Positions 1-64,000 of a stretch of DNA of 64,000 nucleotides are shown here, piece by piece (position 1 is the stretch's first letter; each line of letters opens with the position of its first letter). Location: assembly GCA_963668695.2 (NCBI GenBank), contig CAXXLQ010000004.1, positions 1,760,001 through 1,824,000 on the forward strand, in the 5' to 3' direction. This DNA is from Vicinamibacteria bacterium (GTDB lineage Bacteria > Acidobacteriota > Vicinamibacteria > Marinacidobacterales > Marinacidobacteraceae). The notes under the pieces are model-generated. The model saw nothing but the letters and a program-made list of their open reading frames with translations. It was not told the origin of the DNA and did not search any database. The position numbers and the translations under genes are program-made.

Positions 1-72
1 TGGCGCGACCCAGACTGGAGGCGGAAATCAGGCGATCACCATGCAAATACGGATATAGATTATGCTATCTGC

Positions 73-1248
73 ATGGATTATGTCCCGCGACGCCTGACCG
101 GAGAGGTCGAAGCGGCGCTCCTCCGACAAGCGGCGGTGGCGCTGCTGGGGCCACGCCAATCCGGCAAGACGACCCTCGCGCGGCGGATCGCTGCGAGCCG
201 CGACGCCGTTTACCTGGATCTCGAGTTGGCCGAGGACCGGCGGCGCCTGGACGATGTGCCCGGTTTCGTCCGCGCCAACGAGGATCGGCTGGTGGTGCTC
301 GACGAGATCCATCGGGCGCCCGACCTCTTTCCCGAGCTACGGGGGCACATTGACGAGGGGCGGCGAAAGGGGAAGGGGACCGGGCGGTTTCTGGTGCTGG
401 GTTCGGCTTCGCCCGCACTGCTTCGGCAGTCGGAGAGTCTGGCCGGGCGGATCGCATACCTCGATCTCGGCCCGCTCGACGTGCTTGAGATCGAGCCCGA
501 TGCAGACTCCGTGGCGCTGCTCTGGGTGCGCGGCGGGTTGCCTCCCAGCTTCCTCGCGGCAAGCTCGGAGGAGAGCCTGTGGTTCCGGCGCGACCTGATC
601 CGCGCCTACCTCGAGCGCGATTTCCTGCAGTTCCGCCCGCGGGCGCCGGCGCTGCTACTGGAGCGTCTCTGGACCATGCTCGCGCACGCTCAGGGCGGGA
701 TGCTGAACCTCTCCCGGCTCGCCGGGAACCTGATGCTGAGCGCGAGGACGGTCGGCGCCTACCTCGACCTGCTGGAGGGGATGCTGCTGGTGCGGCGGCT
801 CCGCCCGCGGTATGCGAACGTGAAGAAGCGCCTCGTGCGGGCGCCCAAGATCTACATCCGGGACAGCGGATTGACGCACGCCCTGCTCGGGATCGCCGAC
901 TTCCACGCGCTGGCGGCACATCCGGTCGTGGGGGCGAGTTGGGAGGGGTTCGTCATCGAGACGTTGCTGGCCGTGGCGCCGTGGCTGGCGCTGCCTTCGT
1001 TCTACCGGACCTCGAACGGGGCGGAGGTGGACTTGGTACTCGACCTGCCCGGTCGCAGCCGCCCGTGGGCCATCGAGATCAAGCGCGGCTCCGCGCCGAA
1101 GGTGTCCCGCGGGTTCGCCATTGCCCGCGCCGACCTCGACGCCGAGCGGGCTTTCGTCGTGCACGGCGGCCGGCACCGGTACCCGATGGGCGACGGCGTG
1201 GAAGCGATCGGCCTCCCGGAGATGGCGGCCTTGCTGCGGGACTGGTGA
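73..1248 (+). CDS. AAA+ ATPase (AAA_14) with C-terminal DUF4143 domain
   Basis: Walker A GPRQSGKTT, Walker B VVLDEIH, GGLP motif, C-terminal EVDLV...IEIK restriction-endonuclease-like motif. Confidence 0.9.
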   Translation: MDYVPRRLTGEVEAALLRQAAVALLGPRQSGKTTLARRIAASRDAVYLDLELAEDRRRLDDVPGFVRANEDRLVVLDEIHRAPDLFPELRGHIDEGRRKGKGTGRFLVLGSASPALLRQSESLAGRIAYLDLGPLDVLEIEPDADSVALLWVRGGLPPSFLAASSEESLWFRRDLIRAYLERDFLQFRPRAPALLLERLWTMLAHAQGGMLNLSRLAGNLMLSARTVGAYLDLLEGMLLVRRLRPRYANVKKRLVRAPKIYIRDSGLTHALLGIADFHALAAHPVVGASWEGFVIETLLAVAPWLALPSFYRTSNGAEVDLVLDLPGRSRPWAIEIKRGSAPKVSRGFAIARADLDAERAFVVHGGRHRYPMGDGVEAIGLPEMAALLRDW

Positions 1249-1329
1249 TCGCTCATCGCGGCCGCGGAGCGGCCGAGGGTGCGGCACTCACCACCGGGCG
1301 CAGCGCAATCCGGGCGGGTTTCGCGCTCC

Positions 1330-1640
1330 CGCGCGATGCCGGTCGGAGACCGGCGCTCCAGGCCGTCCGAGCCGCCTCATCTGTTGGGGGTACGTGCCGA
1401 GACGGGAGCCATCCCGACGGTTGGGGTCTTCGCCGCCGCGGCCCTGCGGGCCGCTGTGCCGGTGTGAACACCGGCGTTCCAGTGCTTGGCCGCGCTTCAC
1501 GCGGGTCGGCGGTACGACGTTTCCGCTGTCGCGCGCCATCTGGGCGGTCGGCGGTACGCGGTTTCGCGGCCCTGCGGGCCGCGCGTGCCGGGCCCCACCG
1601 GGAGGACTGCCCAGAGGTCGGCGCTCCAAGCCGTCCCCGC
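1330..1640. repeat. Cluster of REP-like hairpins, one carrying the 21-mer insert
   Basis: gccggtcggagaccggcgctcc, gccggtgtgaacaccggcgttcc and gcggccctgcgggccgc hairpins; 21-mer variant at ~1591. Confidence 0.75.
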
Positions 1641-1748
1641 GCTTCTTTCAATCCAGCGATTCGCGACTCTGCCCGCCTTCGGCGGGCTATGCCAAACGGA
1701 GGCCGGCGGACCTAGCCGCCGGCCTCCTGGGGGGGGCGCCTGCCGACC

Positions 1749-4691
1749 CTAGAACTCCAGTCGGAGAGCGAACTGCGCTGCCCGCGGACCGTACGCGGTG
1801 GAAGTCACCTGCCGCGCAGAGCCGAAGCCGCTGGAGTCGATGGTCCCGTTGTAGTTGCCGAAGTTCCCGTGGTTGAGCAGGTTGAAGACCTCGGCGATCG
1901 CAGAGGCTCTCACCGGTCCCAAGTTGAAGACCTTCGAGAGGCGAACGTCAACCTTGTGAAGCGCCTCGCCCAGCAGCGCATGCCTCGGCGCCTCGTTGCC
2001 GGGGCCGGTCCCGATCGTGGAGGGTCCATCGAAGCGATCCAGAATATCCGGATTCACCTGGATCGGATCTCCGAGATTCAGGCGATTCGTGCTCGCGCTC
2101 TTTCCGTACGGCCGGCCCCCGATTGACGTCCGGTAGCGGTTTCCGGAGCCGAAGAAGTACGCGCCCGAGACCGAGAAGTCGTACGGGAGCTGGTAGATCC
2201 CGTTGAGACGGAACGTGTTCCGCTGAAAGTCGAGCGCGGGGCCCCACTCGGCGTCCGGGTCGAACGTGTTGTTGGGGAAGTCACCCCAGCCACGGGTGTC
2301 GTCATTCTTGTAGAAGATGAAGGTGTGCGTCACGTTGACCTGGAGGTTGTCCCGGAACCGACGCCGCAGTCCGCTGGAAACCGCCAGGTAGTCCTGCTTG
2401 CCCGTGCTCTCGATGTAGCGGATCCGGGTGAAGTTGGGATCCAACCGGCCGCGGATGTTGTAGCCCGTCACCGGATCGTAGATCTGGTTCGGGTCCGTGG
2501 CGCGCGGAGTGTTGGTTTCCTTCCAGTAGAGCAGATCCGACTCGAATCCCCACAGAGTGCCGAGCTGCTTCTGGAAACCGACCGAGGTTTGCCAGGTGTA
2601 CGGCAAGGCGAAATTGTGGGCGATCGTCCGCGGGGCCTGCGGGGGAACCGGCACTTCACCGTTCAGGATCTGTTGCGGCGTCACTCCCCGGGTGGGATCC
2701 TGCAAGAAGCCGGGCATCCCGTCGTTCGGGAACGAGTTCACCAGGATGCGCTGGCCGTTGAAGGACTGCTGGCTGAACGTCACGTTCGACGAGCTGATCG
2801 TGTGATAGATGCCCGACCCGCCGCGAATGACCAGATCGCCGCTGCCGCCGACGTCATAGGCGAATCCGGCGCGGGGCGCAATGTTGTTCGTGTCGCGGAT
2901 GTCCCACTTGTAAAGGGAGTCTCCCGCTGACCGGCCGGCGCTTGCTCCGGCGAACGGCGTCATGATGTCGTTGCCCGGTGGCGCGAGAGCACCCCAGTCC
3001 AGGTCGTAGCGGAGCCCGAAGTTCAGGACCAGGTTGTCGTTCACCCGCCAGGTGTCGGCCACCCAGGCGGCCCAGGTCGGCCGGGGGATATCGATAATCC
3101 AGTTGCCGACGTTTTGGCTGAACCGGGCTACCGTGTGGTCGAGCCCGCTCACATCCCAGCAGCCCGGATTGGTGGCGCACTCGATAGGGAAGCGGCGTTC
3201 GAGGTCGGCGGGACGCTCGTTGAAGATGAACTCGCCCCTCTCGAGGAGGTGCCACTCGCCGCCGTCCTTCCAACTCAGGAACTCGCCGCCGACCTTCACG
3301 TCGTGTTCCGTCTTGTCCCAGTTCAACTGGAAACGGGCGGAGAACACATCCTGGGTAAACAACTGCGGGTAGTTCCGCGGTCCACCGAAGGTGATCCCCG
3401 GAAAGACGTAGTTTGGTTGACAACTGGCTTGATCCTGCTGTGGCTGGCCGAAGGTCTGGTCACAACCGCCGACCGAAGTGTCGGCCAGCTTGTTCGACCA
3501 CTCGAAGCCGTTGTAGCCGAGCTTCAGCTCGGTAAAGACCTCCGTGCTCCACAGATGACTCCAGGTGGCGAGCACGTTCGTCGAATCCTGCGTGCGCGCC
3601 CGGGCGTTCGACGGGTGCGCTGAACTCGACAGGCTGTATGCGGTTTCGAAGTCCCAGTAGGAGACCCGGTAGGAGAGCTGATCGTTGTCGGAGGCGGTGT
3701 GATCGACGCGGGCGGTGAAGCTGTTCTGCGTTTCCGGCGTCTCGAACACCCACTCCTGGTTCGGGAGGCGAGCCGGTTGGACGAAAACGCTGCCCGGCTG
3801 CCCCTCGTACTCGTAAGAGAGGAAGTAGTGAACCTTGTCGGTGACGATGGGGCCACCGAAGACGCCACCTATTTGCTGGTTCTCGAACGGCAGCACTTCT
3901 TCGGCGACGTGATCCTCGGCGTTGAAGCGGTCGTCACGGAAGTACCCGTAAATGCTGCCGGTGAAGTCGTTCGTGCCGGAGCGGGTGATGGCGTTCACCT
4001 GCCCTCCGGAGGAGCGGCCCTGCGTAACGTCGAATTGACTCGTGACGATCTGGAACTCGGCGATGGCCTCGCGGCTGAACTTGGGTTGACCAAAGCCGGA
4101 ACTCGCCACCTGCTGGGTGATCTGCTGGCCATCCAGATTGAGCTGGAAGCTTTCGTCGCGAGCGATTCCCGGACGATTGTTGTTGGTGTCGTTGGCGGTG
4201 ATGCCCTTCACCAACAGGGCGAGCTCCATCCAGTTGCGTCCCTGCACCGGCAGATCGTCCATCATGCGGCGATCCACGTTGCCGGCCACTTCCGACGACA
4301 CCAGATCCACGAGGGGTGCTTCAGCGGTGACGGTGATCGTCTCCTCGACCCCCGCGAGCGCCATCTGGATCGTGATGTCGGCGTTTTGCCCTACCAGGAG
4401 CTCGATCTCCGGCAGGATCATGGTGGCGAAGCCGGACAGCGCCGCTTCCACCCGGTAGGTGCCCGGTGGCAACGCCGACGCCCGGAATCCACCCGTGGCA
4501 CCGGTCACGGCCGACTGCTGTCGTCCGGTGTTGTTTTCCACCACCAGGACCGTCACGCCGGGTAGCGCACCGCCGGAGGTGTCTTCCACCGTTCCGGAGA
4601 GCGTCGCGGATGTCTGTGCAACCACGGCGACAGGTAGCAATAGAAAGCCCGCCAAGGCGAGCACCGACCAACGGCCCATCAAATTCTGCAT
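1749..4691 (-). CDS. TonB-dependent receptor, Oar-like, with N-terminal carboxypeptidase-regulatory-like domain
   Basis: Signal peptide, GTVEDTSGGALPGVTV, RSGTNDFTGS plug motif, C-terminal QFALRLEF. Confidence 0.9.
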   Translation of the reverse strand: MQNLMGRWSVLALAGFLLLPVAVVAQTSATLSGTVEDTSGGALPGVTVLVVENNTGRQQSAVTGATGGFRASALPPGTYRVEAALSGFATMILPEIELLVGQNADITIQMALAGVEETITVTAEAPLVDLVSSEVAGNVDRRMMDDLPVQGRNWMELALLVKGITANDTNNNRPGIARDESFQLNLDGQQITQQVASSGFGQPKFSREAIAEFQIVTSQFDVTQGRSSGGQVNAITRSGTNDFTGSIYGYFRDDRFNAEDHVAEEVLPFENQQIGGVFGGPIVTDKVHYFLSYEYEGQPGSVFVQPARLPNQEWVFETPETQNSFTARVDHTASDNDQLSYRVSYWDFETAYSLSSSAHPSNARARTQDSTNVLATWSHLWSTEVFTELKLGYNGFEWSNKLADTSVGGCDQTFGQPQQDQASCQPNYVFPGITFGGPRNYPQLFTQDVFSARFQLNWDKTEHDVKVGGEFLSWKDGGEWHLLERGEFIFNERPADLERRFPIECATNPGCWDVSGLDHTVARFSQNVGNWIIDIPRPTWAAWVADTWRVNDNLVLNFGLRYDLDWGALAPPGNDIMTPFAGASAGRSAGDSLYKWDIRDTNNIAPRAGFAYDVGGSGDLVIRGGSGIYHTISSSNVTFSQQSFNGQRILVNSFPNDGMPGFLQDPTRGVTPQQILNGEVPVPPQAPRTIAHNFALPYTWQTSVGFQKQLGTLWGFESDLLYWKETNTPRATDPNQIYDPVTGYNIRGRLDPNFTRIRYIESTGKQDYLAVSSGLRRRFRDNLQVNVTHTFIFYKNDDTRGWGDFPNNTFDPDAEWGPALDFQRNTFRLNGIYQLPYDFSVSGAYFFGSGNRYRTSIGGRPYGKSASTNRLNLGDPIQVNPDILDRFDGPSTIGTGPGNEAPRHALLGEALHKVDVRLSKVFNLGPVRASAIAEVFNLLNHGNFGNYNGTIDSSGFGSARQVTSTAYGPRAAQFALRLEF

Positions 4692-5410
4692 GGAATTCTC
4701 CTTCTCAAGATCCTACATGGATCACAAGCGAAGCCACAACGATAGGTCTTTCCGCTTCCGTTTGTCAAACAGCAATCAACCCACGCTAAATCAATGATTT
4801 ACGGCGGTCTTGTTCCCCCAGGTCGCTCACTCGAAGGGTCGCTCGAATGCCTGATCCCCGCCATGGAACTCCCGGGTTCCAGCGGCCTATGGTGGAACCC
4901 AGCGGCCCAGTTCTCCCGGTGGGGGCCCGGTGGGGGCTCGAGTGGCGATGCATCCCGCCTGAACCGCCCAAACCTCCATGATCGGGTCCTCCTGCACACC
5001 CTCGCCCGTCATGAAAGTGCATTTCCCAATTGAATTTCCTGGTCTGCGGGGTCGCCTCTACGTTTGGGGTCCGCGCCGAGAACCGTCCCTCCGTTGGGCT
5101 TCTCCACGCCGCGGCCCTCCGGGCCGCTGTGCCGACCCGAGGTCGGCGTTCCCTTGCCGCAGTGCCATCTCGATGGTTGGCATTCGGGCGCGGCTGCATT
5201 TTCACAGCAGCCGGGCGCCTCCCCACTCTCGGCGCTCACCCGGGTTCCACCACCGGCTGCTACCGCCGACCCCAAAACTCCAACCCGCGCGCCCCGCTTC
5301 CCTTCATCGGGCTCCCGCCCCGTCCGTCCATCCGGCCCATTTCCTGGATCGGGGGTCAACCCATCCCCTTTGCGACTCTCGTCCGGTCTCTGCTAGTTTG
5401 CGGGCGGGGA

Positions 5411-7489
5411 ATGCAGACGAGATCCGTGCCGATGCGCAATCTGGCGCTCGTCCTGCTGCTATCGGCTGCCGCGCCATCGAGCGCCGCTCCCGCGCAGGAG
5501 TTCACTCCGGAACACCGCCGGTGGCTGGAGGAAGAGGTCACCTACATCATCACCGAAAGGGAAACGGACGTTTTCCGCTTGCTCGGCACGGTGGAGGAGC
5601 GAGACGGATTCATCGAGGCGTTCTGGCGAAGACGCGATCCGGTCCCGGGCACTCCCGTCAACGAGTTCCGGGAGGAGCACTACCGCCGTTTCGAGTACGC
5701 CAACAGCGAGCTCCGGGGCGAAGCCTTCTCGCCCGGGTGGAAGACGGATCGGGGCCGGATGCACATCATCCTGGGCCCGCCCCGTAGCATCGAGACTTTC
5801 GATAACTACAACAATCTCTATACGAGCCAGCTTTGGTTCTATCAGGGCGACCAGGGCAAGAACGTGCCGTCCTTCTTCTATCTGCTCTTCTCCAAGAAGC
5901 TGGATGCGGTTCAATATCGCCTGTTCATTCCGGGTGCGGACGTTCCGGGAGATTTGATTCGCGGCTCGACGCGCTCGTTTCCCGAGCGGAACATGGAGCA
6001 ACTCCTCCGGATTTCGCCGGAGCTGGCGCGGGCCGCCCTCGCCGTGGACGCGGCGGAGCCGGTCGACATCCGGGGGGGCACCGTCGGTCTCGGGTCCCAG
6101 GTCGCCATGGCGCGAATCGAGGCTTCGCCGAGGCACGCAGTCCGCACCGACTACCTCGACACCTGGGAGCGCTACGGCAGCCGGGTGTCGTCGGAGTACT
6201 CGTTCAACTTCGTGCCCAGCGAGGACAGCTTCGCGGTGCTGGTCGGTCCGGATCGCACCCCCTACCTCCATTTCAGCATCGAGCTCGGACTGGAGAACCT
6301 CCCGATGGATACGAACCGCGATGGATCGCGTTCGTTCACGACGCTCGACGCCAGTCTGGAGGTGCGGGACCCGAACGGCCGCCTGGTTCTCGCGGACGAG
6401 AAGGAGGCCTTCGTCCAACTGACGAAGGCGCAGTTGGGCGCGATCCAGGGCTCGACGTTCGCCTACCAGGACGGCGTCCCGCTGGTGCCGGGCGACTACG
6501 AGGTGATGCTGATTCTTCGCAATCGCGTGTCGCGTCAATACACGGTGGCGGAGCAGTCGGTTCGCGTCAGCGATCCTCCTCGCGGCCAGCCGGCGCTGAG
6601 CGACGTCGTGCTCGGTTTTCGCACGGAGGTGATGCCGGACGGCCCCGACGCGTTCAAGACGTTTCAGGCCGGTTCGGCGCGGGTCCATCCGGCCGCCGGC
6701 GGCGACTTCGCGACCGGCGAAACCGTGCACTGCGTTTTCCAGTTGTTCTCCGCCGATCCGTCGCACGAACTGAACTTCGCTGTGCTCCGGGAGGGAGAAG
6801 TGGTGGCGGAACGCGCCCGCGCCGTTGTCGAGACCGAGCCGGCCCTCATCGAGGAGCAGTTCAGCCTCGACGGCGCGATCGCTGATCGGTATGAGCTCCG
6901 GGTGCGGCTCCAGGACGCCGGCGGGAGCGTGCTGGCCGAAAAGACGGCGCCGTTTCAGGTCTCGCCGCGGGCCAGCATTCCCCGGGCCGCCCTTTTCGCC
7001 CGCCGGAGCTTTGACGTCGAGAGGCGCGCCCTCTTGTCGGTGGTCCTCGGCGACCAGCACTGGGCGATGGAGAATTTCGCCGCCGCGGAGCGGCTTTTCG
7101 AGAGCGCCGCGTCGGAAGGGGACCCGGAAGTCCCGCAGGCGCAGTGGAAGCTCGCCGCTTCCTACCTTCGCTCGGGGAAGGCCGAATCGGCCTTGCGCCT
7201 TCTCCTACCCTTGCAGTACGAGCATGCCGACCGCTACGAGGTGGTCGTCGGTCTCGGTCTCGGCTTCTATATGAAGGGCAATTTCAAGGAGGCGGTTTCT
7301 CATCTCGGAAAGGCCGTCTCGCTTAAGCCGCCGCAACCCGGCATGCTGAACACGCTGGGCGATGCCTATATTCGGTTGGGAGATCGAAAAGAGGCGCGCG
7401 AGGCTTTTGAGCGTTCCCTCGAAATCAACCCCGAGCAGCCCAACATTCACCAGCGCCTCGCTGAGCTGGGCCCTGGCAATTCGCCCTGA
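5411..7489 (+). CDS. GWxTD domain protein with C-terminal TPR repeats
   Basis: GWKTDRGRMHIILGPP motif, FWRRRDP, signal peptide, TPR-like helices; start placed at ATG 5411 (5432 possible). Confidence 0.88.
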   Translation: MQTRSVPMRNLALVLLLSAAAPSSAAPAQEFTPEHRRWLEEEVTYIITERETDVFRLLGTVEERDGFIEAFWRRRDPVPGTPVNEFREEHYRRFEYANSELRGEAFSPGWKTDRGRMHIILGPPRSIETFDNYNNLYTSQLWFYQGDQGKNVPSFFYLLFSKKLDAVQYRLFIPGADVPGDLIRGSTRSFPERNMEQLLRISPELARAALAVDAAEPVDIRGGTVGLGSQVAMARIEASPRHAVRTDYLDTWERYGSRVSSEYSFNFVPSEDSFAVLVGPDRTPYLHFSIELGLENLPMDTNRDGSRSFTTLDASLEVRDPNGRLVLADEKEAFVQLTKAQLGAIQGSTFAYQDGVPLVPGDYEVMLILRNRVSRQYTVAEQSVRVSDPPRGQPALSDVVLGFRTEVMPDGPDAFKTFQAGSARVHPAAGGDFATGETVHCVFQLFSADPSHELNFAVLREGEVVAERARAVVETEPALIEEQFSLDGAIADRYELRVRLQDAGGSVLAEKTAPFQVSPRASIPRAALFARRSFDVERRALLSVVLGDQHWAMENFAAAERLFESAASEGDPEVPQAQWKLAASYLRSGKAESALRLLLPLQYEHADRYEVVVGLGLGFYMKGNFKEAVSHLGKAVSLKPPQPGMLNTLGDAYIRLGDRKEAREAFERSLEINPEQPNIHQRLAELGPGNSP

Positions 7490-7523
7490 CAAATCGCCTG
7501 ACGCGATTCTGGAGTAACCCCTG

Positions 7524-10085
7524 ATGTATCGAAATCCTTACCGGCGCCTGGCGCTGATTCTCGCCGGCGCGATGGTTCTGGCTTCCGGAGCTGTGGCGCA
7601 GCCGGGGGGAACCACCTACCCGGCGTCGCAGCAGGGCGGGAACTACATGCACAACTTCTACTTCCCGCCGGCGCCGAGCTCGACCCCCTGGGCTCCCGAC
7701 TGGTCGCCGGACGGGGAGTGGATCGCGGTGGCGATGAGCGGGTCGATCTGGAAGGTCGAACCGAAAACGGGACGGGCCTGGGAACTCACCTACAACGAGA
7801 AGTACCACTCGCTGCCCGACATCTCCCCCGACGGGCAGTGGCTGGTTTACACGGCCGACGACGGAGGGACGACGATCCAGCTCGAGATCCTGAACCTGGA
7901 GACGGGTGAGAGCCACGCCCTCACCGACGACGATCAGATCTACGTGGACCCCGTTTTCTCCCCGGATGGCAGCCGGCTCGCCTACGTGTCCACGAAGCCG
8001 AACGGCAACTTCAACGTCTACGTGCGCGCGCTTGAAAACGGGCAGTGGGCGGGAGAAGAGGTCCCGATCACCAAGGACAACAACTACGGCAACAACCGGC
8101 TCTACTTCGGCCCCTGGGACATGGCGATCACCCCGACCTGGCTTCCGGGAAGCGGTGAACTCCTCGTCATCTCCAACCGCGGCGTGCCGCTCGGCTCCGG
8201 CAACGTGCTTCGAATTCCGGCCGAGGAAGACGGACTCCTGCAGGCGACGACGGTTCTTTCCGAGCAGACGCTCTACCGGACCCGGCCGGACGTTTCTCTG
8301 GACGGGAAGCGATTCATCTATTCGTCCACTGGCGGAACGTCGGATCAGTTCAGCAACCTCTATGTACAGCCGACGATCGGTGGCGAGCCCTACAAGATGA
8401 CCTTCCTGGATCACGACGCGTTCCACCCCCGCTTTTCGCCGGACGGCGAGTGGATCGCTTACATCTCGAACCGGGAGGGACTCCCCCAACTGGCGCTGCT
8501 GGAGACCTACGGCGGCGAGCAGATCACCGTGCACATCACCGATCGGCGCTGGCGGCGCCCGATGGGGGTGCTGTCGGTCCGGACCACGGTGGCGGGCTCG
8601 AACGAAACCACCGGCTCACGGGTGCACCTGACGGCGTCGGACGGCAAGTTGTACGCCCCCTCGGACGCGTATGCGCGGGCGAGCGGCGTGGACGACCCGA
8701 TGTTCCACCACCCGGGCGAGTTTCGGGTGGAACTCCCCGCCGGCGCCGTGAAGCTGGTGGTGGTGAAGGGCTTCGAGTTCTGGCCGGTAGAGGAGGAAGT
8801 CGAGATCGAGGCCGGAGAGGTACACCAACTCACGGTCGAGCTGCGGCCGATGACGGACATGGCGGCCAAGGGCTGGTACAGCGGTTCCACCCACGTCCAC
8901 ATGAACTACGCCGGGAACCTGCACAACACCCTTGAGAACCTGATGATGATGTCGGACGCCGAGGACCAGGACATCGTGCTGGAGCAGGTCGCCAACAAGG
9001 ACAACCGGATTCTCGACTACCAGCACTTCGTCCCCGGCGGCGGCGCGCATCCGCTGTCGACGGAGGACCGCGTGGTCGTCGTCGGCCAGGAGTACCGGCC
9101 ACCGTTTTACGGGCACGTGTTCATGTTCGGCCTGAGGGACCATCTGATCTCCCCCTTCACGACGGGCTACGAAGGCACCGCCATCGAGAGTCTGTATCCC
9201 AGCAATACGGACATGTTCCGGAAGGCGAAGGCGCAGGGCGCCACCGTCGGTTACGTGCACGCGTTCGGCGGCGAGGCGGATCCGCTCGAGGGGAGCCTGG
9301 GTGGCGCCAAGGGCTACATGGTCGATGCCGCGCTCGGGACGACGGACGCGGTGGAGTGGGCCCAGGCGAGCCGCGCGGGCTTTCATCCGTGGTACGCGAC
9401 GCTGAACAACGGTCTGACGGCCACCGCAGTCGGCGGGGAAGACTCGATCAGCAATCTCCAGCGGAGCAAGCTCGTCGGCTCGGTCCGGACCTACGTGTAT
9501 ACGGGTGGCAAGGGTCTGACGATGGAGGCGTGGCTCGAAGGGCTTCGCAACGGCAATGCGTTCGTCAGCACCGGGCCGCTGGTCGAGCTCACCGTGAACG
9601 GCCGGATCCCGGGCGAGACAGTGGAACTCGCCGCGAGCGGCACGGTCGAGCTCCAGGGAAGAGTGCGAAGCATCACCCCGCTCGACAAGGCCTACATCGT
9701 CTTCAATGGTGAAGTCGTCGAGGAGATTCCGTTTACCGGCGACCGCATGGAACTCGACCTGTCCAAGTCCTACCCGGTCAGCGGGAGCGGCTGGTTCCAC
9801 CTGCGCGTCGAAGGCAAGAACGAGGAGCGCTTTCCCCTGGACGCGAACTTCGCGCTCGGGTTCACCAACCCGGTCTGGGTGACGGTGGCGGGGCAACCGG
9901 TGCGCAACCGGGCCTCGGCCGAGTACTCCATCCGGTGGATCGACAAGCTCCGGGCGATGGCGGAGGAATGGCCCGGGTGGCGCTCGGACAAGGAGCGGGA
10001 GCACGTATTCGCGCAGTTCGACGAAGCCCGCCGGATCTATCAGGGTTTTCTCGATGAGGCCTCAGGCGGCGGGGGGTCCAACTGA
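7524..10085 (+). CDS. Secreted TolB/PD40-repeat protein with CehA/McbA-type (PHP-like) metallohydrolase domain
   Basis: Repeated PxWSPDG/PxFSPDG motifs, GWYSGSTHVH metal-binding motif, GQEYR, NPVWV. Confidence 0.82.
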   Translation: MYRNPYRRLALILAGAMVLASGAVAQPGGTTYPASQQGGNYMHNFYFPPAPSSTPWAPDWSPDGEWIAVAMSGSIWKVEPKTGRAWELTYNEKYHSLPDISPDGQWLVYTADDGGTTIQLEILNLETGESHALTDDDQIYVDPVFSPDGSRLAYVSTKPNGNFNVYVRALENGQWAGEEVPITKDNNYGNNRLYFGPWDMAITPTWLPGSGELLVISNRGVPLGSGNVLRIPAEEDGLLQATTVLSEQTLYRTRPDVSLDGKRFIYSSTGGTSDQFSNLYVQPTIGGEPYKMTFLDHDAFHPRFSPDGEWIAYISNREGLPQLALLETYGGEQITVHITDRRWRRPMGVLSVRTTVAGSNETTGSRVHLTASDGKLYAPSDAYARASGVDDPMFHHPGEFRVELPAGAVKLVVVKGFEFWPVEEEVEIEAGEVHQLTVELRPMTDMAAKGWYSGSTHVHMNYAGNLHNTLENLMMMSDAEDQDIVLEQVANKDNRILDYQHFVPGGGAHPLSTEDRVVVVGQEYRPPFYGHVFMFGLRDHLISPFTTGYEGTAIESLYPSNTDMFRKAKAQGATVGYVHAFGGEADPLEGSLGGAKGYMVDAALGTTDAVEWAQASRAGFHPWYATLNNGLTATAVGGEDSISNLQRSKLVGSVRTYVYTGGKGLTMEAWLEGLRNGNAFVSTGPLVELTVNGRIPGETVELAASGTVELQGRVRSITPLDKAYIVFNGEVVEEIPFTGDRMELDLSKSYPVSGSGWFHLRVEGKNEERFPLDANFALGFTNPVWVTVAGQPVRNRASAEYSIRWIDKLRAMAEEWPGWRSDKEREHVFAQFDEARRIYQGFLDEASGGGGSN

Positions 10086-10367
10086 GAGGGCTCCAACTGA
10101 CCTGACGGGCGCGCGGCGCCCTTCTCCGCACCTCGGCGGGGAAGGGCCCGCCGGCGGGTTGCTGTGTTTCGCCGTCCCCGACCAGGTCCGTGCAAATAGG
10201 AGTGATTAGGACGTGAGTTTCGCGGCCTGCGGCCGCGATGCTGGCCAGTTCTCCCGGTGGGGGCCTGAAGACCGGCGCTCCTGGCCGGAGGCTCGCGAAA
10301 CCCGCAGAGCGCTGCTCGCGTATACGACCCGCGACAGCGCCCGTCGGAGTGGTGTGTTATAACGACG

Positions 10368-10377
10368 ATCTGTATAT
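10368..10377 (+). promoter_or_regulatory. Palindromic operator upstream of brnTA
   Basis: Palindrome TGTATATACA just upstream of the brnT ATG, preceded by TATAAC. Confidence 0.5.
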
Positions 10378-10386
10378 ACAAACCTG

Positions 10387-10662
10387 ATGGAGTTCGAATG
10401 GGACGACACGAAGAATCGCGCCAACATCCGCAAGCGCGGTGTGAGCTTCGAAATCGCCCGGAGAGTCTTCGAGGGGTCCTATCTGACGCGCCTCGACGAG
10501 CGCAGGGACTACGGCGAGGCTCGTTACATCAGCGTTGGCGAGGTGGACGGGGTGGCGATCATTGTCGTCGCGCATGCGAAGCGCGGTGGGTGAATCCGGC
10601 TGATTTCCGCCCGTCCGGCGTCCCGAACGGAAAGACAGGCCTGGTATGAGCACCTTCGATAG
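10387..10662 (+). pseudogene. brnT: BrnT toxin with in-frame TGA at 10591-10593
   Basis: MEFEWDDTKNRANIRKRGVSF; the same frame continues after the TGA as IRLISARPASRTERQAWYEHLR*, the canonical BrnT C-terminus. Confidence 0.85.
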
Positions 10663-10921
10663 CGCACTCAACCCCGAACAGATCGGGGCCGTAAAGGATG
10701 AGGATCTCGATTTCAGTGAGATTCCCGAGCTTGACGAGACCTTCTGGCAGCAGGCGAGGCTCGTCGAACCAGACCGTACCGAGCAGATTTCACTCCGGAT
10801 CAGGCGCTCGGTGATTCAGTGGTTCAAGCGTCCGGGCAAGGGCTATCAGACACGGATCAACCGCGTGCTCGAAACCTACGTGCAGGCGCAGCGCGACGCG
10901 GAACGGCGAAGACTCAAGTAA
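10646..10921 (+). CDS. brnA: BrnA antitoxin
   Basis: DFSEIPEL...ISLRIRRSVIQWFK..GKGYQTRIN; overlaps the brnT end. Confidence 0.9.
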   Translation: MSTFDSALNPEQIGAVKDEDLDFSEIPELDETFWQQARLVEPDRTEQISLRIRRSVIQWFKRPGKGYQTRINRVLETYVQAQRDAERRRLK

Positions 10922-10983
10922 CTCCGTTCCAGGCCATCACGGGGGTCGTTGGCCAGGCGGTGGCGCTGACGCGGCGCCGGACG

Positions 10984-11250
10984 TCAGCGGCTGAGCAGGA
11001 TCCGAACCCCGAGCGCGCCGAGGTCGATCCGGGTCTTGGCCCGCAGGTAGCGCGCGGTGACGGCTTCCGTGTTCAGGCAGAAGGCGAGCGCCGCGTAGAA
11101 CGAGAGTTCGATCAGCAGGTGATTGACGGCGATCACCAGACTGTTCGCAGCGCCCAGCCCGCCCGGGAAGATCGCAATGAGCACGGCCGCCGCGAAGAGA
11201 ACCGCCTTCGGATTGAAGAGGTTGATGAAGAGGCCCTGGCGGAAGGCGTG
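10984..11250 (-). pseudogene. 5'-truncated LysE/RhtB family translocator remnant
   Basis: FRQGLFINLFNPKAVLF motif; no N-terminal half or start codon; C-terminal helix appears shortened. Confidence 0.7.
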
Positions 11251-11276
11251 GCGTGCCGGTTCGGTACGCTGGCGGC

Positions 11277-11771
11277 ATGACGCACGAAGAACTGACCGTC
11301 CTGCTCGACTACCACTACTGGGCTCGCGACCGCCTGCTCGACGCGGTCGATCGACTCGGCGCCGAGGAGTTCCACCGGGACCTCGGGAACAGCTTCGGCT
11401 CCATCCGCGACACCCTCGTCCACCTCGTGTCGGCCGAGTGGATCTGGTGCTCGCGCTGGGAGGGGCAGGGGCCGGGTGCGCACCTGGCGGTGGAGGGCTT
11501 CGGCGCGGTCCCGGACATCCGGGCCCGCTGGAGCGAGGAAGAGCGGCGGGTGCGGGAGTTTGTGGCCCGGCTCGGTGCGGACGGGGTGGACGACGTGATC
11601 GAATACGCGCACGGCGGTCGCTCGCTGCGCGGGGTGTTCTGGCAGATGCTCCAGCACGTCGTGAACCACGCGAGCTATCACCGCGGGCAGGTGACGACGA
11701 TGCTGCGCCAGCTCGGGGCGGAGCCGCCGCCGAGTCAGGATCTGATCACGTTCTATCGGCGGCTCAACTGA
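11277..11771 (+). CDS. DinB/YfiT family protein
   Basis: GSIRDTLVHL..AEWIW and HVVNHASYHRGQV His triad. Confidence 0.9.
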   Translation: MTHEELTVLLDYHYWARDRLLDAVDRLGAEEFHRDLGNSFGSIRDTLVHLVSAEWIWCSRWEGQGPGAHLAVEGFGAVPDIRARWSEEERRVREFVARLGADGVDDVIEYAHGGRSLRGVFWQMLQHVVNHASYHRGQVTTMLRQLGAEPPPSQDLITFYRRLN

Positions 11772-11808
11772 CCGGTAGTGCTCCTGGAAATCTGGGCCTT
11801 GCGGGGCG

Positions 11809-11879
11809 TCAAGATAGTGCTATCTTGAAGAACAATAACCAAAAATACGCTTAGAGAGTCAAAGATAGTGCTATGTTGA
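11809..11879. promoter_or_regulatory. Two palindromic boxes TCAAGATAG-TG-CTATCTTGA
   Basis: Perfect inverted repeat at 11809-11828, near copy at 11862-11879, third copy at 13582-13597. Confidence 0.65.
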
Positions 11880-11883
11880 TCTT

Positions 11884-13524
11884 GTGAGTCAACGCCTCTC
11901 TCTAAGCGAAATTCCGGATCAGCTGTCGGCCAAGGAATTCCGCAGGCTCTTCGGGCGCGTTGAGCACGAGACGCTTGACTTCAAGCGAGGTGTGCCCGGG
12001 GATCTCCTCGACACCATCTCGGCGATGGCAATGACACATGGCGGGCTAATCATCCATGGTGTGGACGATGCCAAGAACATCACAGGGTGTCCCCGGTCGC
12101 AAAACACATTGGACCGGATTAACCGGTTCGCCATGGAGTGCGGGGTCGAGGTTCAGGTGCGCGCCGTCCGGGTCGACGGGCTCGAACTGACCGTCACTGA
12201 GGTTCCTGAGGTTCGGGGACGAATCGTGACCACTCCCAACGGCCGGCTCCTCCGGCGGGTGGGCGGGGACAGCCAACCACTGCGTGGGGACGCCATGGTC
12301 CGTTTCGTCCGTGACCGTGCAGAACATCCTGGCGAAGAAGAGCAGGTGGCTGGGTTTGCGGACTCCGATGTTGATCTTGCGGCGCTTGGGCGGGTACTCG
12401 AGGCTGACGGGCGCGCGCCGGCGGCACGCGGACAGGCGCTTCGGGCTCTCGTTGATCTCGGTGTTGCGCTTCCTCGCGAGCCGTCGTCGGACCCGCACGT
12501 CTTGCGCGCTGCCGCTGTTTTGTTTGCCAAGGACCCGGCCAAATTCGTCCAAGGTGCGGTCGTACAACTAGTTCGTAGAGTAGGAACCGGTCCCGGTCCG
12601 GGACCTTCTATCCACCGGGAGGAGTATTCCGGACCGCTCAGCGACGTTGTAGACCGCTGCGAGAAGTTCGTGGCTCGCCACACGAATCGATACGAAGCGG
12701 TCACTGGTTCCCGTCGTGTGATCCTTCCGGAGTACCCCGCTGCCGCCGTGCGAGAGGCCATCCTCAACGCGCTAGCCCACCGCGACTATGGACTGCCAGG
12801 GGCGACCGTGGACATCACGGTCTGGGATGATCGCCTCGAAGTCCAAAGTCCCGGCCCGCTTCCCGGCCACATTACGGTCAAGAACATGCGGGAGGAGCAC
12901 TACAGTCGAAATCGCCGGATTATGCGAGTGCTGAAGACGATGGGGCTCGTCGAGGAATACGGCGAGGGAGTGGACCGGATGTTCGAGGAGATGGAATCTC
13001 GTCTGATGGAGCCGCCGATCTTCAATGCAACACCAAGCTCGGTCACGGTAACCCTGCGAAATCGGTTCCGGGTCAGGGTGGAAGACCAGATGTGGCTGTC
13101 CCTGCTCGGTCGCGCTGAGTTGACGGTAGCGGAACGCCACGTCTTGGTGGCCGTCCACCGGGAACGAAGTGCGAGCCCGCGGCGATTGCGATCAATGCTG
13201 CCGTGGTACGACATCAAAAGCACCATCCGTGGCGCTGTCGCCAAAGGCCTGCTGGTTCGCGTCGGCGAGCGAGGAGGCTCTCGTTACGAACTCTCCGATG
13301 AAGTCCTGCTTCGGGTGGGCAGCAGGGGCATCGAGGCGCACAGCCGCAAGCGCCAGTTGCTGCTTGACGCGATGGACTCTCGCGGGAGCATTTCCACCGT
13401 AGAAGGCGCGGCGATTTTGCGAGAGGGCGTCCCGGCGGTTCGACAGTTGCTACACGACCTCATCCGATCCGGATTGGTGCGTTCCAGAGGCCGAACCCGG
13501 GGCACCCGCTACTTCCGGACCTGA
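11884..13524 (+). CDS. Schlafen/AlbA_2 domain + RecG-C-like (HATPase_c_4) domain + C-terminal winged helices
   Basis: EHETLDFKR, AMAMTHGGLIIHGVDD, REAILNALAHRDY, SPGPLP, RN..I, EEYGEG; lower GC than flanks. Confidence 0.85.
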   Translation: MSQRLSLSEIPDQLSAKEFRRLFGRVEHETLDFKRGVPGDLLDTISAMAMTHGGLIIHGVDDAKNITGCPRSQNTLDRINRFAMECGVEVQVRAVRVDGLELTVTEVPEVRGRIVTTPNGRLLRRVGGDSQPLRGDAMVRFVRDRAEHPGEEEQVAGFADSDVDLAALGRVLEADGRAPAARGQALRALVDLGVALPREPSSDPHVLRAAAVLFAKDPAKFVQGAVVQLVRRVGTGPGPGPSIHREEYSGPLSDVVDRCEKFVARHTNRYEAVTGSRRVILPEYPAAAVREAILNALAHRDYGLPGATVDITVWDDRLEVQSPGPLPGHITVKNMREEHYSRNRRIMRVLKTMGLVEEYGEGVDRMFEEMESRLMEPPIFNATPSSVTVTLRNRFRVRVEDQMWLSLLGRAELTVAERHVLVAVHRERSASPRRLRSMLPWYDIKSTIRGAVAKGLLVRVGERGGSRYELSDEVLLRVGSRGIEAHSRKRQLLLDAMDSRGSISTVEGAAILREGVPAVRQLLHDLIRSGLVRSRGRTRGTRYFRT

Positions 13525-13876
13525 GCGGTCCGGGGTTGGGGGCGGCAGCAAAGTCGCCGCCGAACCGTTCAATGGACCCATGATAGTTCTATCTTGAGCG
13601 ATCTAAATCCGTTTTGTTCCATTTCAAGTCAAAGTGATGATGATCCAGCGATGGTCCAGTACGGTGTCTGATAGCGCCTGATTGGGCATTCTCGTCGTCG
13701 AACCGCCGATCAAACTGCATTTGTTCGAGGCGCGGTGAGGGCGATGAGCACCTCGCGTTTCGCTCCGGCGAGCGATTGACGCCGGAGTTCCCGCCGTCGC
13801 AAGACATACACCGGGTCAGCGCCCCCGCTATCGTTCGCGCCGCTTCAGCATGGTGAACGATTCGGGCGCAGTGGAC

Positions 13877-14773
13877 ATGCGGTGGCGGCACCGCTTCACC
13901 GTCCTGACCGGCGCCGCGACGCTGCTCCTCATGGGCTGGGGCGCCTTCGTGACGAGCATCGAAGCGGGGCTGGCGGTTCCCGACTGGCCGTCGTCCTACG
14001 ACTCCTACGACCCGTTCAACCCCTGGCCGGGGTGGTGGCGGGTCACGCCGCTCCTGGCCGAACACGGCCACCGGTTGCTGGGCATGCTCACCGGCCTGCT
14101 CACCACCGTGCTGGCGATCTGGACCTGGTTCGCGGAGCGCCGGCGCTGGCTGCGGTGGCTCGCGCTCGGGGCGCTGGCCCTCGTGTCCTTCCAGGGCCTT
14201 CTGGGCGGACTCCGGGTCGTGTGGCTCTCGCTGGATCTGGCCGTGGTCCACGCCTCCGTCGCGCAGCTCTTCCTCGGCCTGGTCGTCGCGATGGCGCTCT
14301 TCACTTCGAGAGGGTGGTTGACGGCAAACGCCTTGACGGACGAAACCCGGGACGACCGCCTGTGGCGGCTCGCGCTCGCGGTCCCCGGCGCCGTCTGGCT
14401 CCAGATCATCCTCGGCGCCCTGCTCCGCCATCCGGGCACCGGCATCCATCCCGTGCTCGCGGGGTTCCACATCGGCGGGGCGATTCTCGTCGCGGTCGCG
14501 GTGGCGGCGTTCCTCTACCGGGTCTGGAACGACTTTCAGGAGGTGCGCGTGCTCTACCGAACCGCCTGGCTCCTCGCGATCCTGGTGGACGTCCAACTGA
14601 TTCTCGGGCTGACCGCCTACTTCGTCACTCTCGATGATGCCGGGATGCTCCAGCCGAGCAACCTGCAGGTGGGGGTGAACACCTCGCACGCGGTCATCGG
14701 CGCGCTGCTCATGGCCGGCTCCGTGCTTGCCGTTCTCGCCACCCACCGCTGGGGCCGGAGAGCCACGACGTGA
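13877..14773 (+). CDS. ctaA: Heme A synthase (COX15/CtaA)
   Basis: AGLAVPDWP, EHGHR, QGLLGG, conserved His residues, multiple TM helices. Confidence 0.88.
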   Translation: MRWRHRFTVLTGAATLLLMGWGAFVTSIEAGLAVPDWPSSYDSYDPFNPWPGWWRVTPLLAEHGHRLLGMLTGLLTTVLAIWTWFAERRRWLRWLALGALALVSFQGLLGGLRVVWLSLDLAVVHASVAQLFLGLVVAMALFTSRGWLTANALTDETRDDRLWRLALAVPGAVWLQIILGALLRHPGTGIHPVLAGFHIGGAILVAVAVAAFLYRVWNDFQEVRVLYRTAWLLAILVDVQLILGLTAYFVTLDDAGMLQPSNLQVGVNTSHAVIGALLMAGSVLAVLATHRWGRRATT

Positions 14774-15639
14774 CCCTTACTCCCTACCTCGAACTCACGA
14801 AGCCCGAGATCGCGCTGGTCGTCGCACTGTCGTCGGCCGGAGGATTCCTGCTGGCGCCCGCGGAGTTCTTCGGCTGGGGCCGGCTCCTCCTCCTGCTCGT
14901 CGGCATCACGCTGGCCAGCGGCGGCGCCGGCGCCCTGAACCACTGGGTCGAACGGGATCACGATGCCGGCATGCGCCGGACGAGGGGGCGCCCGCTGCCG
15001 TCGGGACGCCTCTCACCACCGGCGGCGTTTGTCTGCGGAATCGGGCTCGCGGCGGCGGGTACCGGGGTGCTCACCCTGTTCGTCAACGCCCTGACCGGGG
15101 GGCTGACGCTCCTTACCGTCCTCCTCTACGTGTTCGTTTACACGCCCCTCAAGCGCCGTACCCACTGGAACACGCTGGTCGGGACGGTTCCGGGCGCGCT
15201 CCCGGCGCTTTGCGGCTGGACCGCGGCCACCGGGTCCGTCGGCTGGGGCGGCATCGCGATCTTCTCCATTCTCGCGGCCTGGCAGATGGCGCACTTCCTG
15301 CCGCTCGCCTGGATGTACCGCGAGGACTACGGGCAGGGGGGCTTCGTGATGCTCCCGGCGGTGGATCCCTCGGGACGCTCGACGGTGCGGCAGACCCTGT
15401 TCTTCACCGTGCTGCTCGCCGGCCTGAGCCTCTGGCCGGTCGCGCTGTCGCTGGTGGGATGGCCCTACTTCGTCGGCGCCGCCGCCCTCGCGGTCTGGTT
15501 CATGACCGCGGCCGCCGAGTTCTGCTGGAGCCGGGCGGTCCCCGACGCGCGGCGGGTGTTGCGGGTGTCCATCGGCTACGTACCGGCGCTGATCCTGGTG
15601 CTGGCGGTGGACCGGGTGGTGCTGGGCGGGCTTTTCTGA
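14770..15639 (+). CDS. cyoE: Protoheme IX farnesyltransferase (heme O synthase)
   Basis: LTKPEI, D..M.RT..RPLPSG, YTPLKR, WQMAHF, YREDY. Confidence 0.93.
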   Translation: MTLTPYLELTKPEIALVVALSSAGGFLLAPAEFFGWGRLLLLLVGITLASGGAGALNHWVERDHDAGMRRTRGRPLPSGRLSPPAAFVCGIGLAAAGTGVLTLFVNALTGGLTLLTVLLYVFVYTPLKRRTHWNTLVGTVPGALPALCGWTAATGSVGWGGIAIFSILAAWQMAHFLPLAWMYREDYGQGGFVMLPAVDPSGRSTVRQTLFFTVLLAGLSLWPVALSLVGWPYFVGAAALAVWFMTAAAEFCWSRAVPDARRVLRVSIGYVPALILVLAVDRVVLGGLF

Positions 15640-15664
15640 AGGGCCGTCCCCTCGCTCCAGAACC

Positions 15665-15697
15665 AGGCTGATTCAAGATTCAACCTTGAATCAGCCT
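15665..15697. terminator. 13-bp perfect hairpin between convergent genes
   Basis: aggctgattcaag-N7-cttgaatcagcct; no U-tract, so it may instead be a collapsed mini-element. Confidence 0.4.
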
Positions 15698-15942
15698 ACA
15701 AGCGCCGTGAGGGTGAGAGGCAGGGCGCCTTTCACCGCCCTGCGGGCAGTGGTGCCGACCTGGAGGTCGGCCCAGTTCTCCCGGTGGGGGCTCCCGTGCC
15801 TGCGCGCCATTCTGCGGAGCGGCACTGCGCCATCCCCGCCGGTGCGCCACCTGCTTCCGTAGCGATTTGCGGTTTCGCTGGCCTGCGGCGAGCGGTGCCG
15901 GTGTGAAGCCCCCACCGGGAGAACTGGCCGGCGCTCCCTGAC

Positions 15943-16677
15943 CTACGCCAGCTCCGCCGTCACCGCTTCCGCCATTTCGCCCAGGGTGAAGAAGGTGAAG
16001 TCGATCTTCGGCATCGCCTCCACCCGCGCGGTCGCGCCCCAGCTCCCGCCTTCCGAGAGCCGCTGGCGGTCGATCCAGGCGCTCGCGAGCCCGAACCGGT
16101 TCGCCGGGACGTGGTCGTGGTGGAGGCTCTGCGCGGTGTGGAGGACGTCGGACCGGTCGAGCCCGAAGTCGGACTTCAGATGCGCGAGCAGGTACCTGAA
16201 GTTCGCGTTCGCCGGCTTGTAGGAGCCGATGTCCTCGGCGGTGTAGCAGGCGTCGAACTCCACCCCGAGCTTCCCCGCCGACGCCGCGATGCCGGCCTGG
16301 TGCACGTTCGAGAGGATGACGAGCCGGAAGCGGCGCTTCAGGACTCCGAGCGCCGCGGCGCTGTCGGCAAATGCCGGCCAGTCCGGCACCGACTCGCCGA
16401 AGGCCGCATCCAGTGCGGGATCCGTCCTCAGGCCAAGACTCGCCGCGACGTCACTATGCACGCGGGCGAGGAGATCCGGGTAACGGAGCCCCGGCATGGC
16501 GCGCTCGCGCTCCCCCTCGAAGCGCGCGAAGGCGCGGAGCGCGTCGCCCGGGGGTACTCCCATGGCGCCGTTCTCCACCAGCAGCGGCTGGAACGCCCGC
16601 CAGATCCCGGCCTCCCAGTCGATCAGGGTGCCGTAGCAGTCGAAGGTCAGGACCCGGTAGTCGGTCAGACGCTTCAT
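15943..16677 (-). CDS. HAD-superfamily hydrolase (haloacid dehalogenase type II-like)
   Basis: FDCYGTLIDW, LSNV, SYKP, AQSLHHD motifs. Confidence 0.9.
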   Translation of the reverse strand: MKRLTDYRVLTFDCYGTLIDWEAGIWRAFQPLLVENGAMGVPPGDALRAFARFEGERERAMPGLRYPDLLARVHSDVAASLGLRTDPALDAAFGESVPDWPAFADSAAALGVLKRRFRLVILSNVHQAGIAASAGKLGVEFDACYTAEDIGSYKPANANFRYLLAHLKSDFGLDRSDVLHTAQSLHHDHVPANRFGLASAWIDRQRLSEGGSWGATARVEAMPKIDFTFFTLGEMAEAVTAELA

Positions 16678-16716
16678 CTCGTCGGCCGGCGACCGTATCG
16701 GAAGTCCCACAGACTG

Positions 16717-19110
16717 TTAACCCGGGACCCAGTACCAGGTGAGCTTCCCGAGGAGCTCCCGGTAGGCCGGCTCCGAGCTTTCCATCCCGAAGGGCCGGCG
16801 CTCGTTGTAGACCACGTAGACGTCGCTGCCCGGGCGGTAGTTCCAGCGGAGCTGGACGTTCCCGGAGAAGTTGTTGTCGTCGTCGTTCCATTGCAGGAGC
16901 CCGCGCACGAAGGCGTCCGGCGACAGCGCCAGCAGCCCCCGCAGCACCACCAGGTTCGTGTTGAAGTCGCCGTTCTCCTGGGGGAGACGGATCTCGCTCC
17001 GCGAGTAGTTCACCTGGAGCCGCACCCGGGGATGCGGCTTGACCGCCACCCCCGGCGAGTACACCCGGAGCCGGCCGTCGAAGAACCCGTTGTTCAGGTG
17101 GAACATCTGGAACGAGAGCGGGCGGCTCTCCGAGGTGTTGACCATCCCCATGAAGTCGTTCGTCGTGTACTGGCCTTCGTCGATTTCCACCCCGTCGCGA
17201 AGTTCGAACGACTCGCTCAGGCCTTCGGTATTCCGCGAGACCGCGAAGAAGAGATGGCTGCCGTCGTTGAAGAGGAAGAACGGCCCGAAGCCGATGTTCT
17301 CGGTCTGGATCGAGCCGTCGGGCTCGGTGATGCGAATCAGGTTGGGGCCCATGAAGATCTGCCGGATCCCGAAGCGGCCGATCCGCGGGCTCCACATCCC
17401 GTCCACCCGGAGCTTCTTCACCCCGGTCCGCGGCACGAACCCCATCTCCGAACGGAATCCCTCGCCGATGTCGGTGTAGTTCGTGAAGAGGTTCCAGCGG
17501 TCGTTCCCCACCTGCCCGTTCAGCCCGAACGCCGAGTCGCGCCCCTCGACGCCCGGCGTCGAACTCCGGGCCGCGAATCCGCCAATCGTCAGCGCCCCGG
17601 TAGGCGCCCAGGAGAAGTCGGCGGCGCCCAGCCGGTGCGAGTCGCCGCCGGCCTCGGTCCGATCGAGCGCCATTACGCCCACCGAACTCCGCCCCAGCAC
17701 GTCGCGCCGGAGGCGCACCGCCGAGAACCCGGTGGCGGGCGACACCCCGTCGAACTCCTGCTGGCGGATGTGGAAGGCGCCGACATCGGTCCGCCCCAGC
17801 TTGCCGGTGATGCGCGCCCCGCCGACGATGGGAATGATCTCGCCGTCTTCGGAGAGCCCGATCCGGCGGCTGAAGAACAGGAAGGTCTCCGGCGGTTCGA
17901 ACGGCCGGCTGGCTTCGCCCACCTGGAAGAGCCCGGCGTTTTCGAGGAAGAACTCGCGCTGCTCGGGGAAGAAGAGCTCGAAGCGGGTCAGGTTCACCTG
18001 CTGCTCGTCGGCCTCCACCTGCGCGAAGTCGGTGTTCACCGTCACGTCCAGGTTCAGGTTGGACCCGAGCCCCACCTTGGCGTCGAGCCCGAGGTCGGCG
18101 GTCCCCGCGCGGTCCTCGCCCTCGCCGGTGACCCCGGCAACTCCGAAGGGCTTCAGCTTGATGCGGCCGCCGGGGTCGGCGCTGTCGATCCCGCGGAGCA
18201 CCCCGTAGGCGGAGATCCGCCACATCGCGTTGAATCCCCAGTCGTTGTCGATCGCGGCCCAGTAGCTCTGCTCGCGGCTGCGCGCCACCTGGCGGCCGAA
18301 GTTGACCCCGAACTCGGGGGTGCCGCTCGGGAACCGGAGCGTCTCGAAGGGGATGATCATCTCGGTGACCCAGCCGCCCTCGGTCCGCCGCGATCCCACC
18401 CGCCAGACGCCGTCCCACTCGAGGTTGAGCACCGCGCCCTCGCCCTGGATGAGTCCGTCCTGGCGGGTCCCCACCGCGTTGGTGGTGAAGAAGAAGGCGC
18501 TCCGGTGGTCGTGGTAGGTGTCGAGCACCACCATGAAGTTGTCGTCGCTCTCCAGGTTGGCGTCGCGCCGGTATTCGCGGGCGACCACCGCGTCCGGGTC
18601 GTCGTCCTCGAGGCGGGCGCCGATCAGCAGCGCGTCCCGCGTGTAGGCGACGAGCACCTCGGTGGCGAAGGTGGGCTCCGCACCCTCCACCGGTTCGCTC
18701 TGGATGAATCCGCCGGCCACCGCCGCGTTCGCCCAGACTTCCTCGTCAAGCCAGCCGTCGGCCACCGGCAGCTCGTCCACGAGCGGCGCGTCGAGCACCC
18801 GTTCGTGCCCCTCCTGGGCGGAGGCGTGGCCCGCCGCGAGGACGAGTGCTAGCAGTCCGCAGACCAAGTGGCGTGAGCGCCGAGAGCGGCCAGTCTCCCG
18901 GTGGGGGCGAGGCGCCCGGCTGACAAGGCGCGCGAGGGAGGAATACCGTGTGTCTTTCGACCGAAGCGCAACGATGAGCGAAGCGTAGCGCCGTTTCTCC
19001 CGGTGGGGGGGCGGTTCAGGCGGGATGGATCGCCGCTCGAACGCCGCGCGACTTGGTCCGCGGGCTGCTCGGATTGCTACTCCTCGAGCGCGAACTCGAA
19101 AACCATCCAT
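16717..19110 (-). CDS. CBM9-like/DUF5916 outer-membrane protein; N-terminus interrupted in frame by a MITE-like element
   Basis: DGWLDEEVW, WDGVW, NTDFAQVEAD, FFPEQREFFLEN, FFSRRIG; start codon uncertain. Confidence 0.8.
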   Translation of the reverse strand: MDGFRVRARGVAIRAARGPSRAAFERRSIPPEPPPHREKRRYASLIVALRSKDTRYSSLARLVSRAPRPHRETGRSRRSRHLVCGLLALVLAAGHASAQEGHERVLDAPLVDELPVADGWLDEEVWANAAVAGGFIQSEPVEGAEPTFATEVLVAYTRDALLIGARLEDDDPDAVVAREYRRDANLESDDNFMVVLDTYHDHRSAFFFTTNAVGTRQDGLIQGEGAVLNLEWDGVWRVGSRRTEGGWVTEMIIPFETLRFPSGTPEFGVNFGRQVARSREQSYWAAIDNDWGFNAMWRISAYGVLRGIDSADPGGRIKLKPFGVAGVTGEGEDRAGTADLGLDAKVGLGSNLNLDVTVNTDFAQVEADEQQVNLTRFELFFPEQREFFLENAGLFQVGEASRPFEPPETFLFFSRRIGLSEDGEIIPIVGGARITGKLGRTDVGAFHIRQQEFDGVSPATGFSAVRLRRDVLGRSSVGVMALDRTEAGGDSHRLGAADFSWAPTGALTIGGFAARSSTPGVEGRDSAFGLNGQVGNDRWNLFTNYTDIGEGFRSEMGFVPRTGVKKLRVDGMWSPRIGRFGIRQIFMGPNLIRITEPDGSIQTENIGFGPFFLFNDGSHLFFAVSRNTEGLSESFELRDGVEIDEGQYTTNDFMGMVNTSESRPLSFQMFHLNNGFFDGRLRVYSPGVAVKPHPRVRLQVNYSRSEIRLPQENGDFNTNLVVLRGLLALSPDAFVRGLLQWNDDDNNFSGNVQLRWNYRPGSDVYVVYNERRPFGMESSEPAYRELLGKLTWYWVPG
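18852..19068 (+). mobile_element. MITE-like structured element, copy 1 (in frame in the DUF5916 gene)
   Basis: Ends gcagtccgcagaccaagt / acttggtccgcgggctgc; core GACAAGGCGCGCGAGGGAGGAATAC...CGACCGAAGCGCAACG. Confidence 0.8.
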
Positions 19111-19760
19111 GAGACGGAAACGAAGGCGACCGCGGACAGGATCAGGAAGCGCGCCGCGTCCCAGACCGGCTCGCCCGCCATCGCCGCCCGCATGCCGGAC
19201 ACGCCGGCGATCAGCAGCGGCGCCGAGAGGGGGAAGAGCAGCAGCGGCAGCAGCACCTCGCGCACCGGGGTCGCGGCGCAGATGGCTGCCACCGTGACGC
19301 CGAGAGCCATGAATCCGAGAGAGCCGCACAGAAGAATCGCACCGAGGGTTAGCAGACCATTTACGGTCTGGCCCCCCAAAAGGTTCGCCCGGAAAAAGAA
19401 CTGGTAGAGCGCCACCACCGGGATCTCGACCGCGAGCAGGAGGAGCGTCCCCGAGCCCAGCTTCCCGAAGTAGATGGCCGACCGGTCCACGGGTCCGAGC
19501 ATCAGCCCGTGGATCGCCATCGATTCGGTTTCGGGGGCGAAGCTGCGGTAGAGGCCGAGGGTGCCGGCGAAGAGGAAGGCGGCCTGGAGCACCCCGGGGG
19601 CAAGGTCGTGCCGGTCCGCCGAATCGAGCCCGATGGCGAAGTGCATGACGAGCAGCACGAGCGCCGCGAAGAGGAACATGGCCGGCAGCCGTTCGCGCGA
19701 GCGGGCTTCGCTCAGCAGGTCCTTCCCCGCGATGGCCATCCCCGCGCGGAACGTGGTCAC
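19077..19760 (-). CDS. ccmB: Heme exporter protein CcmB
   Basis: KDLLSEARS, IYFGK, REVLLPLLLFPL; 6 TM helices; follows ccmA. Confidence 0.9.
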   Translation of the reverse strand: MTTFRAGMAIAGKDLLSEARSRERLPAMFLFAALVLLVMHFAIGLDSADRHDLAPGVLQAAFLFAGTLGLYRSFAPETESMAIHGLMLGPVDRSAIYFGKLGSGTLLLLAVEIPVVALYQFFFRANLLGGQTVNGLLTLGAILLCGSLGFMALGVTVAAICAATPVREVLLPLLLFPLSAPLLIAGVSGMRAAMAGEPVWDAARFLILSAVAFVSVSWMVFEFALEE

Positions 19761-20536
19761 GAGGCGGACCTCTTGTTTCGGCCGGCGGCCTGGGTGTTTC
19801 GGCCGGCGGCTTGGGTATTCCGCCCCTCGGCTGCGGCGTCCCGGCCGGCGGCCGCGGCGTCGTAGGTCCGCCGGACGGCCTGCGGGTCGGCCGCCGGATC
19901 ATCGAGGACCACCCGGCCGCGCTGGAGGACCAGCGCCCGGTCGGCGAGCGCGACCGCCCGGCCCACGCCGTGGGTGGCGAAGAGCACCGCCGCCCCGCGC
20001 TCGCGGGCCGCGCGCACCATCCCGGTGAGCCGGTCCCGCGCCGCGCCGTCGAGCCCGGCGAACGGTTCGTCGAGAAGCAGCAGGTCCGGTTCGTGGAGAA
20101 GGGCGCGGGCGAGCGTCGCCCGCTGCGCCGTCCCCCGCGAGAGGTGGCGCGCCGGGACGTCGGCGACCGCGGCGAGGCCGTGCGTCTCCAGCAGGGCGCC
20201 GATGTCCGTCCGGGCCCCGTGGAGCCGGCGGTGGAAGCGCAGGTTCTCCCGGACCGTCAGTTCCGGGTAGAGGAGCGACTGGTGGGAGGCGAACCCGATC
20301 CAGCCGCGCGCCGCCGGGACCGCGTGCTTCAGTTCCACCCCGCGGTAGCGGAGGGTTCCCGACGACGGGCGTGCCAGGGTGGCGGCCATCCGGATCAGCG
20401 TGGTCTTCCCCGCGCCGTTCGGCCCGAGGAGAGCGACGATCTCCCCGGCGGCCACCGTGAGGCTCACCTCGTCCACCACCGGGACCTCCCGGTAGCGCCG
20501 GGTGACGCGGTCGGCCTCGAAGAGGGGGGCGGACAC
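19757..20536 (-). CDS. ccmA: Heme ABC exporter ATP-binding protein CcmA
   Basis: GPNGAGKTT, LSRG signature, LLLDEPF; ccm context. Confidence 0.88.
   Translation of the reverse strand: MSAPLFEADRVTRRYREVPVVDEVSLTVAAGEIVALLGPNGAGKTTLIRMAATLARPSSGTLRYRGVELKHAVPAARGWIGFASHQSLLYPELTVRENLRFHRRLHGARTDIGALLETHGLAAVADVPARHLSRGTAQRATLARALLHEPDLLLLDEPFAGLDGAARDRLTGMVRAARERGAAVLFATHGVGRAVALADRALVLQRGRVVLDDPAADPQAVRRTYDAAAAGRDAAAEGRNTQAAGRNTQAAGRNKRSAS
19776..19830. repeat. 21-bp tandem repeat in the ccmA C-terminus (AAGRNTQ)
   Basis: gtttcggccggcggc(c/t)tgggt x2 plus a degenerate copy. Confidence 0.7.
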
Positions 20537-20552
20537 GGCGTCTTCCGGCCTA

Positions 20553-20823
20553 GCAGCCTGTGGATAAAGTGGCGTGAGCGCCGAGAGCGGCCAGTCTCCC
20601 GGTGGGGGCGAGGCCCAGTTCTCCCGGTGGGGGTCCGGCTGACAAGGCGCGCGAGGGAGGAGCCCCTACCGGGAGAACTGGCCCGGGTGTATTTCGCCCG
20701 AAGCGCAACGATGAACGACGCGAAGCGGAGTGTTTCAGCCGGGGCCCCCACCGGGAGAACTGGGGATCGCCGCTCGCGCCCCCACCGGGAGAACTGGGCC
20801 GCGAGACTTTGTCCACAGGCTGC
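20553..20823 (+). mobile_element. MITE-like element, copy 2, with five 21-mer inserts
   Basis: TA|gcagcctgtggataaagt...actttgtccacaggctgc|TA, a TA duplication. Confidence 0.85.
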
Positions 20824-21983
20824 TAGGCGGACCCGCCCCCGCCGAAGGCGCGGTGCAGGAGCCCGAAGCCCAGGGCGGCGGCCATCAGCAGCGCGAGCGC
20901 CCATTTCGAGGCGATCGTCGGGTCCGGAAGCAGGCCGATGGTGCCCGCGGCGGACCGCCCCGCCTCGGACTGGGCCACCAGGCCGGGGAGCGGCCGCCCG
21001 CCCGGGGTACCGCCCGGGGTACCGCCGGGCGTACCGGCCGCGGCCGGGGGCGGCGTCCCGCCGCTGAAGAGCATCCCCACCGCTTCCCCGGCGGCGATAT
21101 CGAACTTCCGGGCCGCGTTGATCCCGGCGCTCTCGTCGGCGCCGAGGAGCTCCCACCCGGGGGACGCTCCGGCGGGGATTTCGAGGTCCATGTCGAGCGG
21201 CGAGGCGAGGAGCAGCACCTCCGGGCTCGCCCGGGGGGCGACGAGCGCCGCTTCGTGGCGCTCACCCTCGTAGGAGACGGCGTAGGAGAGGACGATTTCG
21301 GTCTCGCCCGGCTTGAAGGCGGTGCGGATGGCGTAATCGCCTTCGTCGCCCACCGCGAAGCTGCTCTGCGGGACCGGCATCCCGGTCTCGCCGGTGGAAC
21401 TGATCGTCGGGAGCTCGAGCAGCGTGCCTTCGGGGGGCAGCCGGAACCGCAGGGTCTCGTCGTCGCTGGTGAAGGTGCGGGGCGGGTCGGTGCGGTTGTC
21501 CACCACGAAGATCTGGTCCACCCGGAGCGCGTCCCGCTCGCCGGGCATCCGGCGGTAGAGCGCGCGCCAGGTGGAGAGCCGAATGTCGGTGTCGTTCCAT
21601 TCCTCGAAGGGGTCGTAGACGACGATGGCGGCCTCGGTCGTTTCGCCGGGGGTGAGCCGCACCGGGGCGTTGTAGTTGACCCCCCGGTAGCTGGCCTGGA
21701 GGAGGAAGGGGCGCATGCCGCCGGCGGGAGATCCGTCGGCGGGGGATCCCCCATCCGAAGTCTGGTCCGGCGCCTCGAGCGTCACCTGCTCGGCCGGGTT
21801 TTCGACCGAGTCCACCGGCTCCATCCCCTGGCCGAGGCGGTAGAGGGTGACGAGGTCCACGGACGCCGGCTCCTGGGTGGTGCCGTTCACGAGGGTGACC
21901 CGCACGGGCTGGGCGGCCGCGGTGAGCGGGAGCGCGAGGAGGGCGAGGGCGGCGAGGAGGGCCAGGGGGAGGAGAGGCCTCAT
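20823..21983 (-). CDS. Exported, membrane-anchored protein of the ccm cluster (unknown function)
   Basis: Signal peptide, V.NGTT..PA, C-terminal TM helix; operon position. Confidence 0.7.
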   Translation of the reverse strand: MRPLLPLALLAALALLALPLTAAAQPVRVTLVNGTTQEPASVDLVTLYRLGQGMEPVDSVENPAEQVTLEAPDQTSDGGSPADGSPAGGMRPFLLQASYRGVNYNAPVRLTPGETTEAAIVVYDPFEEWNDTDIRLSTWRALYRRMPGERDALRVDQIFVVDNRTDPPRTFTSDDETLRFRLPPEGTLLELPTISSTGETGMPVPQSSFAVGDEGDYAIRTAFKPGETEIVLSYAVSYEGERHEAALVAPRASPEVLLLASPLDMDLEIPAGASPGWELLGADESAGINAARKFDIAAGEAVGMLFSGGTPPPAAAGTPGGTPGGTPGGRPLPGLVAQSEAGRSAAGTIGLLPDPTIASKWALALLMAAALGFGLLHRAFGGGGSA

Positions 21984-22369
21984 TTCTTCGTCCGTCCCGG
22001 CTTGGGTTTCGGCCGCCTGCGCGGAGTGGCGTCGGGAGTTACGTCCCCCTGCGGGGGCGATGCTGGCCGGTTCTCCCGGTGGGGGCCTGAAGACCGGCGC
22101 TCCAGTACGTCCAGTTGGGCAGTCACTTCCGCGGCTTGAACCAGCACCGCCGCCCGGCTGGCGGCGTGCTCCGCGGGCGCGATCTTCCCGGCGTCCTTCT
22201 CGAAGTCGAGTTCCGCCAGGGTGAGCAGGAGCTGGTCCCGCTTCTCCCGGAGCCGCAGCACGGTGCGGTCGGTCTCCTGGCGCGGGGCCGTCTCCGGCCC
22301 GGAGAAGACCGGCTGCAGCACGAAGGCGGTGGCGGCGGCCGCCAGCACCGCGAGCAGGACCAATGTCAC
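21980..22369 (-). CDS. CcmI-N-like small membrane protein; C-terminus contains a REP+21-mer
   Basis: N-terminal TM helix, LAELDFEKDAGKI motif. Confidence 0.65.
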   Translation of the reverse strand: MTLVLLAVLAAAATAFVLQPVFSGPETAPRQETDRTVLRLREKRDQLLLTLAELDFEKDAGKIAPAEHAASRAAVLVQAAEVTAQLDVLERRSSGPHRENRPASPPQGDVTPDATPRRRPKPKPGRTKK

Positions 22370-22387
22370 CCGGAGGTCACGCGGTTA

Positions 22388-22676
22388 GCAGCCTGTGGAC
22401 AGAGTCGCGTGAGCGCCGAGGCGGGCGAGGCGCCCGGCTGAGAAGGCGCGCGAGGGAGGAGCCCCCACCGGGAGAACTGGCCCGGGTGGTTTTCGACCGA
22501 AGCGCAACGATGAGCGCCGCAATGCGGCGCGGTTCAGCCGGGATGCATCGCCCGCCGTTTCCGGAGCGGGGCGTCAGCACCGCGGAGACCCCGGAGCGGA
22601 AGGGACGGGGGGCGGGGCTACCCGACCCCCATCCCTTCTGGCTCGGGAACTCCGCGTGACTCTGTTCACAGGTTGT
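22388..22676 (+). mobile_element. MITE-like element, copy 3, with an extra ~90-bp internal segment
   Basis: TA|gcagcctgtggacagagtc...gactctgttcacaggttgt|TA. Confidence 0.82.
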
Positions 22677-22680
22677 TAGG

Positions 22681-23223
22681 TCAGCGAATCCGGTCCACGT
22701 CGCGTTCGATGCGGGCGAGCACCTCGGGCGAAACCCCGACGGTGGCGGCAGCGGGCGCCGGAGCGTTCTGCCGCCAGCGGCGCAGCACGGTGACCGCGAA
22801 CACCCCGCCCCCGAGCAGGAAGACCCCCGGGAGGATCCAGACCGAGAGGTGGAAGCCGGTGGCCGGCGGCGCCGCGAGGATGACCAGGCCGTAGCGCTCG
22901 GCGAACATGTCGATGAGGTCGTCGGCGTCCTCTCCCGCCTGGAGCCGCTCGGCGATCTCCTCGCGGAGGGGGTTCGAGGAGGGGCAGCGGTCCATGGCGC
23001 ACTCGCTGATCAGCGCGTTGCAGCCGCCGCACTGGCAGGTGAGCGCGTGCGCCACCCGCTGGTAGTCGGCCGAGTTGTAGCGGTCCTGACCGGCCAGCGA
23101 ATGAGCCAAGGGGCCGGCGAGCAGCGCGGTGGCGGCGGCGGCGGCGAGCAGCGTTCGGGCGAGTCGCATCAGATTCATCGGATCAGGCTTCATCGGGTTT
23201 GGCTTCATCGGATCAGGCTTCAT
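22681..23223 (-). CDS. ccmH: Cytochrome c biogenesis protein CcmH
   Basis: LTCQCGGC motif, RYG.VILAAPP, WILP TM helix; several possible ATGs within the repeat. Confidence 0.85.
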   Translation of the reverse strand: MKPDPMKPNPMKPDPMNLMRLARTLLAAAAATALLAGPLAHSLAGQDRYNSADYQRVAHALTCQCGGCNALISECAMDRCPSSNPLREEIAERLQAGEDADDLIDMFAERYGLVILAAPPATGFHLSVWILPGVFLLGGGVFAVTVLRRWRQNAPAPAAATVGVSPEVLARIERDVDRIR

Positions 23224-23230
23224 TGGATCA
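23170..23230. repeat. 15-bp tandem repeat at the ccmF/ccmH junction (MKPDP/MKPNP)
   Basis: ttcatcggatcaggc-type units x3-4. Confidence 0.75.
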
Positions 23231-25240
23231 GACGGCCTCCAGGGCGGCCCCCTGCGGGGCGGCGGAGGTGGCGGCTGCCCGGCGGGTGGGCGAGCGGTTC
23301 GGGATCAGGGTGAGCACGGTGCCGAGGAACATCACGAACCCGCCGAGCCACACCCAGCGGACCAGCGGGTTCCGGTACACATGGACGGTAGCCCGCCCGT
23401 CCTCGATCATGCCGGAGAAGACGAGGTAGATGTCCTCCTGGAAGGTGGCGTGGCGGCGCACCTCGGAGGTGGCCTGGCCGGTGGCCTTGTCGAACTGGCG
23501 GCGCGGCTGGAAGATGCCGACCGGCTCGTCGTGCTTCGAGAGCAGGAGCTGCGCCCCGAGCCAGTCATAGACCGGGGTCGAGCCGCTGGGGAGGTCCTGG
23601 AGGGTGACCGACCAGGGACCGATGCGGGTGCTCTCGCCGCGGTTGAGGTCGGCGATGACGTCCTTGTTGAACGCGTTTCCGGCGAAGCCGATGAAGAGCA
23701 GCACGATCCCGATGTGGACGATGTAACCCCCGTAGCGGCGGGTGTTCCGCTGCACGAGGTCCACCAGCGCGGTCGGGTAGCTGCCGCCGCGGTGGGCCCG
23801 CCGGGCGCGGACGCCCCGGTGGAACTCGTATCCGATCGTCACGAAGACGAAGGCCCCCATCGCGAAGCAGAGGATCGCGTAGGGGTGGCGCATGCCGAGG
23901 AGCACCAGCAGCACGCCGGTCCCGATGCCGGCGATGGTGGGCAACGTGAAGTTCCGGCGCAGGCTGTCCATTGAGGAGCGGCGCCAGGCGAGGAGCGGCC
24001 CCACGCCGGTCATCAGCAGGAGCCCGAGGCCGAGCGGGACGTTCACCCGGTTGAAGAAGGGCGCGCCGACGGTGATCTGCTCGCCCTGCACCGCCTCGGA
24101 GAGGACCGGAAACAGCGTGCCCCAGAGCACCGCGAAGCAGGCGGCGAGCAGCAGCAGGTTGTTGAACAGGAAGCCCGCCTCGCGGGAGACCACCGCTTCG
24201 AGTTCGTTCTCGGAGCGGAGATCCTTGACCCGCGTGATCAGCAGCGCTGCGGAGAGGACGGTGGCGGCGATGATGAAGACCAGGAAGCGCCAGGCGAACT
24301 CGGAGGACGCGAAGGCGTGCACCGAGGAGACGATCCCGCTCCGGGTGAGGAAGGTGCCGAAGACGCAGAGCAGGTAGGTCGTCATCACCAATCCGGCGTT
24401 CCAGATCTTTAGCATCCCCTTCCGTTCCTGGATCATCGCGGAGTGCAGGAAGGCGGTGCCGGTGAGCCAGGGCATGAGCGCGGCGTTTTCGACCGGGTCC
24501 CAGCCCCAGTAGCCGCCCCAGCCGAGCTCCACGTAGGCCCAGCGGCCGCCGAGCAGGATGCCGCTGCCGAGGAAGAACCACGCGATGAGCGTCCAGCGCC
24601 GGGTGCTCGCGATCCAGGCGGCGTCGAGCCGCCGGGTCCACAGCGCCGCCACGCAGAACGCGAACGGGATCACGAAGCCCACGTAGCCGGTGTAGAGGAT
24701 CGGCGGGTGGATCGCCATGATCGGGTGCTGGAGCAGCGGGTTCAGCCCGTTCCCGTCGCCGGGGGTGAAGGGGATGGGCCCGGCGGCGGTGATCTCGGCG
24801 AGCTGCCCGAACGGGTTGCACACCCAGTAGTTCATGTAGGCGAAGAACAGGATCACCCCGGCGAGGGTGGTGACCACCTGCGGGATGAGCTCGTCGTCCT
24901 TCCGGCGGATCACGCACGCCGCCGCGAAGACCAACATCAGGAAGGTCCAAAAGACCAGCGACCCGTCGTTCCCGGCCCAGAGCGCCGAGACCTTGTAGTA
25001 CCAGGGGAGCGCCGCCGCCGAGTAGCTCGCGACGTACTGGAAGCGGAAGTCGTCCGCGAGGAAGAGCGCGAGGAGCGCGGCGATCGAGAGCGCCGAGAAG
25101 CCGAAAGCGGCGACGATGGCCCGCCGGGCGCTCGTGACGAGCTGGGCGGAGCGCTTCTTCGCCCCGATCAGCGAGGCGGCGATGGCGTAGACGCACATCA
25201 CGACCACGCCCATCAGCGCGAAGTTGCCGAGGTGATGCAC
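23228..25240 (-). CDS. ccmF: Heme lyase CcmF
   Basis: GLNPLLQHP.MAIHPP, WAYVELGWGGYWGWDPVEN, SVHAFA. Confidence 0.95.
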   Translation of the reverse strand: MHHLGNFALMGVVVMCVYAIAASLIGAKKRSAQLVTSARRAIVAAFGFSALSIAALLALFLADDFRFQYVASYSAAALPWYYKVSALWAGNDGSLVFWTFLMLVFAAACVIRRKDDELIPQVVTTLAGVILFFAYMNYWVCNPFGQLAEITAAGPIPFTPGDGNGLNPLLQHPIMAIHPPILYTGYVGFVIPFAFCVAALWTRRLDAAWIASTRRWTLIAWFFLGSGILLGGRWAYVELGWGGYWGWDPVENAALMPWLTGTAFLHSAMIQERKGMLKIWNAGLVMTTYLLCVFGTFLTRSGIVSSVHAFASSEFAWRFLVFIIAATVLSAALLITRVKDLRSENELEAVVSREAGFLFNNLLLLAACFAVLWGTLFPVLSEAVQGEQITVGAPFFNRVNVPLGLGLLLMTGVGPLLAWRRSSMDSLRRNFTLPTIAGIGTGVLLVLLGMRHPYAILCFAMGAFVFVTIGYEFHRGVRARRAHRGGSYPTALVDLVQRNTRRYGGYIVHIGIVLLFIGFAGNAFNKDVIADLNRGESTRIGPWSVTLQDLPSGSTPVYDWLGAQLLLSKHDEPVGIFQPRRQFDKATGQATSEVRRHATFQEDIYLVFSGMIEDGRATVHVYRNPLVRWVWLGGFVMFLGTVLTLIPNRSPTRRAAATSAAPQGAALEAV

Positions 25241-25289
25241 TTGTTATCCCTGGCGCCGGCTCCGCCTCTAGCGGCTCACCGGGTGCGGG

Positions 25290-25748
25290 CTAGAGGCCGT
25301 CGGTCGCCTGCCGTCCCGCGGGGGTGGCGGGAGCGGGTTCGGTCTTTGTTTCTTCGTAGGCGGAGTCGTACTTGGAGGCGCACTTCGCCTGCACGTGGTT
25401 CGCCTCGAAGGAGCCGTCCGCGAGGAGGTGTCCCTCCGCGACGGCCTGCGCCCGGTCCACCAGGGTGTCCGGAAGCGGCTCCCGGCCGGTGTAGAGCACC
25501 GCGAGGGTTGCGCCCTCGTGCTCGATCTCGAACCGGACCCGGCCTTCGCCCTCGGAAGTGATCGTCCCGGGGACTACGTCGCCGGCTACCCGGACCCGCC
25601 GGCCTTCAGCCCGCGGCCCCATCGCCTGTAGTTCGCCGACGGTCTGGTAGTAGGCCTTCCCCTCTTCGAACCCGGTGATCAGGAGCCCGGTCAGCGCGGC
25701 CAGGAACAGTCCCCCACCCACGAAAAACTTGGCCTGCCGAACTGCCAT
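25290..25748 (-). CDS. ccmE: Heme chaperone CcmE (CxxxY variant)
   Basis: AKCASKY motif, N-terminal TM helix. Confidence 0.9.
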   Translation of the reverse strand: MAVRQAKFFVGGGLFLAALTGLLITGFEEGKAYYQTVGELQAMGPRAEGRRVRVAGDVVPGTITSEGEGRVRFEIEHEGATLAVLYTGREPLPDTLVDRAQAVAEGHLLADGSFEANHVQAKCASKYDSAYEETKTEPAPATPAGRQATDGL

Positions 25749-26010
25749 AACGAGAGGATGTTACCACCGGGACTGCCGGTCCACCGGATGGCCCCGCGGG
25801 CAGGGAACGCCGGTCCACTGAGGCGGCGCCGCAGGCTGGGAACGCCCGCCTTCAGACCGGCACCGCGGCCCGCAGGGCACGGCGGTGAATCGGAGCGCCG
25901 GTCTTCAGGCCCCCACCGGGAGAACTGGCCAGCATCGCGGCCAAAGACCGCGAAACTCCCATCGTCGCTCCCCGCATGGCACGGAGGTGAATCGGAACGG
26001 CCGGTCTGAA

Positions 26011-28200
26011 CCCGACTTCGCCAAAACGTGACGTTCGGTTTCCGTAAGTCGCAGACAATACGGCCATTACAAAACAGGGTGCCAGCAGACTGGCACTACG
26101 TTTGTGTGTTTGGGTCCGGCCTTCGGCGGGTGCGCCGGCGGTAGTGGTGGGGCTCGACGCCCACCGCCCGCGCGATCTGGGCCACCTGCGCCGGGGGGCG
26201 GACATCCTGCCGATTCACGATCAGCCGTCCGTTCGTCTCCCGGATCGTGGTGGTCATCCGCACCCACGGCCGTAGCCGGGTGCGGATCGAGTCCCACGAC
26301 AGGGGGATGGCGCGCGCCTTCAGCCGGGTGCGGATCAGGTGCACCGCGTGATAGGCGAGCACCGCCAGGAAGAGGTGCGCCGCGATCCGGCGGTGCTTCA
26401 CATGCCAGATCGGCCGCAGCCCCAGCTCCGTCTTGAGCGACCGGAACGTCGCCTCGATCTCCGTCAGCCGCCAGTAGGTCCGCACGATCTGCTCTGTGCC
26501 CCAGCCCGTCTGGCTTGACCGCAGCAGATACGAACCCGCCCCCGCGTCCCGCGCCCCATAGCGCTTCGTCCGGCTCCACACCACCGCCGTCGCGTTGGGT
26601 CCCGCACCCTTCTCCACCTCCACCTCATACTGCGCCGACACCTGCCGATACCGCTCCCGGAGCCGGCCCACCGTGTCCATCACCTTCTCATACTGCTTCC
26701 GGCGGTGCGGGATCGTCAGCCCCTCGTGGAGGTGCCGCAGCGCCGTCTCATACTGCTCCCGGTGCCGCCCCAGCATCGCCTCCTCGGTGGCCCGCTTCCC
26801 CTCGCTCACCGCAACCAGCCGCACCTCCCCCTCGTCCTCCTCCAGCCTCCACGCCAAAACCTCCTGCTGCGCGCTCGTCGTCAATGTGACGTCCGCCTCC
26901 CCCTCCGGCGGCGCCGGCCGCGTCTCCCGACTCACGCAGATCCAGCCGTAGCCCCGCTCCCGAAGCCAGGCGATGTTCTCCTCCGTCGCGATCCCCGCGT
27001 CCAGGATCACCGTCGGCTTCTTCCCACCGTGCCCGCCCCCGGCATCCACCTCCGCCTCGAACCGCCCCAACGCCGCCGCCAGCGTCGCCGGCTCCGACAC
27101 GTCTCCCGCCAGAACCTCGCAACCCCGCGGGAACCCCGCCCCCTCCAGCGCCAGCGCCAGCGTCACCAGCGGGTGCTTCCGCCCCTCCTTCGAGCGCCCG
27201 AACCGCAACAGCTCCTTGTCCGAACGCCCCGTATACCAAGTGTTCGTCAGATCGTAGAAAACAATCGTGTCCGGCAACTCCAACAGCTTCCGCTCCCGGC
27301 GGAACAGCCCCGCCTGCAACTCCCGCCGCAGCCGCCACAACACGTCTCCCGTCCGGTAGAGCTTCTGGAGCGACAGCGCCTTCCCCCGATCCAGGTCCAA
27401 AAGCTCCAGCGCCGCGCTGTCCTCCCGCAACCAGCGCAACGCCTCCCGTTCGCTGCTCGGATGCAGCATCTTCGCCACCACCAGCGCGGTGGCGATCCGC
27501 GCATCCCGGCCCCGCACCCCCTGCGCGTGCAGCAAGTCCCGAAAGCCCAGCTCCGCAAGCCCCGCCAGGCAGACGCGCTCCCCGCCTGCCGAACGGGAGT
27601 CCTCATGCTCCAGACTGTCGAGGTCCACCGTGGCCACCGCACCATCCCGGCCCGGCGTCTCCGCCCGCGGCGGCGCCAGCCCCTGGGTGCGCAGCCGGCG
27701 CACCAGGTCCTCGGCCGCCGCCTCGATGTCCGGGGGCACCGCCAACATCGGCCGTTGGCCCGCCAGCAGCACCTCGGTCACCAGAACCACATCCCGCCAC
27801 TGCTCCTTCGGAACCGGATAGTCCACGCCCAGGTTCAACAGAGACTCCTGGCGGACCTTGTCGCCGATTCGCACCGAGCGGGACAAGCGATAACTGTGCG
27901 CGGGTTCGCCGTGCTTGGTGTGGGTCTTGGTGGCGCGGATGTACACGGCGGGGCGGCGAGAGAGGCTGGGAGGGATGCCGGCGGATGGCAGAGCCAAAGT
28001 CAAGGCCTGAAACGCCATTTACAAAAGAACCTGGCACTACACGCCTCTCCCCCTCCTCCAAACCGCCGTCCGCCCACCGAGAGCCCGTTTTTGGCCCGTT
28101 TCGGACCTCCAATGGCCACTCTGGGCCCACTTTGGAGGCCGATTCGAACTTCCCTCAGCTCTGCATGCCGGCCCGACCCTCTAAAAGTGGCGAAGTCGGG
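26011..28200 (-). mobile_element. IS1634-family insertion sequence inserted in a REP hairpin
   Basis: TIRs CCCGACTTCGCCA / TGGCGAAGTCGGG; REP halves on both sides. Confidence 0.85.
26096..27946 (-). CDS. IS1634-family DDE transposase
   Basis: FYDLTNTWY, FGRSKE, ILDAGI, IEATFRSLKTELGLRPIWH; GTG start inferred. Confidence 0.9.
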   Translation of the reverse strand: MYIRATKTHTKHGEPAHSYRLSRSVRIGDKVRQESLLNLGVDYPVPKEQWRDVVLVTEVLLAGQRPMLAVPPDIEAAAEDLVRRLRTQGLAPPRAETPGRDGAVATVDLDSLEHEDSRSAGGERVCLAGLAELGFRDLLHAQGVRGRDARIATALVVAKMLHPSSEREALRWLREDSAALELLDLDRGKALSLQKLYRTGDVLWRLRRELQAGLFRRERKLLELPDTIVFYDLTNTWYTGRSDKELLRFGRSKEGRKHPLVTLALALEGAGFPRGCEVLAGDVSEPATLAAALGRFEAEVDAGGGHGGKKPTVILDAGIATEENIAWLRERGYGWICVSRETRPAPPEGEADVTLTTSAQQEVLAWRLEEDEGEVRLVAVSEGKRATEEAMLGRHREQYETALRHLHEGLTIPHRRKQYEKVMDTVGRLRERYRQVSAQYEVEVEKGAGPNATAVVWSRTKRYGARDAGAGSYLLRSSQTGWGTEQIVRTYWRLTEIEATFRSLKTELGLRPIWHVKHRRIAAHLFLAVLAYHAVHLIRTRLKARAIPLSWDSIRTRLRPWVRMTTTIRETNGRLIVNRQDVRPPAQVAQIARAVGVEPHHYRRRTRRRPDPNTQT

Positions 28201-28398
28201 TTCAGACCGGCGCTCCCTTTCCTGCCGGACCGCCGGACCCAAATGACGTTCCCTTCCGGGACTCCTAGCCCCGCCCGAACCCGCACCACCGGACTCCGCA
28301 GGGAACCCTCTCGATACGGGGATTGTGTAGGTGACTCAGCAGGTGGCTGGTCAGTCCGGCCGGAACTAGAACCTCTGGATCAGGTCCACCCCGGTCGG

Positions 28399-29786
28399 GA
28401 GCTATGGCCGAAAGTGGGTGACGACATGATCAGGCGGCGGCGCGGGTTTCGGTTTCGTCGGCCTGAATGCCGTCGGTGAATTTGACGCCCTGGAGGACCC
28501 GGGGCAACTTCTCGTAGCCGTTGAGGCGGCGCCAGGTCTTGCTGGCGGCAGTCACCAGCTTGAAGACCATCGCCAGCGCCGTCTGGTGGGAGAGGCAGCC
28601 CTTGCTGCGAACGGTGCGATGCCGGACCGTCGCGAACACGCTCTCGATGGGGTTGGTGGTTCGGAGGTGCTGCCAGTGCTCGGCCGGGAAGTCGTAGAAC
28701 GCGAGCAGCTCCTCCCGGTCCTTGGTCAGGCAGGGGACCGCCTTCGGATACTTGGCCTGGTATTGGGCGGCGAAGGTGTCCAACGCCTTCTCCGCCGCGG
28801 CGCGGCCGGCCGCCATCCAGATCTGGTGCAGGTCCTGCTTCGCGTTCCGCTGCCGGGCCTTCGGCAACGCGTTCAGCACGTTGGCGGTCTTGTGCACCCA
28901 GCAGCGCTGGCGGCGCGTCTTGGGGAAGCTCGCGTCCAGCGCCTTCCAGAAGCCGAGAGCCCCGTCCCCGATCGCCAGTTCCGGGCGGATCGTGAGGCCA
29001 CGCCCCTTCAGATCCTCCAGGAGTTCCCGCCAGCTCTGAGCGCTCTCCCGGAACCCCGCCTGGAACCCCAGCAGTTCCTTCCGGCCCTCCGGCGTCGCCC
29101 CGATCAACACCAAAACGCACTGCTTCTCGTCTTCCAGCCGACCCTGAAGGTAGATCCCGTCCGCCCAGACATAGACATACCGTCGGTTCGAGAGATCCCG
29201 GAGCCGCCAACGCTCGTGCTCCGCCTCCCATGCCGATTTGAGACGACCGATCACACCCGGCGACAGCCCCGACGCCCCCGGACCCACCAGCTCCGACAGC
29301 GCCTCCCCGAAGTCCCCGCTCGACACTCCCAGCAGATACAGCGTCGGCAGCGCCGCGTCCAAGGAGCGCGTCCGGCGCGCGAACCGCGGCAGGATCGTCG
29401 AGGAAAACCGGATCCGATCCTCCCCCCCGCCTCCCCGGTCCCGTACTTTCGGCCGCCGCACCGGAACCGGCCCGATCCCCGTCAGGATTTCCCGCTCCGG
29501 GCCATGCCCGTGACGCACCAGTCGCCGACGGCCGGTCTCGGTCCGATGATCGGCGGAGGCCGCCAGCAGCGCGGCCACCTCCGCTTCCACGGCGTGCCTC
29601 ACCAACTGCCGGGCCCCCGCTCGCAGAACCTCCGTCAGCGGGTCCTCAACTCCCTCTGCTGAGGGAAGGAAAACAACGGTACTCTCCGTCATGGCGTATC
29701 ACTCCTCTTTGGAGATGTGGAAGGTTGGTTACTCCCACGATACGCCACCCCCTTCTCTCGCCGTCACCCACTTTCGGTCATAGCTC
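28399..29786 (-). mobile_element. IS256-family insertion sequence
   Basis: TIRs gagctatggccgaaagtgggtgac / gtcacccactttcggtcatagctc; no target duplication visible. Confidence 0.88.
28430..29692 (-). CDS. IS256-family transposase
   Basis: YVWADGIY, IGDGALGFW, QRCWVHK, LRTTNPIES. Confidence 0.95.
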   Translation of the reverse strand: MTESTVVFLPSAEGVEDPLTEVLRAGARQLVRHAVEAEVAALLAASADHRTETGRRRLVRHGHGPEREILTGIGPVPVRRPKVRDRGGGGEDRIRFSSTILPRFARRTRSLDAALPTLYLLGVSSGDFGEALSELVGPGASGLSPGVIGRLKSAWEAEHERWRLRDLSNRRYVYVWADGIYLQGRLEDEKQCVLVLIGATPEGRKELLGFQAGFRESAQSWRELLEDLKGRGLTIRPELAIGDGALGFWKALDASFPKTRRQRCWVHKTANVLNALPKARQRNAKQDLHQIWMAAGRAAAEKALDTFAAQYQAKYPKAVPCLTKDREELLAFYDFPAEHWQHLRTTNPIESVFATVRHRTVRSKGCLSHQTALAMVFKLVTAASKTWRRLNGYEKLPRVLQGVKFTDGIQADETETRAAA

Positions 29787-29902
29787 CTCAACAATTGGGG
29801 GACACCCCAAATTGTCGATCCTTGCCGTCGTCGCTGTGGCGGCGACACTTTTTGTTTCTGCTCCAACTGCTCGAATTGACCGAAATCACGCGCCGATTCG
29901 TC

Positions 29903-31042
29903 GTGAACGGGTTGACGCTCTGCGCACTTCTCGTTATGTCCGCCGCTTGTGGTGGGGGCGCAGACGGGAAACCCGTGGCACAGCCCACCAGCCCCGTTCC
30001 ATCACCACCGCCACCCCCTAATCAAGAGGACCTGGTCGGACCGCCCGCCGAAGCCGGGAAGGTCGCGGCCGGCAGAATCGCTGTCACTGTCACTTCTTCG
30101 GCGGGCGAGCCGCTCCCCGAAGCCCCCTACAAATGGACCACGGATGAGCATTCCGGATGGGTGTTCCCGGCCGAGGGCAAGGCGGACGAAGAGGGGAGGA
30201 TTTCCGGCGCCTGGATCCCCGGGTTTCCCGGATTGGGAAAGCTGATTCTGGGTTTCTCGGACGGAGAGGAGGAAAGGACGATCGAGTACCAGACGTTCAG
30301 TATTGCCCCTTCCCGGCCGCCAAGTTCCGCCATCAATCTGGCCATCCAAGACAGCCCCGGGGCGACGGGTTACTCCATCGACATGACCCCACTGACGGAA
30401 CCTCGCAAGACCTACTACGCCGCCCTCGCGTGGGACGGCGGGTATGCCGGGCTACAGCGAGCCGGAAGCCACTATGACCGGCAACTGCAGTTCTCCCTAT
30501 GGAATGTCCCGCAAGGCTTGGCGACGCTTGAGGATGCTGCTGATGGCGTGAACTGTCGCTCCTTCGGTGGCGAGGGAACCGGGGTGCAATGTGAAGCGGA
30601 GTATCCGTGGGTTGTGGGTGGGACCTATCGCTTCGAGATGACCGAAGAGATCTCCAACGGGGTCAGTGTGATTTCCCTCCAGGTAACGGATCTGGAGTCT
30701 GGCGTCAGCCGGTATATCGGAACGCTTCGTTTCGGCCGGAAAGCGAATCTAACCGGTTTTGGGGTGTTCGTGGAGGATTTTGACCGCCTCCGACCAACGT
30801 GCCTCGAGCAGCCGGTTAGGAGCGCTGCCTTCCATCGGGCCATGGCCCGGACTGCCAATGGAGGGTGGATTCCGCTTGTGAGTGCCATCTTGCAGCCACA
30901 TGCCGAGGATGCCGGGAACCCCGGAACCCCGGCCTGCGCGAACTTCGACGCCCGCGAACACTCTGCGGGACTCGAAATCGTCATGGGCGGCACAAACGTA
31001 CGGGACCCGCACGCGACAGTCAGGGTCACGATCCCACGGTAG
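29903..31042 (+). CDS. Lipoprotein with DUF3472/DUF5077-like domain
   Basis: Lipobox SAAC, TYYAALAWDGGYAGLQ, FSLWN, FGGEGTG, FVEDF; lower GC; start inferred. Confidence 0.65.
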   Translation: MNGLTLCALLVMSAACGGGADGKPVAQPTSPVPSPPPPPNQEDLVGPPAEAGKVAAGRIAVTVTSSAGEPLPEAPYKWTTDEHSGWVFPAEGKADEEGRISGAWIPGFPGLGKLILGFSDGEEERTIEYQTFSIAPSRPPSSAINLAIQDSPGATGYSIDMTPLTEPRKTYYAALAWDGGYAGLQRAGSHYDRQLQFSLWNVPQGLATLEDAADGVNCRSFGGEGTGVQCEAEYPWVVGGTYRFEMTEEISNGVSVISLQVTDLESGVSRYIGTLRFGRKANLTGFGVFVEDFDRLRPTCLEQPVRSAAFHRAMARTANGGWIPLVSAILQPHAEDAGNPGTPACANFDAREHSAGLEIVMGGTNVRDPHATVRVTIPR

Positions 31043-31119
31043 CGGTTACTCCTTCCTCCCGCGCCGTAGTCAGCAAGGACGACCGACGGTACCCCGCTCG
31101 CCGCCGAATCGGTCCTCCC

Positions 31120-32277
31120 TCAGATCACGTTGCCCTCGGGAACCCCGGTCCCTCCCGCAAACCGCGCGACCGAAAACGCGCTGATGTCCAGCGTCCTCGA
31201 CTCCCCGTCCGCGATCACCTCGGAAATCGCCTTTCCCACCGCCGGGGCGTGCTGCATCCCGTGCCCCGAGAACCCGTTCGCCAGCACGAATCGCGGAACC
31301 TCCGGCACCGGCCCCAGGATCGCGTTGTGGTCGGGCGACACCTCGTAGAGGCCGGCATTCAGCGTCTTCATCGATGCCTCCTCCACCCGCGGCAACCGCC
31401 GCGCCGCGTCCTCCCACACTCCGGCCAGATAGTCCAGATCCGGGGTCTGAGAGAACCCCGGCGGCTCGTCCGGGTCGGAGTTGCCGATCAGCATCCCGCC
31501 GCTGTGGACGTGCATGTAGACCCCCGTCCCCCAGTCGATGGTCAGCGGCATCTTCTTCGGCACCCAAGAGAGCGGCTCCGTCGTGAAGAACTGCCGCCGC
31601 ATCGGCGAAACCGGGACTTCCACCCCGAGGAGCGCACCCACCTGACCCGCCCACGGCCCGGCGGCGTTCACGAGCCAGTCGCACTCCCACCGCTCGCCGT
31701 CGGCAACAAAGGCAAAACCACCCCCCGCCACGACAGAAACCGACGTCACTTCGCAGCCGCGCCGCAGCTCCACCCCCGCCCGCCGGGCGAGCGCCGCGTA
31801 CCCCGCCACCAGCGCCGCCGGCGTCGCGACCCCGTCTTCCCCGCAAAACGTCGCCCCCACCAGATCGTCCGTCACGATCCCCGGCAGGATCCGCTCGGCC
31901 TCCTCGGGTGTGATCACCTCCACCGGCGCCCCCAAGGCCCGCTGCACCACCGCGGTCTCCGAAAACCGGCGCAGATCCTCCTCCGAGTTCAGCAGGAACA
32001 GATACCCGTCCTGCGCGAAATCCGCGTCCACGCCGGTTCTCTCCCGAAAGTTCCGGATCTCCTCCATCGAATACCGCGACAGCGCCACGTTCGCCGCCGT
32101 GGTGAACTGCAACCGCACCCCGCCGGCGGCCTTGGCAGTCGAACCCGTCCCCAAAGCGTCCTCCCGCTCGAAGACCACCACCCGGCCGACCTTCCGCTCC
32201 GCCAGGTGCGCGGCGATCGAGGCGCCGATCACCCCGCCGCCGACGATGGCTACCTCCGCAAACCGTTCCCCACCCAT
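31120..32277 (-). CDS. FAD-dependent oxidoreductase (DAO/sarcosine oxidase beta-like)
   Basis: GGGVIG, GSTAKAAGG, NAAGPWA, GFSGHG. Confidence 0.9.
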   Translation of the reverse strand: MGGERFAEVAIVGGGVIGASIAAHLAERKVGRVVVFEREDALGTGSTAKAAGGVRLQFTTAANVALSRYSMEEIRNFRERTGVDADFAQDGYLFLLNSEEDLRRFSETAVVQRALGAPVEVITPEEAERILPGIVTDDLVGATFCGEDGVATPAALVAGYAALARRAGVELRRGCEVTSVSVVAGGGFAFVADGERWECDWLVNAAGPWAGQVGALLGVEVPVSPMRRQFFTTEPLSWVPKKMPLTIDWGTGVYMHVHSGGMLIGNSDPDEPPGFSQTPDLDYLAGVWEDAARRLPRVEEASMKTLNAGLYEVSPDHNAILGPVPEVPRFVLANGFSGHGMQHAPAVGKAISEVIADGESRTLDISAFSVARFAGGTGVPEGNVI

Positions 32278-32360
32278 CACGCTCCGCCCCCCGGGATTTC
32301 TTGAATCATCGCTAATTCCGGCATCGGTTTTGGGGCGTCCTCCCGGTAAATTACGCTCCC

Positions 32361-33665
<1,305 letters not shown>

Positions 33666-33903
33666 GGTCGGGCGGCCGAGCCATCTGAGCGAGCGGCGCC
33701 GCGCGCTTTGTGGCCCTGCCATCCACTGAGATCGGAAGTCCCGCACGGTCGAGACGGGGCGTTCCGGGTTTGGGACGGAGTGAGAGAGATCGTGCCGATG
33801 GGACCGGCAGCCCGACGCCCGATGGAGGTGGGGGACGTTATCGGCGCGAATCTGTTCATTAACCAATAAGTGTTGGTTTTCGGATCAACACAACGATAAT
33901 GTT

Positions 33904-34347
33904 GTGTCTGTGATCGTCGAGTTCGACCCGAAGACCGACTACCTCCCACCAGGCGTCCACGATGCCGAGTGGTGCGACGTTGCCGGTCGCTTCGCTGGCA
34001 ACAGCCACCGCGCGCGGCTCATCGGAGGTCTGCTTGCTGCAGGCCGCAACCTGGCAGCGGCCGGATGTGGGGAGTTGCTGCTGGACGGCAGCTTCGTTGC
34101 GGCGAAGTCGCTGCCGGCGGACTACGACGGCGCCTGGGAAACAGCGGGAGTCGACCCGGACCGGCTGGACCCGGTTCTTCTCGACTTCAGCAACCGCCGT
34201 GCGGCGATGAAGGCGAAGTACTTGGGAGACCTATTCCCGGCGTCGGCGTTTGCTACGCCGGGAGTGCTTTACCGTGACTTCTTTAGGACGGACCGAAACG
34301 GCGTCGAAAAGGGCGTCGTCCTGATCGATCTGGGGAGCTTGCCATGA
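33904..34347 (+). CDS. DUF6932-like (nucleotidyltransferase-fold) protein
   Basis: YLPPGVH, LDGSFV..K..P.DYD motif. Confidence 0.7.
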   Translation: MSVIVEFDPKTDYLPPGVHDAEWCDVAGRFAGNSHRARLIGGLLAAGRNLAAAGCGELLLDGSFVAAKSLPADYDGAWETAGVDPDRLDPVLLDFSNRRAAMKAKYLGDLFPASAFATPGVLYRDFFRTDRNGVEKGVVLIDLGSLP

Positions 34348-34802
34348 TTACCAACGAGAGGCAGTACAAGATCACGCGGAAGAGGGCGGTCGGCTTTGCC
34401 CGCGCGATCGAGCAGTTCGACACGAGGTCGCACGAGTGCACCGACGTGCATCCGCGGCTGCTGCGGGCCGAACTGGAGGCCCTGAAGAGCCAACTGGCGG
34501 ATTTGCGCACAGAGCTTGAGGAGTACGAGCAGTTGAAGTCGGCCGATCTGCCGGCTATTTCGGTGGCGTCGTTCGACGAACTCGCGAACGGCCTGATCAA
34601 GGCCAGGATCGCGGCGGGTCTGAGCCAGCGGGCGCTCGCGCAACGGCTGAATCTGAAGGAGCAGCAGATCCAGCGGTACGAAGCGGAGCGCTATGCGTCT
34701 GCCAGCTATCGGCGACTGTGCGAGGTCGCGCACGCCTCGGGGGTTCGGGTCGAAAACGAGATGCTCCTTCGAGTAGTGCCGGTCAGTCTTGAGGGGCTGT
34801 GA
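34344..34802 (+). CDS. XRE-family HTH protein (putative antitoxin)
   Basis: MITNERQYKIT, LIKARIAAGLSQRALA...QQIQRYE. Confidence 0.85.
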   Translation: MITNERQYKITRKRAVGFARAIEQFDTRSHECTDVHPRLLRAELEALKSQLADLRTELEEYEQLKSADLPAISVASFDELANGLIKARIAAGLSQRALAQRLNLKEQQIQRYEAERYASASYRRLCEVAHASGVRVENEMLLRVVPVSLEGL

Positions 34803-34980
34803 GGTGGACCCGATCGTTTGGCCCGATCGTTTGGACAGCCGTCCCCACGCCTTGGCTCTATCGGCGAGACGCGCTTTGCGGCCCTGCGGGCCGCGTGCCG
34901 GCCCCCACCGGGAGAACTGGCCGGAGGTCTGGCGTTCCAAGCCGTCCCCGCGCTTATTGCTGGGCGGCGCTCCCCAGCCC

Positions 34981-36108
34981 CTACGCGTGGACGAGCGTCT
35001 CCTCGGCGACCTCGGCGAGGGTCTCGCTGATGATCCCGAGGCTCTCGGTCACTACCTCGGGCTCGGCGCCGAAGCCGATCCGCAGGAAGCCTTCGAGTTC
35101 GAAGTGGTGCGCCGGCACCACCAGCAGGCTCCGCTCGATCCGCAGGCGCTCGATGAGGTCCTCGGACCGGATCGGGTGGTCGTAGCGCACCGCGGCGATC
35201 GCGCCCGCGAGCGGCGGCGTCCAGCTCAGCCGCACCGGGTGGTTCTCATGGGACTCCACCCAGTCGTACACCATCGGCAACTGCCGGCGGATGATGCCCC
35301 GGGTCCGCTCCAGGATGGCCGGCCGCTTGTCGAGGGCGATCTGCGCCAGCCGGTCGGCCAGCCCATTCACCGCGAGGCTGCTGTAGTCCCGGTGGGCCCA
35401 AAGCTCGGCCGCCTTCTCCTCGGTGGTGACCGTCCACCCGACCCGGAGGCCGGGCAGCCCGAAAGCCTTCGAGAGCCCCGCGTTCAGCAGGATCTTCTCG
35501 GTGCGGCCCCAGAAGCTCGGGCAATCCTCGCCGCTCAGTTCGGCGCCCCGATACACCTCGTCGGCGAGCAGCCAGGCGCCCGACCACTCCGCGATCTCCA
35601 CGATCCGGTCCATCTCGGCCTCGGTCAGCACCGCGCCGCTCGGGTTGTTCGGGTTGCAGATCGCGATCATCCGCGTCCGCTCGCTGACCGCCGCTTCGAG
35701 GGCTTCGAGGTCGGGCCGCCAGCCGTTCTCTTCGACCAGCGGGAACGGCACGATCCGCGCGCCGAACGAGCGGCAGGCCCCGATGAGCTGCATGTAGTTC
35801 GGGATCATCGCCACCACCTCGTCGCCGGGCGACAAGGTCGTCAGCGCGGAGAGGAAGTTGGCCTCGGCGGTCCCCGTGGTCACGATGATCTGGTCCACGT
35901 TCGACCCGGGGTAGAGCGCCGCGATGCGCTCCCGGAGCGGGATCGTCCCGTTCGACTGCGGATAGCCGAGCAGCGTGTCCCCGAGGTCCACCTCCCCGGC
36001 GAGTTCGGCGAGCGTCAGGGGGTGCACTCCGCTCTCCGAGATGTTCAGCCGGACGGTGTTTTCCCACCGGCAAAGGCATCGTTCCATCACGAACGGTTCG
36101 AACTTCAT
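34981..36108 (-). CDS. PLP-dependent aminotransferase class I/II
   Basis: CNPNNPSG, DEVY, SKAFGLPGLRVGW. Confidence 0.92.
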   Translation of the reverse strand: MKFEPFVMERCLCRWENTVRLNISESGVHPLTLAELAGEVDLGDTLLGYPQSNGTIPLRERIAALYPGSNVDQIIVTTGTAEANFLSALTTLSPGDEVVAMIPNYMQLIGACRSFGARIVPFPLVEENGWRPDLEALEAAVSERTRMIAICNPNNPSGAVLTEAEMDRIVEIAEWSGAWLLADEVYRGAELSGEDCPSFWGRTEKILLNAGLSKAFGLPGLRVGWTVTTEEKAAELWAHRDYSSLAVNGLADRLAQIALDKRPAILERTRGIIRRQLPMVYDWVESHENHPVRLSWTPPLAGAIAAVRYDHPIRSEDLIERLRIERSLLVVPAHHFELEGFLRIGFGAEPEVVTESLGIISETLAEVAEETLVHA

Positions 36109-36192
36109 GGGGCGCGGCTCCTCGGGTTGCTGCTGCCGAACCCTCCGGCGGCTGAACCCGCAATCCTAAGCCCACCCGCGTAACATTCCGCC

Positions 36193-37323
36193 GTGATGGA
36201 GCGGAACCCCACCCGCCGGGTCGAAATCGGGAACGTCGCCGTGGGCGGCGGCAATCCGATCGTCGTCCAGAGCATGTGCGCCACCCACACCCAGAACGTG
36301 GAGGCCACCTCCGCCCAGGCCGAGGCGCTCCGCGAGGCCGGCGCCGGGATCGTGCGCATCGCGGTGGACAGCAAGAAGGACGTCGACGCGCTCGCCGAAG
36401 TCCGGAAGCGCACGACCGCCAATCTGGCCGTGGACCTCCAGGAAAGCTACCGGCTCGCCGAGAGCGTCGCCCCGCACGTGGACAAGATCCGCTACAACCC
36501 GGGCCACCTCTGGCACCACGAGACCTCGCTGCCGGTGGCGGACAAGGTGAAGTACCTCGCCGGCGTCGCCGGGGAGCACGACTGCGCCATCCGCGTCGGG
36601 GTCAACTGCGGCTCGATGGATCCGGCGCACCAGGGCCGCTTCCACGGCGACCCGGTGGGCGCGATGGTGGCCTCGGCCGCCGAGCACTGCGAGCTGCTCG
36701 ACTCGTTCGGGTTCACCCGCTACGTGGTCTCGCTCAAGGACTCCGACCCCGCGAACGTGATCGAGGGGAACCGCCGCTTCGCGGCCGAACGGCCCGACGT
36801 GCCGCTCCACCTCGGCGTCACCGAGGCCGGCATGCCCCCCGAGGGCATCATCAAGACCCGGATCGCCTTCGAGCAGCTCGTCAGCCGCGGCATCGGCGAC
36901 ACCGTCCGCGTGTCGCTCACCCTGCCGAACCCCCGGAAACCGGAAGAAGTGAAGGCCGGCCACGAGATCCTCACCGACATCGCGAACGGCCGTTTCCGCT
37001 CGGTCCCGGAGTTCCCGAAGGACAAGCTGAACATCATCTCCTGCCCGTCCTGCTCACGGGTCGAGAACGAGAAGTTCATCGAGCTGGCGGAGGATGTCCG
37101 GGAGATGACCCGCTACGCCGAGCGTCACGCGATCACCATCGCCGTCATGGGCTGCCGGGTGAACGGCCCGGGAGAAACGGACGACGCCGACCTCGGGCTC
37201 TGGTGCGGCCCGGCGTTCGTGAACCTGAAGAAGGGCCCGCAGTCGCTCGGCGCCTACCCCTACGACCAGATCCTCCCCCGGCTGAAGGCCGAGGTGGACC
37301 GCCTGATCGCCGACCGGGTCTGA
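36193..37323 (+). CDS. ispG: (E)-4-hydroxy-3-methylbut-2-enyl-diphosphate synthase
   Basis: [45 protein letters not shown]. Confidence 0.95.
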
Positions 37324-37513
37324 GCGGTCGATAGACAGAGTCACGCGGCCCAGTCCTCCCGGTGGGGGCTCGGCCAGCGATGCATCCCGGCTGACCGCTT
37401 CGCTCTGCGTTGCGATCCGGTCGGAATACGGTCTGTATGCCTTCCGAATCGCGCCTTGTCAGCCGGGCGCCTCCCCGACCTCGGCGCTCACATCACTCTG
37501 TCTACCGGCCGCT
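37323..37513 (-). mobile_element. MITE-like element, copy 4, exactly between two convergent stop codons
   Basis: Ends agcggtcgatagacagagt / actctgtctaccggccgct; shared core sequence. Confidence 0.75.
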
Positions 37514-38445
37514 TAGCCGGCGTCCGGCGAGTCGGCCGGATCCCGCCGCGCGGCCATGTCCTGCTGGCGGGCGGCGAAAGAAAGCTGGTGGTTGGCCAGC
37601 TGCCGCCGCCGGGTAAAGAGCCACTCGTTCAGCTCGGGAGCCGCGATTTCCGGCGCCTCCCGCACCTCTTTCTCCACGAACCCGAGGATGGTCTCGAGGA
37701 AGAAATCCTCTTCGCCCGGATAGCCCTCGTCCGTCGGGACGACGCGCCAATCGGAACGGCCCACGGCCAGTTCCGAAAAACCCGACCCCGGGAGGCGGAC
37801 CTCCCCGAGCAGCCGTTCCCCGGCGATGGGGTCCCCGCCGCGGTCTCCGGCCATGCTGGCGTGGTAGCACACCAGGAGCCGCCGGTCGAGCTCGTGCGGC
37901 GGTCCGAAGCGGGTCACTCCGGCGAAGGTGAGCGTGGCGTAGAAGATGCCGCCCGCAGCCAGCAGCCGCCGGCCGAGCGATAGCGCCGTGCCCCGCCCGA
38001 GGAGGTCCCAAAAGGACTGGGCGAGCAGCAAGTCGAAGGCCCCGTCCTCCCGCGGGTCGAACCCCCGCGGTATGGCGGCTTCGCGAAACCGCACGTCGAA
38101 GGCCCGCCCGCCGCCCCCGAAGCGGAGCCGGTTCGCGTCCTCTTCCTCCATCCGGAATCCCGCCGCGTCGGCCCACGCGTGGACTTCCTGCCGGTAGACG
38201 GCGAGCGGGACGGGGTCGCGGTCCACTACGGTGAACTCCACCTGCGGAAACGGCGCGAACAATCGGGTCCATTGCCGGAACGCGCCCCCGGCGCCACCTC
38301 CGCACTCGAGGACCCGGAGCGGCCGGTCCGCCGGCATCCGCGCGAGGGCCTGCGCAACCGCGTTGCGCACCGCGAGATTGACGCCGCGCGCATCCACTGA
38401 GGCCTTCGCCCGCAGATAGCGGACGCCACCCCCCCCGTGGGGCAC
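37513..38445 (-). CDS. Class I SAM-dependent methyltransferase-like protein
   Basis: VLECGGGAG motif I, RYL.AK.SVD, FDLLLAQSFWDL. Confidence 0.7.
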   Translation of the reverse strand: MPHGGGGVRYLRAKASVDARGVNLAVRNAVAQALARMPADRPLRVLECGGGAGGAFRQWTRLFAPFPQVEFTVVDRDPVPLAVYRQEVHAWADAAGFRMEEEDANRLRFGGGGRAFDVRFREAAIPRGFDPREDGAFDLLLAQSFWDLLGRGTALSLGRRLLAAGGIFYATLTFAGVTRFGPPHELDRRLLVCYHASMAGDRGGDPIAGERLLGEVRLPGSGFSELAVGRSDWRVVPTDEGYPGEEDFFLETILGFVEKEVREAPEIAAPELNEWLFTRRRQLANHQLSFAARQQDMAARRDPADSPDAG

Positions 38446-38450
38446 GGTCC

Positions 38451-38537
38451 TTACTTCTTGCGCTGCTTCGGCCGTTTTTTCCCGGTGGTGCCCTGGAAGA
38501 TCTTGCCGCGTTTGGTGCGCCGGTCGCCTTTACCCAT
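38451..38537 (-). CDS. thx: 30S ribosomal protein bTHX
   Basis: Hand translation MGKGDRRTKRGKIFQGTTGKKRPKQRKK closely resembles Thermus THX; absent from the ORF track. Confidence 0.88.
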   Translation of the reverse strand: MGKGDRRTKRGKIFQGTTGKKRPKQRKK

Positions 38538-38616
38538 AAGACGCGGGATTGTATCGATGTTGTGAGGAGCGCCGGGGGTGCGTTGCGCAGCCCGTGGCTA
38601 GGTGGGGGCGACGAGG

Positions 38617-38804
38617 GTGATTGGGTTTGGGAGTTTCGCGGCCCTGCGGGCCGCGATGCCGGTCTGAAGACCGGCGCTCCTACGCTCCTGCGCCATCCCC
38701 GGTTAGTCCAGCGCGAGGCGGGTGATTGGGTTTGGGAGTTTCGCCTCCCTGCGGTCTGCGATGCTGGCCAGTTCTCCCGGTGGGGGCCTGAAGACCGGCG
38801 CTCC
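38617..38804. repeat. Tandem pair of REP units, first empty, second containing the 21-mer
   Basis: gggtgattgggtttgggagtttcgc...gatgc(c/t)gg[21-mer]ctgaagaccggcgctcc x2. Confidence 0.85.
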
Positions 38805-38846
38805 GATGGTCCCAGGGGCTTGCGTGCTGTTCCTTACAATCAGCGC

Positions 38847-39602
38847 ATGCGTATCGACCTCAACTGCGACATGGGCGAAAGCTTCGGCAACTACGAACTC
38901 GGGTGCGACGAGGAGATCCTCGAGATCGTCACTTCGGCGAACGTCGCCTGCGGTTTCCACGCCGGCGATCCGGTCATCATGGACCGGACGGTGGGGCTCG
39001 CGATGGAACGCGGGGTCGCGATCGGGGCCCACCCCGGCCACCACGATCTCCGGGGCTTCGGCCGGCGCCCGATCCAGGCCCCGGCGGACGAGGTCGAGGC
39101 GGACGTTCTCTACCAGGTGGGCGCCCTCGCCGCCTTCGTCCGCTCCCACAACGGACGGATGGTCCACGTGAAGCCGCACGGAGCCCTTTACAACCAGGCG
39201 GTGGCCGACCCGAAGCTTTCCGCCGCGCTCGCCCGGGCGGTGGCGCGGGCCGACAAGGGCCTCGTCTTCGTGGGGCTCGCCACCTCGAGCGCGATGCGCG
39301 AGGCCGCCGAGGCCGAGGGCCTCCGCTTCGCGGGCGAGGCGTTCGCCGACCGGGTCTACAACCCCGACGGGACGCTCCAGTCGCGCCGGATCCCGGGTTC
39401 CGTCATCCACGATCCCGAGAAAGCCGCGGCGCAGGCGGTCGCGATCGCCCACGGAACGGTGATCGCCCACGACGGCACCGAGGTTCCGGTGGCCGCCGAG
39501 ACGCTCTGCCTCCACGGCGACAACCCGGCGGCGCTCGAAAACGCCCGCACCGTCCGGCGCCGGCTCGAAGCGTCCGGCGTCGCCGTCCGCCCCCTCGGCT
39601 GA
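38847..39602 (+). CDS. pxpA: 5-oxoprolinase subunit A (LamB/YcsF)
   Basis: IDLNCDMGESFG, ACGFHAGDP, HVKPHGALYN, CLHGD. Confidence 0.95.
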   Translation: MRIDLNCDMGESFGNYELGCDEEILEIVTSANVACGFHAGDPVIMDRTVGLAMERGVAIGAHPGHHDLRGFGRRPIQAPADEVEADVLYQVGALAAFVRSHNGRMVHVKPHGALYNQAVADPKLSAALARAVARADKGLVFVGLATSSAMREAAEAEGLRFAGEAFADRVYNPDGTLQSRRIPGSVIHDPEKAAAQAVAIAHGTVIAHDGTEVPVAAETLCLHGDNPAALENARTVRRRLEASGVAVRPLG

Positions 39603-39677
39603 CCACGCCCCCTCGGCTGACCACGCCCCCTCGGGAGCCCGCGCAGGTGTCCAGCCCGGGCGAGCCGTACCTGCCGA

Positions 39678-39849
39678 ACAGCCCGTGAATCAAGTAGCCC
39701 GGCATTCGACCGGCGATGCATCCCGGCTGAACCGCTGCGCTCTGCGTTGCAAATCAGTCGGAATACACTCGGTATGCCTCCCGATTTGCGTCTTGTCAGC
39801 CGGGCGCCTCGCCACTCTCGGTGCTCGACCTGCTCTATCCACGGACTGT
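39678..39849 (-). mobile_element. MITE-like element, copy 5, inserted in the 5' end of pxpB-C
   Basis: Ends acagcccgtgaatcaag / ctctatccacggactgt|TA; carries no 21-mer. Confidence 0.8.
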
Positions 39850-41473
39850 TAACGCGGGCGAAGCGGCCTTCGCGGTCGAGTTCGGGAACGAAATCTCGCT
39901 TGAGCTGAACCGGAAGGCCACCGCGCTGGCGGCGCTGCTCGAACGGGAGCCCTTCCAGGGATACCGGGAAGCGGTCCCCACCTTCCGCTCGGTGCTCGTC
40001 TTCCACGATCCGGAGGCGGACCCGGACGCCATCCGCGCCCACGCGCTCGAACTCGCGCGCCGCGCCGGCGGGGAACCCGAGCCGGAACCGCGCCTGCTGG
40101 AGATCCCGTGCGTCTATGACGGCGAGGACCTTCGGGACGTGGCGGCGCAGATCGGGGTGTCCGTGGAGGAGCTGATCCGGATCCATTCCGGACGCGACTA
40201 CCGCGTCTACATCATCGGCTTCACGCCGGGGTTCCCGTACCTCGGGATGGCCGACCCGCGCCTCGACATCCCGCGCCGCCCGGTCCCGCGGGTGCGCGTC
40301 CCGGCGGGGGCGGTCGCCATGGCCCGCGCGCAGACCGGCATCTACCCGTGGGTGACGCCCGGCGGCTGGCACCTCCTCGGGCGGATGGACCCGGCGCTGC
40401 TCTTCGATCCCGGGAAGAGTCCGCCGAGCGGCTGCGTGCCGGGCGATCAGGTGCGGTTCCTGCCGGTCACCGAACTGCCGGAACGCCCGGCGGCGGAAAC
40501 GCCCGCGCCTCCGCCCCCCGAGGGGCCGCCGGCCTGCGAGGTGGAACGCGGCGGGCTCCTCACCACCGTCCAGGACCTCGGCCGTCCCGGGTACCAGCGC
40601 TACGGCGTCCCCTGGTCGGGGGCGGCCGATCCGGCGTCCCTGATCTTCGCGAACCGGGCGGTCGGGAACCCGGACGGCGCCGCCGGGCTCGAATGCACCC
40701 TGCTGGGCCCCGTGCTCCGCTTTCTGCAGCCGGTGCTCGCGGCGCTCGGCGGCGCCGACCACCGCGCGGTCCTGCACCTGCCGGGGGGCGGGCGCTGGCA
40801 GGTTCCCGTGGGGACTTCCTTCCTGGCCCCGGCGGGAAGCGCCCTCCGCTTCGCGGGGCCCCCGGGCGGGATGCGGGCCTACCTCGCCTTCGCCGGCGGC
40901 ATTGCAGTTCCCGAAGTGCTGGGATCGCGCGCCACCTACCTCACCGCCGCTCTCGGGGGCTTCGAGGGCCGCGCGCTCCGCCCCGGCGACCGGCTCCACG
41001 TCGGACCGGCCCCGGCCGGCGCCCGGGAAAACCGCTACGAACCGGGCGCCCGCCGCACGGCCGAGACCGGGCCCCTCCGGCTCCGGATCAGCCTCGGACC
41101 GCAGGAGGACTGCTTCACCGAGCAGTGCCTGGGGACGCTGGCCGAGCTGCGCTTCACGGTCTCGAACGACTCGAACCGGATGGGCGTCCGGCTCGACGGC
41201 CCCATCCTCGAACACCGCGAGGGGATGAAGGAGATCGTCTCGGACGCCAACCCGCACGGGACGATCCAGGTGCCCCCGGGCGGCCACCCCATCGTCATGG
41301 GCGCCGATCAGGGCATCACCGGCGGCTACCCGAAGATCGGGAACGTGGTCGCCCCCGATCTCGCCCGCCTGGCCCAGGCGCTCCCGGGCGCCGGGGTGGG
41401 TCTGGACATCGTCTCGCTGGACGAGGCCCGCGAGATCACGCTCGCGGATCTGGCCCGATTGCGGGAGGTTTGA
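39821..41473 (+). CDS. pxpB: Fused 5-oxoprolinase subunits B-C; original start GTG 39647 cut off by the element
   Basis: GFTPGFPYLG, YPWVTPGGW (B); TVQDLGRPG, GSRAT, SNRMG.RL, TGGYPKI (C). Confidence 0.85.
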   Translation: MLDLLYPRTVNAGEAAFAVEFGNEISLELNRKATALAALLEREPFQGYREAVPTFRSVLVFHDPEADPDAIRAHALELARRAGGEPEPEPRLLEIPCVYDGEDLRDVAAQIGVSVEELIRIHSGRDYRVYIIGFTPGFPYLGMADPRLDIPRRPVPRVRVPAGAVAMARAQTGIYPWVTPGGWHLLGRMDPALLFDPGKSPPSGCVPGDQVRFLPVTELPERPAAETPAPPPPEGPPACEVERGGLLTTVQDLGRPGYQRYGVPWSGAADPASLIFANRAVGNPDGAAGLECTLLGPVLRFLQPVLAALGGADHRAVLHLPGGGRWQVPVGTSFLAPAGSALRFAGPPGGMRAYLAFAGGIAVPEVLGSRATYLTAALGGFEGRALRPGDRLHVGPAPAGARENRYEPGARRTAETGPLRLRISLGPQEDCFTEQCLGTLAELRFTVSNDSNRMGVRLDGPILEHREGMKEIVSDANPHGTIQVPPGGHPIVMGADQGITGGYPKIGNVVAPDLARLAQALPGAGVGLDIVSLDEAREITLADLARLREV

Positions 41474-41520
41474 GGGGGAGGCTTGAGGGGAGGTTTGAGC
41501 CTCACCGAGTGAGAACTCAG

Positions 41521-41557
41521 CCTTGAAAATTGGAAGCCGGACATCCAATTTTCAAGG
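41521..41557. terminator. 14-bp AT-rich perfect hairpin between convergent genes
   Basis: ccttgaaaattgga-N9-tccaattttcaagg. Confidence 0.45.
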
Positions 41558-41573
41558 ATTTTCGGGCTGAGCG

Positions 41574-42026
41574 TCAGACGTTCCGGGCCGGCCCGACCTC
41601 CGCCGAGACGCCGAACAGATCCGCGATCTTCTCCGCGAGCAGGTCCCGCGTCTCCCGGAACCGGAGCAGCATCTCCTCCTCGCCCCAGGCCTCGGCCGGA
41701 TCCTCGAGCGGCCAGTGGAGACGCCGCACCGCAGCCGGCACCACCGGGCAGACCTCCTCGGCGCAGAGGGTGACCACCAGGTCGGCGCGCTCGAGGTGGA
41801 TTTCGGCCATCCCCTTCGAGCGCGCCCCGCTGATGTCGATCCCGACCTCGGCCAGCACCCGTATCGCCATGGGATGGACCCGCCAGGGGTTCGACCCGGC
41901 GCTCAGCACCATCGTCCCCCGGGGGGCGATCCGGCGGGCGAGCGCCTCGGCGAGCTGACTCCGCGCCGAGTTGGCGACGCAGAGGAACACAATGGTTCGG
42001 GGAGCGTTCTCTTCCGGAGTGGCCAC
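41574..42026 (-). CDS. arsC: Arsenate reductase (LMW-PTP family)
   Basis: CVANSARSQ, SAGS.P, TLC...VCP, HWPLEDP. Confidence 0.88.
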   Translation of the reverse strand: MATPEENAPRTIVFLCVANSARSQLAEALARRIAPRGTMVLSAGSNPWRVHPMAIRVLAEVGIDISGARSKGMAEIHLERADLVVTLCAEEVCPVVPAAVRRLHWPLEDPAEAWGEEEMLLRFRETRDLLAEKIADLFGVSAEVGPARNV

Positions 42027-42218
42027 GGTCGCCCGGATTCTACGGACGCCATCCCGGATTTCTCATAGCGGCGATCCCGGCGGTGGTGCGCGAGGAGCAA
42101 GCCCCGATCCGGGCTATTCTTCTGGCCCCCCGAACCGTTCTCCGGCGCGTTCCGGAACCCCGGTTCCGCGGGGCCGATTCGGAGCCTCCGAATCCTGAAT
42201 CGCCCCGACTCGTTCCCC

Positions 42219-42260
42219 TCGTGATGCCCTGTTCGTGATGCCCTGTTCGTGATGCCCCGT
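42219..42260. repeat. 14-bp tandem repeat
   Basis: tcgtgatgccctgt x3 (last copy imperfect). Confidence 0.7.
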
Positions 42261-42305
42261 AGCGCGCCCCCTGCCGCGACGCAGCGCGCCCGGACTCCCA
42301 CCACC

Positions 42306-43037
42306 GTGAGGAACCTCCTGCGGACGATGCTCGCCCTCGGCCTGGTTCCCCTCCTCGCCTTCGCCGCCTGCGGCGATGCGGAGGTGGCGGAACAGATTTC
42401 CGAAGCCCGCGAGATCGCCGTCCCCCCCGCGCCCACCCCGGCGGACGAGACCGATTCCCGCCCGGCGCTGATCGCCTTCGGGGACAGCCTCACCGCCGGC
42501 TACGGGATCGAGCCGACGGAGGCCTGGCCCGCCCGGCTTCAGGAACTCCTCGATGCCGAGGATCTCGGCTACCGGGTCGTGAGCGCCGGGGTGTCCGGGG
42601 AGACGACCTCCGGCGGACTCCGCCGCCTCCCCTGGGTGCTCGACCGGAACCCGTCCGCGGAAGTGGTGGTCATCGCCCTCGGCGGCAACGACGGGCTTCG
42701 CGGCATTCCGGTGGACGTGATGATGGACAACCTGCGGGGCATGATCCGGGAGGCGGAAGGACGCGGCCTCACGGTGCTGCTGGCCGGGGTCCCCACGCCC
42801 CCCGAACTCGGGCGGGACTACGAGGAGGGCTTCGCGGAGACCTTCCGCGAGGTCGCGGTCGACACCGGCGTTCCCCTGCTGCCAAGTCTGCTCGCAGGGG
42901 TGGCGGGCGTCGCCGAGCTCAACCAGCGGGACGGAATCCATCCGAACGCCGAAGGGGCGCGACTGCTGGCGGAGACCGCCTTCGAGGCCCTGAAACCCCT
43001 GCTCACGGAACCTTCCGGGGCGGCCGGCGTTCGCTGA
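42306..43037 (+). CDS. GDSL arylesterase/acyl-CoA thioesterase lipoprotein (TesA-like)
   Basis: FGDSLTAG, GVSGETT, LGGNDG, DGIHPN; lipobox FAAC. Confidence 0.9.
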   Translation: MRNLLRTMLALGLVPLLAFAACGDAEVAEQISEAREIAVPPAPTPADETDSRPALIAFGDSLTAGYGIEPTEAWPARLQELLDAEDLGYRVVSAGVSGETTSGGLRRLPWVLDRNPSAEVVVIALGGNDGLRGIPVDVMMDNLRGMIREAEGRGLTVLLAGVPTPPELGRDYEEGFAETFREVAVDTGVPLLPSLLAGVAGVAELNQRDGIHPNAEGARLLAETAFEALKPLLTEPSGAAGVR

Positions 43038-43047
43038 GGGGGCGTTA

Positions 43048-43248
43048 GGCAACCCATGGACAAAGTCACGCGGCGTTCGAGCGGCGATGCATCCCGGCTG
43101 AAACACTCCGCTGCGCGTCGCTCATCGTTGCGCTTCGGTCGAAATACACCAGGTATTCCTCCCTCGCGCGCCTTGTCAGCCGGGCGCCTCGCCCCCACCG
43201 GGAGAACTGGCGCTCTCGGCGCTCACGTCACCTTGTCCATAGGCTGCC
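43048..43248 (-). mobile_element. MITE-like element, copy 6
   Basis: Ends ggcaacccatggacaaagt / accttgtccataggctgcc. Confidence 0.82.
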
Positions 43249-43297
43249 AGGCAATCGATCCGCTCATGAAGCAGCGAAAGGACCCCTGCCAGTCGTG

Positions 43298-44002
43298 ATG
43301 ATGATCCAGGCCTCCGGCCTCACCAAGACCGTCAAGAGCGGCGATCGGGACCTCACCATCCTCAGCGGGCTCGACCTCGAAGTTCCGGCGGGGGAGATCG
43401 TCTGCGTCCGGGGACCCTCGGGCAGCGGCAAGTCCACGCTCTTCGGCCTGCTGGCGGGTCTCGACCACCCGACCACCGGGACCGTGGAGGTGGCCGGCAC
43501 CGATCTCACCGGCCTCGACGAGGAGAGCCTGGCGCTCTTCCGTTCCCGGAACGTCGGCTTCGTCTTCCAGTCGTTCCACCTCCTGCCGAACCTCACCGCG
43601 CTGGAAAACGTCGCGGTACCGCTCGAGATCGCGGGAGCCCGCGACGCGCTCGATCGCGCCCGGGAACTTCTCGATTCCTTCGGGATCGGCGAGCGGGGGC
43701 ATCACCTGCCATCGCAGATGTCCGGCGGCGAGCAGCAGCGGGTCGCCATCGCCCGGGCCGTCTCCAACGAGCCGCGCGTGGTGTTCGCCGACGAGCCCAC
43801 CGGCAACCTCGACGAGGAGACGGGGGCCCGGATCGCCGAACTGCTCGTCGGAGTGCGCGACCGCACCGGCGCCACCGTGCTGGTCGCCACCCACGACACC
43901 GAGCTGGCCGCCCGCGCCGACCGCCGGCTGCTGCTCCGCGGCGGCCGGCTCCACGAAGACGCGCCCGTCCCGGCGCTCGAGCCGGTGCTGGCCGCCGTCT
44001 AA
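43298..44002 (+). CDS. ABC transporter ATP-binding protein (YbbA-like)
   Basis: GPSGSGKST, MSGGEQQR, ADEPTGNLD; between the tesA-like and permease genes. Confidence 0.9.
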   Translation: MMIQASGLTKTVKSGDRDLTILSGLDLEVPAGEIVCVRGPSGSGKSTLFGLLAGLDHPTTGTVEVAGTDLTGLDEESLALFRSRNVGFVFQSFHLLPNLTALENVAVPLEIAGARDALDRARELLDSFGIGERGHHLPSQMSGGEQQRVAIARAVSNEPRVVFADEPTGNLDEETGARIAELLVGVRDRTGATVLVATHDTELAARADRRLLLRGGRLHEDAPVPALEPVLAAV

Positions 44003-44130
44003 CAGCCCGTGGACAAACCGCCCCGCATCGAGTCCGCGGGAACGAACACGCGCGAGGCGCCGTCTTCGCTGGATGCGGGGCGCTTCCCCCACGGGGTGAC
44101 GGTGCGCATCGCTACGCGCGGCGCATCGTC

Positions 44131-44193
44131 CTCTTTCGCGGGGCGGGGAAACTCTTTCGCGGGGCGGGGAAACTCTTTCGCGGGGCGGGAAAA
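44131..44193. repeat. 21-bp tandem repeat x3
   Basis: ctctttcgcggggcggggaaa x3. Confidence 0.8.
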
Positions 44194-44294
44194 CCCCTCC
44201 CCGCACCCCTCCCCTGCGACGCTTCGCGCCGCAATCGGAACCTGGCGGACTCTCGCCACCGCGCCTTAAGGCGGACACGGGCAGGCAACTCGTA

Positions 44295-46826
44295 GTGCGG
44301 TTCGCGCTCCGGATGGCGTTCCGGGAACTTCGTTCGTCCGCCCGCCGGCTCTCGCTCTTCTTCGTCGCGGTGGGCATCGGCGTCGCGGCGATCGTGGTGC
44401 TCCGCTCGGCGGCCGACAGCCTGCAGTCGGCGCTTACCAACGAGTCGCGCTTCCTGATGGCCGCCGACGTGACCGTTTCCACCGGGGAGGGCTTCGACGA
44501 CGAAATCGAGGCCATCGTCGACGACGTCGCCTCCGGACACCCCCTCACCGGGGTGGCGCGCTCGGCCCAGATCGCGACCCTCGCGCGCTCGGCCGACGAC
44601 CCCCTGCGGGGCGCGATGGTGGAGCTCAAGGCCGTGGACGGCGCGTTCCCGCTCTACGGCGAGATGGAGATCGCGGGGGCCCGCTTCGGGCCGGAGCTGC
44701 TCGCCGGACGGGGGGCGCTGGTCCGGCCCGAGGTGCGGGTCCGGCTGGGCCTCGAGATCGGGGATCCGATCCTCCTCGGCGGGGAGCCCTTCGAAGTGCG
44801 CGGCGACCTGCTCAAGGAACCGGGCGCCGGGATCGATTTCTTCCGGCGCGGGCCGCGGGTGCTGGTCGGGCTCTCCGATCTGCTCGAAACCGGCCTCTTG
44901 GACGTCCCGGAACGCGCCCGCTGGGAGGTCCTGTTCTCCGTGGACAGCGAGGCGGCGGTCGGCGGGCTCTCCGCGGGACTCCAGGCCGCGCTCGAGGACC
45001 ATCCGGTCCGGGTGCGGACCTACCGCCAGACCGGCGACCGGATCGCCCGCCGGATACGCCGGGGCGAGGACTACCTGAGCCTCGCGGGATTCGTGATCCT
45101 GCTGCTCGGGGGGATCGGCGTCTTCAGCGTGGCGCGGGCCTTCACCCGCCAGAGCCTGCCGTCGGCGGCCATCGAGCGCTGCCTCGGGGTTCCCTCGCGC
45201 ACGATCCTGCTGATCGCGCTGCTGCAGATGGCGGTCCTCGCCGGGTTGGCGAGCGCTTTCGGCATCGCCGCCGGAGCAGTGGCGCTGCAACTCTTCATCC
45301 CCGAGGTGGAAGTGGGCGGCCTCCAGATCGCGGCGCGCCTCACCCCCGCGGCCGCGATGCAGGGTGCGTTTACCGGAGGGTTGGTCTCGCTGTTGTCCGC
45401 CGTGTTCCCGCTGCTGCCGCTCCGCCGGGTCCGGCCGCTCGGGCTGCTCCGGAGCGGGGACATGCTGGACGAGCGGGGGTCTCCGGGCGCGCGGCGGCTC
45501 GAAGGAGCGGTGGCGGCCGGGGCCGTCTTGCTGTTCTTCGGGCTGGCGGGCTGGCAGTCAGGGTCGCTCCGCATCACGCTGGCGGTCACCGGCGGGTTCG
45601 TGGTCGTCGCGGTGACGCTCTGGATCCTGGGCGGCCTGATCCTCCGCGCCCTGGCCCCGCTCGCGACGGCCCGCGCGTTTGCGGTCCGCCACGCGGTGCG
45701 CACCGTGCTCCGGGGCGCCCGGCAGGTGCGGGTGGTGCTCGTCGCCCTCGGCGTCGGGGTGTTCCTGGTGCTCGCCACGGTGGGCATCGAACGCAACGTG
45801 CAGCGCGAGTTCTCCTTCCAGGAGAGCAGCGACGACCCCGATCTGTTCTTCCTGGACATTCAGGCCGACCAGGTGGACGGGGTCCGCGCGAACGCGGCGG
45901 CCCGGGGGGTGCCCGACATCGCGCTGATTCCGGTGCTGCAGGCGCGGATCCAGGGGATCTTCGGCCGCGACGTCCACCTCGAGGACCGGGCCGCGGTGCG
46001 GCGCGCCGGCGGGCTCTCGCGGGAATACACGGTGAGCGCGCGCGACTCGCTCGAAGACAACGAGATCGTCACCGAGGGCGAGTTCTGGGGCGACCGTCCG
46101 GCGGAAGGCGTCGAGGTCTCCATCGAGAACTGGGTGCAGGAGGACCGCGGCGTCCAGCTCGGGGACACGATGCGTTTCGAGATCCTGGGCGAGATGCTCG
46201 ACGCCCGGGTCACCTCCATCCGCGACGTGGAGTGGCGAAACGCGCGAAACGGCGGCTTCACCTTCCTCTTCCACCCGGACAACGTCCAGGACTTCCCGAT
46301 GTCCTACGCGGGGTTCGTGCGGGGTCCCGACGACGTGGTGGAGCGGGCCCGCTTCCAGGGCGCGGTGGTGGGGGAATTCCCGAACGTCTCGGTGGTGGAT
46401 CTCCGCGACGTGCTGGACACGATGCAGCAGGTGGCCGACAGCGTCGCGCTCGCGATTCGCATCGTGGGCCTCATCGCCCTCGTGGGCGGCCTGCTCATCC
46501 TGATCGGCACCGTGGCGGTGCACATCGGCGCCCGCCGCCGCGAGACCGCGGTGCTCCGCGTCTTCGGAGCGGGGCGCAACCGGGTGCTCGCGATCACCCT
46601 GCTGGAACACGGCGTCATCGGCGCGGTCGCAGGGGCCGCCGCCGCCGTGGGCGCTTCCGCGACGGCCTTCTTCGTGGTGCGGCAGATCATGCTGCTCCCC
46701 TTCGAGGCGGACCCGATGCTCCTGCTGCTCGCGATCGTCCTCCCGGCGCTCGGCGCGGCCGCGGTCGGTGGCCTCGCCGCGGTGGACATCCTCCGCAAGA
46801 AACCCCTCGCCGTCCTCGCGGACTGA
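44295..46826 (+). CDS. ABC transporter permease (YbbP-like, two FtsX domains)
   Basis: MAFRELRSS, LKAVD..FPLYG, FFLDIQ, R..ETAVLR.FG. Confidence 0.88.
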   Translation: MRFALRMAFRELRSSARRLSLFFVAVGIGVAAIVVLRSAADSLQSALTNESRFLMAADVTVSTGEGFDDEIEAIVDDVASGHPLTGVARSAQIATLARSADDPLRGAMVELKAVDGAFPLYGEMEIAGARFGPELLAGRGALVRPEVRVRLGLEIGDPILLGGEPFEVRGDLLKEPGAGIDFFRRGPRVLVGLSDLLETGLLDVPERARWEVLFSVDSEAAVGGLSAGLQAALEDHPVRVRTYRQTGDRIARRIRRGEDYLSLAGFVILLLGGIGVFSVARAFTRQSLPSAAIERCLGVPSRTILLIALLQMAVLAGLASAFGIAAGAVALQLFIPEVEVGGLQIAARLTPAAAMQGAFTGGLVSLLSAVFPLLPLRRVRPLGLLRSGDMLDERGSPGARRLEGAVAAGAVLLFFGLAGWQSGSLRITLAVTGGFVVVAVTLWILGGLILRALAPLATARAFAVRHAVRTVLRGARQVRVVLVALGVGVFLVLATVGIERNVQREFSFQESSDDPDLFFLDIQADQVDGVRANAAARGVPDIALIPVLQARIQGIFGRDVHLEDRAAVRRAGGLSREYTVSARDSLEDNEIVTEGEFWGDRPAEGVEVSIENWVQEDRGVQLGDTMRFEILGEMLDARVTSIRDVEWRNARNGGFTFLFHPDNVQDFPMSYAGFVRGPDDVVERARFQGAVVGEFPNVSVVDLRDVLDTMQQVADSVALAIRIVGLIALVGGLLILIGTVAVHIGARRRETAVLRVFGAGRNRVLAITLLEHGVIGAVAGAAAAVGASATAFFVVRQIMLLPFEADPMLLLLAIVLPALGAAAVGGLAAVDILRKKPLAVLAD

Positions 46827-47115
46827 TCAGGGAGACCGCGTACCGCCGAGCGCGCAGAAGCGCGGGGACACCCAGTGCTAGGAGCGCCGGTCTTCAGGCC
46901 CCCACCGGGAGAACTGGCCAGCATCGCCCGCGTAGCGGGCGAAACTCCCATCGCCGAGCGCGCAGAACGGGGACGGCTAGAAGCGCCGACCTCCAGGTCG
47001 GCACAGCCCGCCGCAGGCGGGCGGAGTCGCGTATCGCTGAATTGCGTCGAGCGCGGCCGAGCACGGGACCGCCGACCTCCAGTCCCCCATTGTTGACCTT
47101 GTTGATTCACTCGGA

Positions 47116-47232
47116 ATGGGCAGCGGCGATCTATTCAGGTATCTTCCGTTCTTCTATCTTCTGTTCTTCGGGGGCCTTATCTTGCCGCTGCTTCTGACTA
47201 TCGTCCGCTGTTCTCGAAGGGCGGGCGCCTGA
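47116..47232 (+). CDS. Possible 38-aa single-TM peptide
   Basis: Hand translation MGSGDLFRYLPFFYLLFFGGLILPLLLTIVRCSRRAGA; ends 11 bp before the next gene. Confidence 0.3.
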   Translation: MGSGDLFRYLPFFYLLFFGGLILPLLLTIVRCSRRAGA

Positions 47233-47243
47233 AGGTACTGAGC

Positions 47244-49742
47244 GTGGGCACGGTTTTGTGGTTGTGGTTCGCCCTGATGGGGCAGCCCTCGGGAGACAGT
47301 GCGTCCCGCACGGCGCCCACAGCGCCCTTCCCGGAGCACGATGCCCCTGTCCTCGCCCCTGTCCTCGCAAACGCGGCGGACCTCACCGGCGTGGTCCAGC
47401 GCTACTGCGTCCGCTGCCACAACGAGCGTCTCCTGCGCGGGAATCTCACGCTGAAGGAGTTCGTCGTGGACGCGGCGCATGAGCGGGCCCCGACAGCCGA
47501 GAAGATGATCCGGAAGCTGCGGGCCGGGATGATGCCGCCGCCGGGCCAGCGCCGCCCGCCGCCCGACACGCTGCTCGCCCTGGTCGAGACGCTCGAGACC
47601 GTGGTCGACCGCGAGGCCGCCCGCGACCAGAACCCCGGCTCGCGGCGCTTCCAGCGGCTGAACCAGGCCGAGTACGAGCGCGTAATCCGCGATCTCCTCG
47701 ATCTCGAAATCGAGGCCGGTCGCTGGCTGCCGGCGGACACCTACCTCGGCGCCTTCGACAACATGTCGGACGCGCAGGGTCTCTCGCCTACCCTCCTCGA
47801 GGCCTACCTGAGGGCCGCCACGGAGGTTAGCCGGATCGCCGTTGGCAACCCGGACGCGCTCTCCAAGACGGCCAAGTACACGAATCCGATCGACGTCTCG
47901 CAGCACGCCTGGGATCACATCGAGGGCACGCCGTACGGGACGCGCGGCGGGATGGTCGTCACCCACGACTTCCCGGTGGACGGGGAGTACGTGATCTCGA
48001 TCGAGACCCTCTTCGGCCAGGGGACCGGCTTTCAGGATGTCGACATCTCCATCGACGGGGAGGGCGTCGCCCTCCTCGGCCTCGAGCACGGCGGCCGCTC
48101 GACGGTGCCGATCCGCACCGAATCGATCTTCGTGCGGGCGGGCCAGCGCCAGGTCGCGGTGGCCTTCGTGCGCACGATCGAGGGGCCGTACGAGGACCGC
48201 CTGAAGACGCCGGGCTGGTCCTTCGTCGGAGGCGAGGACTCCCAGGCGTGGGCGAACTACGGGATCACGGCGCTGCCACACCTGAGCGAACTGATGATCA
48301 CCGGCCCGCGCCGCAGTGCGGGGCTTTCGGAGACGGCGAGCCGCCGAAAGATCTTCAACTGCCATCCGGGATGGGGTGGGGCGACGGTGGCGGACGTTCC
48401 CGAGGAGGCCTGGGCCTGCGCGGAGTCGATCGTGATCCGGCTCGCACGCGAGGCGTACCGGCGTCCGGTCACGGACGACGATCTCGCCGGGCCGATGGCC
48501 TTCTACGGTCGCGCCGCAGCGGAGGAGGGATTCGAGATCGGCGTTCGGACCGCGCTCCAGGCGATCCTCGCCAGCCCGTCCTTCATCTTCCGTCTCGAGC
48601 AGGCTCCGCCGGAGGTCCTGCCCGGTGAGAGCTACCGGATCGCGGACGTGGACCTCGCGTCGCGGCTCTCGTTCTTCCTCTGGGCGGCAGGCCCGGATGA
48701 CGAACTAGTGACGCTGGCCGCGGAGGGACGGCTCTCGGATCCGGCGGTTCTCGAGTCGCAGGTGCGGCGGATGCTGGCGGACCCGCGGGCCGAGGCGCTT
48801 TCAACGCGCTTCGCCTCGCAGTGGCTGCGGCTTCAGGACGCGGAGGATAACCAGCCCGAGCCCTTTCTCTATCCGGACTTCACCGGCCAGCTCCGCGAGG
48901 ACCTGGTCCGTGAAACGCAGCTCTTCTTCGACCACCTCGTGCGCGAGGACGGAAGTCTGCTCGAACTCTTCACGGCGGACTACACCTTCCTGAACGAGCG
49001 CCTCGCGGCGCACTACGGGATTCCCGGGGTCTCGGGGCCCGAGTTCCGGCGCGTGAGCTACCCGTACGACAGCCACAGCCGGCGCGGCGTGCTGGGGCAC
49101 GGAAGCGTGCTGCTGCTCACGTCGATGTCCGCGCGCACGTCGCCGGTCCTGCGCGGGAAGTGGGTGATGGAGGTGCTGATGGGCACGCCGCCTCCGCCCC
49201 CGCCGCCCGACATCCCCGCCTTCGACGAAACCGAATCGGCCCGGGACGGGCGGCTGCTCACAACGCGCGAACGGCTCGAGATGCATCGGGCGAATCCGAC
49301 GTGCCGCGCGTGCCACCGGTTCATGGACCCGATCGGACTCGCGCTCGACAACTACGACGTGACGGGGCGGGTGCGGGTTCGCGAGAACGGCGTCGCGCTC
49401 GACACGCGGGGAACCTTCTACGACGGGACCGAGGTGAGCACGCCTGCCGAACTCGTCGACGTCCTCATGAAGCGGCCGATCCCCCTGGTCCGGAACTTCA
49501 CGACGCACCTGCTCGCGTACGCGATCGGACGCCGCGTGGAGTACTTCGACCAACCCGGGATCCGGGCCATCGCCCGCGAGGCGGAGGCCAACGACTACCG
49601 AATGTCCTCGTTCATCCTCGGCGTCGTGAACAGCGACCCGTTCCGGATGGCGCGTCCCGCGCCCGCCGTGGACGAGCAGGAAGAAGAGCAGGAAGAATCA
49701 GAAGAATCCGAAAATCGGACAAGAAACGGAGCGGGCTCATGA
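47244..49742 (+). CDS. DUF1592/DUF1588/DUF1585 (PSCyt-type) c-type cytochrome domain protein
   Basis: CVRCH and CRACH heme motifs, RLN..EY, LASRLSFFLW, TSPVLRGKW. Confidence 0.9.
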   Translation: MGTVLWLWFALMGQPSGDSASRTAPTAPFPEHDAPVLAPVLANAADLTGVVQRYCVRCHNERLLRGNLTLKEFVVDAAHERAPTAEKMIRKLRAGMMPPPGQRRPPPDTLLALVETLETVVDREAARDQNPGSRRFQRLNQAEYERVIRDLLDLEIEAGRWLPADTYLGAFDNMSDAQGLSPTLLEAYLRAATEVSRIAVGNPDALSKTAKYTNPIDVSQHAWDHIEGTPYGTRGGMVVTHDFPVDGEYVISIETLFGQGTGFQDVDISIDGEGVALLGLEHGGRSTVPIRTESIFVRAGQRQVAVAFVRTIEGPYEDRLKTPGWSFVGGEDSQAWANYGITALPHLSELMITGPRRSAGLSETASRRKIFNCHPGWGGATVADVPEEAWACAESIVIRLAREAYRRPVTDDDLAGPMAFYGRAAAEEGFEIGVRTALQAILASPSFIFRLEQAPPEVLPGESYRIADVDLASRLSFFLWAAGPDDELVTLAAEGRLSDPAVLESQVRRMLADPRAEALSTRFASQWLRLQDAEDNQPEPFLYPDFTGQLREDLVRETQLFFDHLVREDGSLLELFTADYTFLNERLAAHYGIPGVSGPEFRRVSYPYDSHSRRGVLGHGSVLLLTSMSARTSPVLRGKWVMEVLMGTPPPPPPPDIPAFDETESARDGRLLTTRERLEMHRANPTCRACHRFMDPIGLALDNYDVTGRVRVRENGVALDTRGTFYDGTEVSTPAELVDVLMKRPIPLVRNFTTHLLAYAIGRRVEYFDQPGIRAIAREAEANDYRMSSFILGVVNSDPFRMARPAPAVDEQEEEQEESEESENRTRNGAGS

Positions 49743-51166
49743 ACTTCATCACCGGAACACACCTCTCGCGCCGCACCTTCCTGCGGGGGGCCGGCGCCAG
49801 CGTGGCGCTGCCCCTGCTCGACGCGATGGTTCCCGCCGGACGGCTGTGGGCCAACCCGAGGAGGGCGGCGGGATTTACGCGGCTCGTCTGCATCGAGGAG
49901 TCGATGGGCGTGGCCGGCTCGAGCGACTGGGGCGATGTCCGCCACCTCTTCGCGCCGGCGACGACCGGACGCGGCTTCGAGCTGGTCGCGGACAGCCAGC
50001 TCAAACCGCTGGAGGCGTTCCGCGAGTACATGACGATCGTGAGCAACACGGACTGTCGATCGGCGGAAGCGTTTCGGGCGGAGGAGATCGGCGGCGACCA
50101 CGACCGATCGACGGCGGTGTTCCTGACCCAGGCCCATCCGAAGCAGACGCAGGGGTCCGACCTCTTCCTCGGCACTTCGCTCGACCAGCTGCATGCGCAG
50201 CGCTTCGGGCGGGAGACGGTGCTCCCGTCGCTCGAACTCTGCATCGAGGGCATCGATCGCGGCGGCGGCTGCGCGTACAACTACCACTGCGCGTACACGA
50301 CCTCGCTCGCGTGGGCCTCGCCCAACCAGCCGCTTCCGGCGATCCGCGAGCCGCGCGTCGTGTTCGAGCGGCTGTTCGGCGCCGGGGACACGGCCGAGGA
50401 CCGAGCGGCGCGGCGCCGCACGGACCGCAGCATGATCGACTGGATCGCGACCGAGGTCACTCGGCTCAAGAGAACTCTGGGCGCGGCGGACCGGGTCGCG
50501 CTGGACGAGTACGTCGAGCACATCCGCGAGATCGAACGGAGGATCCAGCTCGTCGAGGCGCGCAATACGAGCGGGGAGGAACGGGAGATGCCGGAGGCCC
50601 CCTCCGGGGTCCCGGATTCCTTCGAGGAGCACATGCAGTTGATGTTCGACCTGCAACTGCTCGCGCTGCAGACCGACCTCACGCGCGTCATCACCTTCAA
50701 GACGGGCTTCGATCAGTCGAACCGGACGTTCCCCGACTGCGGGACGACGAAGTCCGTCCACGGGGCCTCGCACCACGGCAACGTCCCCGAGGACATCATG
50801 GACTTCAACCGGATCAACACCTACCGGCTCGGCCAGCTCGCCTACTTCCTCGAGAAGATGCGCGACACGGTGGAAGGCGACGCCTCGCTCCTCGACAAGA
50901 CGGCGATCATCTGGGGCTCTCCGATGGCGGACGGGAACCTCCACAACCACCGGCGAGCGCCGCTGCTCGTTCTGGGCGGGGCGAACGGGGCGCTGGAGGG
51001 CGGCCTCCATCTGCGGGCTCCGGACGGGACCCCAATGGCGAACGCCTTCGTGAGCCTGATGCGGAAGATCGGACACCCGGAGATGGCCACTTTCGGCGAC
51101 AGCGACGGCGTGTTCCCGCTCGACCTCACGGGCGAAGCGGCCTCCGGCGGGAGCGGCTCGGCATGA
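49739..51166 (+). CDS. DUF1552 domain protein (Tat-exported)
   Basis: LSRRTFLRGAG..ALPLLDAM, PRVVFERLFG, HGASHH, GNLHNH. Confidence 0.9.
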   Translation: MNFITGTHLSRRTFLRGAGASVALPLLDAMVPAGRLWANPRRAAGFTRLVCIEESMGVAGSSDWGDVRHLFAPATTGRGFELVADSQLKPLEAFREYMTIVSNTDCRSAEAFRAEEIGGDHDRSTAVFLTQAHPKQTQGSDLFLGTSLDQLHAQRFGRETVLPSLELCIEGIDRGGGCAYNYHCAYTTSLAWASPNQPLPAIREPRVVFERLFGAGDTAEDRAARRRTDRSMIDWIATEVTRLKRTLGAADRVALDEYVEHIREIERRIQLVEARNTSGEEREMPEAPSGVPDSFEEHMQLMFDLQLLALQTDLTRVITFKTGFDQSNRTFPDCGTTKSVHGASHHGNVPEDIMDFNRINTYRLGQLAYFLEKMRDTVEGDASLLDKTAIIWGSPMADGNLHNHRRAPLLVLGGANGALEGGLHLRAPDGTPMANAFVSLMRKIGHPEMATFGDSDGVFPLDLTGEAASGGSGSA

Positions 51167-53349
51167 GGGGCGCCGCGGTGTCGCTCAACAGCCTGTGGAT
51201 GAAGTGGCGTGAGCGCCGAGGCGGGCGAGGCGCCCGGCTGACAAGGCGCATGAGGGAGGAGCCCCCACCGGGAGAACTGGCCCGAGTGTATTTCGACCGA
51301 AATGCAACGCAGAGCGGAACGAAGTGGAGCGGTTCAGCCGGGATGCATCGCTCGCCGAGCCCCCACCGGGAGAACTGGGCCGCGTCACTTCATCTGCAGG
51401 CTGTTTTGGTCGCGGCAATCCTCCCCGCGGCCCTGGCGGCGCAGGACACGTCGCCCGGCGCGGACGAGCGGCTGCTCGCGGCCGCCCGCGACGGGCAAGT
51501 CGAAGTCGTACGGTCCCTCCTGCGGGAGGGGGCGGACGTGAACGCGGCGCGCGGCGACGGGTTGACCGCGCTGCACCTGGCCGCCGAGGGCGGGCATCGG
51601 GCCGTGGCCGATGCGCTGGTCGCGGCTGGCGCCGCGGTCGACGCCGGCACGCGCATCGGTCGCTATACGCCGCTCCAGGTGGCCGCCGAGGGCGGGCATG
51701 GCGCCGTCGTCGCGCGCCTGCTCGAAGCCGGGGCGGACCCGAACGCTCGGACGACGAACAGCGGCGTGACCGCGCTGCACCTCGCCGCCGGCGCCATCGA
51801 TGGCCGGTCGGCCGTGGCCGCGCTGCTCGACCACGGCGCGGATCCGAACGCCCGGGAGGGGTCGGCGGGGCAGACGCCCCTGATCTTCGCGGCGGTCGCG
51901 AACCGGGCCGCTGCCGTGACCGCGTTGCTCGCCGCCGACGCCGACCCCGGCATCACGACCGCCGTGGTCGACGTCCTGCCCGCTCTGGCGCTGGACCGGG
52001 AAGCCAACCGCCGCTTCCGCGACATAATCGGCGCGCCGCCGGAAACGCTCGGACCGTACGGGCCCGAGGTGGACCCGGAAGCCGAATCGCCGGGCGAGCC
52101 CAGCCCGGCCCATGTCCAGGCGGCCGTCCGCGCGCAACGCGACTTTCTCCGCTCCGGCTACGACGTCGGTGACGTGAGCCCGCACTCGCTCGGCCGCGTG
52201 GGGCCCGACTACCCGGGCGGTCCCGACCTCGTGCGCCCGCCCTACCGCGAGGTCCTCGTCGGCCGGACCGGCGCACTGACCGCGCTATTGCACGCCGCCC
52301 GCGAGGGCCATATCGAAGCCGCGACGGCCCTCGCGGGCGGCGGCGCGGACCTGGATCAGGTGAGCGCGGACGGCACCAGCCCACTCCTGATGGCGACGCT
52401 CAACGGCCAGTTCGACCTGGCGCTCGTCCTCATCGAGCGCGGAGCCGATCCCGATCTTGCCGCTTCGACGGACGGCGCCACGCCGCTCTTCGCCGTCCTC
52501 CAGACCCAGTGGGCGCCAAAGTCCAACTATCCGCAGCCGCGCGCGCAGGACTTGCAGGAGGCCGAACACCTGGACGTGCTCCGCGCGCTGCTCGAAGCCG
52601 GGGCCGATCCCAACCCCCGCCTGAACACGCACGCTTGGTACTGGGAATACGGTCTCACCAAGTTGGGGATCGACCTCACCGGGGCGACGCCGTTCTGGCG
52701 GGCCGTCTTCGCCCAGGATCTCGAGGCGATGAGACTGCTCGTCGCGCACGGAGCGGATCCCCACATTCCCACCCGCTGGCCCGAGGTCGGGATGCGGGAG
52801 CGCCGGCAGCAGGACGGCCGCCAGCAGGAGGACTCCGCGCTGCCCTGGATCCCGGAGGGGGCGCCGAACGCCTGGCCGATCCATGCCGCGGCGGGGGGCG
52901 GATATCTGGGACTGGGCGCGTTCAGCGTTCGGAACCGACCCGATCAGTTCATTCCCGCCGTGAAGTACCTGATCGAGGAACTGGGCGCGGACGTGAACCA
53001 GCGAGACTCCTGGCTCTACACCCCGATGCACTACGCGGCTTCCCGGGGCGACAACGAACTCATCGAGTACCTCGTGTCGCAGGGCGGGGACGTCACCGCG
53101 ATCACCCGCCTCGGACAGTCCACCGCCGACATGGCGCGCGGAGGCCGGGCCGGGTTCTTCACCCGCGTCCCGTACCCGGAGACGGTCGAGTTGCTGACCA
53201 GTCTCGGCGCGACGCTCGAGTGTCTCCACACGCACTTCCTGGATACCGGAGACTTCTGCCCCGCCGCGGGCGTCAACGACCCGTGGGCGCCGGCCGCGAC
53301 GGATGAGGAGCAAAAGCGGTCCGATTCCGGGAAGACGGGGTCGCGCTGA
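51163..53349 (+). CDS. Secreted ankyrin-repeat protein; signal peptide contains an in-frame MITE-like element
   Basis: Repeated G.TALH.AA/G.TPL motifs; ATGA overlap with the DUF1552 stop. Confidence 0.88.
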   Translation: MRGAAVSLNSLWMKWRERRGGRGARLTRRMREEPPPGELARVYFDRNATQSGTKWSGSAGMHRSPSPHRENWAASLHLQAVLVAAILPAALAAQDTSPGADERLLAAARDGQVEVVRSLLREGADVNAARGDGLTALHLAAEGGHRAVADALVAAGAAVDAGTRIGRYTPLQVAAEGGHGAVVARLLEAGADPNARTTNSGVTALHLAAGAIDGRSAVAALLDHGADPNAREGSAGQTPLIFAAVANRAAAVTALLAADADPGITTAVVDVLPALALDREANRRFRDIIGAPPETLGPYGPEVDPEAESPGEPSPAHVQAAVRAQRDFLRSGYDVGDVSPHSLGRVGPDYPGGPDLVRPPYREVLVGRTGALTALLHAAREGHIEAATALAGGGADLDQVSADGTSPLLMATLNGQFDLALVLIERGADPDLAASTDGATPLFAVLQTQWAPKSNYPQPRAQDLQEAEHLDVLRALLEAGADPNPRLNTHAWYWEYGLTKLGIDLTGATPFWRAVFAQDLEAMRLLVAHGADPHIPTRWPEVGMRERRQQDGRQQEDSALPWIPEGAPNAWPIHAAAGGGYLGLGAFSVRNRPDQFIPAVKYLIEELGADVNQRDSWLYTPMHYAASRGDNELIEYLVSQGGDVTAITRLGQSTADMARGGRAGFFTRVPYPETVELLTSLGATLECLHTHFLDTGDFCPAAGVNDPWAPAATDEEQKRSDSGKTGSR
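51188..51404 (+). mobile_element. MITE-like element, copy 7 (in frame, 73 codons)
   Basis: Ends acagcctgtggatgaagt / acttcatctgcaggctgt. Confidence 0.82.
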
Positions 53350-53386
53350 CCGACGCCCGCTGACCGACACCCGCTGACCGACACCG
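53345..53386. repeat. 14-bp tandem repeat spanning the ankyrin stop codon
   Basis: gctgaccgac(g/a)cc(c/g) x3. Confidence 0.7.
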
Positions 53387-53438
53387 AGGCCCCGAGCAGC
53401 AGTTTGGAGCGCCGGCCGGGCCGATCAACGGAGAGAGC

Positions 53439-54801
53439 ATGAAGATCCAGTCGCTTTGCCTGACCTTCGGGTTCGCCGCGGCTCTAGCCGTCTCGGCGTG
53501 CGAGGACGGCGACCGCGCGGCCGTCGCAGAGATGGGGGGAGCGAACGGCGGCGTCGCTAACAGCCGGTGGCAAAACCCACGCGGCGTTCGACCGGCGATG
53601 CATCCCGGCTGAACCACTCCGCTTCGCTCCGTTCTGCGTTGCGTTTCGGTCGAAATACACTCGGTATTCCTCCCTCACGCGCCTTGTCAGCCGGGCGCCT
53701 CGCCCCCACCGGGAGAACTGGCCGGTCTCGGCGCTCACGCGGGTTTCACCACAGGCTGTTAAGGGAGGAGACGACCGCACCGGGCCCTACGATCCGGTGC
53801 CCGGCTGGTGGAAGGTCGCACCTGACCACGACAACGAGTGGGGCTGGGGGCAGGTGGCCGGCGTGGCGGTGGACCACGCGGACCGCATCATCGTCGTCAC
53901 GCGCGGCGACTGGCCCGCGGATGGCTCGGTCCCGCGCGAGGGGCGGTTGCGGCGCACGAACTTCGTTGTCGTCGCGAACGCGAACGGCGAGATCGTCGAA
54001 CAGTGGGCGCAGTGGGACTCGATCTTCACGCTCCCGCACCAGGTGTACATCAGTCCCTACGACCCCGACCGGCACGTGTGGGTGATCGACAGCGGCGGCG
54101 GCGAGGGGCACATGCAGGTCGTCAAGTTCACGAACGACGGCAGCGAGATTGTCATGCGCCTCGGAGAGCGCGACCACCCGAAGACCCGCGAAGCGGCGCG
54201 TGCACGATCCGACTGGGGACCACACACTTACGGCTGGCCATCGAAGCTGGCGTTCCTTCCTGACGGGAGCTTCCTGCTGGCGGACGGGTATTGGAACTCT
54301 CGCATCATCAAGTATTCCGAGGACGGAGAGTTCATCATGCAGTGGGGCGCGCTCGGTACCGGGCCCGGCGAGTTCGATCTCCTGCACGGACTCGCCGTGG
54401 ACGAGGATCGGGTGTACGTCGCCGACCGCCAGAACGAGCGGCTTCAGTTGTTCACGCACGACGGGGAGTTCATCGAGGAATGGCCCGACATCTTCGACCC
54501 CGTGAACATCTGGCTCGATGAGAACGGCGCCGTGTGGGTCCTGGACGCGACGCTGAACCGCGTGCTGAAGTACAACCGGGAGGGCGTCTTGCAGGACTAC
54601 TGGGGCGCATACGGAGCGGCCGGCGCCCTCGGCCGCGGCGTGTGGCCGGGAGGCCTGTCGCTCCCGCACCAGTTGGATATGGACAAGGATGGCAACGTTT
54701 ATATTGCGTCCTACAGTGGCGGCTGGATCAACAAGTTCACCCCAAAGCCGGGCGCGGACCCGGACAGACTTCTGGGTCCCCGGCTGCTCCTGGCGAACTG
54801 A
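53439..54801 (+). pseudogene. NHL-repeat (PAL-like beta-propeller) lipoprotein interrupted by a MITE-like element
   Basis: MKIQSLC...AVSAC lipoprotein leader; removing 53560-53759 plus one TA restores the ORF into KGGDDRTGPYDPVPGWWK; ADGYWNSRI, G.GPGEF...HG, VADRQN. Confidence 0.8.
53560..53759 (-). mobile_element. MITE-like element, copy 8
   Basis: TA|acagccggtggcaaaaccc...gggtttcaccacaggctgt|TA. Confidence 0.88.
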
Positions 54802-54824
54802 GGATTGAGGAAAGTCCTGCAGCG

Positions 54825-55525
54825 ATGATGCCCGCGCGTCCGCGCGACGCGCCGTAGCCCTCCTCGCCCTGTTGGTGGTCGCATGCGGCGAAAGCCCCGT
54901 GGAGTCAGACCCGTGGAGCCGGAACCGCCGGATCCTGTCGAGCCGCCCGAACTCCCGGCTCCGCCTCTCCCAACCGTGACGGCACAGATCGTCCCCTGCG
55001 AGGGAGGTTAGGCCGATGGGTTCCCCTGCGACCCGGTCGACCTCGTCGGCAAGCTTTCCAGGCAGAAGTTGCGGCCGGGGAAGGATGTCGCCTCCCTGAA
55101 CGACGTCTGGGGGTGGACGGACCCGCAGACCGGTGTGGAATACGCCCTCGTCGGTCGCCACGACGGACTCTCCATCGTCGATCTCTCGACTCCCGTGGAA
55201 CCGCGGCCCATCGCGTTCCTGCCGTCCGCGATCTCGCACACCATTTGGCGGGACATGAAGGTGGTTGCGGATCACGTGTACGTCGTCTCGGAAAGCACCG
55301 GGCACGGGATGCAGGTGCTCGACCTCACGCGCCTTCGCGGGTTGACGGAGTTCACAGAGTTGAACGCGGATGCGCGCTACCAGGAGGTGAGCGCCGTTCA
55401 CAACCTCGCGATCAACGAGGAGACGGGCTTCGCGTACGCCGTCGGCAGCAACTCCGGCGGCGAGACCTGCTCGGGCGGCCTCCACCTGATCGATCTCTCG
55501 GACCCGAAGAATCCGGTCTCGGCAC
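54825..55525 (+). pseudogene. Choice-of-anchor B family protein remnant
   Basis: PCEGG*ADGFPC, NDVWGWTDP..G.EYALVG, WRDMKV, HNLAINEETG, CSGGLH; TAG at 55009; truncated at a REP doublet. Confidence 0.75.
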
Positions 55526-55539
55526 GCCCTGGAACCAAG

Positions 55540-55692
55540 AAACGCCGACCTCCGGCCAGTTCTCCCGGTGGGAGCCGGCATCGCAGCCCGAGAGGGCTGC
55601 GAAACCGCGTAATGCGGAACCGCGAAGAAGCGCGGGGACGGCTTGGAACGCCGACCTCCGGCCAGTTCTCCCGGTGGGGGCCGGCACCGCTA
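55540..55692. repeat. Two REP units, each with the 21-mer
   Basis: acgccgacctccg[gccagttctcccggtggg(a/g)gc]cggca x2. Confidence 0.8.
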
Positions 55693-55736
55693 CGCGAAGC
55701 GCAGCGAGACCGCGTCCTGCTGATCTGTGGGATGGC

Positions 55737-56117
55737 TCAGACCCGGAACCCGAGTTCCGCGGCCACGGCGCGTTGTCTCTCATCCAGAGTCACGAATGCC
55801 ATCTCGCGCGGATCCGGAACAGCCGAGAGGGCGGTGGCTACATGCCACAAGTCGGCGCCCTTCAGATAGCCGACTTCCAAGACCGTGTCCATCTCAGCCC
55901 CGAGCGGCCGATCCGGAAAGATCCAATCGATTTGTTCCACATAGGAAGGCGAGTAGGCCGCATCTTCCCGTGCCAATGCGGCGCGCAGTTCCGCTTCCAG
56001 GAGATTTGACGACAGAACCCGCCTGAAGGCCCCAAGGCGCCGGGCCATCTCTTCGGCTGCGTTCTCTCCGAAAACGATGGCGGCCAGCGCAGACGTGTCC
56101 ACGTACGCCGTTCTCAT
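55737..56117 (-). CDS. vapC: VapC-like PIN domain toxin
   Basis: YVDTSAL, E in helix 2, AD..H.ATA, TLDERQ. Confidence 0.85.
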   Translation of the reverse strand: MRTAYVDTSALAAIVFGENAAEEMARRLGAFRRVLSSNLLEAELRAALAREDAAYSPSYVEQIDWIFPDRPLGAEMDTVLEVGYLKGADLWHVATALSAVPDPREMAFVTLDERQRAVAAELGFRV

Positions 56118-56389
56118 TCGCGTTCGTCAAGAAAGCGCTGGAGCGCGCCCGGTCTGCGGACCACGGGCCCAGGTCGGAAAGGACCCGGCTTGGCGGCGGG
56201 CACGATAACCCCCCGCCGCTCCAATTCATCGAGGTGCTCTTCGAGCGTCTTCTTTTTCCCCTCGATGGGGCGGATCTCGGCTACCGGTTTCCCGTGGTAG
56301 GAGATATGCACGGTGCGTCCCTCGCGGACCAGTCGGATGACTTCCGAGAAGCGGGCCTTGGCCTCGTAGGTCGAAAAGGTCAAGTTCAT
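56114..56389 (-). CDS. Phd/YefM family antitoxin
   Basis: STYEAKARFSEVIRLV..G..V.I...GKPVA. Confidence 0.88.
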   Translation of the reverse strand: MNLTFSTYEAKARFSEVIRLVREGRTVHISYHGKPVAEIRPIEGKKKTLEEHLDELERRGVIVPAAKPGPFRPGPVVRRPGALQRFLDERE

Positions 56390-56400
56390 ATGTCTGATCC

Positions 56401-56419
56401 AGACTAGTCACACTAGTCT
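56401..56419. promoter_or_regulatory. Palindromic TA operator
   Basis: AGACTAGT-cac-ACTAGTCT, 12 bp upstream of the antitoxin ATG. Confidence 0.6.
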
Positions 56420-56527
56420 AACACCGTCGACATAGCGGCGTTGCAACTGTCGCTGCCCCCGGGCTGCGTTGCCGGCAGCGCCAACGTTGAGTAGCAGCGC
56501 CGAACGTTGAGCAGCCGCGCCGACGCT

Positions 56528-57034
56528 TCAGCCCGCCGCCCCGCCCGCCGCCAGACTCTCGAGCCACGCCTCCGGGATCCGCACCGCGACCACCTCCCCC
56601 TCGGCGGTGACCACCCCGTTCGCCTCCAGACGAACCCGCACCCGCACCTTCCGGTCGGTGATCTCGGTCGCCCGCGCGCGCAGCACCAGCTCCACCCCGA
56701 GCGGCGTCGGCTTCCGGTAGTCCACGTGCAGCGAACCCGTCACGAAGCGCAGCGGTGGGTCGCTGTCCATCGGCCGTCCGGCGGCCCGGTAGGCCTCCCA
56801 CGCCGCGGTCCCGGTCCCGTGGCAGTCGATCAGCGACGCGATCAGCCCGCCGTACACCGCCCCCGGCACCGCCGTGTGGAAGGGCTCCGGCGTGAAGTGG
56901 CAGACCGCCTCGTCCCCATCCGCGAAGCTCCGGATCCGGTAGCCATCCGGATTGCGGGCTCCGCACCCGTAGCAGTGCTTGGTGGATTCCGGGTAGTAGT
57001 CCTGAAAGGCCCGCGGCTCGTCCGCCGCGCTCAT
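56528..57034 (-). CDS. PaaI-family thioesterase
   Basis: CYGCG..NP.G, YGGLIASLIDCH, VTGSLHVDY..PTP. Confidence 0.85.
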   Translation of the reverse strand: MSAADEPRAFQDYYPESTKHCYGCGARNPDGYRIRSFADGDEAVCHFTPEPFHTAVPGAVYGGLIASLIDCHGTGTAAWEAYRAAGRPMDSDPPLRFVTGSLHVDYRKPTPLGVELVLRARATEITDRKVRVRVRLEANGVVTAEGEVVAVRIPEAWLESLAAGGAAG

Positions 57035-57387
57035 GTCTGGCGCACGAGGGCGACAAAGAGGCACCCCCAGGCCGCGATGAGGCACAACCCACCCAGCGGT
57101 GTCACCGGACCCAACCAGGACGGGCCGCCGAGCGCCAGCCAGTAGAGGCTTCCGGAAAACAGCACGATGCCGGCGGTCATCAGGGCCCCGGCCAGCCAGC
57201 CGGGAGAGCCGCCCACCAGCGCCCCGACCGCGAGCAGCCCCAGCCCGTGGATCAGGTGATAACGGACCGCGGTTTCGAAGGTCTGGAGCGAGCGGGCGTC
57301 AAGCTGGGACGAGAGCGCGTGCGCGCCGAAGGCGCCGGCGACCACCCCGAGCAGCATCGCGGCGGCGCCGACCGCAAGCCAGGGCAT
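57031..57387 (-). CDS. DUF423 membrane protein
   Basis: GAFGAH.L, TAVRYH..H, FSGSLY, TPLGG. Confidence 0.9.
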   Translation of the reverse strand: MPWLAVGAAAMLLGVVAGAFGAHALSSQLDARSLQTFETAVRYHLIHGLGLLAVGALVGGSPGWLAGALMTAGIVLFSGSLYWLALGGPSWLGPVTPLGGLCLIAAWGCLFVALVRQT

Positions 57388-57399
57388 CTGGATCCGGGG

Positions 57400-58440
57400 T
57401 CAGCGGGCCGTCTGGCCCATCCGCAGCGGCTTCTGCGGCGTCATCGGCTCGTCCGCATAGAGCGCCGCGACCTGGTCCCCGTAGCCGTTGAAGAGCGGGG
57501 TCGGGAAGGGATCCCGGTTGTCCAGCCAGTAGGACTCGGCCTGGCTCCAGCGCGGGTGCGGGATGTTCGGGTTGATGTTCGACAAGAACCCGTACTCGTG
57601 CTTCTGCATCTCCCAGAAGAAGCGAGGCCGCTTCGAAGTCAGCTCGATCTTCACCACCGCCTTCGGTCCCTTGTAGCCGTACTTCCAGGGGAACGCCATC
57701 CGGATCGGCGCGCCGTGCTGGCGGACCAGCGGATCGCCATAGACGCCGGTGACCACGAACGCCACCGGGTTCATGGCCTCGTTCATCCGGAGTCCCTCGT
57801 GGTAAGGCCAGGGGTACCAGTTGCTTGACGCGAGACCGGGCATCTGCTCGGGCCGGTTGAGGCAGGTGAAGGAAACGAAGCCGGCATTGCTCGTCGGCTC
57901 CACCGCATTCAGCAGCGCGGACAGCGGGAATCCGGTCCACGGCACGTTCATCGCCCAGCGCTCGACGCAGCGGAAGTGGTAGATGCGCTCCTCGTGCTCG
58001 AATTTCAGGAGGTCGTCGAGATCGAAGGTGCGCGGCTTGTTGCACTCGCCCGTCACCTCGACGGCCCAGGGCAGCGGCTGGTAGTCGCCGGCGAGCTTCC
58101 AGACCGCGCCGCCGCGCCCCGCCAGGAACTCGTAGAAGTTGTTGTGCGAACCCGCGACCTCGCGCGCCGTCAACTCCTTCCGCTCGACCATGCCCGGGAC
58201 CTGGTAGGCCTCGTTCCGCGTCGCGGGGAATACGTCGGGCCGCGAATACGGGATCTCCAGCATCTCCGCGGCGTCGGCGTTCGTTCCGCAGGCGGCGGCA
58301 TACGGACCCACCAGGGCGGCGCTCCCGAGAGCCTTCAGGATGGCCCGGCGGTTGAAGAAGACCTTCGGGTCGGTGATGGCGCCCCCGACCGGGCTTTTTT
58401 CGTAACGGATCCGCTTCGAGGTCTTGACGAGATGGCTCAT
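57400..58440 (-). CDS. msrP: Protein-methionine-sulfoxide reductase catalytic subunit
   Basis: Tat motif NRRAILK, NNFYEF, RCVE.W, HGAPIR..PWKYGYK, HPRWSQA. Confidence 0.9.
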   Translation of the reverse strand: MSHLVKTSKRIRYEKSPVGGAITDPKVFFNRRAILKALGSAALVGPYAAACGTNADAAEMLEIPYSRPDVFPATRNEAYQVPGMVERKELTAREVAGSHNNFYEFLAGRGGAVWKLAGDYQPLPWAVEVTGECNKPRTFDLDDLLKFEHEERIYHFRCVERWAMNVPWTGFPLSALLNAVEPTSNAGFVSFTCLNRPEQMPGLASSNWYPWPYHEGLRMNEAMNPVAFVVTGVYGDPLVRQHGAPIRMAFPWKYGYKGPKAVVKIELTSKRPRFFWEMQKHEYGFLSNINPNIPHPRWSQAESYWLDNRDPFPTPLFNGYGDQVAALYADEPMTPQKPLRMGQTAR

Positions 58441-58589
58441 TGGTACGCTCCCCCAGTTCCCGGCCGCCGGCGCGGAAGTCGGCACTCGAATGGTAGCCCG
58501 ATGCCGGCTGCCGGTGCGGGTCGCTGGGATCACGAAACGCCCCGGTCTCGGCCAGACCTGTTTCTTCGACTTTCACACCGGCAAACACC

Positions 58590-60209
58590 ATGACCTGGAG
58601 CCTCTGGAACGTACGCGGCGCGGACGTGTCGGTGCGCCCGCTGCAGGCCTTGCCGGACAGCGAAGCCGATCCCTGGACCGACCGGGCGCCCCCGGGCCGG
58701 CTCGGGGCGACCGGCGCCCGAAGCGACGACGATCGGCTCGGCTGGGTGGACCTGCCGCTGACGGCCGCCAGGCAACTCCCCGAGTACCTCCGGCTCCGCG
58801 ACGAACTGCTCGCCGAGGGTTTCGAGCGCCTCGTGGTGCTGGCGATGGGTGGGTCCGCGCTCTGCCCCCAGGCGCTCGTTTCCGGGCTTCCCCGGGGGCG
58901 CGGCCTGGACGTGCAGTTCCTCGACACCCTCGCGCCGGAAGCGGTGCGGGAAGCGATCCGGCCCGACCGTCTCGAAAAGACCGTCTTCCTGGTCGCCTCG
59001 AAATCAGGGACGACGATGGAGACCCGAATCCTCGAGTCGGTCATCTCCCGGAAGCTCCAGGTTGCGGGAGTCGCTCCCGGCGGGCAGTTCCTCGCCATCA
59101 GCGACCCGGGGTCGCCGCTCTACCGGTGGGCCGACCTGGCCGACTACCGGGCGCGGTTCCTCGGGAAACCGAATGTGGGGGGACGATTCTCGGCGCTCAG
59201 CGCCTTTGGACTTCTGCCGGCGGCCCTTGCCGGATGCGAGTTGGACGAAGAACTGGCCGCTGTCCGCCGGGAGCGCGAGGCGCTCGACCTGAACGGCGCG
59301 GCGGCCGATCCGGCCATCCGGCTGGGCGCGCTGCTCGCCCGCATCCGGGGGGAGGGGCGGTTGCGCGCGCACCTCTCCGCCTCGTCCGAACGGAAGGGAA
59401 TGCTCCCCTGGCTGGAACAGCTCTTCTCGGAGACCACCGGGAAGGGGGGTACCGGGATCGTGCCGGTGATCCTTCCTCCGTCGGGCGCGAAGAGCCGGGG
59501 GGACGCGACGCTCTGCATCCACCTCGGCGCCGTGGAAGGGGACGACCGGGAGCGGCTCGAAGCCGCTACGCGCGGAGGGGTCCCGGTCATCCACTGCCCG
59601 GCGGGATCCGGACTGCTTCCGGATATCTACCGCTGGCAGGTCGCGATTGCGGTGGCGGCCTTCCGGATGGGGGTGGATCCCTACGACCAGCCGGATGTCG
59701 AGGGAACGAAAGCGGCCACCCGCCGATTGGCGGAGGATCCCGCTTCCGCACCCACTCCGTCCGCCGTATCCGACGCCGACCTCTCGGACTTCCTGGTGCA
59801 ATGCACCGAGGGCAGCCTCGTCATCAATGCTTTCGGTCACCGGAGCCCCAGGGCCTTGGCGATGATCGAGGCGTTGCGGCGGAACTGTGCCGTCCGCCAC
59901 GGATCGCCTCCCGCGGTCGGCTTCGGATCGGCGCTCCTCCACTCGCTTGGCCAGATCGAGAAGGGCGGTCCTCCGGACCTCTCCGTATTGATGCTGACCT
60001 GGAGTGCGCGGGTGGACATTCCCATTCCGCCGGCCCGTGATCTTCCGTCCGCGATCAACGGGTTTGGCACCGGCGCCTTCGCGCGGCTCCAGGCCGCTGC
60101 GGACTACGACGAACTACGGCGGCGCGGCCGCCATGTCCTCTGGCTCGACGGGGCGGTTCCCGGCCCGGCGGGGCTTGCGGAGATGGTGGTGCGACTGATT
60201 TCGTTGTGA
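58590..60209 (+). CDS. Glucose-6-phosphate isomerase-like protein (Tal/Pgi C-terminal type)
   Basis: LGWVDLP, MGGS.L, ASKSGTTMET, VGGRFSALS.FGL, EQL..ETTGK, DQPDVE..K. Confidence 0.8.
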   Translation: MTWSLWNVRGADVSVRPLQALPDSEADPWTDRAPPGRLGATGARSDDDRLGWVDLPLTAARQLPEYLRLRDELLAEGFERLVVLAMGGSALCPQALVSGLPRGRGLDVQFLDTLAPEAVREAIRPDRLEKTVFLVASKSGTTMETRILESVISRKLQVAGVAPGGQFLAISDPGSPLYRWADLADYRARFLGKPNVGGRFSALSAFGLLPAALAGCELDEELAAVRREREALDLNGAAADPAIRLGALLARIRGEGRLRAHLSASSERKGMLPWLEQLFSETTGKGGTGIVPVILPPSGAKSRGDATLCIHLGAVEGDDRERLEAATRGGVPVIHCPAGSGLLPDIYRWQVAIAVAAFRMGVDPYDQPDVEGTKAATRRLAEDPASAPTPSAVSDADLSDFLVQCTEGSLVINAFGHRSPRALAMIEALRRNCAVRHGSPPAVGFGSALLHSLGQIEKGGPPDLSVLMLTWSARVDIPIPPARDLPSAINGFGTGAFARLQAAADYDELRRRGRHVLWLDGAVPGPAGLAEMVVRLISL

Positions 60210-63106
60210 CGCAGACAATGCCCTCCGACTACCGGGCGATCCACCGGGAGAACGAACGCCGCTACGGGACGGGGGTCCGGGACTACGGAGACAAGCTGCT
60301 GCCGCACCGCTACGGCGACCGCACCCACTTCATCTACGAACTCCTGCAGAACGCGGAGGACGCGCTCGCGCGGCGGCAGGCCTGGACCGGTCCTCGCTCC
60401 GTCCAGTTCCACCTCAGCCCGGGGAACGCCGCCAGTTCTCCCGGTGGGGGCCTCCAGACCGGCACCGCGGGCCACCGGCCCGCGAAACGGGCAGCGCCGT
60501 CCGGCAGGATGATGCCGGCTGCAGCCGAGCTGCGGGTCCGCCATTTCGGCCTTCCGTTCGACGAAGCCGACGTGCGGAGCATCTGCGGCATTGGAGAGAG
60601 CACCAAGGATCCGGGGTTCACCGAGATCGGTCGCTTCGGCATTGGCTTCAAGTCGGTGTACGCCTTCACCGACCGGCCCGAAGTGCATTCCGGCGGGGAG
60701 AATTTCGCCATCGAGCACTACGTGCTGCCGGTGGCGGCGCCCGCGCTGGTCCCCCGCGCCGCGGACGAGACTGTTTTCCTGCTCCCGCTCCGGGGACTCG
60801 CCGACGCCGGCGAGATCCGGCAGGCGGTGCGGCGCCTCGCGCCCCGCGCTCTCCTTTTCCTTCGCGAGATCGAGGAGATCGAGTGGCGGGTCGCGGACGG
60901 CGCCTCGGGCCTCTACCTGCGCGAGACGTCCTCGGCGGACGACGGAGTGCGGCGAGTGAAGCTCGTGGGGGAGGCCGAAGGCCACCGGGAGACCGAACAG
61001 ACCTGGCTGGTGTTCGCACGGGCGGTGCCGGGCCCGCCGCGAGGCGTCGAGCGCCACGTGGAAGTGGCCTTCCGCCTCGGCGAGGAAGGCCGTCCGGAGC
61101 CAGTGCCGGAGCGGGATACGCCGCTCTTCGCGTTTTTCCCCACGACCCTCCCGACGGGTCTTCGATTTCGGGTGCAGGGCCCGTTCCGAACCACTCTGGC
61201 GCGGGACAACGTGCCTCTCGGCGACCCGTGGAACGAAGGCCTCGTCGCGGCGACCGCCGAAGTCCTGACGGGTGCGCTTCGCTGGCTGCGCGATCACAAC
61301 CTTCTCGACGCCACGACGCTCCGGTCGCTGCCGCTCGGCCGCGACCGGTTGCTCGACGGCGCGCTGTTCGCGCCCCTCCGTGAGGCGGTCTCGGCGGCGC
61401 TCCGCCGGGAGCCGCTCCTGCCGCGCTTCGACGGCGGCTTCGTGCCGGGGGAGCGCGCCCGTCTGGCAAGCCCCCGGTGGCTCCGCGACCTCTTCGGGCC
61501 GGAACAGTTGGCCGCGCTCTTCAGGGACGCCGGTGGCGCCGAGTGGCTCACCGACGAGGTGTCGGCAGGGCGCACCGACGAGCTGAGCCGCGTTCTCCAG
61601 GATGAGGTGGGGGTGAGGCCCCTCCGGCTCGACGGCGTTCTCCGCCGTCTGGACGCCGATTTCCTGGAGGCGCAGAGCGAAAGCTGGATTCGGGGGCTCT
61701 ACGAAGCCTTCGGCGAGCACGGCGTGCGGGGCGCCCGGGTCGCCGATCTCCCACTGGTCCGGCTACAGGACGGCGTCCACGTCCCGGCCTTCGTGGAAGG
61801 CCGCCCCGCCGCGTTTCTGCCGGGTCCGCCGGGCGGGGCGCCCACCGATCTGCCCCTCGTCCACGACGACGTCCTCGATTCGCCGGAGGCCGGTAAGTAC
61901 CTGCGCGACCTCGGGCTCCAGGCGCTCGATCCGGTGGAACTGGCGCTCCGCCGGGCGCTCTCGAAGTACCGGTCGGGCCCGGCCGTCTCGGACGAAGCCG
62001 ACTACGCCCGGGACATCGGTGAACTGGCCCGGGCGTATCGGGCCGGTTCGCTGCCCGGGCGCCGCCGGCTCGAAAAGGAGCTGCGGCGGCTGCGCTTCGT
62101 GAGGACGGTGGACGCGAGGGGTGGCCGCCGCCGGCTTTCCCGGCCGGGAGACGCCTTCTACGCGACCGGCCCTCAAAAGGACCTCTTCGGAGGCCTGCCG
62201 GCGGTGCGGTTCGTGGACGACGGTTGTCCGGCGCTCGACGAGGAAGGCGCCCGTCATTTGATGTACGCGTGCGGCGCCCGCCCGCTGCTCGAACCTTTCG
62301 AGGAAAGGCCGACGCTCGCGGACGAAGACCGGGAGGAGATCCGCAGCCGGACGCGGCGTGCCGACCCGGAGGGCGGCATCGCCTGCATCGAAGACTGGAA
62401 CCTCCGGGGACTCGACCCGCTGCTCGCGGGGGTCGTCCGAATGTCACCCGACGAACAGGCGCGGCGCCGGGAGATGCTCCGGCGGGAGTTGGAGGAGCTT
62501 TCCGGCATTCACGACCTCGCGGTCCGTTCGGGGAAGTACCAATGCGACGCGCGCGACGGGTCGCAGGTCTCCGTGCAGGTCCCGGCCGCCTGGATGCGCC
62601 GCCTCACGCGCAGCGCCTGGGCTCCCGAGGCGCGGCCGCTGGTCCAGATCGGCCCGTCCGAGCCTGGCCGCCGGGGTCGGGGCCCGGCGCCGGTCGAAGT
62701 GCGTCCCGGCGCCGGCGGCGGAGTGGACCGCCCCGATGAGGAGGAACGAGAGCGTCGCCTCGCGGTGGAGAGTCAGGCGATCGCCCTCATCCTGGAACGG
62801 GAACGCTGGGTCCGCGCCGCGGAGGACAACCCGGGTTTCGACCTCTACCGTGAGGATGCGACCGGGCAGAAGACCCTGCTCTGCGAAGTGAAGGCGCTCA
62901 GCGGCACGCTCGAAGAGCACCCGGCCCGACTCACCCCGAACGAACTCCGCCGCGCGCTCGAATACGGCGAGAACTACTGGCTGTACATCGTGGAGGACCT
63001 GGCCGGCGACAACCCGCGCATCCTGCGCATCCGGAATCCGGCGGGCGCCGCGGCCCGCTTCGCCTTCGGTCCGGAGTGGCGGGATAGGACACAGCCACCG
63101 CCGTAG
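60206..63106 (+). CDS. Sacsin-like GHKL ATPase with C-terminal DUF3883 (NOV-C) nuclease-like domain
   Basis: HFIYELLQNAEDA, IGRFGIGFKSVY, C-terminal NPGFD...EVK...LTPNE...YWLYIV. Confidence 0.82.
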   Translation: MTQTMPSDYRAIHRENERRYGTGVRDYGDKLLPHRYGDRTHFIYELLQNAEDALARRQAWTGPRSVQFHLSPGNAASSPGGGLQTGTAGHRPAKRAAPSGRMMPAAAELRVRHFGLPFDEADVRSICGIGESTKDPGFTEIGRFGIGFKSVYAFTDRPEVHSGGENFAIEHYVLPVAAPALVPRAADETVFLLPLRGLADAGEIRQAVRRLAPRALLFLREIEEIEWRVADGASGLYLRETSSADDGVRRVKLVGEAEGHRETEQTWLVFARAVPGPPRGVERHVEVAFRLGEEGRPEPVPERDTPLFAFFPTTLPTGLRFRVQGPFRTTLARDNVPLGDPWNEGLVAATAEVLTGALRWLRDHNLLDATTLRSLPLGRDRLLDGALFAPLREAVSAALRREPLLPRFDGGFVPGERARLASPRWLRDLFGPEQLAALFRDAGGAEWLTDEVSAGRTDELSRVLQDEVGVRPLRLDGVLRRLDADFLEAQSESWIRGLYEAFGEHGVRGARVADLPLVRLQDGVHVPAFVEGRPAAFLPGPPGGAPTDLPLVHDDVLDSPEAGKYLRDLGLQALDPVELALRRALSKYRSGPAVSDEADYARDIGELARAYRAGSLPGRRRLEKELRRLRFVRTVDARGGRRRLSRPGDAFYATGPQKDLFGGLPAVRFVDDGCPALDEEGARHLMYACGARPLLEPFEERPTLADEDREEIRSRTRRADPEGGIACIEDWNLRGLDPLLAGVVRMSPDEQARRREMLRRELEELSGIHDLAVRSGKYQCDARDGSQVSVQVPAAWMRRLTRSAWAPEARPLVQIGPSEPGRRGRGPAPVEVRPGAGGGVDRPDEEERERRLAVESQAIALILERERWVRAAEDNPGFDLYREDATGQKTLLCEVKALSGTLEEHPARLTPNELRRALEYGENYWLYIVEDLAGDNPRILRIRNPAGAAARFAFGPEWRDRTQPPP

Positions 63107-63130
63107 CCGCCGGGAGAACAAGGTCCATCA

Positions 63131-64000
63131 ATGCCGCTATCGCCGGGAACGCCGCCAGTTCTCCCGGTGGGGGCCTTCAGACCGTCATCGCCGCCGCAGG
63201 CGGCGCAACCACGCCCGTCCGATCTCTGCGCCACTCCGGCGACCGAACTCGCCCGCCGCATCGCCGGCCGCGAGGTCTCGGCGGTCGAGGTGATGAAGGC
63301 GCACCTCGCCCGGATTCATGACGTCAACCCGCGCCTGAATGCGATCGTCACGCTCCTCCCGGAGGAGGGGCTGCTCGCGGAAGCGGAGAATGCCGACCGG
63401 GCGGTGGCGGCGGGCGACCCGCTCGGGCCGCTCCACGGGCTCCCCGTCGCCCACAAGGACCTGACCCTCACCCGCGGGATCCGGACGACCTTCGGGTCCC
63501 CGATCTTTGCCGACTTCGTCCCCGAGGAGGACGCGCTGATCGTGGAGCGCCTGCGCGCGGCGGGCGCGATCACCATCGGCAAGACGAACACCCCGGAGTT
63601 CGGTGCCGGCTCGCAGACTTTCAACCCTGTCTTCGGCCCCACCAGGAACCCCTGGGACGAGACGAAGACCTGCGGGGGGAGCAGCGGGGGCGCCGCGGTG
63701 GCGCTCGCGACCGGGATGGTCCCGATCGCCGACGGCAGCGACTACGGCGGCTCGCTCCGCAACCCGGCGAGCTTCTGCGGGGTCGTTGGCCTCAGGCCCT
63801 CGCCCGGCCGGGTTCCGGTGTGGCCCAACGAGACCCCCTGGTACCCGGTCCCGGTGCAGGGGCCGATGGCGCGGAGCGCCGCCGACGCCGCCCTCATGCT
63901 GAGCGCCATCGCGGGGCCGGATCCCCGGGCGCCGCTTTCGTTGCCGGATCCGGGCGAGGTCTTCCGGCGCCCGCTCGACCGGGACTTTCGGGATGTCCGG
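63131..64000 (+). CDS. Amidase (AS family), partial; N-terminus includes a REP+21-mer
   Basis: GPLHGLPVAHKD, GKTNTPEFG, CGGSSGG, GSDYGGSLRNPA; runs off the window end. Confidence 0.9.
   Translation, partial: MPLSPGTPPVLPVGAFRPSSPPQAAQPRPSDLCATPATELARRIAGREVSAVEVMKAHLARIHDVNPRLNAIVTLLPEEGLLAEAENADRAVAAGDPLGPLHGLPVAHKDLTLTRGIRTTFGSPIFADFVPEEDALIVERLRAAGAITIGKTNTPEFGAGSQTFNPVFGPTRNPWDETKTCGGSSGGAAVALATGMVPIADGSDYGGSLRNPASFCGVVGLRPSPGRVPVWPNETPWYPVPVQGPMARSAADAALMLSAIAGPDPRAPLSLPDPGEVFRRPLDRDFRDVR

Follow-up and report, generated by a model that had tools for sequence, protein, structure and literature searches.

How does a fixed word of about 21 bases come to lie, time after time, inside other repeats? 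The question is raised by a 64,000-nt stretch of a Vicinamibacteria genome (the window, in what follows), in which a reading made from the sequence alone had listed about 27 copies of such a word in both orientations. A copy is present at 27/27 of the listed positions, on both strands (Table 1). Searches of the window return 23 matches with up to two mismatches, where 100 dinucleotide shuffles expect 0.00, and 25 with up to three; the copies near 18890 and 20590, missed by mismatch searches, are by direct reading a one-base-deletion form, GCCAGTCTCCCGGTGGGGGC.

The unit and its distribution

Compared across genomes, the copies define a unit of about 20-21 bases with the core CCCACCGGGAGAACTG and a length of 20-22 nt, whose body of about 20 nt (NCCCCCACCGGGAGAACTGG) is bounded by two asymmetric ends. 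Among DNA elements that look mobile, it is one of the smallest seen. Folded alone it reaches -1.4 kcal/mol (z +0.5), and its CACCGG is identical to a REP arm. The absence of stop codons from all six frames, noted earlier, is correct by reading, and three of these frames occur in real proteins (GPPPGELV, SSPGGG and GPHRENW). Counted genome-wide and in relatives, as the sequence-only reading had proposed, the unit reaches 1,634 copies in the whole 4.1-Mb study genome (G000), and its 17-mer is found in 21/41 related genomes and 5/16 genera, all in one Vicinamibacteria family, with 0/16 genomes positive in two sister families. The 16-nt core occurs 1,325 times exactly in G000 and 271 times with one mismatch, the same A-to-G variant accounting for 172 of these, against 0-0.4 for control words. 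Within the genus of the study genome the unit is present in 15/15 other genomes; it is letter-perfect in five genera of the family, the genomes being sponge-associated MAGs, and copies per related genome range from 1 to 1,296. The unit is also, as claimed, more conserved than its hosts: core identity is 0.997-0.999, versus 0.73-0.86 at the MITE positions that flank the core in those very copies.

Slots, alleles and gains in place

All 27 window copies are hosted by REP-type hairpins or by a MITE of c.180-270 bp with the ends CAGCCTGTGG...CCACAGGCTG. The statement that every copy lies inside a repeat is therefore right for the window and wrong for the family, three copies of which sit in conserved protein-coding genes. 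Five or more MITE positions had been proposed, and at least six are occupied, namely S1-S5 and one after CAGCCGGG. Filled and empty states are both found genome-wide at every slot, and the two allele pairs first picked out are real: gggagga/ata/ccgag (~53660, minus strand) versus gggagga/21-mer/ccgag (51261), and gtgtgaa/cac/cggcg (1461) versus gtgtgaa/21-mer/cggcg (15901). The unit replaces 1-4 target bases with no target duplication, and the reported net gain holds genome-wide, at +18 for most slots and +19 for two. Targets are GC-rich and CCG/CGG adjoins the junction; no target consensus for insertion was found. The junction variant is fixed within a slot and differs between slots, which is what copying of filled alleles from the same slot elsewhere predicts. 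There are at least 8 unrelated host contexts in G000, and other genera use different slots. The suggestion of a process acting on hairpin DNA is not borne out, since stems are no more frequent in the flanks adjoining the unit than in re-paired controls.

Table 1. Features of the window (slashes mark junctions)
Feature	Position	Strand	Remark
Empty REP, gccggtgtgaa/ca/ccggcg, same type as 15908 host	1455..1480	+	strong hairpin
Unit, 3 mismatches (GGCCCCACCGGGAGGACTGCC), in REP, gcgtgccg/unit/cagaggtcggcg	1591..1611	+	
Unit, MITE slot S2; then 11-nt partial duplicate of own start	4906..4926	-	G008 comparison
LE copy in MITE, left end degenerate	4966..5214, approximate	+	from C4:1764971, C4:1765214
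Unit in REP, ggtcttcag/unit/cagcatcgc	10244..10264	-	
Unit, REP-type context	15771..15791	-	
Unit in REP, gccggtgtgaa/unit/cggcg; G004 orthologue filled too	15908..15928	+	
Unit, 20-nt one-base-deletion variant, MITE slot S4	18889..18908	-	
Unit, 3 mismatches, MITE slot S5	18990..19010	-	
Host MITE, five unit copies; absent from orthologous sites in G001, G004, G008	20554..20822	+	
Unit, 20-nt one-base-deletion variant, MITE slot S4	20590..20609	-	
Unit, MITE slot S3, variant starting ACCCCC	20614..20634	-	
Unit, MITE slot S1	20662..20682	+	
Unit, right arm of MITE, after CAGCCGGG, mirroring S3	20744..20764	+	
Unit, MITE slot S2	20778..20798	+	
Unit in REP	22066..22086	-	
Host MITE, S1 filled, S2 with 90-nt unit; orthologous G004 S2 with 21-mer	22389..22674	+	
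Unit, MITE slot S1	22461..22481	+	
Unit in REP	25909..25929	+	
Unit in REP; G004, G008 orthologous REPs empty (gccg/A/ccggagg)	34901..34921	+	+19
Unit, GAGGACTG variant, MITE slot S2	37349..37369	-	
Unit in REP	38767..38787	-	
Unit, MITE slot S4 (MITE in reverse orientation)	43191..43211	+	
Unit in REP	46898..46918	+	
Host MITE, S1 and S2 filled, S3/S4 empty	51189..51403	+	
Unit, MITE slot S1	51261..51281	+	
Unit, MITE slot S2	51359..51379	+	
Host MITE, S1 empty (ggagga/ata/ccgag, minus, ~53655-53670), S4 filled	53561..53758	-	
Unit, MITE slot S4	53702..53722	+	
Unit in REP	55555..55575	-	
Unit in REP	55661..55681	-	
Unit in REP	60431..60451	-	
Unit in REP	63154..63174	-	

That the events were many, independent and precise is borne out by gains in place in an orthologous REP, in MITE slots between haplotypes and in three genes. 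The REP at 34901 is filled and its two compared orthologues are empty, so the unit was gained there in place. One orthologous MITE that carries no unit in G000 carries two in G008. Between two co-assembled haplotypes with a local identity of about 99%, two S1 slots read either ATA or the 21-mer, S3 reads either GC or A plus 19 nt, and a further 18-nt unit is found in just one of the two. In an RND transporter gene CCCG/CG/CGGG has become the 20-mer in G000 and G001 and is empty in 4/4 other genomes; insertions of +18 lie in mfd of G012 (12/14 compared genomes empty) and in coaBC of G010 (13/14 empty). All three insertions are in frame, in three different reading frames, and have no homologous donor. 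A sequence-specific process is the best reading of these insertions.

Recurrence can also be followed across the MITE copies themselves. Slot occupancy is scattered over a tree of 422 copies, with 112 state changes at S1 and 105 at S2, counts inflated by the shortness (246 columns) and weak resolution of the tree; they are 0.80 and 0.77 of the number expected after shuffling, versus 0.10-0.57 for 19 control SNP columns. Slot state shows no linkage to SNPs at a distance of 6-10 nt, including a phylogenetically stable one at 10 nt (slot-to-SNP r2 at most 0.04-0.07, versus a mean SNP-to-SNP r2 of 0.06-0.20), and slots 85 nt or more apart are correlated with one another (phi 0.25-0.51). Divergence from the consensus, which is only a proxy for the age of a copy, rises with the number of filled slots (rho 0.38): 0.107 with none, 0.130 with one and 0.148 with two.

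What could move the unit

It had been suggested that the two halves of the unit might be found flanking a larger element, and this is the case. A longer element (LE) of 140-370 nt, with the left 16 nt of the unit on one side and the unit's right 5-7 nt on the other, is found in the unit's slots, with 15 complete copies flanked by the two parts. There are about 28-45 LE copies versus some 1,600 units, no copy contains an ORF, and LE was not found in G018 (221 units), G019 (36) or G009 (83). In low-copy genomes its left terminus diverges along with its body, and a conserved 5' hairpin pairs GGGAG of the unit with a CTCC internal to LE. One locus, C4_+_154518, resembles an LE tail-to-head junction.

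Candidate enzymes named earlier fared less well. Nothing scored over the cut-off for RVT_1, Y1_Tnp or TnpB in G000, which speaks against a reverse-transcriptase-templated writer, and the match to Y1_Tnp is equally absent from G004, G018 and G019, which speaks against a RAYT/HUH origin. The unit does not appear to be an IS110 footprint either: the one IS110 in G000 lies inside a REP, inserted about 8-10 nt off the REP slot used by the unit; the copies in G018 lie outside units; G019, G003 and G011 have units and no IS110 match; and the numbers of IS110 and of the unit do not rise and fall together. IS110, DDE_Tnp_1, rve and tyrosine recombinases do occur, with no tie to the unit found. Twenty base pairs is, moreover, too short for a double-stranded circle and far below the size of any element that we know to be handled by a transposase.

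We give about an even chance to the reading that treats the 21-mer as a mobile unit of very small size, non-autonomous, defined by its ends and moved in trans by a putative activity. It inserts in place into resident DNA, most commonly into REP hairpins and fixed slots of the long-hairpin MITE and occasionally into genes, and the same two ends also carry the LE cargo into the same slots. A trans-acting, sequence-specific insertion activity, belonging to none of the families tested, would recognise the ends; the need for intact ends would keep the unit letter-perfect across genera, although selection on a host function could do the same, and copies would build up in resident repeats over time.

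One unlikely alternative dispenses with a dedicated enzyme and takes the unit to be filler DNA from template switching or microhomology-mediated repair, abundant copies serving as templates at GC-rich repeats or hairpins that have broken or have stalled replication, a process that would feed itself once copies were common. It is favoured by the failure to find a candidate enzyme in G000 and the relatives searched, the few target bases lost per event, the GC-rich targets with their CCG/CGG junctions, the match of CACCGG to the REP arm, and deletions by unit-unit recombination seen in G010 and haplotype C1. Repair filler is usually ragged, however, and here the boundaries are near-constant (20-22 nt) in unrelated targets including the three genes; a template pool under no constraint should drift, yet a 17-nt core is identical across genera; and LE moves with the same ends. 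These termini, and the shared slots, would in turn suit the rather improbable view that each unit is a footprint left by LE or an LE-like element, which would insert with its termini and later lose its core through a precise internal join, GAGAA/ACCC ... CAGCA/ACTGG, so that the left 16 nt and right 5 nt stay behind. The left terminus behaves as if native to LE, and the hairpin pairing and the tail-to-head-like locus fit as well. This excision-scar reading, first raised from the sequence, is weakened because some genera and genomes have units and yielded no LE; the excess of units over LE copies, the lack of an ORF and a proposed join with only a 2-nt repeat (AA) also count against it.

Selection for a motif that has a function, for example in binding protein or RNA or as an uptake-type signal, with spread as its by-product, is quite improbable: in its favour, the 17-mer is perfect across genera and host repeats differ by 10-15%, but new copies are +18/+19 indels and not point mutations, copy number varies widely among related genomes, replichore bias is absent, and proteins tolerate the unit in three reading frames. 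Very improbable is an ordinary mosaic-repeat module that entered each slot once, after which homologous gene conversion and subfamily amplification reshuffled the filled and empty states among REP/MITE paralogues. The slot-specific junction variants, hundreds of similar MITE copies as possible donors, and an overall low LD among MITE SNPs that suggests exchange all agree with it, and such processes may contribute to spread among MITE copies; as a complete explanation it is contradicted by the coding insertions, and the number of unrelated host contexts, the other slots of other genera, and slot states unlinked to a stable SNP 10 nt away yet correlated over at least 85 nt stand against it too. 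An assembly, adapter or primer artefact has a virtually nil probability, had no observation in its favour and is already refuted by the unit's presence in independent MAG assemblies from other projects, studies and years and throughout the genus, by 20 runs from 8 studies that contain the region, by short-read contigs of separate studies that carry the unit, by short-read contigs that stack 150-250-fold on the MITE bins, and by in-frame copies in conserved genes. We retain the mobile unit defined by its ends as the preferred reading.

Comparison with known systems

The REP/REPIN sequences of RAYT (Y1 HUH) systems are likewise short, intergenic, highly repeated and hairpin-associated, and REP-type hosts are those the unit prefers; the unit differs in having no fold of its own, no GTAG/CGTC tag and no Y1_Tnp match in the four genomes searched, and it inserts inside REPs without being one. 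E. coli BIMEs and Neisseria NIMEs are mosaic intergenic repeats, dRS3 being a 20-bp insertion target for larger elements, and they share short fixed motifs in variable arrangements with other repeat modules, but we know of no such motif that is gained in place or lands in unique genes, as the unit does with its fixed +18/+19 junction. MITEs usually have target duplications, and Rickettsia palindromic elements (RPEs) can sit in frame in conserved proteins. The unit is non-coding and of high copy number like both and in frame in conserved proteins like RPEs; it departs from MITEs, which measure 70-300 bp and have terminal inverted repeats of 15-30 bp (PMC3733652), in its 20 nt, its asymmetric ends, and the removal of 1-4 target bases without duplication. 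IS110/IS1111 bridge-RNA recombinases share site specificity, the lack of inverted repeats and REP targets, and differ in the offset from the unit's REP slot and in copy number.

The SDR1-8 repeats of Nostoc and Anabaena are reportedly 21-27 nt long, near-identical and highly repeated, and are said to be precise insertions into other repeats that encode no protein. Judged from papers that cite their description (Elhai et al. 2008), these 21-27-nt small dispersed repeats of Nostocaceae are the closest precedent, so that the earlier statement that no named element has these properties was too strong. Those papers describe SDRs as about 20 bp long and possibly mobile, and name the HIP1 palindrome as a possible insertion site of SDR5 (PMC5861425; PMC2884548). 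Like the unit, they are very short, near-identical, repeated and precisely inserted in other repeats, whereas their hosts are Nostocaceae instead of Acidobacteriota and the host repertoire is unrelated; LE cargo forms, in-frame housekeeping insertions and strain-level polymorphism are documented for the unit here. On this comparison the kind is not unprecedented, and the present example is new and unusually well documented.

Copies, slots and distribution of the unit

The 21-mer GCCCCCACCGGGAGAACTGGC, hereafter the unit, is matched 23 times in the window at up to two mismatches, against 0.00 expected from shuffled sequences, and 25 times at up to three; the 27 positions listed in the sequence-only reading are all real, those at 18890 and 20590 being a variant shorter by one base. 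The source genome (G000; 4.10 Mb, four contigs, 67.5% G+C), in which the window spans C4:1760001-1824000, holds 1,634 copies at up to three mismatches, of which 599 are exact and 648, 327 and 60 depart by one, two and three bases. An information profile over 1,683 sites outlines a conserved block of about 21-23 nt with sharp bounds, and the 16-nt core within it, CCCACCGGGAGAACTG, is exact in 1,325 copies and one mismatch away in 271 (172 of these being a single variant, GAGGACTG), compared with 0 and 0.4 for control words. Core identity is 0.997-0.999 versus 0.73-0.86 at flanking positions of the host MITE in the same copies, so the units either are much younger than their 10-15% diverged hosts or have been kept constant by some constraint; that the core is identical across genera argues for constraint. 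By itself the unit has a fold of only -1.4 kcal/mol (z +0.54, matched by 136 of 200 shuffles), no inverted repeat is formed by its ends, GCCCCC... and ...ACTGG, and counts by replichore and strand (394/372 and 317/351) show no replication-strand bias.

From the six bases on the left of each copy, slots of one MITE account for at least 1,259 of the 1,634 copies, tandem second copies included, and REP-type hairpins for at least 111. Among 1,659 copies with the core at up to two mismatches, both 40-nt flanks are repeated at least three times for 1,334 and both are unique for 48, most of the latter being short REP contexts or chance near-matches. The empty MITE consensus of 179 nt is predicted to fold as one long hairpin (DNA, -61 kcal/mol). 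In this fold S2, S3 and S4 coincide with internal loops or bulges, and S1 is within a small stem at the apex. Other genera have the same MITE with the unit in different slots and orientations; there the unit also occurs in REPs of other types and at the midpoint of a GCGGCGC/GCGCCGC palindrome. Alleles with and without the unit (filled and empty) are seen for every slot, and the bases immediately to the left vary by slot (GGA, CGA, CGG, CTC, CGC, CAG, CCG). The earlier description of a replacement of about 3 bp, net +18 and sometimes +19, is correct and can be made more precise: a 20-nt body replaces 1-4 target bases, with no target duplication, and tandem copies have a period of 18. Three coding targets look like tiny palindromes. 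Targeting of hairpin apices as a general rule was rejected, as flank stems average 1.91 bp versus 1.96 bp for re-paired flanks across 414 flank classes, and stems of at least 4 bp make up 6.5% of those observed versus 9.7% of those re-paired.

Empty and filled alleles at the slots of the MITE (S1-S5) and at a REP hairpin
Site	Left flank	Empty	Filled	Net change
S1	GGAGGA	ATA	21-mer	+18
S2	GGCCGA	AC	G-CCCCCACCGGGAGAACTGG	+18
S3	CAGCCGG	GC	A-CCCCCACCGGGAGAACTGG	+18
S5	GAACCGC	GC/GT	C-CCCCCACCGGGAGAACTGG	+18
S4	CGCCTC	A/G/C	20-mer	+19
REP	CTTCAG	A	20-mer	+19

A 90-nt repeat (cttccggagcggggcg...ggctcggg) stands in slot S2 at window 22556-22655 instead of the 21-mer, so that this slot takes at least three different inserts; the same repeat recurs at C4:358057-358431 and C4:1628937-1629491 of the source genome, single or in tandem with a period of 90. 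One locus of a genome from another genus (G018 L098, C1:61900-62500) has the unit alternating with a 23-nt REP-like piece in a 44-bp tandem array of at least three periods. MITE copies at G010 L179 and near position 94500 of contig C1 in the source genome consist of two terminal parts joined through one unit, and such reduced copies suggest that units in different slots of a single MITE recombined and deleted what lay between them. The host MITEs at 18843-19075, 20530-20832 and 22374-22682 are absent at the orthologous sites of the sister species (G001), and the first two are absent in G004 and G008 as well; because they are missing in the closest species, the MITE has moved since the species split. 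The contig of one sequencing run joins 22384 to 22680, the MITE being absent there as in G001.

Of 41 related genomes, 21 contain the 17-nt core of the unit. Every one of the other 15 genomes of the genus has it, with 5 to 636 copies (1,296 in the source genome), and so do four further genera of the same family (G018 221, G019 36, G023 10, G016 4, G020 1); the 16 genomes of the two sister families all lack it. Its copy number thus ranges from 1 to 1,296 within one family. Public records with the core are MAGs titled Candidatus Marinacidobacterium, Candidatus Poriferihabitaceae, Vicinamibacteria bacterium or Acidobacteria bacterium, several of them from sponge metagenomes; scattered single matches in unrelated taxa are taken as chance, and the two single unit matches among the whole collection of viral contigs are too few to inform. 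The unit is not an artefact. Window:15000-24999 is represented in the 20 runs listed, from 8 studies, with 7 runs at 0.87 or more of sampled words, and run contigs from two studies differ from the unique parts of the window by 0-4 letters per ~0.6-1.7 kb. The four runs aligned are Logan contigs, broken at repeats and informative on the unique parts and the MITE pile-up only, where depth reaches 30,000-50,000 on MITE bins versus about 200 alongside. One RNA run (X16) also has depth on MITE bins, for which DNA carry-over could account. Contigs C1 (144 kb) and C3 (31 kb) are near-identical to parts of C4 (99.3-99.7% and 97.6-99.7%) and are probably second haplotypes from a co-assembled strain, which fits the 9.3% contamination figure of the assembly.

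Gains in place, in genes and within the MITE family

Three species of the genus share synteny with the window, their genes being 90-97% identical, and orthologous sites differ in the presence of the unit. The REP at 34901 is filled in the source genome, and its orthologues in G004 and G008 read gccg/A/ccggagg; the MITE near 39700-39850, without units in G000, has two in its G008 orthologue; and slot S2 of the MITE at 22389-22674 has a unit in G004 where G000 has the 90-nt repeat. Comparable differences separate the haplotypes. Where C4 has the 21-mer at two adjacent S1 slots, C3 has ATA, four other differences being counted over ~420 nt; one S3 slot has GC in C3 and A plus 19 nt in C4, and a tandem set in C4 has one extra 18-nt unit of a sequence variant other than its neighbour's. 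In C1, one MITE has lost what lies between two of its units. An apparent unit polymorphism at C1:44543, seen by BLAST, was gone on realignment.

A search of the source genome for unit copies set between unique flanks, each flank with coding periodicity, gave three rows, which resolve into one real coding site present on both haplotypes, in an RND-type transporter, and one chance match with three mismatches. The transporter site is empty (GAGCCCG/CG/CGGGAT) in G004-type genomes, G008, G010 and G009 and filled (GAGCCCG/GCCCCCACCGGGAGAACTGG/CGGGAT) in G000 and its sister G001, which is a +18 gain in the common ancestor of these two. Low-copy genomes provide two further in-gene copies. The mfd gene of G012 encodes LLAALG-GPPPGELV-RPV (+18), 12 of the 14 genomes compared having LLAALG-ET-RPV or similar, with a degenerate insertion of +12 at that position in G010; coaBC of G010 has a +18 copy at a position that is empty in 13 of 14 genomes. 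The coaBC gene of the source genome (C4:2098515-2098895, L236) carries an unrelated C-rich, internally repeated insertion of 36-39 nt (PGPGTGPDSPPDSPPGQTQG), which falls in the same loop region as the unit of G010.

Recurrence within the MITE family was assessed on 423 parsed copies, 422 of them usable, with a FastTree phylogeny built after removal of the units. S1 is filled in 196 and S2 in 182 of the 422, and all four combinations are common. The minimum number of state changes is 112 for S1 (shuffled mean 140.1) and 105 for S2 (135.8), and 19 control SNP columns of similar frequency need 0.10-0.57 of the shuffled expectation, on a tree that is short and weakly resolved and that was built in part from those same control columns. 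Slot occupancy is nearly uncorrelated with SNPs (r2 at most 0.04 for S1 and 0.07 for S2 with every SNP, including a phylogenetically stable one 10 nt away), SNP pairs averaging 0.06-0.20. Slots correlate with one another (phi 0.25-0.51), S4 being filled 111 times together with S3 versus twice without it. Divergence from the MITE consensus, which is only a proxy for age, is 0.107, 0.130 and 0.148 in copies with none, one and two of S1 and S2 filled (rho 0.38, p 3e-16). The simplest reading of these patterns is that units accumulate in resident MITE copies with time, at slot-specific rates.

A longer element with the same ends, and the means of insertion

The sequence-only reading had raised a search for loci where the halves of the 21-mer flank a larger element, and such loci exist. 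A half-site search led to a longer element (LE) that starts GCC-CCCACCGGGAGAA/ACCCTCATGATCGGGTCC and ends ...GCATTTTCACAGC/AACTGGC. Its 15 complete copies (13 distinct), 141-371 nt from left to right end, occupy the unit's own slots and are bracketed by the unit's two parts; no complete copy contains an ORF. A large autonomous element between the halves was rejected, their distances being 141-371 nt or more than 26 kb. LE was found only in the genus, with 28 copies in the source genome (about 28-45 in all), 52, 30 and 29 in the three other high-copy species and 1-9 in five others, and with a variant spelling in G011 and G014. One copy lies at window ~4966-5214 and further loci are L110-L117; LE carries an internal REP. 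A conserved 5' hairpin, CGGGAG-AA-ACCC-[TCATGATC]-GGGT-C-CTCCTG, is formed between its left terminus and bases inside LE. Despite this hairpin, LE as a structured RNA is not supported, compensatory change being seen in only 2 of 26 pairs of the consensus fold. Rfam gave no family at gathering score in the window, and eight LE loci searched at E<=1 returned only a neighbouring tRNA and one chance match and no LE family. At G006 L151 a small gene, which by eye we take to resemble a HicB-type antitoxin, follows directly on one LE 5' block; the juxtaposition is probably a coincidence. What LE and the unit share is their two ends, whether LE is a unit that has acquired cargo or the unit an LE reduced to its ends, and this sharing is the main reason for proposing an activity that recognises ends.

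None of the enzyme families searched in the source genome is linked to the unit. A writer templated by reverse transcriptase, suggested earlier, finds no match to RVT_1 (PF00078) in this 91.7% complete genome, so that a gene could fall in the missing part. The suggested RAYT/HUH connection likewise fails on Y1_Tnp (PF01797), with no match in the same 91.7% complete genome, nor in the high-copy G004 or in G018 and G019; a weak and partial Y1 match is seen in 13 of the other 15 genomes of the genus. The only IS110 in the source genome (C4:~482100-483870) interrupts a REP at GACCGGAGGTC^CGGCG, at a distance of 8-10 nt from the unit's REP position, the copies in G018 are not in units, so that the IS110 copies examined occupy other places in REPs, and across 28 genomes IS110 (0 to 11 copies each) shows no co-occurrence with the unit; a link to IS110 is thus not borne out, and family-wide counts of neither Y1 nor IS110 track unit counts. 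No TnpB zinc ribbon exceeds the cut-off in the source genome, where profile matches comprise IS110 (1), DDE_Tnp_1 (7), rve (1 over cut-off) and tyrosine recombinases (6). The window contains a 2.2-kb insertion sequence (26000-28211) with perfect 24-nt inverted ends and, at 26096-28018 on the minus strand, an ORF of 640 aa of DDE_Tnp_1 type (28.9 bits). The element occupies the middle of a REP-like palindrome (GCCGGTCTGAA...TTCAGACCGGC), and no alignment was obtained between this region and the orthologous stretches of G001, G004 and G008.

The earlier observation is confirmed and its interpretation upheld in part: insertions in place and halves that flank a longer element stand, and reverse transcriptase, RAYT/HUH and IS110 as their source do not. 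The reading that we favour, with confidence that is evenly balanced, is that the unit is an ends-defined micro mobile element. A putative insertion enzyme or ribonucleoprotein would recognise two short asymmetric ends and paste a 20-nt cassette, or the same ends with up to ~370 nt of cargo, removing 1-4 target bases; that an undescribed activity of this kind operates in these sponge symbionts is a tentative proposal, and a doubtful one. It is rather unlikely that the unit is filler templated during repair, and less likely still that it is a scar left by excision of LE, for which the divergence of the LE left terminus together with the LE body in low-copy genomes speaks, and against which stands the failure to find LE in G018, G019 and G009, all of which have units. 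We give little credence to the unit as a selected functional motif, and slightly less to its spread by pure gene conversion: the three coding sites have no homologous filled donor, so that conversion alone cannot explain it.

If an ends-recognising activity does exist, it would represent a mode of transposition with a minimal substrate far smaller than any known, and a compact sequence-insertion activity; the same mechanism may underlie the unexplained small dispersed repeats (SDRs) of cyanobacteria. The spread of the smallest bacterial repeats is a long-standing question, and this case makes it testable, as clean before-and-after alleles are available in repeats, in genes and between co-existing strains, the cargo-bearing LE defines which ends of the unit matter, and relatives with 1 to ~1,300 copies allow phylogenetic profiling for a responsible gene. 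With all six frames open, and tolerated within proteins, a cassette of 20 nt would also serve as a natural source of small in-frame insertions.

Comparison with known systems

Membership among the REP/RAYT, MITE, IS110, IS200/IS605 and retroelement classes fails in each case on a defining feature tested. REPs and REPINs are imperfect palindromic hairpins with a GTAG or CGTC tag at one end, the latter as outlined in PMC3733652, and have a cognate Y1 (RAYT) transposase; the unit has neither tag and barely folds alone, and the source genome has no Y1 match. MITEs measure 70-300 bp and have terminal inverted repeats and a target duplication, whereas the unit, at 20 nt, has neither. An IS110 footprint would differ in that IS110 neither interrupts the unit nor co-occurs with it, templated insertion by a retroelement in that the source genome has no RVT_1 match, and PATEs of IS200/IS605 type in that they depend on a Y1 TnpA and a fixed tetra- or pentanucleotide on the 5' side, both of which the unit lacks. 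DNA uptake sequences arise by point substitution at any place, genes included, and have roughly even density among relatives, whereas the unit arises as +18/+19 indels and varies from 1 to 1,296 copies.

The only precedent found for the unit is the SDRs of cyanobacteria; literature searches by motif sequence returned no description of this repeat, the sole match being an unrelated zebrafish 15-mer, and searches by lineage names returned a genome note only. Elhai et al. in 2008 reportedly put SDR units at about 21-27 nt, and we know of no SDR mechanism reported since 2008. The unit resembles them in its size of 20-22 nt, in its 1,634 dispersed copies with the core exact in 1,325, and in appearing as a precise insertion in slot, orthologue and haplotype comparisons, often inside other repeats. 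SDR features are considered here as relayed by citing papers (PMC3116915, PMC2703918, PMC2884548, PMC5861425, PMC3733652), and the likeness is one of description. SDRs are hosted by Nostocaceae and the unit by Acidobacteriota, so that the unit is at most an analogue and not a member of a described SDR family, and it is filed as a further case of this SDR-like, still unexplained kind, outside every described family.

What the first reader, a model, noticed from the sequence alone, without database searches (positions are those of the whole stretch)
18852..53759. MITE-like family whose ends covary within each copy, with strand-specific G.U/G.T pairing
Seen: eight copies (18852, 20553, 22388, 37323, 39678, 43048, 51188, 53560); three have a perfect TA duplication. 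The 17-20 bp ends differ between copies (gcagcctgtggataaagt, gcagtccgcagaccaagt, agcggccggtagacagagt, ggcagcctatggacaaggt) yet remain complementary within each copy. By hand count, non-Watson-Crick positions read on the same element strand are about 16 G.T versus 3 A.C. Inner stems are also present (CCCGGCTGA/TCAGCCGGG; GAATAC/GTATTT). The better-folding strand is antisense to the host transcript in 6 of 7 assignable copies. Established: a dsDNA transposase reading TIR sequence would conserve sequence, not pairing. Inference: the element acts or moves as a folded single strand (RNA or ssDNA), so it may be a mobile structured ncRNA rather than a classical MITE.
Basis: partly seen in the sequence, partly recalled or inferred. 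Interest (0 to 1): 0.82.

Follow-up and report, generated by a model that had tools for sequence, protein, structure and literature searches.

The report
Hairpin-folding mobile DNA repeat family
A 182-base mobile DNA repeat, present about 500 times in this marine Acidobacteria genome, keeps one of its two strands able to fold into a long hairpin, so it is probably recognised or moved as a folded single strand.

Summary
The eight copies belong to a 182-nt family with 490 full-length copies. The whole element folds as a rod on one strand. Over 66 pairs there are 3,018 G.T against 196 A.C cells, and 35 pairs show compensated double changes. Loops are nearly invariant. A 72-sequence set, 71 from other genomes including other phyla, confirms the covariation (0 of 500 shuffles reach it).

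Private alleles show no G.T bias (4 vs 5) and hit stems and loops alike, whereas propagated alleles are biased 906 vs 111. This points to a filter on the fold at propagation rather than in resident copies. Most window copies are absent at the same site in sister species.

It is still a TA/YTAR-targeting MITE-like DNA element. I found no reverse transcriptase, no internal promoter-like site, no Rfam match, and no IS with matching ends. The folding strand is antisense to neighbouring genes 226 to 96. A GCGNAGC DNA mini-hairpin cap and G.G/G.A tolerance favour single-stranded DNA over RNA.

The outermost "pair" is not inherited. It is rebuilt complementary at each insertion, which I cannot explain.

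Earlier agents of this scan had already found the family elsewhere in this genome; the strand-specific fold evidence is new here.

The parts
18852..19068 (+). Copy 1, end type GCAGTCCGCAGACCAAGT; carries two copies of the 19-nt module; TA on the left side only
   Evidence: CM 113 bits on +; empty site in G004
20553..20823 (+). Copy 2, with five 19-nt modules; CTA|G...C|TAG flanks
   Evidence: CM 88.8 bits; empty site in G004
22388..22676 (+). Copy 3, with an extra insert of about 100 nt before the right end (same insert class seen in 17 of 473 copies); TA both sides
   Evidence: CM 101.8 bits, partial
37324..37512 (-). Copy 4, diverged ends (GCGGCCGGTAGACAGAGT type)
   Evidence: CM 96.4 bits; site empty in G001 (CTAGCTAG) and G004 (CTAG)
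39678..39849 (-). Copy 5, without 19-nt modules and without hairpin B; shared with sister species G001
   Evidence: CM 153.3 bits
43049..43247 (-). Copy 6; absent at this site in all 15 other genomes of the genus searched
   Evidence: CM 153.8 bits; RNA-library contigs of a relative join across it (table 5)
51188..51404 (+). Copy 7; present at the same site in G004, identical except for two extra 19-nt modules there
   Evidence: CM 139.9 bits
53560..53759 (-). Copy 8; CTA|A...T|TAA flanks
   Evidence: CM 171.2 bits
5156..5261 (-). Fragment of a further copy (left 54 columns of the core profile)
   Evidence: nhmmer 5208-5261, columns 1-54; CM 19 bits; family D6

Best explanation
This is a non-autonomous, TA/YTAR-targeting transposable DNA element (core 180-182 nt). 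What it needs in cis to propagate is the fold of one particular strand, not a double-stranded terminal sequence. That strand forms a rod with a 23-bp terminal stem, two further long stems and two capped hairpins. In the rod, Watson-Crick and G.T pairs are interchangeable, while a set of purine-rich unpaired bases is fixed.

Shown:
- the fold, its covariation and its strand asymmetry;
- the filter acts on variants that have spread, not on private variants of resident copies;
- copies are gained and lost between sister species.

Inferred:
- the element is recognised, excised or copied while that strand is single-stranded and folded, most likely as DNA;
- copies whose folding strand is the non-template strand of a transcribed region are under-represented because they are either more often excised or less tolerated;
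- the enzyme is unknown. An IS630/Tc1-type DDE transposase is the only circumstantial candidate.
For: 1. Structure.
- The consensus folds at -118.8 kcal/mol.
- The folding strand is more stable in 466 of 471 copies with RNA parameters and in 470 of 471 with DNA parameters.
- RNAalifold gives -46.5 on that strand against -8.9 on the other (120 of 473 copies).

2. Covariation.
- 35 of 66 pairs have double compensated changes on a minimum spanning tree.
- In the set of 72 sequences (71 from other genomes plus one window copy), 96.7% of cells pair against 88.6% in shuffles. 27 of 45 pairs have changes on both sides against 14.2. No shuffle of 500 reaches any of the five measures. Slid controls pair at 27-42%.

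3. Asymmetry.
- 3,018 G.T vs 196 A.C cells.
- 48 pairs show a propagated WC<->G.T change, against 17 with WC<->A.C.
- The ratio is 9-30 in every transcription or replication context.

4. Level of selection.
- Alleles seen in one copy: WC>G.T 4, WC>A.C 5, at 0.47 per paired column and 0.71 per unpaired column.
- Rare alleles on the tree: 51 vs 71. Common alleles: 906 vs 111.
- The G000 orthologue of a copy shared with G001 carries three unpaired changes in the terminal stem.

5. Mobility.
- Copy 43049 is absent in 15 of 15 sister genomes.
- Of the 7 full-length window copies tested, only 39679 (in G001) and 51188 (in G004) were found filled at the same site.
- There are nested copies.
- The median nearest-neighbour distance is 6 of 178 columns.

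6. DNA rather than RNA.
- No RVT_1 match in the genome.
- No promoter-like site in three copies.
- Antisense orientation, 226 vs 96.
- Hairpin B is capped by GCGNAGC in 330 of 488 copies. Passages read in PMC13037366 describe this motif as an extraordinarily stable DNA mini-hairpin (Tm 76.5 C). They give an RNA counterpart, r(GCGAAAGC), a Tm of 39 C, and report the motif at single-strand DNA initiation sites.
- Tolerated mismatches rank G.T 3,018 > G.G 526 > G.A 350 > A.C 196 > C.T 154 > C.C 66 > A.A 28 > T.T 26. This resembles the DNA mismatch stability order as I recall it.
- The first and last bases are not inherited, yet they are complementary in 86% of TA/TA copies. Something therefore acts on the paired ends at the DNA level.
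Against: - No enzyme known to work on folded single-stranded DNA was found. Y1_Tnp gave 0 matches. Y2_Tnp gave 0 matches, but its control search rang nowhere, so that result is void. TnpB gave nothing over the cut-off. The genome is only 91.7% complete.
- TA-flanked ends and a CTAG/TTAA preference are what classical double-strand DDE transposons of the IS630/Tc1 type give (recalled).
- There is no significant orientation bias relative to replication: 256 vs 218, p=0.09. IS200/IS605-type single-strand elements show such a bias (recalled).
- G.U pairs, invariant purine-rich loops and one wobble pair kept in 71 of 72 sequences across phyla are just as typical of a functional RNA.
- Element sequence is present in metatranscriptome contigs. 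With about 500 copies per genome and no strand information, that says little.
- 'Private versus propagated' rests on 96 singleton alleles. A single mismatch may be too weak to be selected in situ.
- The orientation statistics rest on a home-made gene caller.
Confidence: 0.55

Rival explanations
1. A classical double-stranded MITE moved in trans by an IS630/Tc1-type DDE transposase. The rod-like fold is a leftover of a palindromic origin. The end variants reflect a few subfamilies, and the fold has no role in movement.
For: - TA on both sides in 199 of 488 copies, with a CTAG/TTAA-like target.
- IS630-like DDE_3 genes are present.
- They occur in all 4 genomes of the genus with 550-735 candidate copies, and in 2 of 11 with 76-192.
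- An IS630-like element sits in the CTAG between two abutting copies.
- Earlier agents of this scan filed the family next to RUP/IS630.
Against: - The IS630-like ends (TA|GTGTGGTGTCC.., TA|GTGTCGTGTCA..) do not match RCAGCCKGTGG.
- No long element with the family's ends was found in G000. The four widest left-right pairs enclose host genes.
- Covariation is found in inner stems and hairpin B, far from any terminal binding site.
- A dsDNA reader cannot give 15:1 G.T over A.C on one strand.
- The four IS630-bearing genomes are each other's closest kin, so the correlation is one event at most.
Confidence: 0.2
2. The folded entity is an RNA. The element's folding strand is transcribed, and the structured RNA of about 180 nt is what is needed, either for the element's own spread or for a host function.
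For: - The variation pattern is RNA-like: compensated stems, G.U pairs, invariant purine-rich loops, and a wobble pair kept in 71 of 72 sequences.
- Element sequence occurs in four metatranscriptome contig sets.
- The Bacillus repeat bcr1 is a precedent for a transcribed MITE-like repeat with compensatory changes (passages of PMC3184786).
Against: - No Rfam family matches at gathering score. The only weak hit is a chance-level 16.6 bits.
- No sigma-70-like promoter in three copies.
- The folding strand is antisense to flanking genes in 226 of 322 copies.
- No reverse transcriptase to return RNA to DNA.
- Resident copies are not kept folded.
- Most copies are not shared with sister species.
- The triloop cap is a DNA-type motif (PMC13037366).
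- The RNA evidence is from contigs summed over hundreds of copies, with no strand.
Confidence: 0.15
3. The complementarity is made by a mechanism, not by selection. Whenever the strand folds, at insertion or during replication, mismatches between the arms are repaired using one arm as template. A change in one arm is then either erased or copied into the other arm. G.T escapes this repair more often than A.C.
For: - The first and last bases are not inherited. They are shared 14 and 19 times in 31 closest pairs, with 15.5 expected by chance.
- Where the target looks non-palindromic, 57 copies have one inner base changed so that the ends pair, against 13 left unpaired (A.C 5, G.T 8).
- There are 136 double compensated changes on single edges of the spanning tree.
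Against: - Private stem mutations persist unrepaired in resident copies: 37 WC>mismatch singletons, and three in the shared copy 39679.
- The number of double hits expected by chance on long tree edges is not negligible by my rough estimate, which I did not compute formally.
- Known mismatch repair recognises G.T well (recalled).
- This rival still requires the same folded single strand. It competes with selection, not with folding.
Confidence: 0.1

Closest known systems
TA-duplicating bacterial MITEs linked to IS630/Tc1-mariner: RUP of Streptococcus pneumoniae, Correia elements of Neisseria, ERIC of enterobacteria (features recalled; RUP was also named by earlier agents)
   Same: Length of 100-200 bp, terminal inverted repeats, TA at both sides, hundreds of intergenic copies, hairpin potential, and no coding capacity.
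   Different: - The whole length is a covarying rod with a 15:1 strand-specific wobble excess and invariant loops.
- The ends vary freely as long as they pair.
- The terminal base pair is rebuilt at each insertion.
- No IS with the same ends is present.
- The family crosses phyla.
REPINs moved by RAYT (HUH Y1) transposases (PMC3116915, passages read)
   Same: [quoted passage not shown] A single-stranded intermediate is proposed for them.
   Different: - No Y1_Tnp/RAYT gene in this genome.
- No REP doublet architecture.
- TA/YTAR flanks that look like a target duplication.
- 182 nt with several stems and conserved loops.
Bacillus cereus group repeat bcr1 (as described in PMC3184786, passages read)
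   Same: A MITE-like repeat of about 155 bp with direct repeats at its sides and compensatory changes that keep a structure. Copy distribution is not conserved between strains.
   Different: - bcr1 is reported as transcribed, with a cruciform-like two-hairpin RNA and 5-bp direct repeats.
- Here there is no sign of own transcription, the orientation is antisense, and the evidence points to the DNA level.
Integron attC sites and other recombination sites read as folded single-stranded DNA (recalled)
   Same: Structure is conserved rather than sequence, one strand is the active one, and unpaired bases are conserved.
   Different: These are not gene-cassette ends. No link with an integrase was tested. 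Here the structure is the whole mobile unit and sits at TA sites.
IS5-group insertion sequences (YTAR target, 4-bp duplication; recalled)
   Same: The four bases at either side read YTAR and are identical in 82 of 167 clean copies. An IS4/IS5-like element in this genome is flanked by CTAG on both sides.
   Different: That IS has unrelated ends (GCCCCGATACTGTTCAC). Half of the four-base flanks are not identical, and they differ in a patterned way.

Membership tests
MITE (non-autonomous inverted-repeat transposon) | Short, non-coding, many copies | tested here: met
   The core is 182 nt (89 of 111 insert-free copies are exactly 182). There are 490 full-length copies. At 182 nt it cannot hold a transposase gene (inference from length).
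MITE (non-autonomous inverted-repeat transposon) | Terminal inverted repeats | tested here: met
   A 23-bp terminal stem, with the outer 10 nt conserved as RCAGCCKGTGG.
MITE (non-autonomous inverted-repeat transposon) | Target-site duplication | tested here: inconclusive
   TA lies on both sides in 199 of 488 copies. Four-base flanks are identical in 82 of 167 clean copies. A direct repeat of at least 3 nt is present in about 145 of 167 (my sum). One clean empty site shows a TGA duplication. The length of the duplication is not settled.
MITE (non-autonomous inverted-repeat transposon) | Insertion polymorphism | tested here: met
   Copy 43049 is absent in 15 of 15 sister genomes. Five further window copies have empty sites in G001 or G004, and three copies of the relatives are empty in G000.
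MITE (non-autonomous inverted-repeat transposon) | A parent autonomous IS with the same ends | tested here: not met
   None was found in G000. Other genomes could not be scanned for this (one search gave an error).
IS630/Tc1-mariner-derived MITE | Ends match those of a resident IS630-family element | tested here: not met
   The IS630-like ends in L004, L005 and L006 differ from the family's ends.
IS630/Tc1-mariner-derived MITE | Strict TA duplication | tested here: inconclusive
   See the duplication row above. The bases next to TA behave as target-derived.
REPIN/RAYT system | RAYT (Y1 HUH) gene in the genome | tested here: not met
   PF01797 gave 0 matches, while the control rang in 6 of 14 genomes. 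Genome completeness is 91.7%.
Any Rfam RNA family | Match at gathering score | tested here: not met
   0 matches in the 64-kb window. The only weak hit on one copy is 16.6 bits, E=0.3, to an unrelated family.
IS200/IS605-type single-strand elements (PATE) | Orientation tied to the replication direction, and a TnpA or TnpB gene present | tested here: not met
   256 vs 218, p=0.09. No Y1_Tnp. TnpB is below the cut-off.

The most novel reading that the evidence does not exclude
A transposition pathway not yet described. A TA/YTAR-targeting element is recognised and moved as a folded single DNA strand, without any HUH enzyme in the genome. Its terminal base pair is rebuilt at every insertion by a repair step that reads the two ends as paired. 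The element has spread across phyla among marine and sponge-associated bacteria.
Probability: 0.25. Interest if true: 0.85.

Novelty: new variant of a known kind. Interest (0 to 1): 0.62.

Why it matters
Bacterial MITEs such as Correia, RUP and ERIC have been known for decades, and for most of them nobody knows what moves them or why they fold.

This family offers about 500 young copies per genome, related genomes with and without bursts, and diverged relatives in other phyla. That is enough variation to read the rules of propagation straight from sequence. Pairs may be Watson-Crick or G.T on one strand only. Loops are fixed. Resident copies are free to decay.

This separates 'needed to move' from 'useful to the host', a question left open for structured repeats in general. 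If the single-strand reading is right, it extends the idea of structure-read mobile DNA (REPINs, attC sites) to TA-targeting elements. It also gives a concrete assay: move the wobble pairs to the other strand.

The family also inserts exactly on stop codons and restores them. That explains how it can fill 2-3% of a compact genome.

Tried and rejected
- **Local mutation bias** as the cause of the G.T excess. Rejected: the ratio is alike in all transcription and replication contexts. Unpaired columns show no C>T or A>G excess. Private alleles are unbiased.
- **Cruciform (both strands)** as the selected form. Rejected by inference: it cannot give a strand asymmetry.
- **Autonomous partner.**
  - The four widest left-end/right-end pairs in G000 enclose ordinary genes: redoxin, NYN, RibD, lumazine-binding, LigT.
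  - Motif matches beside the DDE_Tnp_1 locus L008 are chance.
  - One IS630 locus of G008 gave no clear ends.
- **Viral or plasmid carriers.** One IMG/VR contig holds the 18-mer, but the profile finds no element there. There is no match in 72,556 plasmids.
- **RNA evidence.** Only Logan contigs were available. Element bins have summed depths of 86-1,494 against 0-70 for most flanking bins. These sums pool hundreds of copies and several organisms and carry no strand, so they show neither expression nor its absence.
- **Hammerhead or another ribozyme** suggested by CUGA/GAAA motifs: no Rfam support.
- **Similarity of the IS630-like end to the family's end** (shared TGTGGTG...CCCGC, offset by 6 nt). 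I judged this coincidence.
- **Literature.** 'Marinacidobacterium' gave 0 papers. MITE + Acidobacteria + sponge + inverted repeat gave 0 papers.

Full report
**What is there**

The window is G000:C4:1760001-1824000 of a 4.10-Mb, 67% G+C assembly of four contigs.
- They fall into shared families in the repeat search and align over their whole length.
- A covariance model built from other genomes finds each on one strand at 89-171 bits. The opposite strand reaches at most 24 bits.
- A ninth, truncated copy lies at 5156-5261.

A profile from the eight copies finds 904 hits in the genome, 490 of them full length. Copies without inserts define a core of 182 nt: 111 of 488 are insert-free, and 89 of those are exactly 182 nt. 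Full-length copies alone make up roughly 0.1 Mb, by my arithmetic.

Length variation comes mainly from a 19-nt module, CCAGTTCTCCCGGTGGGGG. It sits at four fixed places, each in a fixed orientation.

**Whose genome**

An exact 18-mer of the core occurs in records titled Candidatus Marinacidobacterium, Vicinamibacteria/Vicinamibacterales and Acidobacteria MAGs, several from sponge-type bins.
- The family is in 15 of 15 genomes of the genus and in 2 of 3 other genera of the family. The tally of 31 genomes includes G027, which is flagged unpublished. No claim here rests on it.
- Diverged full-length copies also occur in Bryobacterales and Solibacteraceae MAGs and in a Gammaproteobacteria MAG chromosome.
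- Partial copies occur in Rariloculaceae and Thermodesulfobacteriota MAGs.
- These were found through the 18-mer, so conservation of that stretch in them is by construction.

**The fold**

The consensus folds into one long rod at -118.8 kcal/mol with RNA parameters. It has:
- a 23-bp terminal stem;
- two further stems (GCCGGCGA/TCGCCGG and GCGCCCGGCTGA/TCAGCCGGG);
- hairpin A (GAATAC/GTATTT);
- hairpin B.

The strand I call + is the window + strand for copies 18852, 20553, 22388 and 51188. It is the more stable strand in 466 of 471 copies with RNA parameters and in 470 of 471 with DNA parameters. RNAalifold gives -46.5 on that strand against -8.9 on the other.

**Covariation**

In the 488 own copies, the 66 pairs hold 26,662 Watson-Crick, 3,018 G.T, 196 A.C and 1,150 other cells.
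- The predicted partner is the column of highest mutual information in 18 of 32 tests with 62 alternatives each. The signal is therefore not just subfamily structure.
- I aligned 71 copies from other genomes plus one window copy. RNAalifold predicts 45 pairs, of which 27 have both sides changed.
- The pair-count tool gives 96.7% paired cells against 88.6% in shuffles. It finds 248 doubly changed cells against 75.8. None of 500 shuffles reaches any of the five measures. Slid controls pair at 27-42%.
- In that set I count 255 G.U and 34 A.C cells from the table.
- Hairpin B alone shows GCGCCGC/GCGGCGC, GCGCCTC/GAGGCGC, GCCCCGC/GCGGGGC and GGGCCGC/GCGGCCC.

**Not a mutation bias**
- The G.T:A.C ratio is 14.6 for copies antisense to their neighbours and 22.3 for sense copies. 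It is 30 between convergent genes and 8.8 between divergent genes. It is 15.9 and 15.2 for the two replication orientations.
- Unpaired columns are purine-rich (18 A, 15 G, 4 C, 2 T among those with a clear consensus) and most are about 97-100% invariant. They show no excess of C>T (6 on 4 sites) over G>A (158 on 15 sites).
- Standard pairs make up 95.7% of cells on the + strand and 86.6% on the other.

**Where selection acts**

Alleles seen in a single copy should mostly be mutations that arose after insertion.
- They fall on paired and unpaired columns alike (0.47 and 0.71 per column). They give 4 WC>G.T, 5 WC>A.C and 37 WC>other mismatch.
- On a minimum spanning tree of the 488 copies, rare states give 51 WC<->G.T against 71 WC<->A.C. 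Common states give 906 against 111.
- 48 pairs show a common G.T change against 17 with a common A.C change. 35 pairs show a double compensated change.
- Three orthologous pairs point the same way.
  - Copy 39679 of G000 differs from its G001 orthologue by three changes in the terminal stem. All three unpair the G000 copy.
  - The G004/G008 pair has swapped mismatches.
  - The G000/G004 pair is identical apart from two 19-nt modules.
- My reading is that resident copies drift and only lineages that keep the fold go on spreading. The caveats are that singletons are few (96) and that one mismatch is a small lesion.

**Mobility and target**
- The element at 43049 is missing from the same site in all 15 other genomes of the genus. 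The two flank pieces lie 0-56 nt apart.
- Of 7 full-length window copies compared with 80-kb syntenic stretches of G001, G004 and G008, only 39679 (in G001) and 51188 (in G004) were found occupied. Several sites are empty, and several flanks could not be placed.
- Flanks read Y-TA-R[CAGCC...GGCTG]Y-TA-R. TA lies on both sides in 199 of 488 copies.
- In 110 of 488 copies, the TA plus the next base is exactly the stop codon of a predicted gene: 59 on one side and 51 on the other. No other offset within 6 nt exceeds 5.
- 56-61 copies are nested at one place inside another copy and share their flanks.

**The outermost pair**

The first and last bases (A..T or G..C) are complementary in 86% of TA/TA copies, but they are not inherited.
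- Among 167 TA/TA copies with unique flanks, the 31 closest pairs share them 14 and 19 times, with 15.5 expected by chance.
- Internal polymorphic columns are shared in 95-98 of 97-98 comparisons.
- These bases follow the target. The four-base flanks are identical in 82 of 167 copies (TTAA 39, CTAG 30, TTAG 8, CTAA 5).
- Where the target looks non-palindromic, one of the two inner bases is changed so that they pair in 57 copies, against 13 left as they were.
- I cannot derive this from ordinary gap repair after a staggered cut. It suggests a step that reads the two ends as paired.

**Orientation**

Between co-oriented genes, the + strand is antisense to them in 226 of 322 copies (p=3e-13). With respect to replication the split is 256 to 218 (p=0.09). 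Copies sit a median of 14-29 nt after the upstream gene. Gene calls are my own, made by codon-usage scoring, and cover 83% of C4.

**What could move it**

Searches of G000:
- IS630-type DDE_3: 4 matches in 3 loci.
- DDE_Tnp_1: 7 matches.
- One IS110-type match.
- No Y1_Tnp.
- No Y2_Tnp, but the control did not ring, so this is void.
- No TnpB over the cut-off.
- No reverse transcriptase.

None of the IS ends matches the family's ends. DDE_3 genes are present in the four genomes of the genus with 550-735 candidate copies (G000, G001, G004, G008), and in 2 of the 11 with 76-192. Those four are close kin, so this is a hint only.

**DNA or RNA**

For DNA:
- The filter acts at propagation and there is no reverse transcriptase.
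- No promoter-like or terminator-like site lies within the three copies scanned.
- Orientation is antisense.
- The terminal pair is rebuilt at the DNA level.
- Hairpin B is closed by C-(G/A)NA-G. The heptamer GCGNAGC is present in 330 of 488 copies.
- Passages of PMC13037366 describe GCGNAGC as an extraordinarily stable DNA mini-hairpin with Tm 76.5 C. The RNA counterpart cited there, r(GCGAAAGC), has Tm 39 C. The motif is reported at single-strand initiation sites of phage G4, at ssiA and at the N4 promoter.
- G.G (526) and G.A (350) are the next most tolerated mismatches. As I recall, this fits the DNA order of mismatch stability.

For RNA:
- The overall pattern looks like that of a functional RNA.
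- Element sequence occurs in RNA-library contigs, though without strand information and pooled over all copies.

**Known relatives of the idea**
- Compensatory changes in hairpin repeats are on record for REPINs (PMC3116915, passages).
- They are also on record for bcr1 and some Borrelia repeats (PMC3184786, passages).
- ISY100 of the IS630 family binds its double-stranded ends through helix-turn-helix motifs. I saw only the start of the abstract in a search listing (PMC2170065).
- I found nothing in print on this family.
- Two earlier agents of this scan described the same family elsewhere in this genome as a TA-inserting hairpin MITE.

**Verdict**

The reading 'acts as a folded single strand' is supported. 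The reading 'a structured ncRNA and not a MITE' is not supported.

The best explanation is a TA/YTAR-targeting non-autonomous DNA element whose propagation requires one strand to fold, probably as DNA. The enzyme is unknown.

Noticed in passing
window 10244-10310, 22066-22132, 25892-25967, 38767-38833, 46881-46956, 55541-55697, 60431-60497, 63154-63220, and inside the MITE copies: A 19-nt module, CCAGTTCTCCCGGTGGGGG, occurs 1,467 times in the genome (up to 2 mismatches). 241 occurrences lie outside hits of the MITE profile, and 223 of those are intergenic. In the MITE it sits at four unpaired junctions in fixed orientation, often in tandem. It is gained or lost between orthologous copies of sister species. 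Outside the MITE it forms the loop of another hairpin repeat family. It behaves like an independent mini-module.
   Followed up: partly
genome-wide; in the window for example 18849-18852: 110 of 488 copies lie exactly on a predicted stop codon. The TA plus the adjoining A or G restores TAA or TAG for genes arriving from either side, so insertion does not lengthen the protein.
   Followed up: yes
L005 (G000:C4:666125-669565), about 925-2070: An IS630-like element with ends TA|GTGTGGTGTCC(C/T)G is inserted in the CTAG formed where two MITE ends abut. The same IS type is present about 12 times in sister genome G001.
   Followed up: partly
G000:C4:1268607-1269092, 1081136-1081608 and about 56-61 further sites: MITE copies are nested at one fixed place (about column 131) of another copy, with flanks GTGA/TTGG. 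Some are nested three deep. The composite seems to have been amplified as a unit.
   Followed up: partly
window 22560-22650 (insert in copy 22388): A further G+C-rich insert of 70-100 nt (GAGACCCCGGAGCGG...) sits before the right end in 17 of 473 copies. This is another module of unknown nature.
   Followed up: no
window 51188-51404 versus L142:14445-14696 (G004): This copy and its 12-nt flanks are identical between G000 and G004 apart from two 19-nt modules. A neighbouring 1.7-kb stretch of the two genomes is only 93% identical. Recent exchange or conversion is possible.
   Followed up: no
window 26351-27193 (- strand): A weak DDE_Tnp_1 match (26.5 bits, E=6.5e-6) lies in a long open frame of 640 aa inside the window. 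A similar one lies at G000:C4:3128564-3129406. I did not examine them.
   Followed up: no
window 37300-37330 versus G001 and G004: Where G000 carries copy 37324-37512, G004 reads CTAG and G001 reads CTAGCTAG. This looks like an excision footprint, or a retained duplication, in G001.
   Followed up: partly
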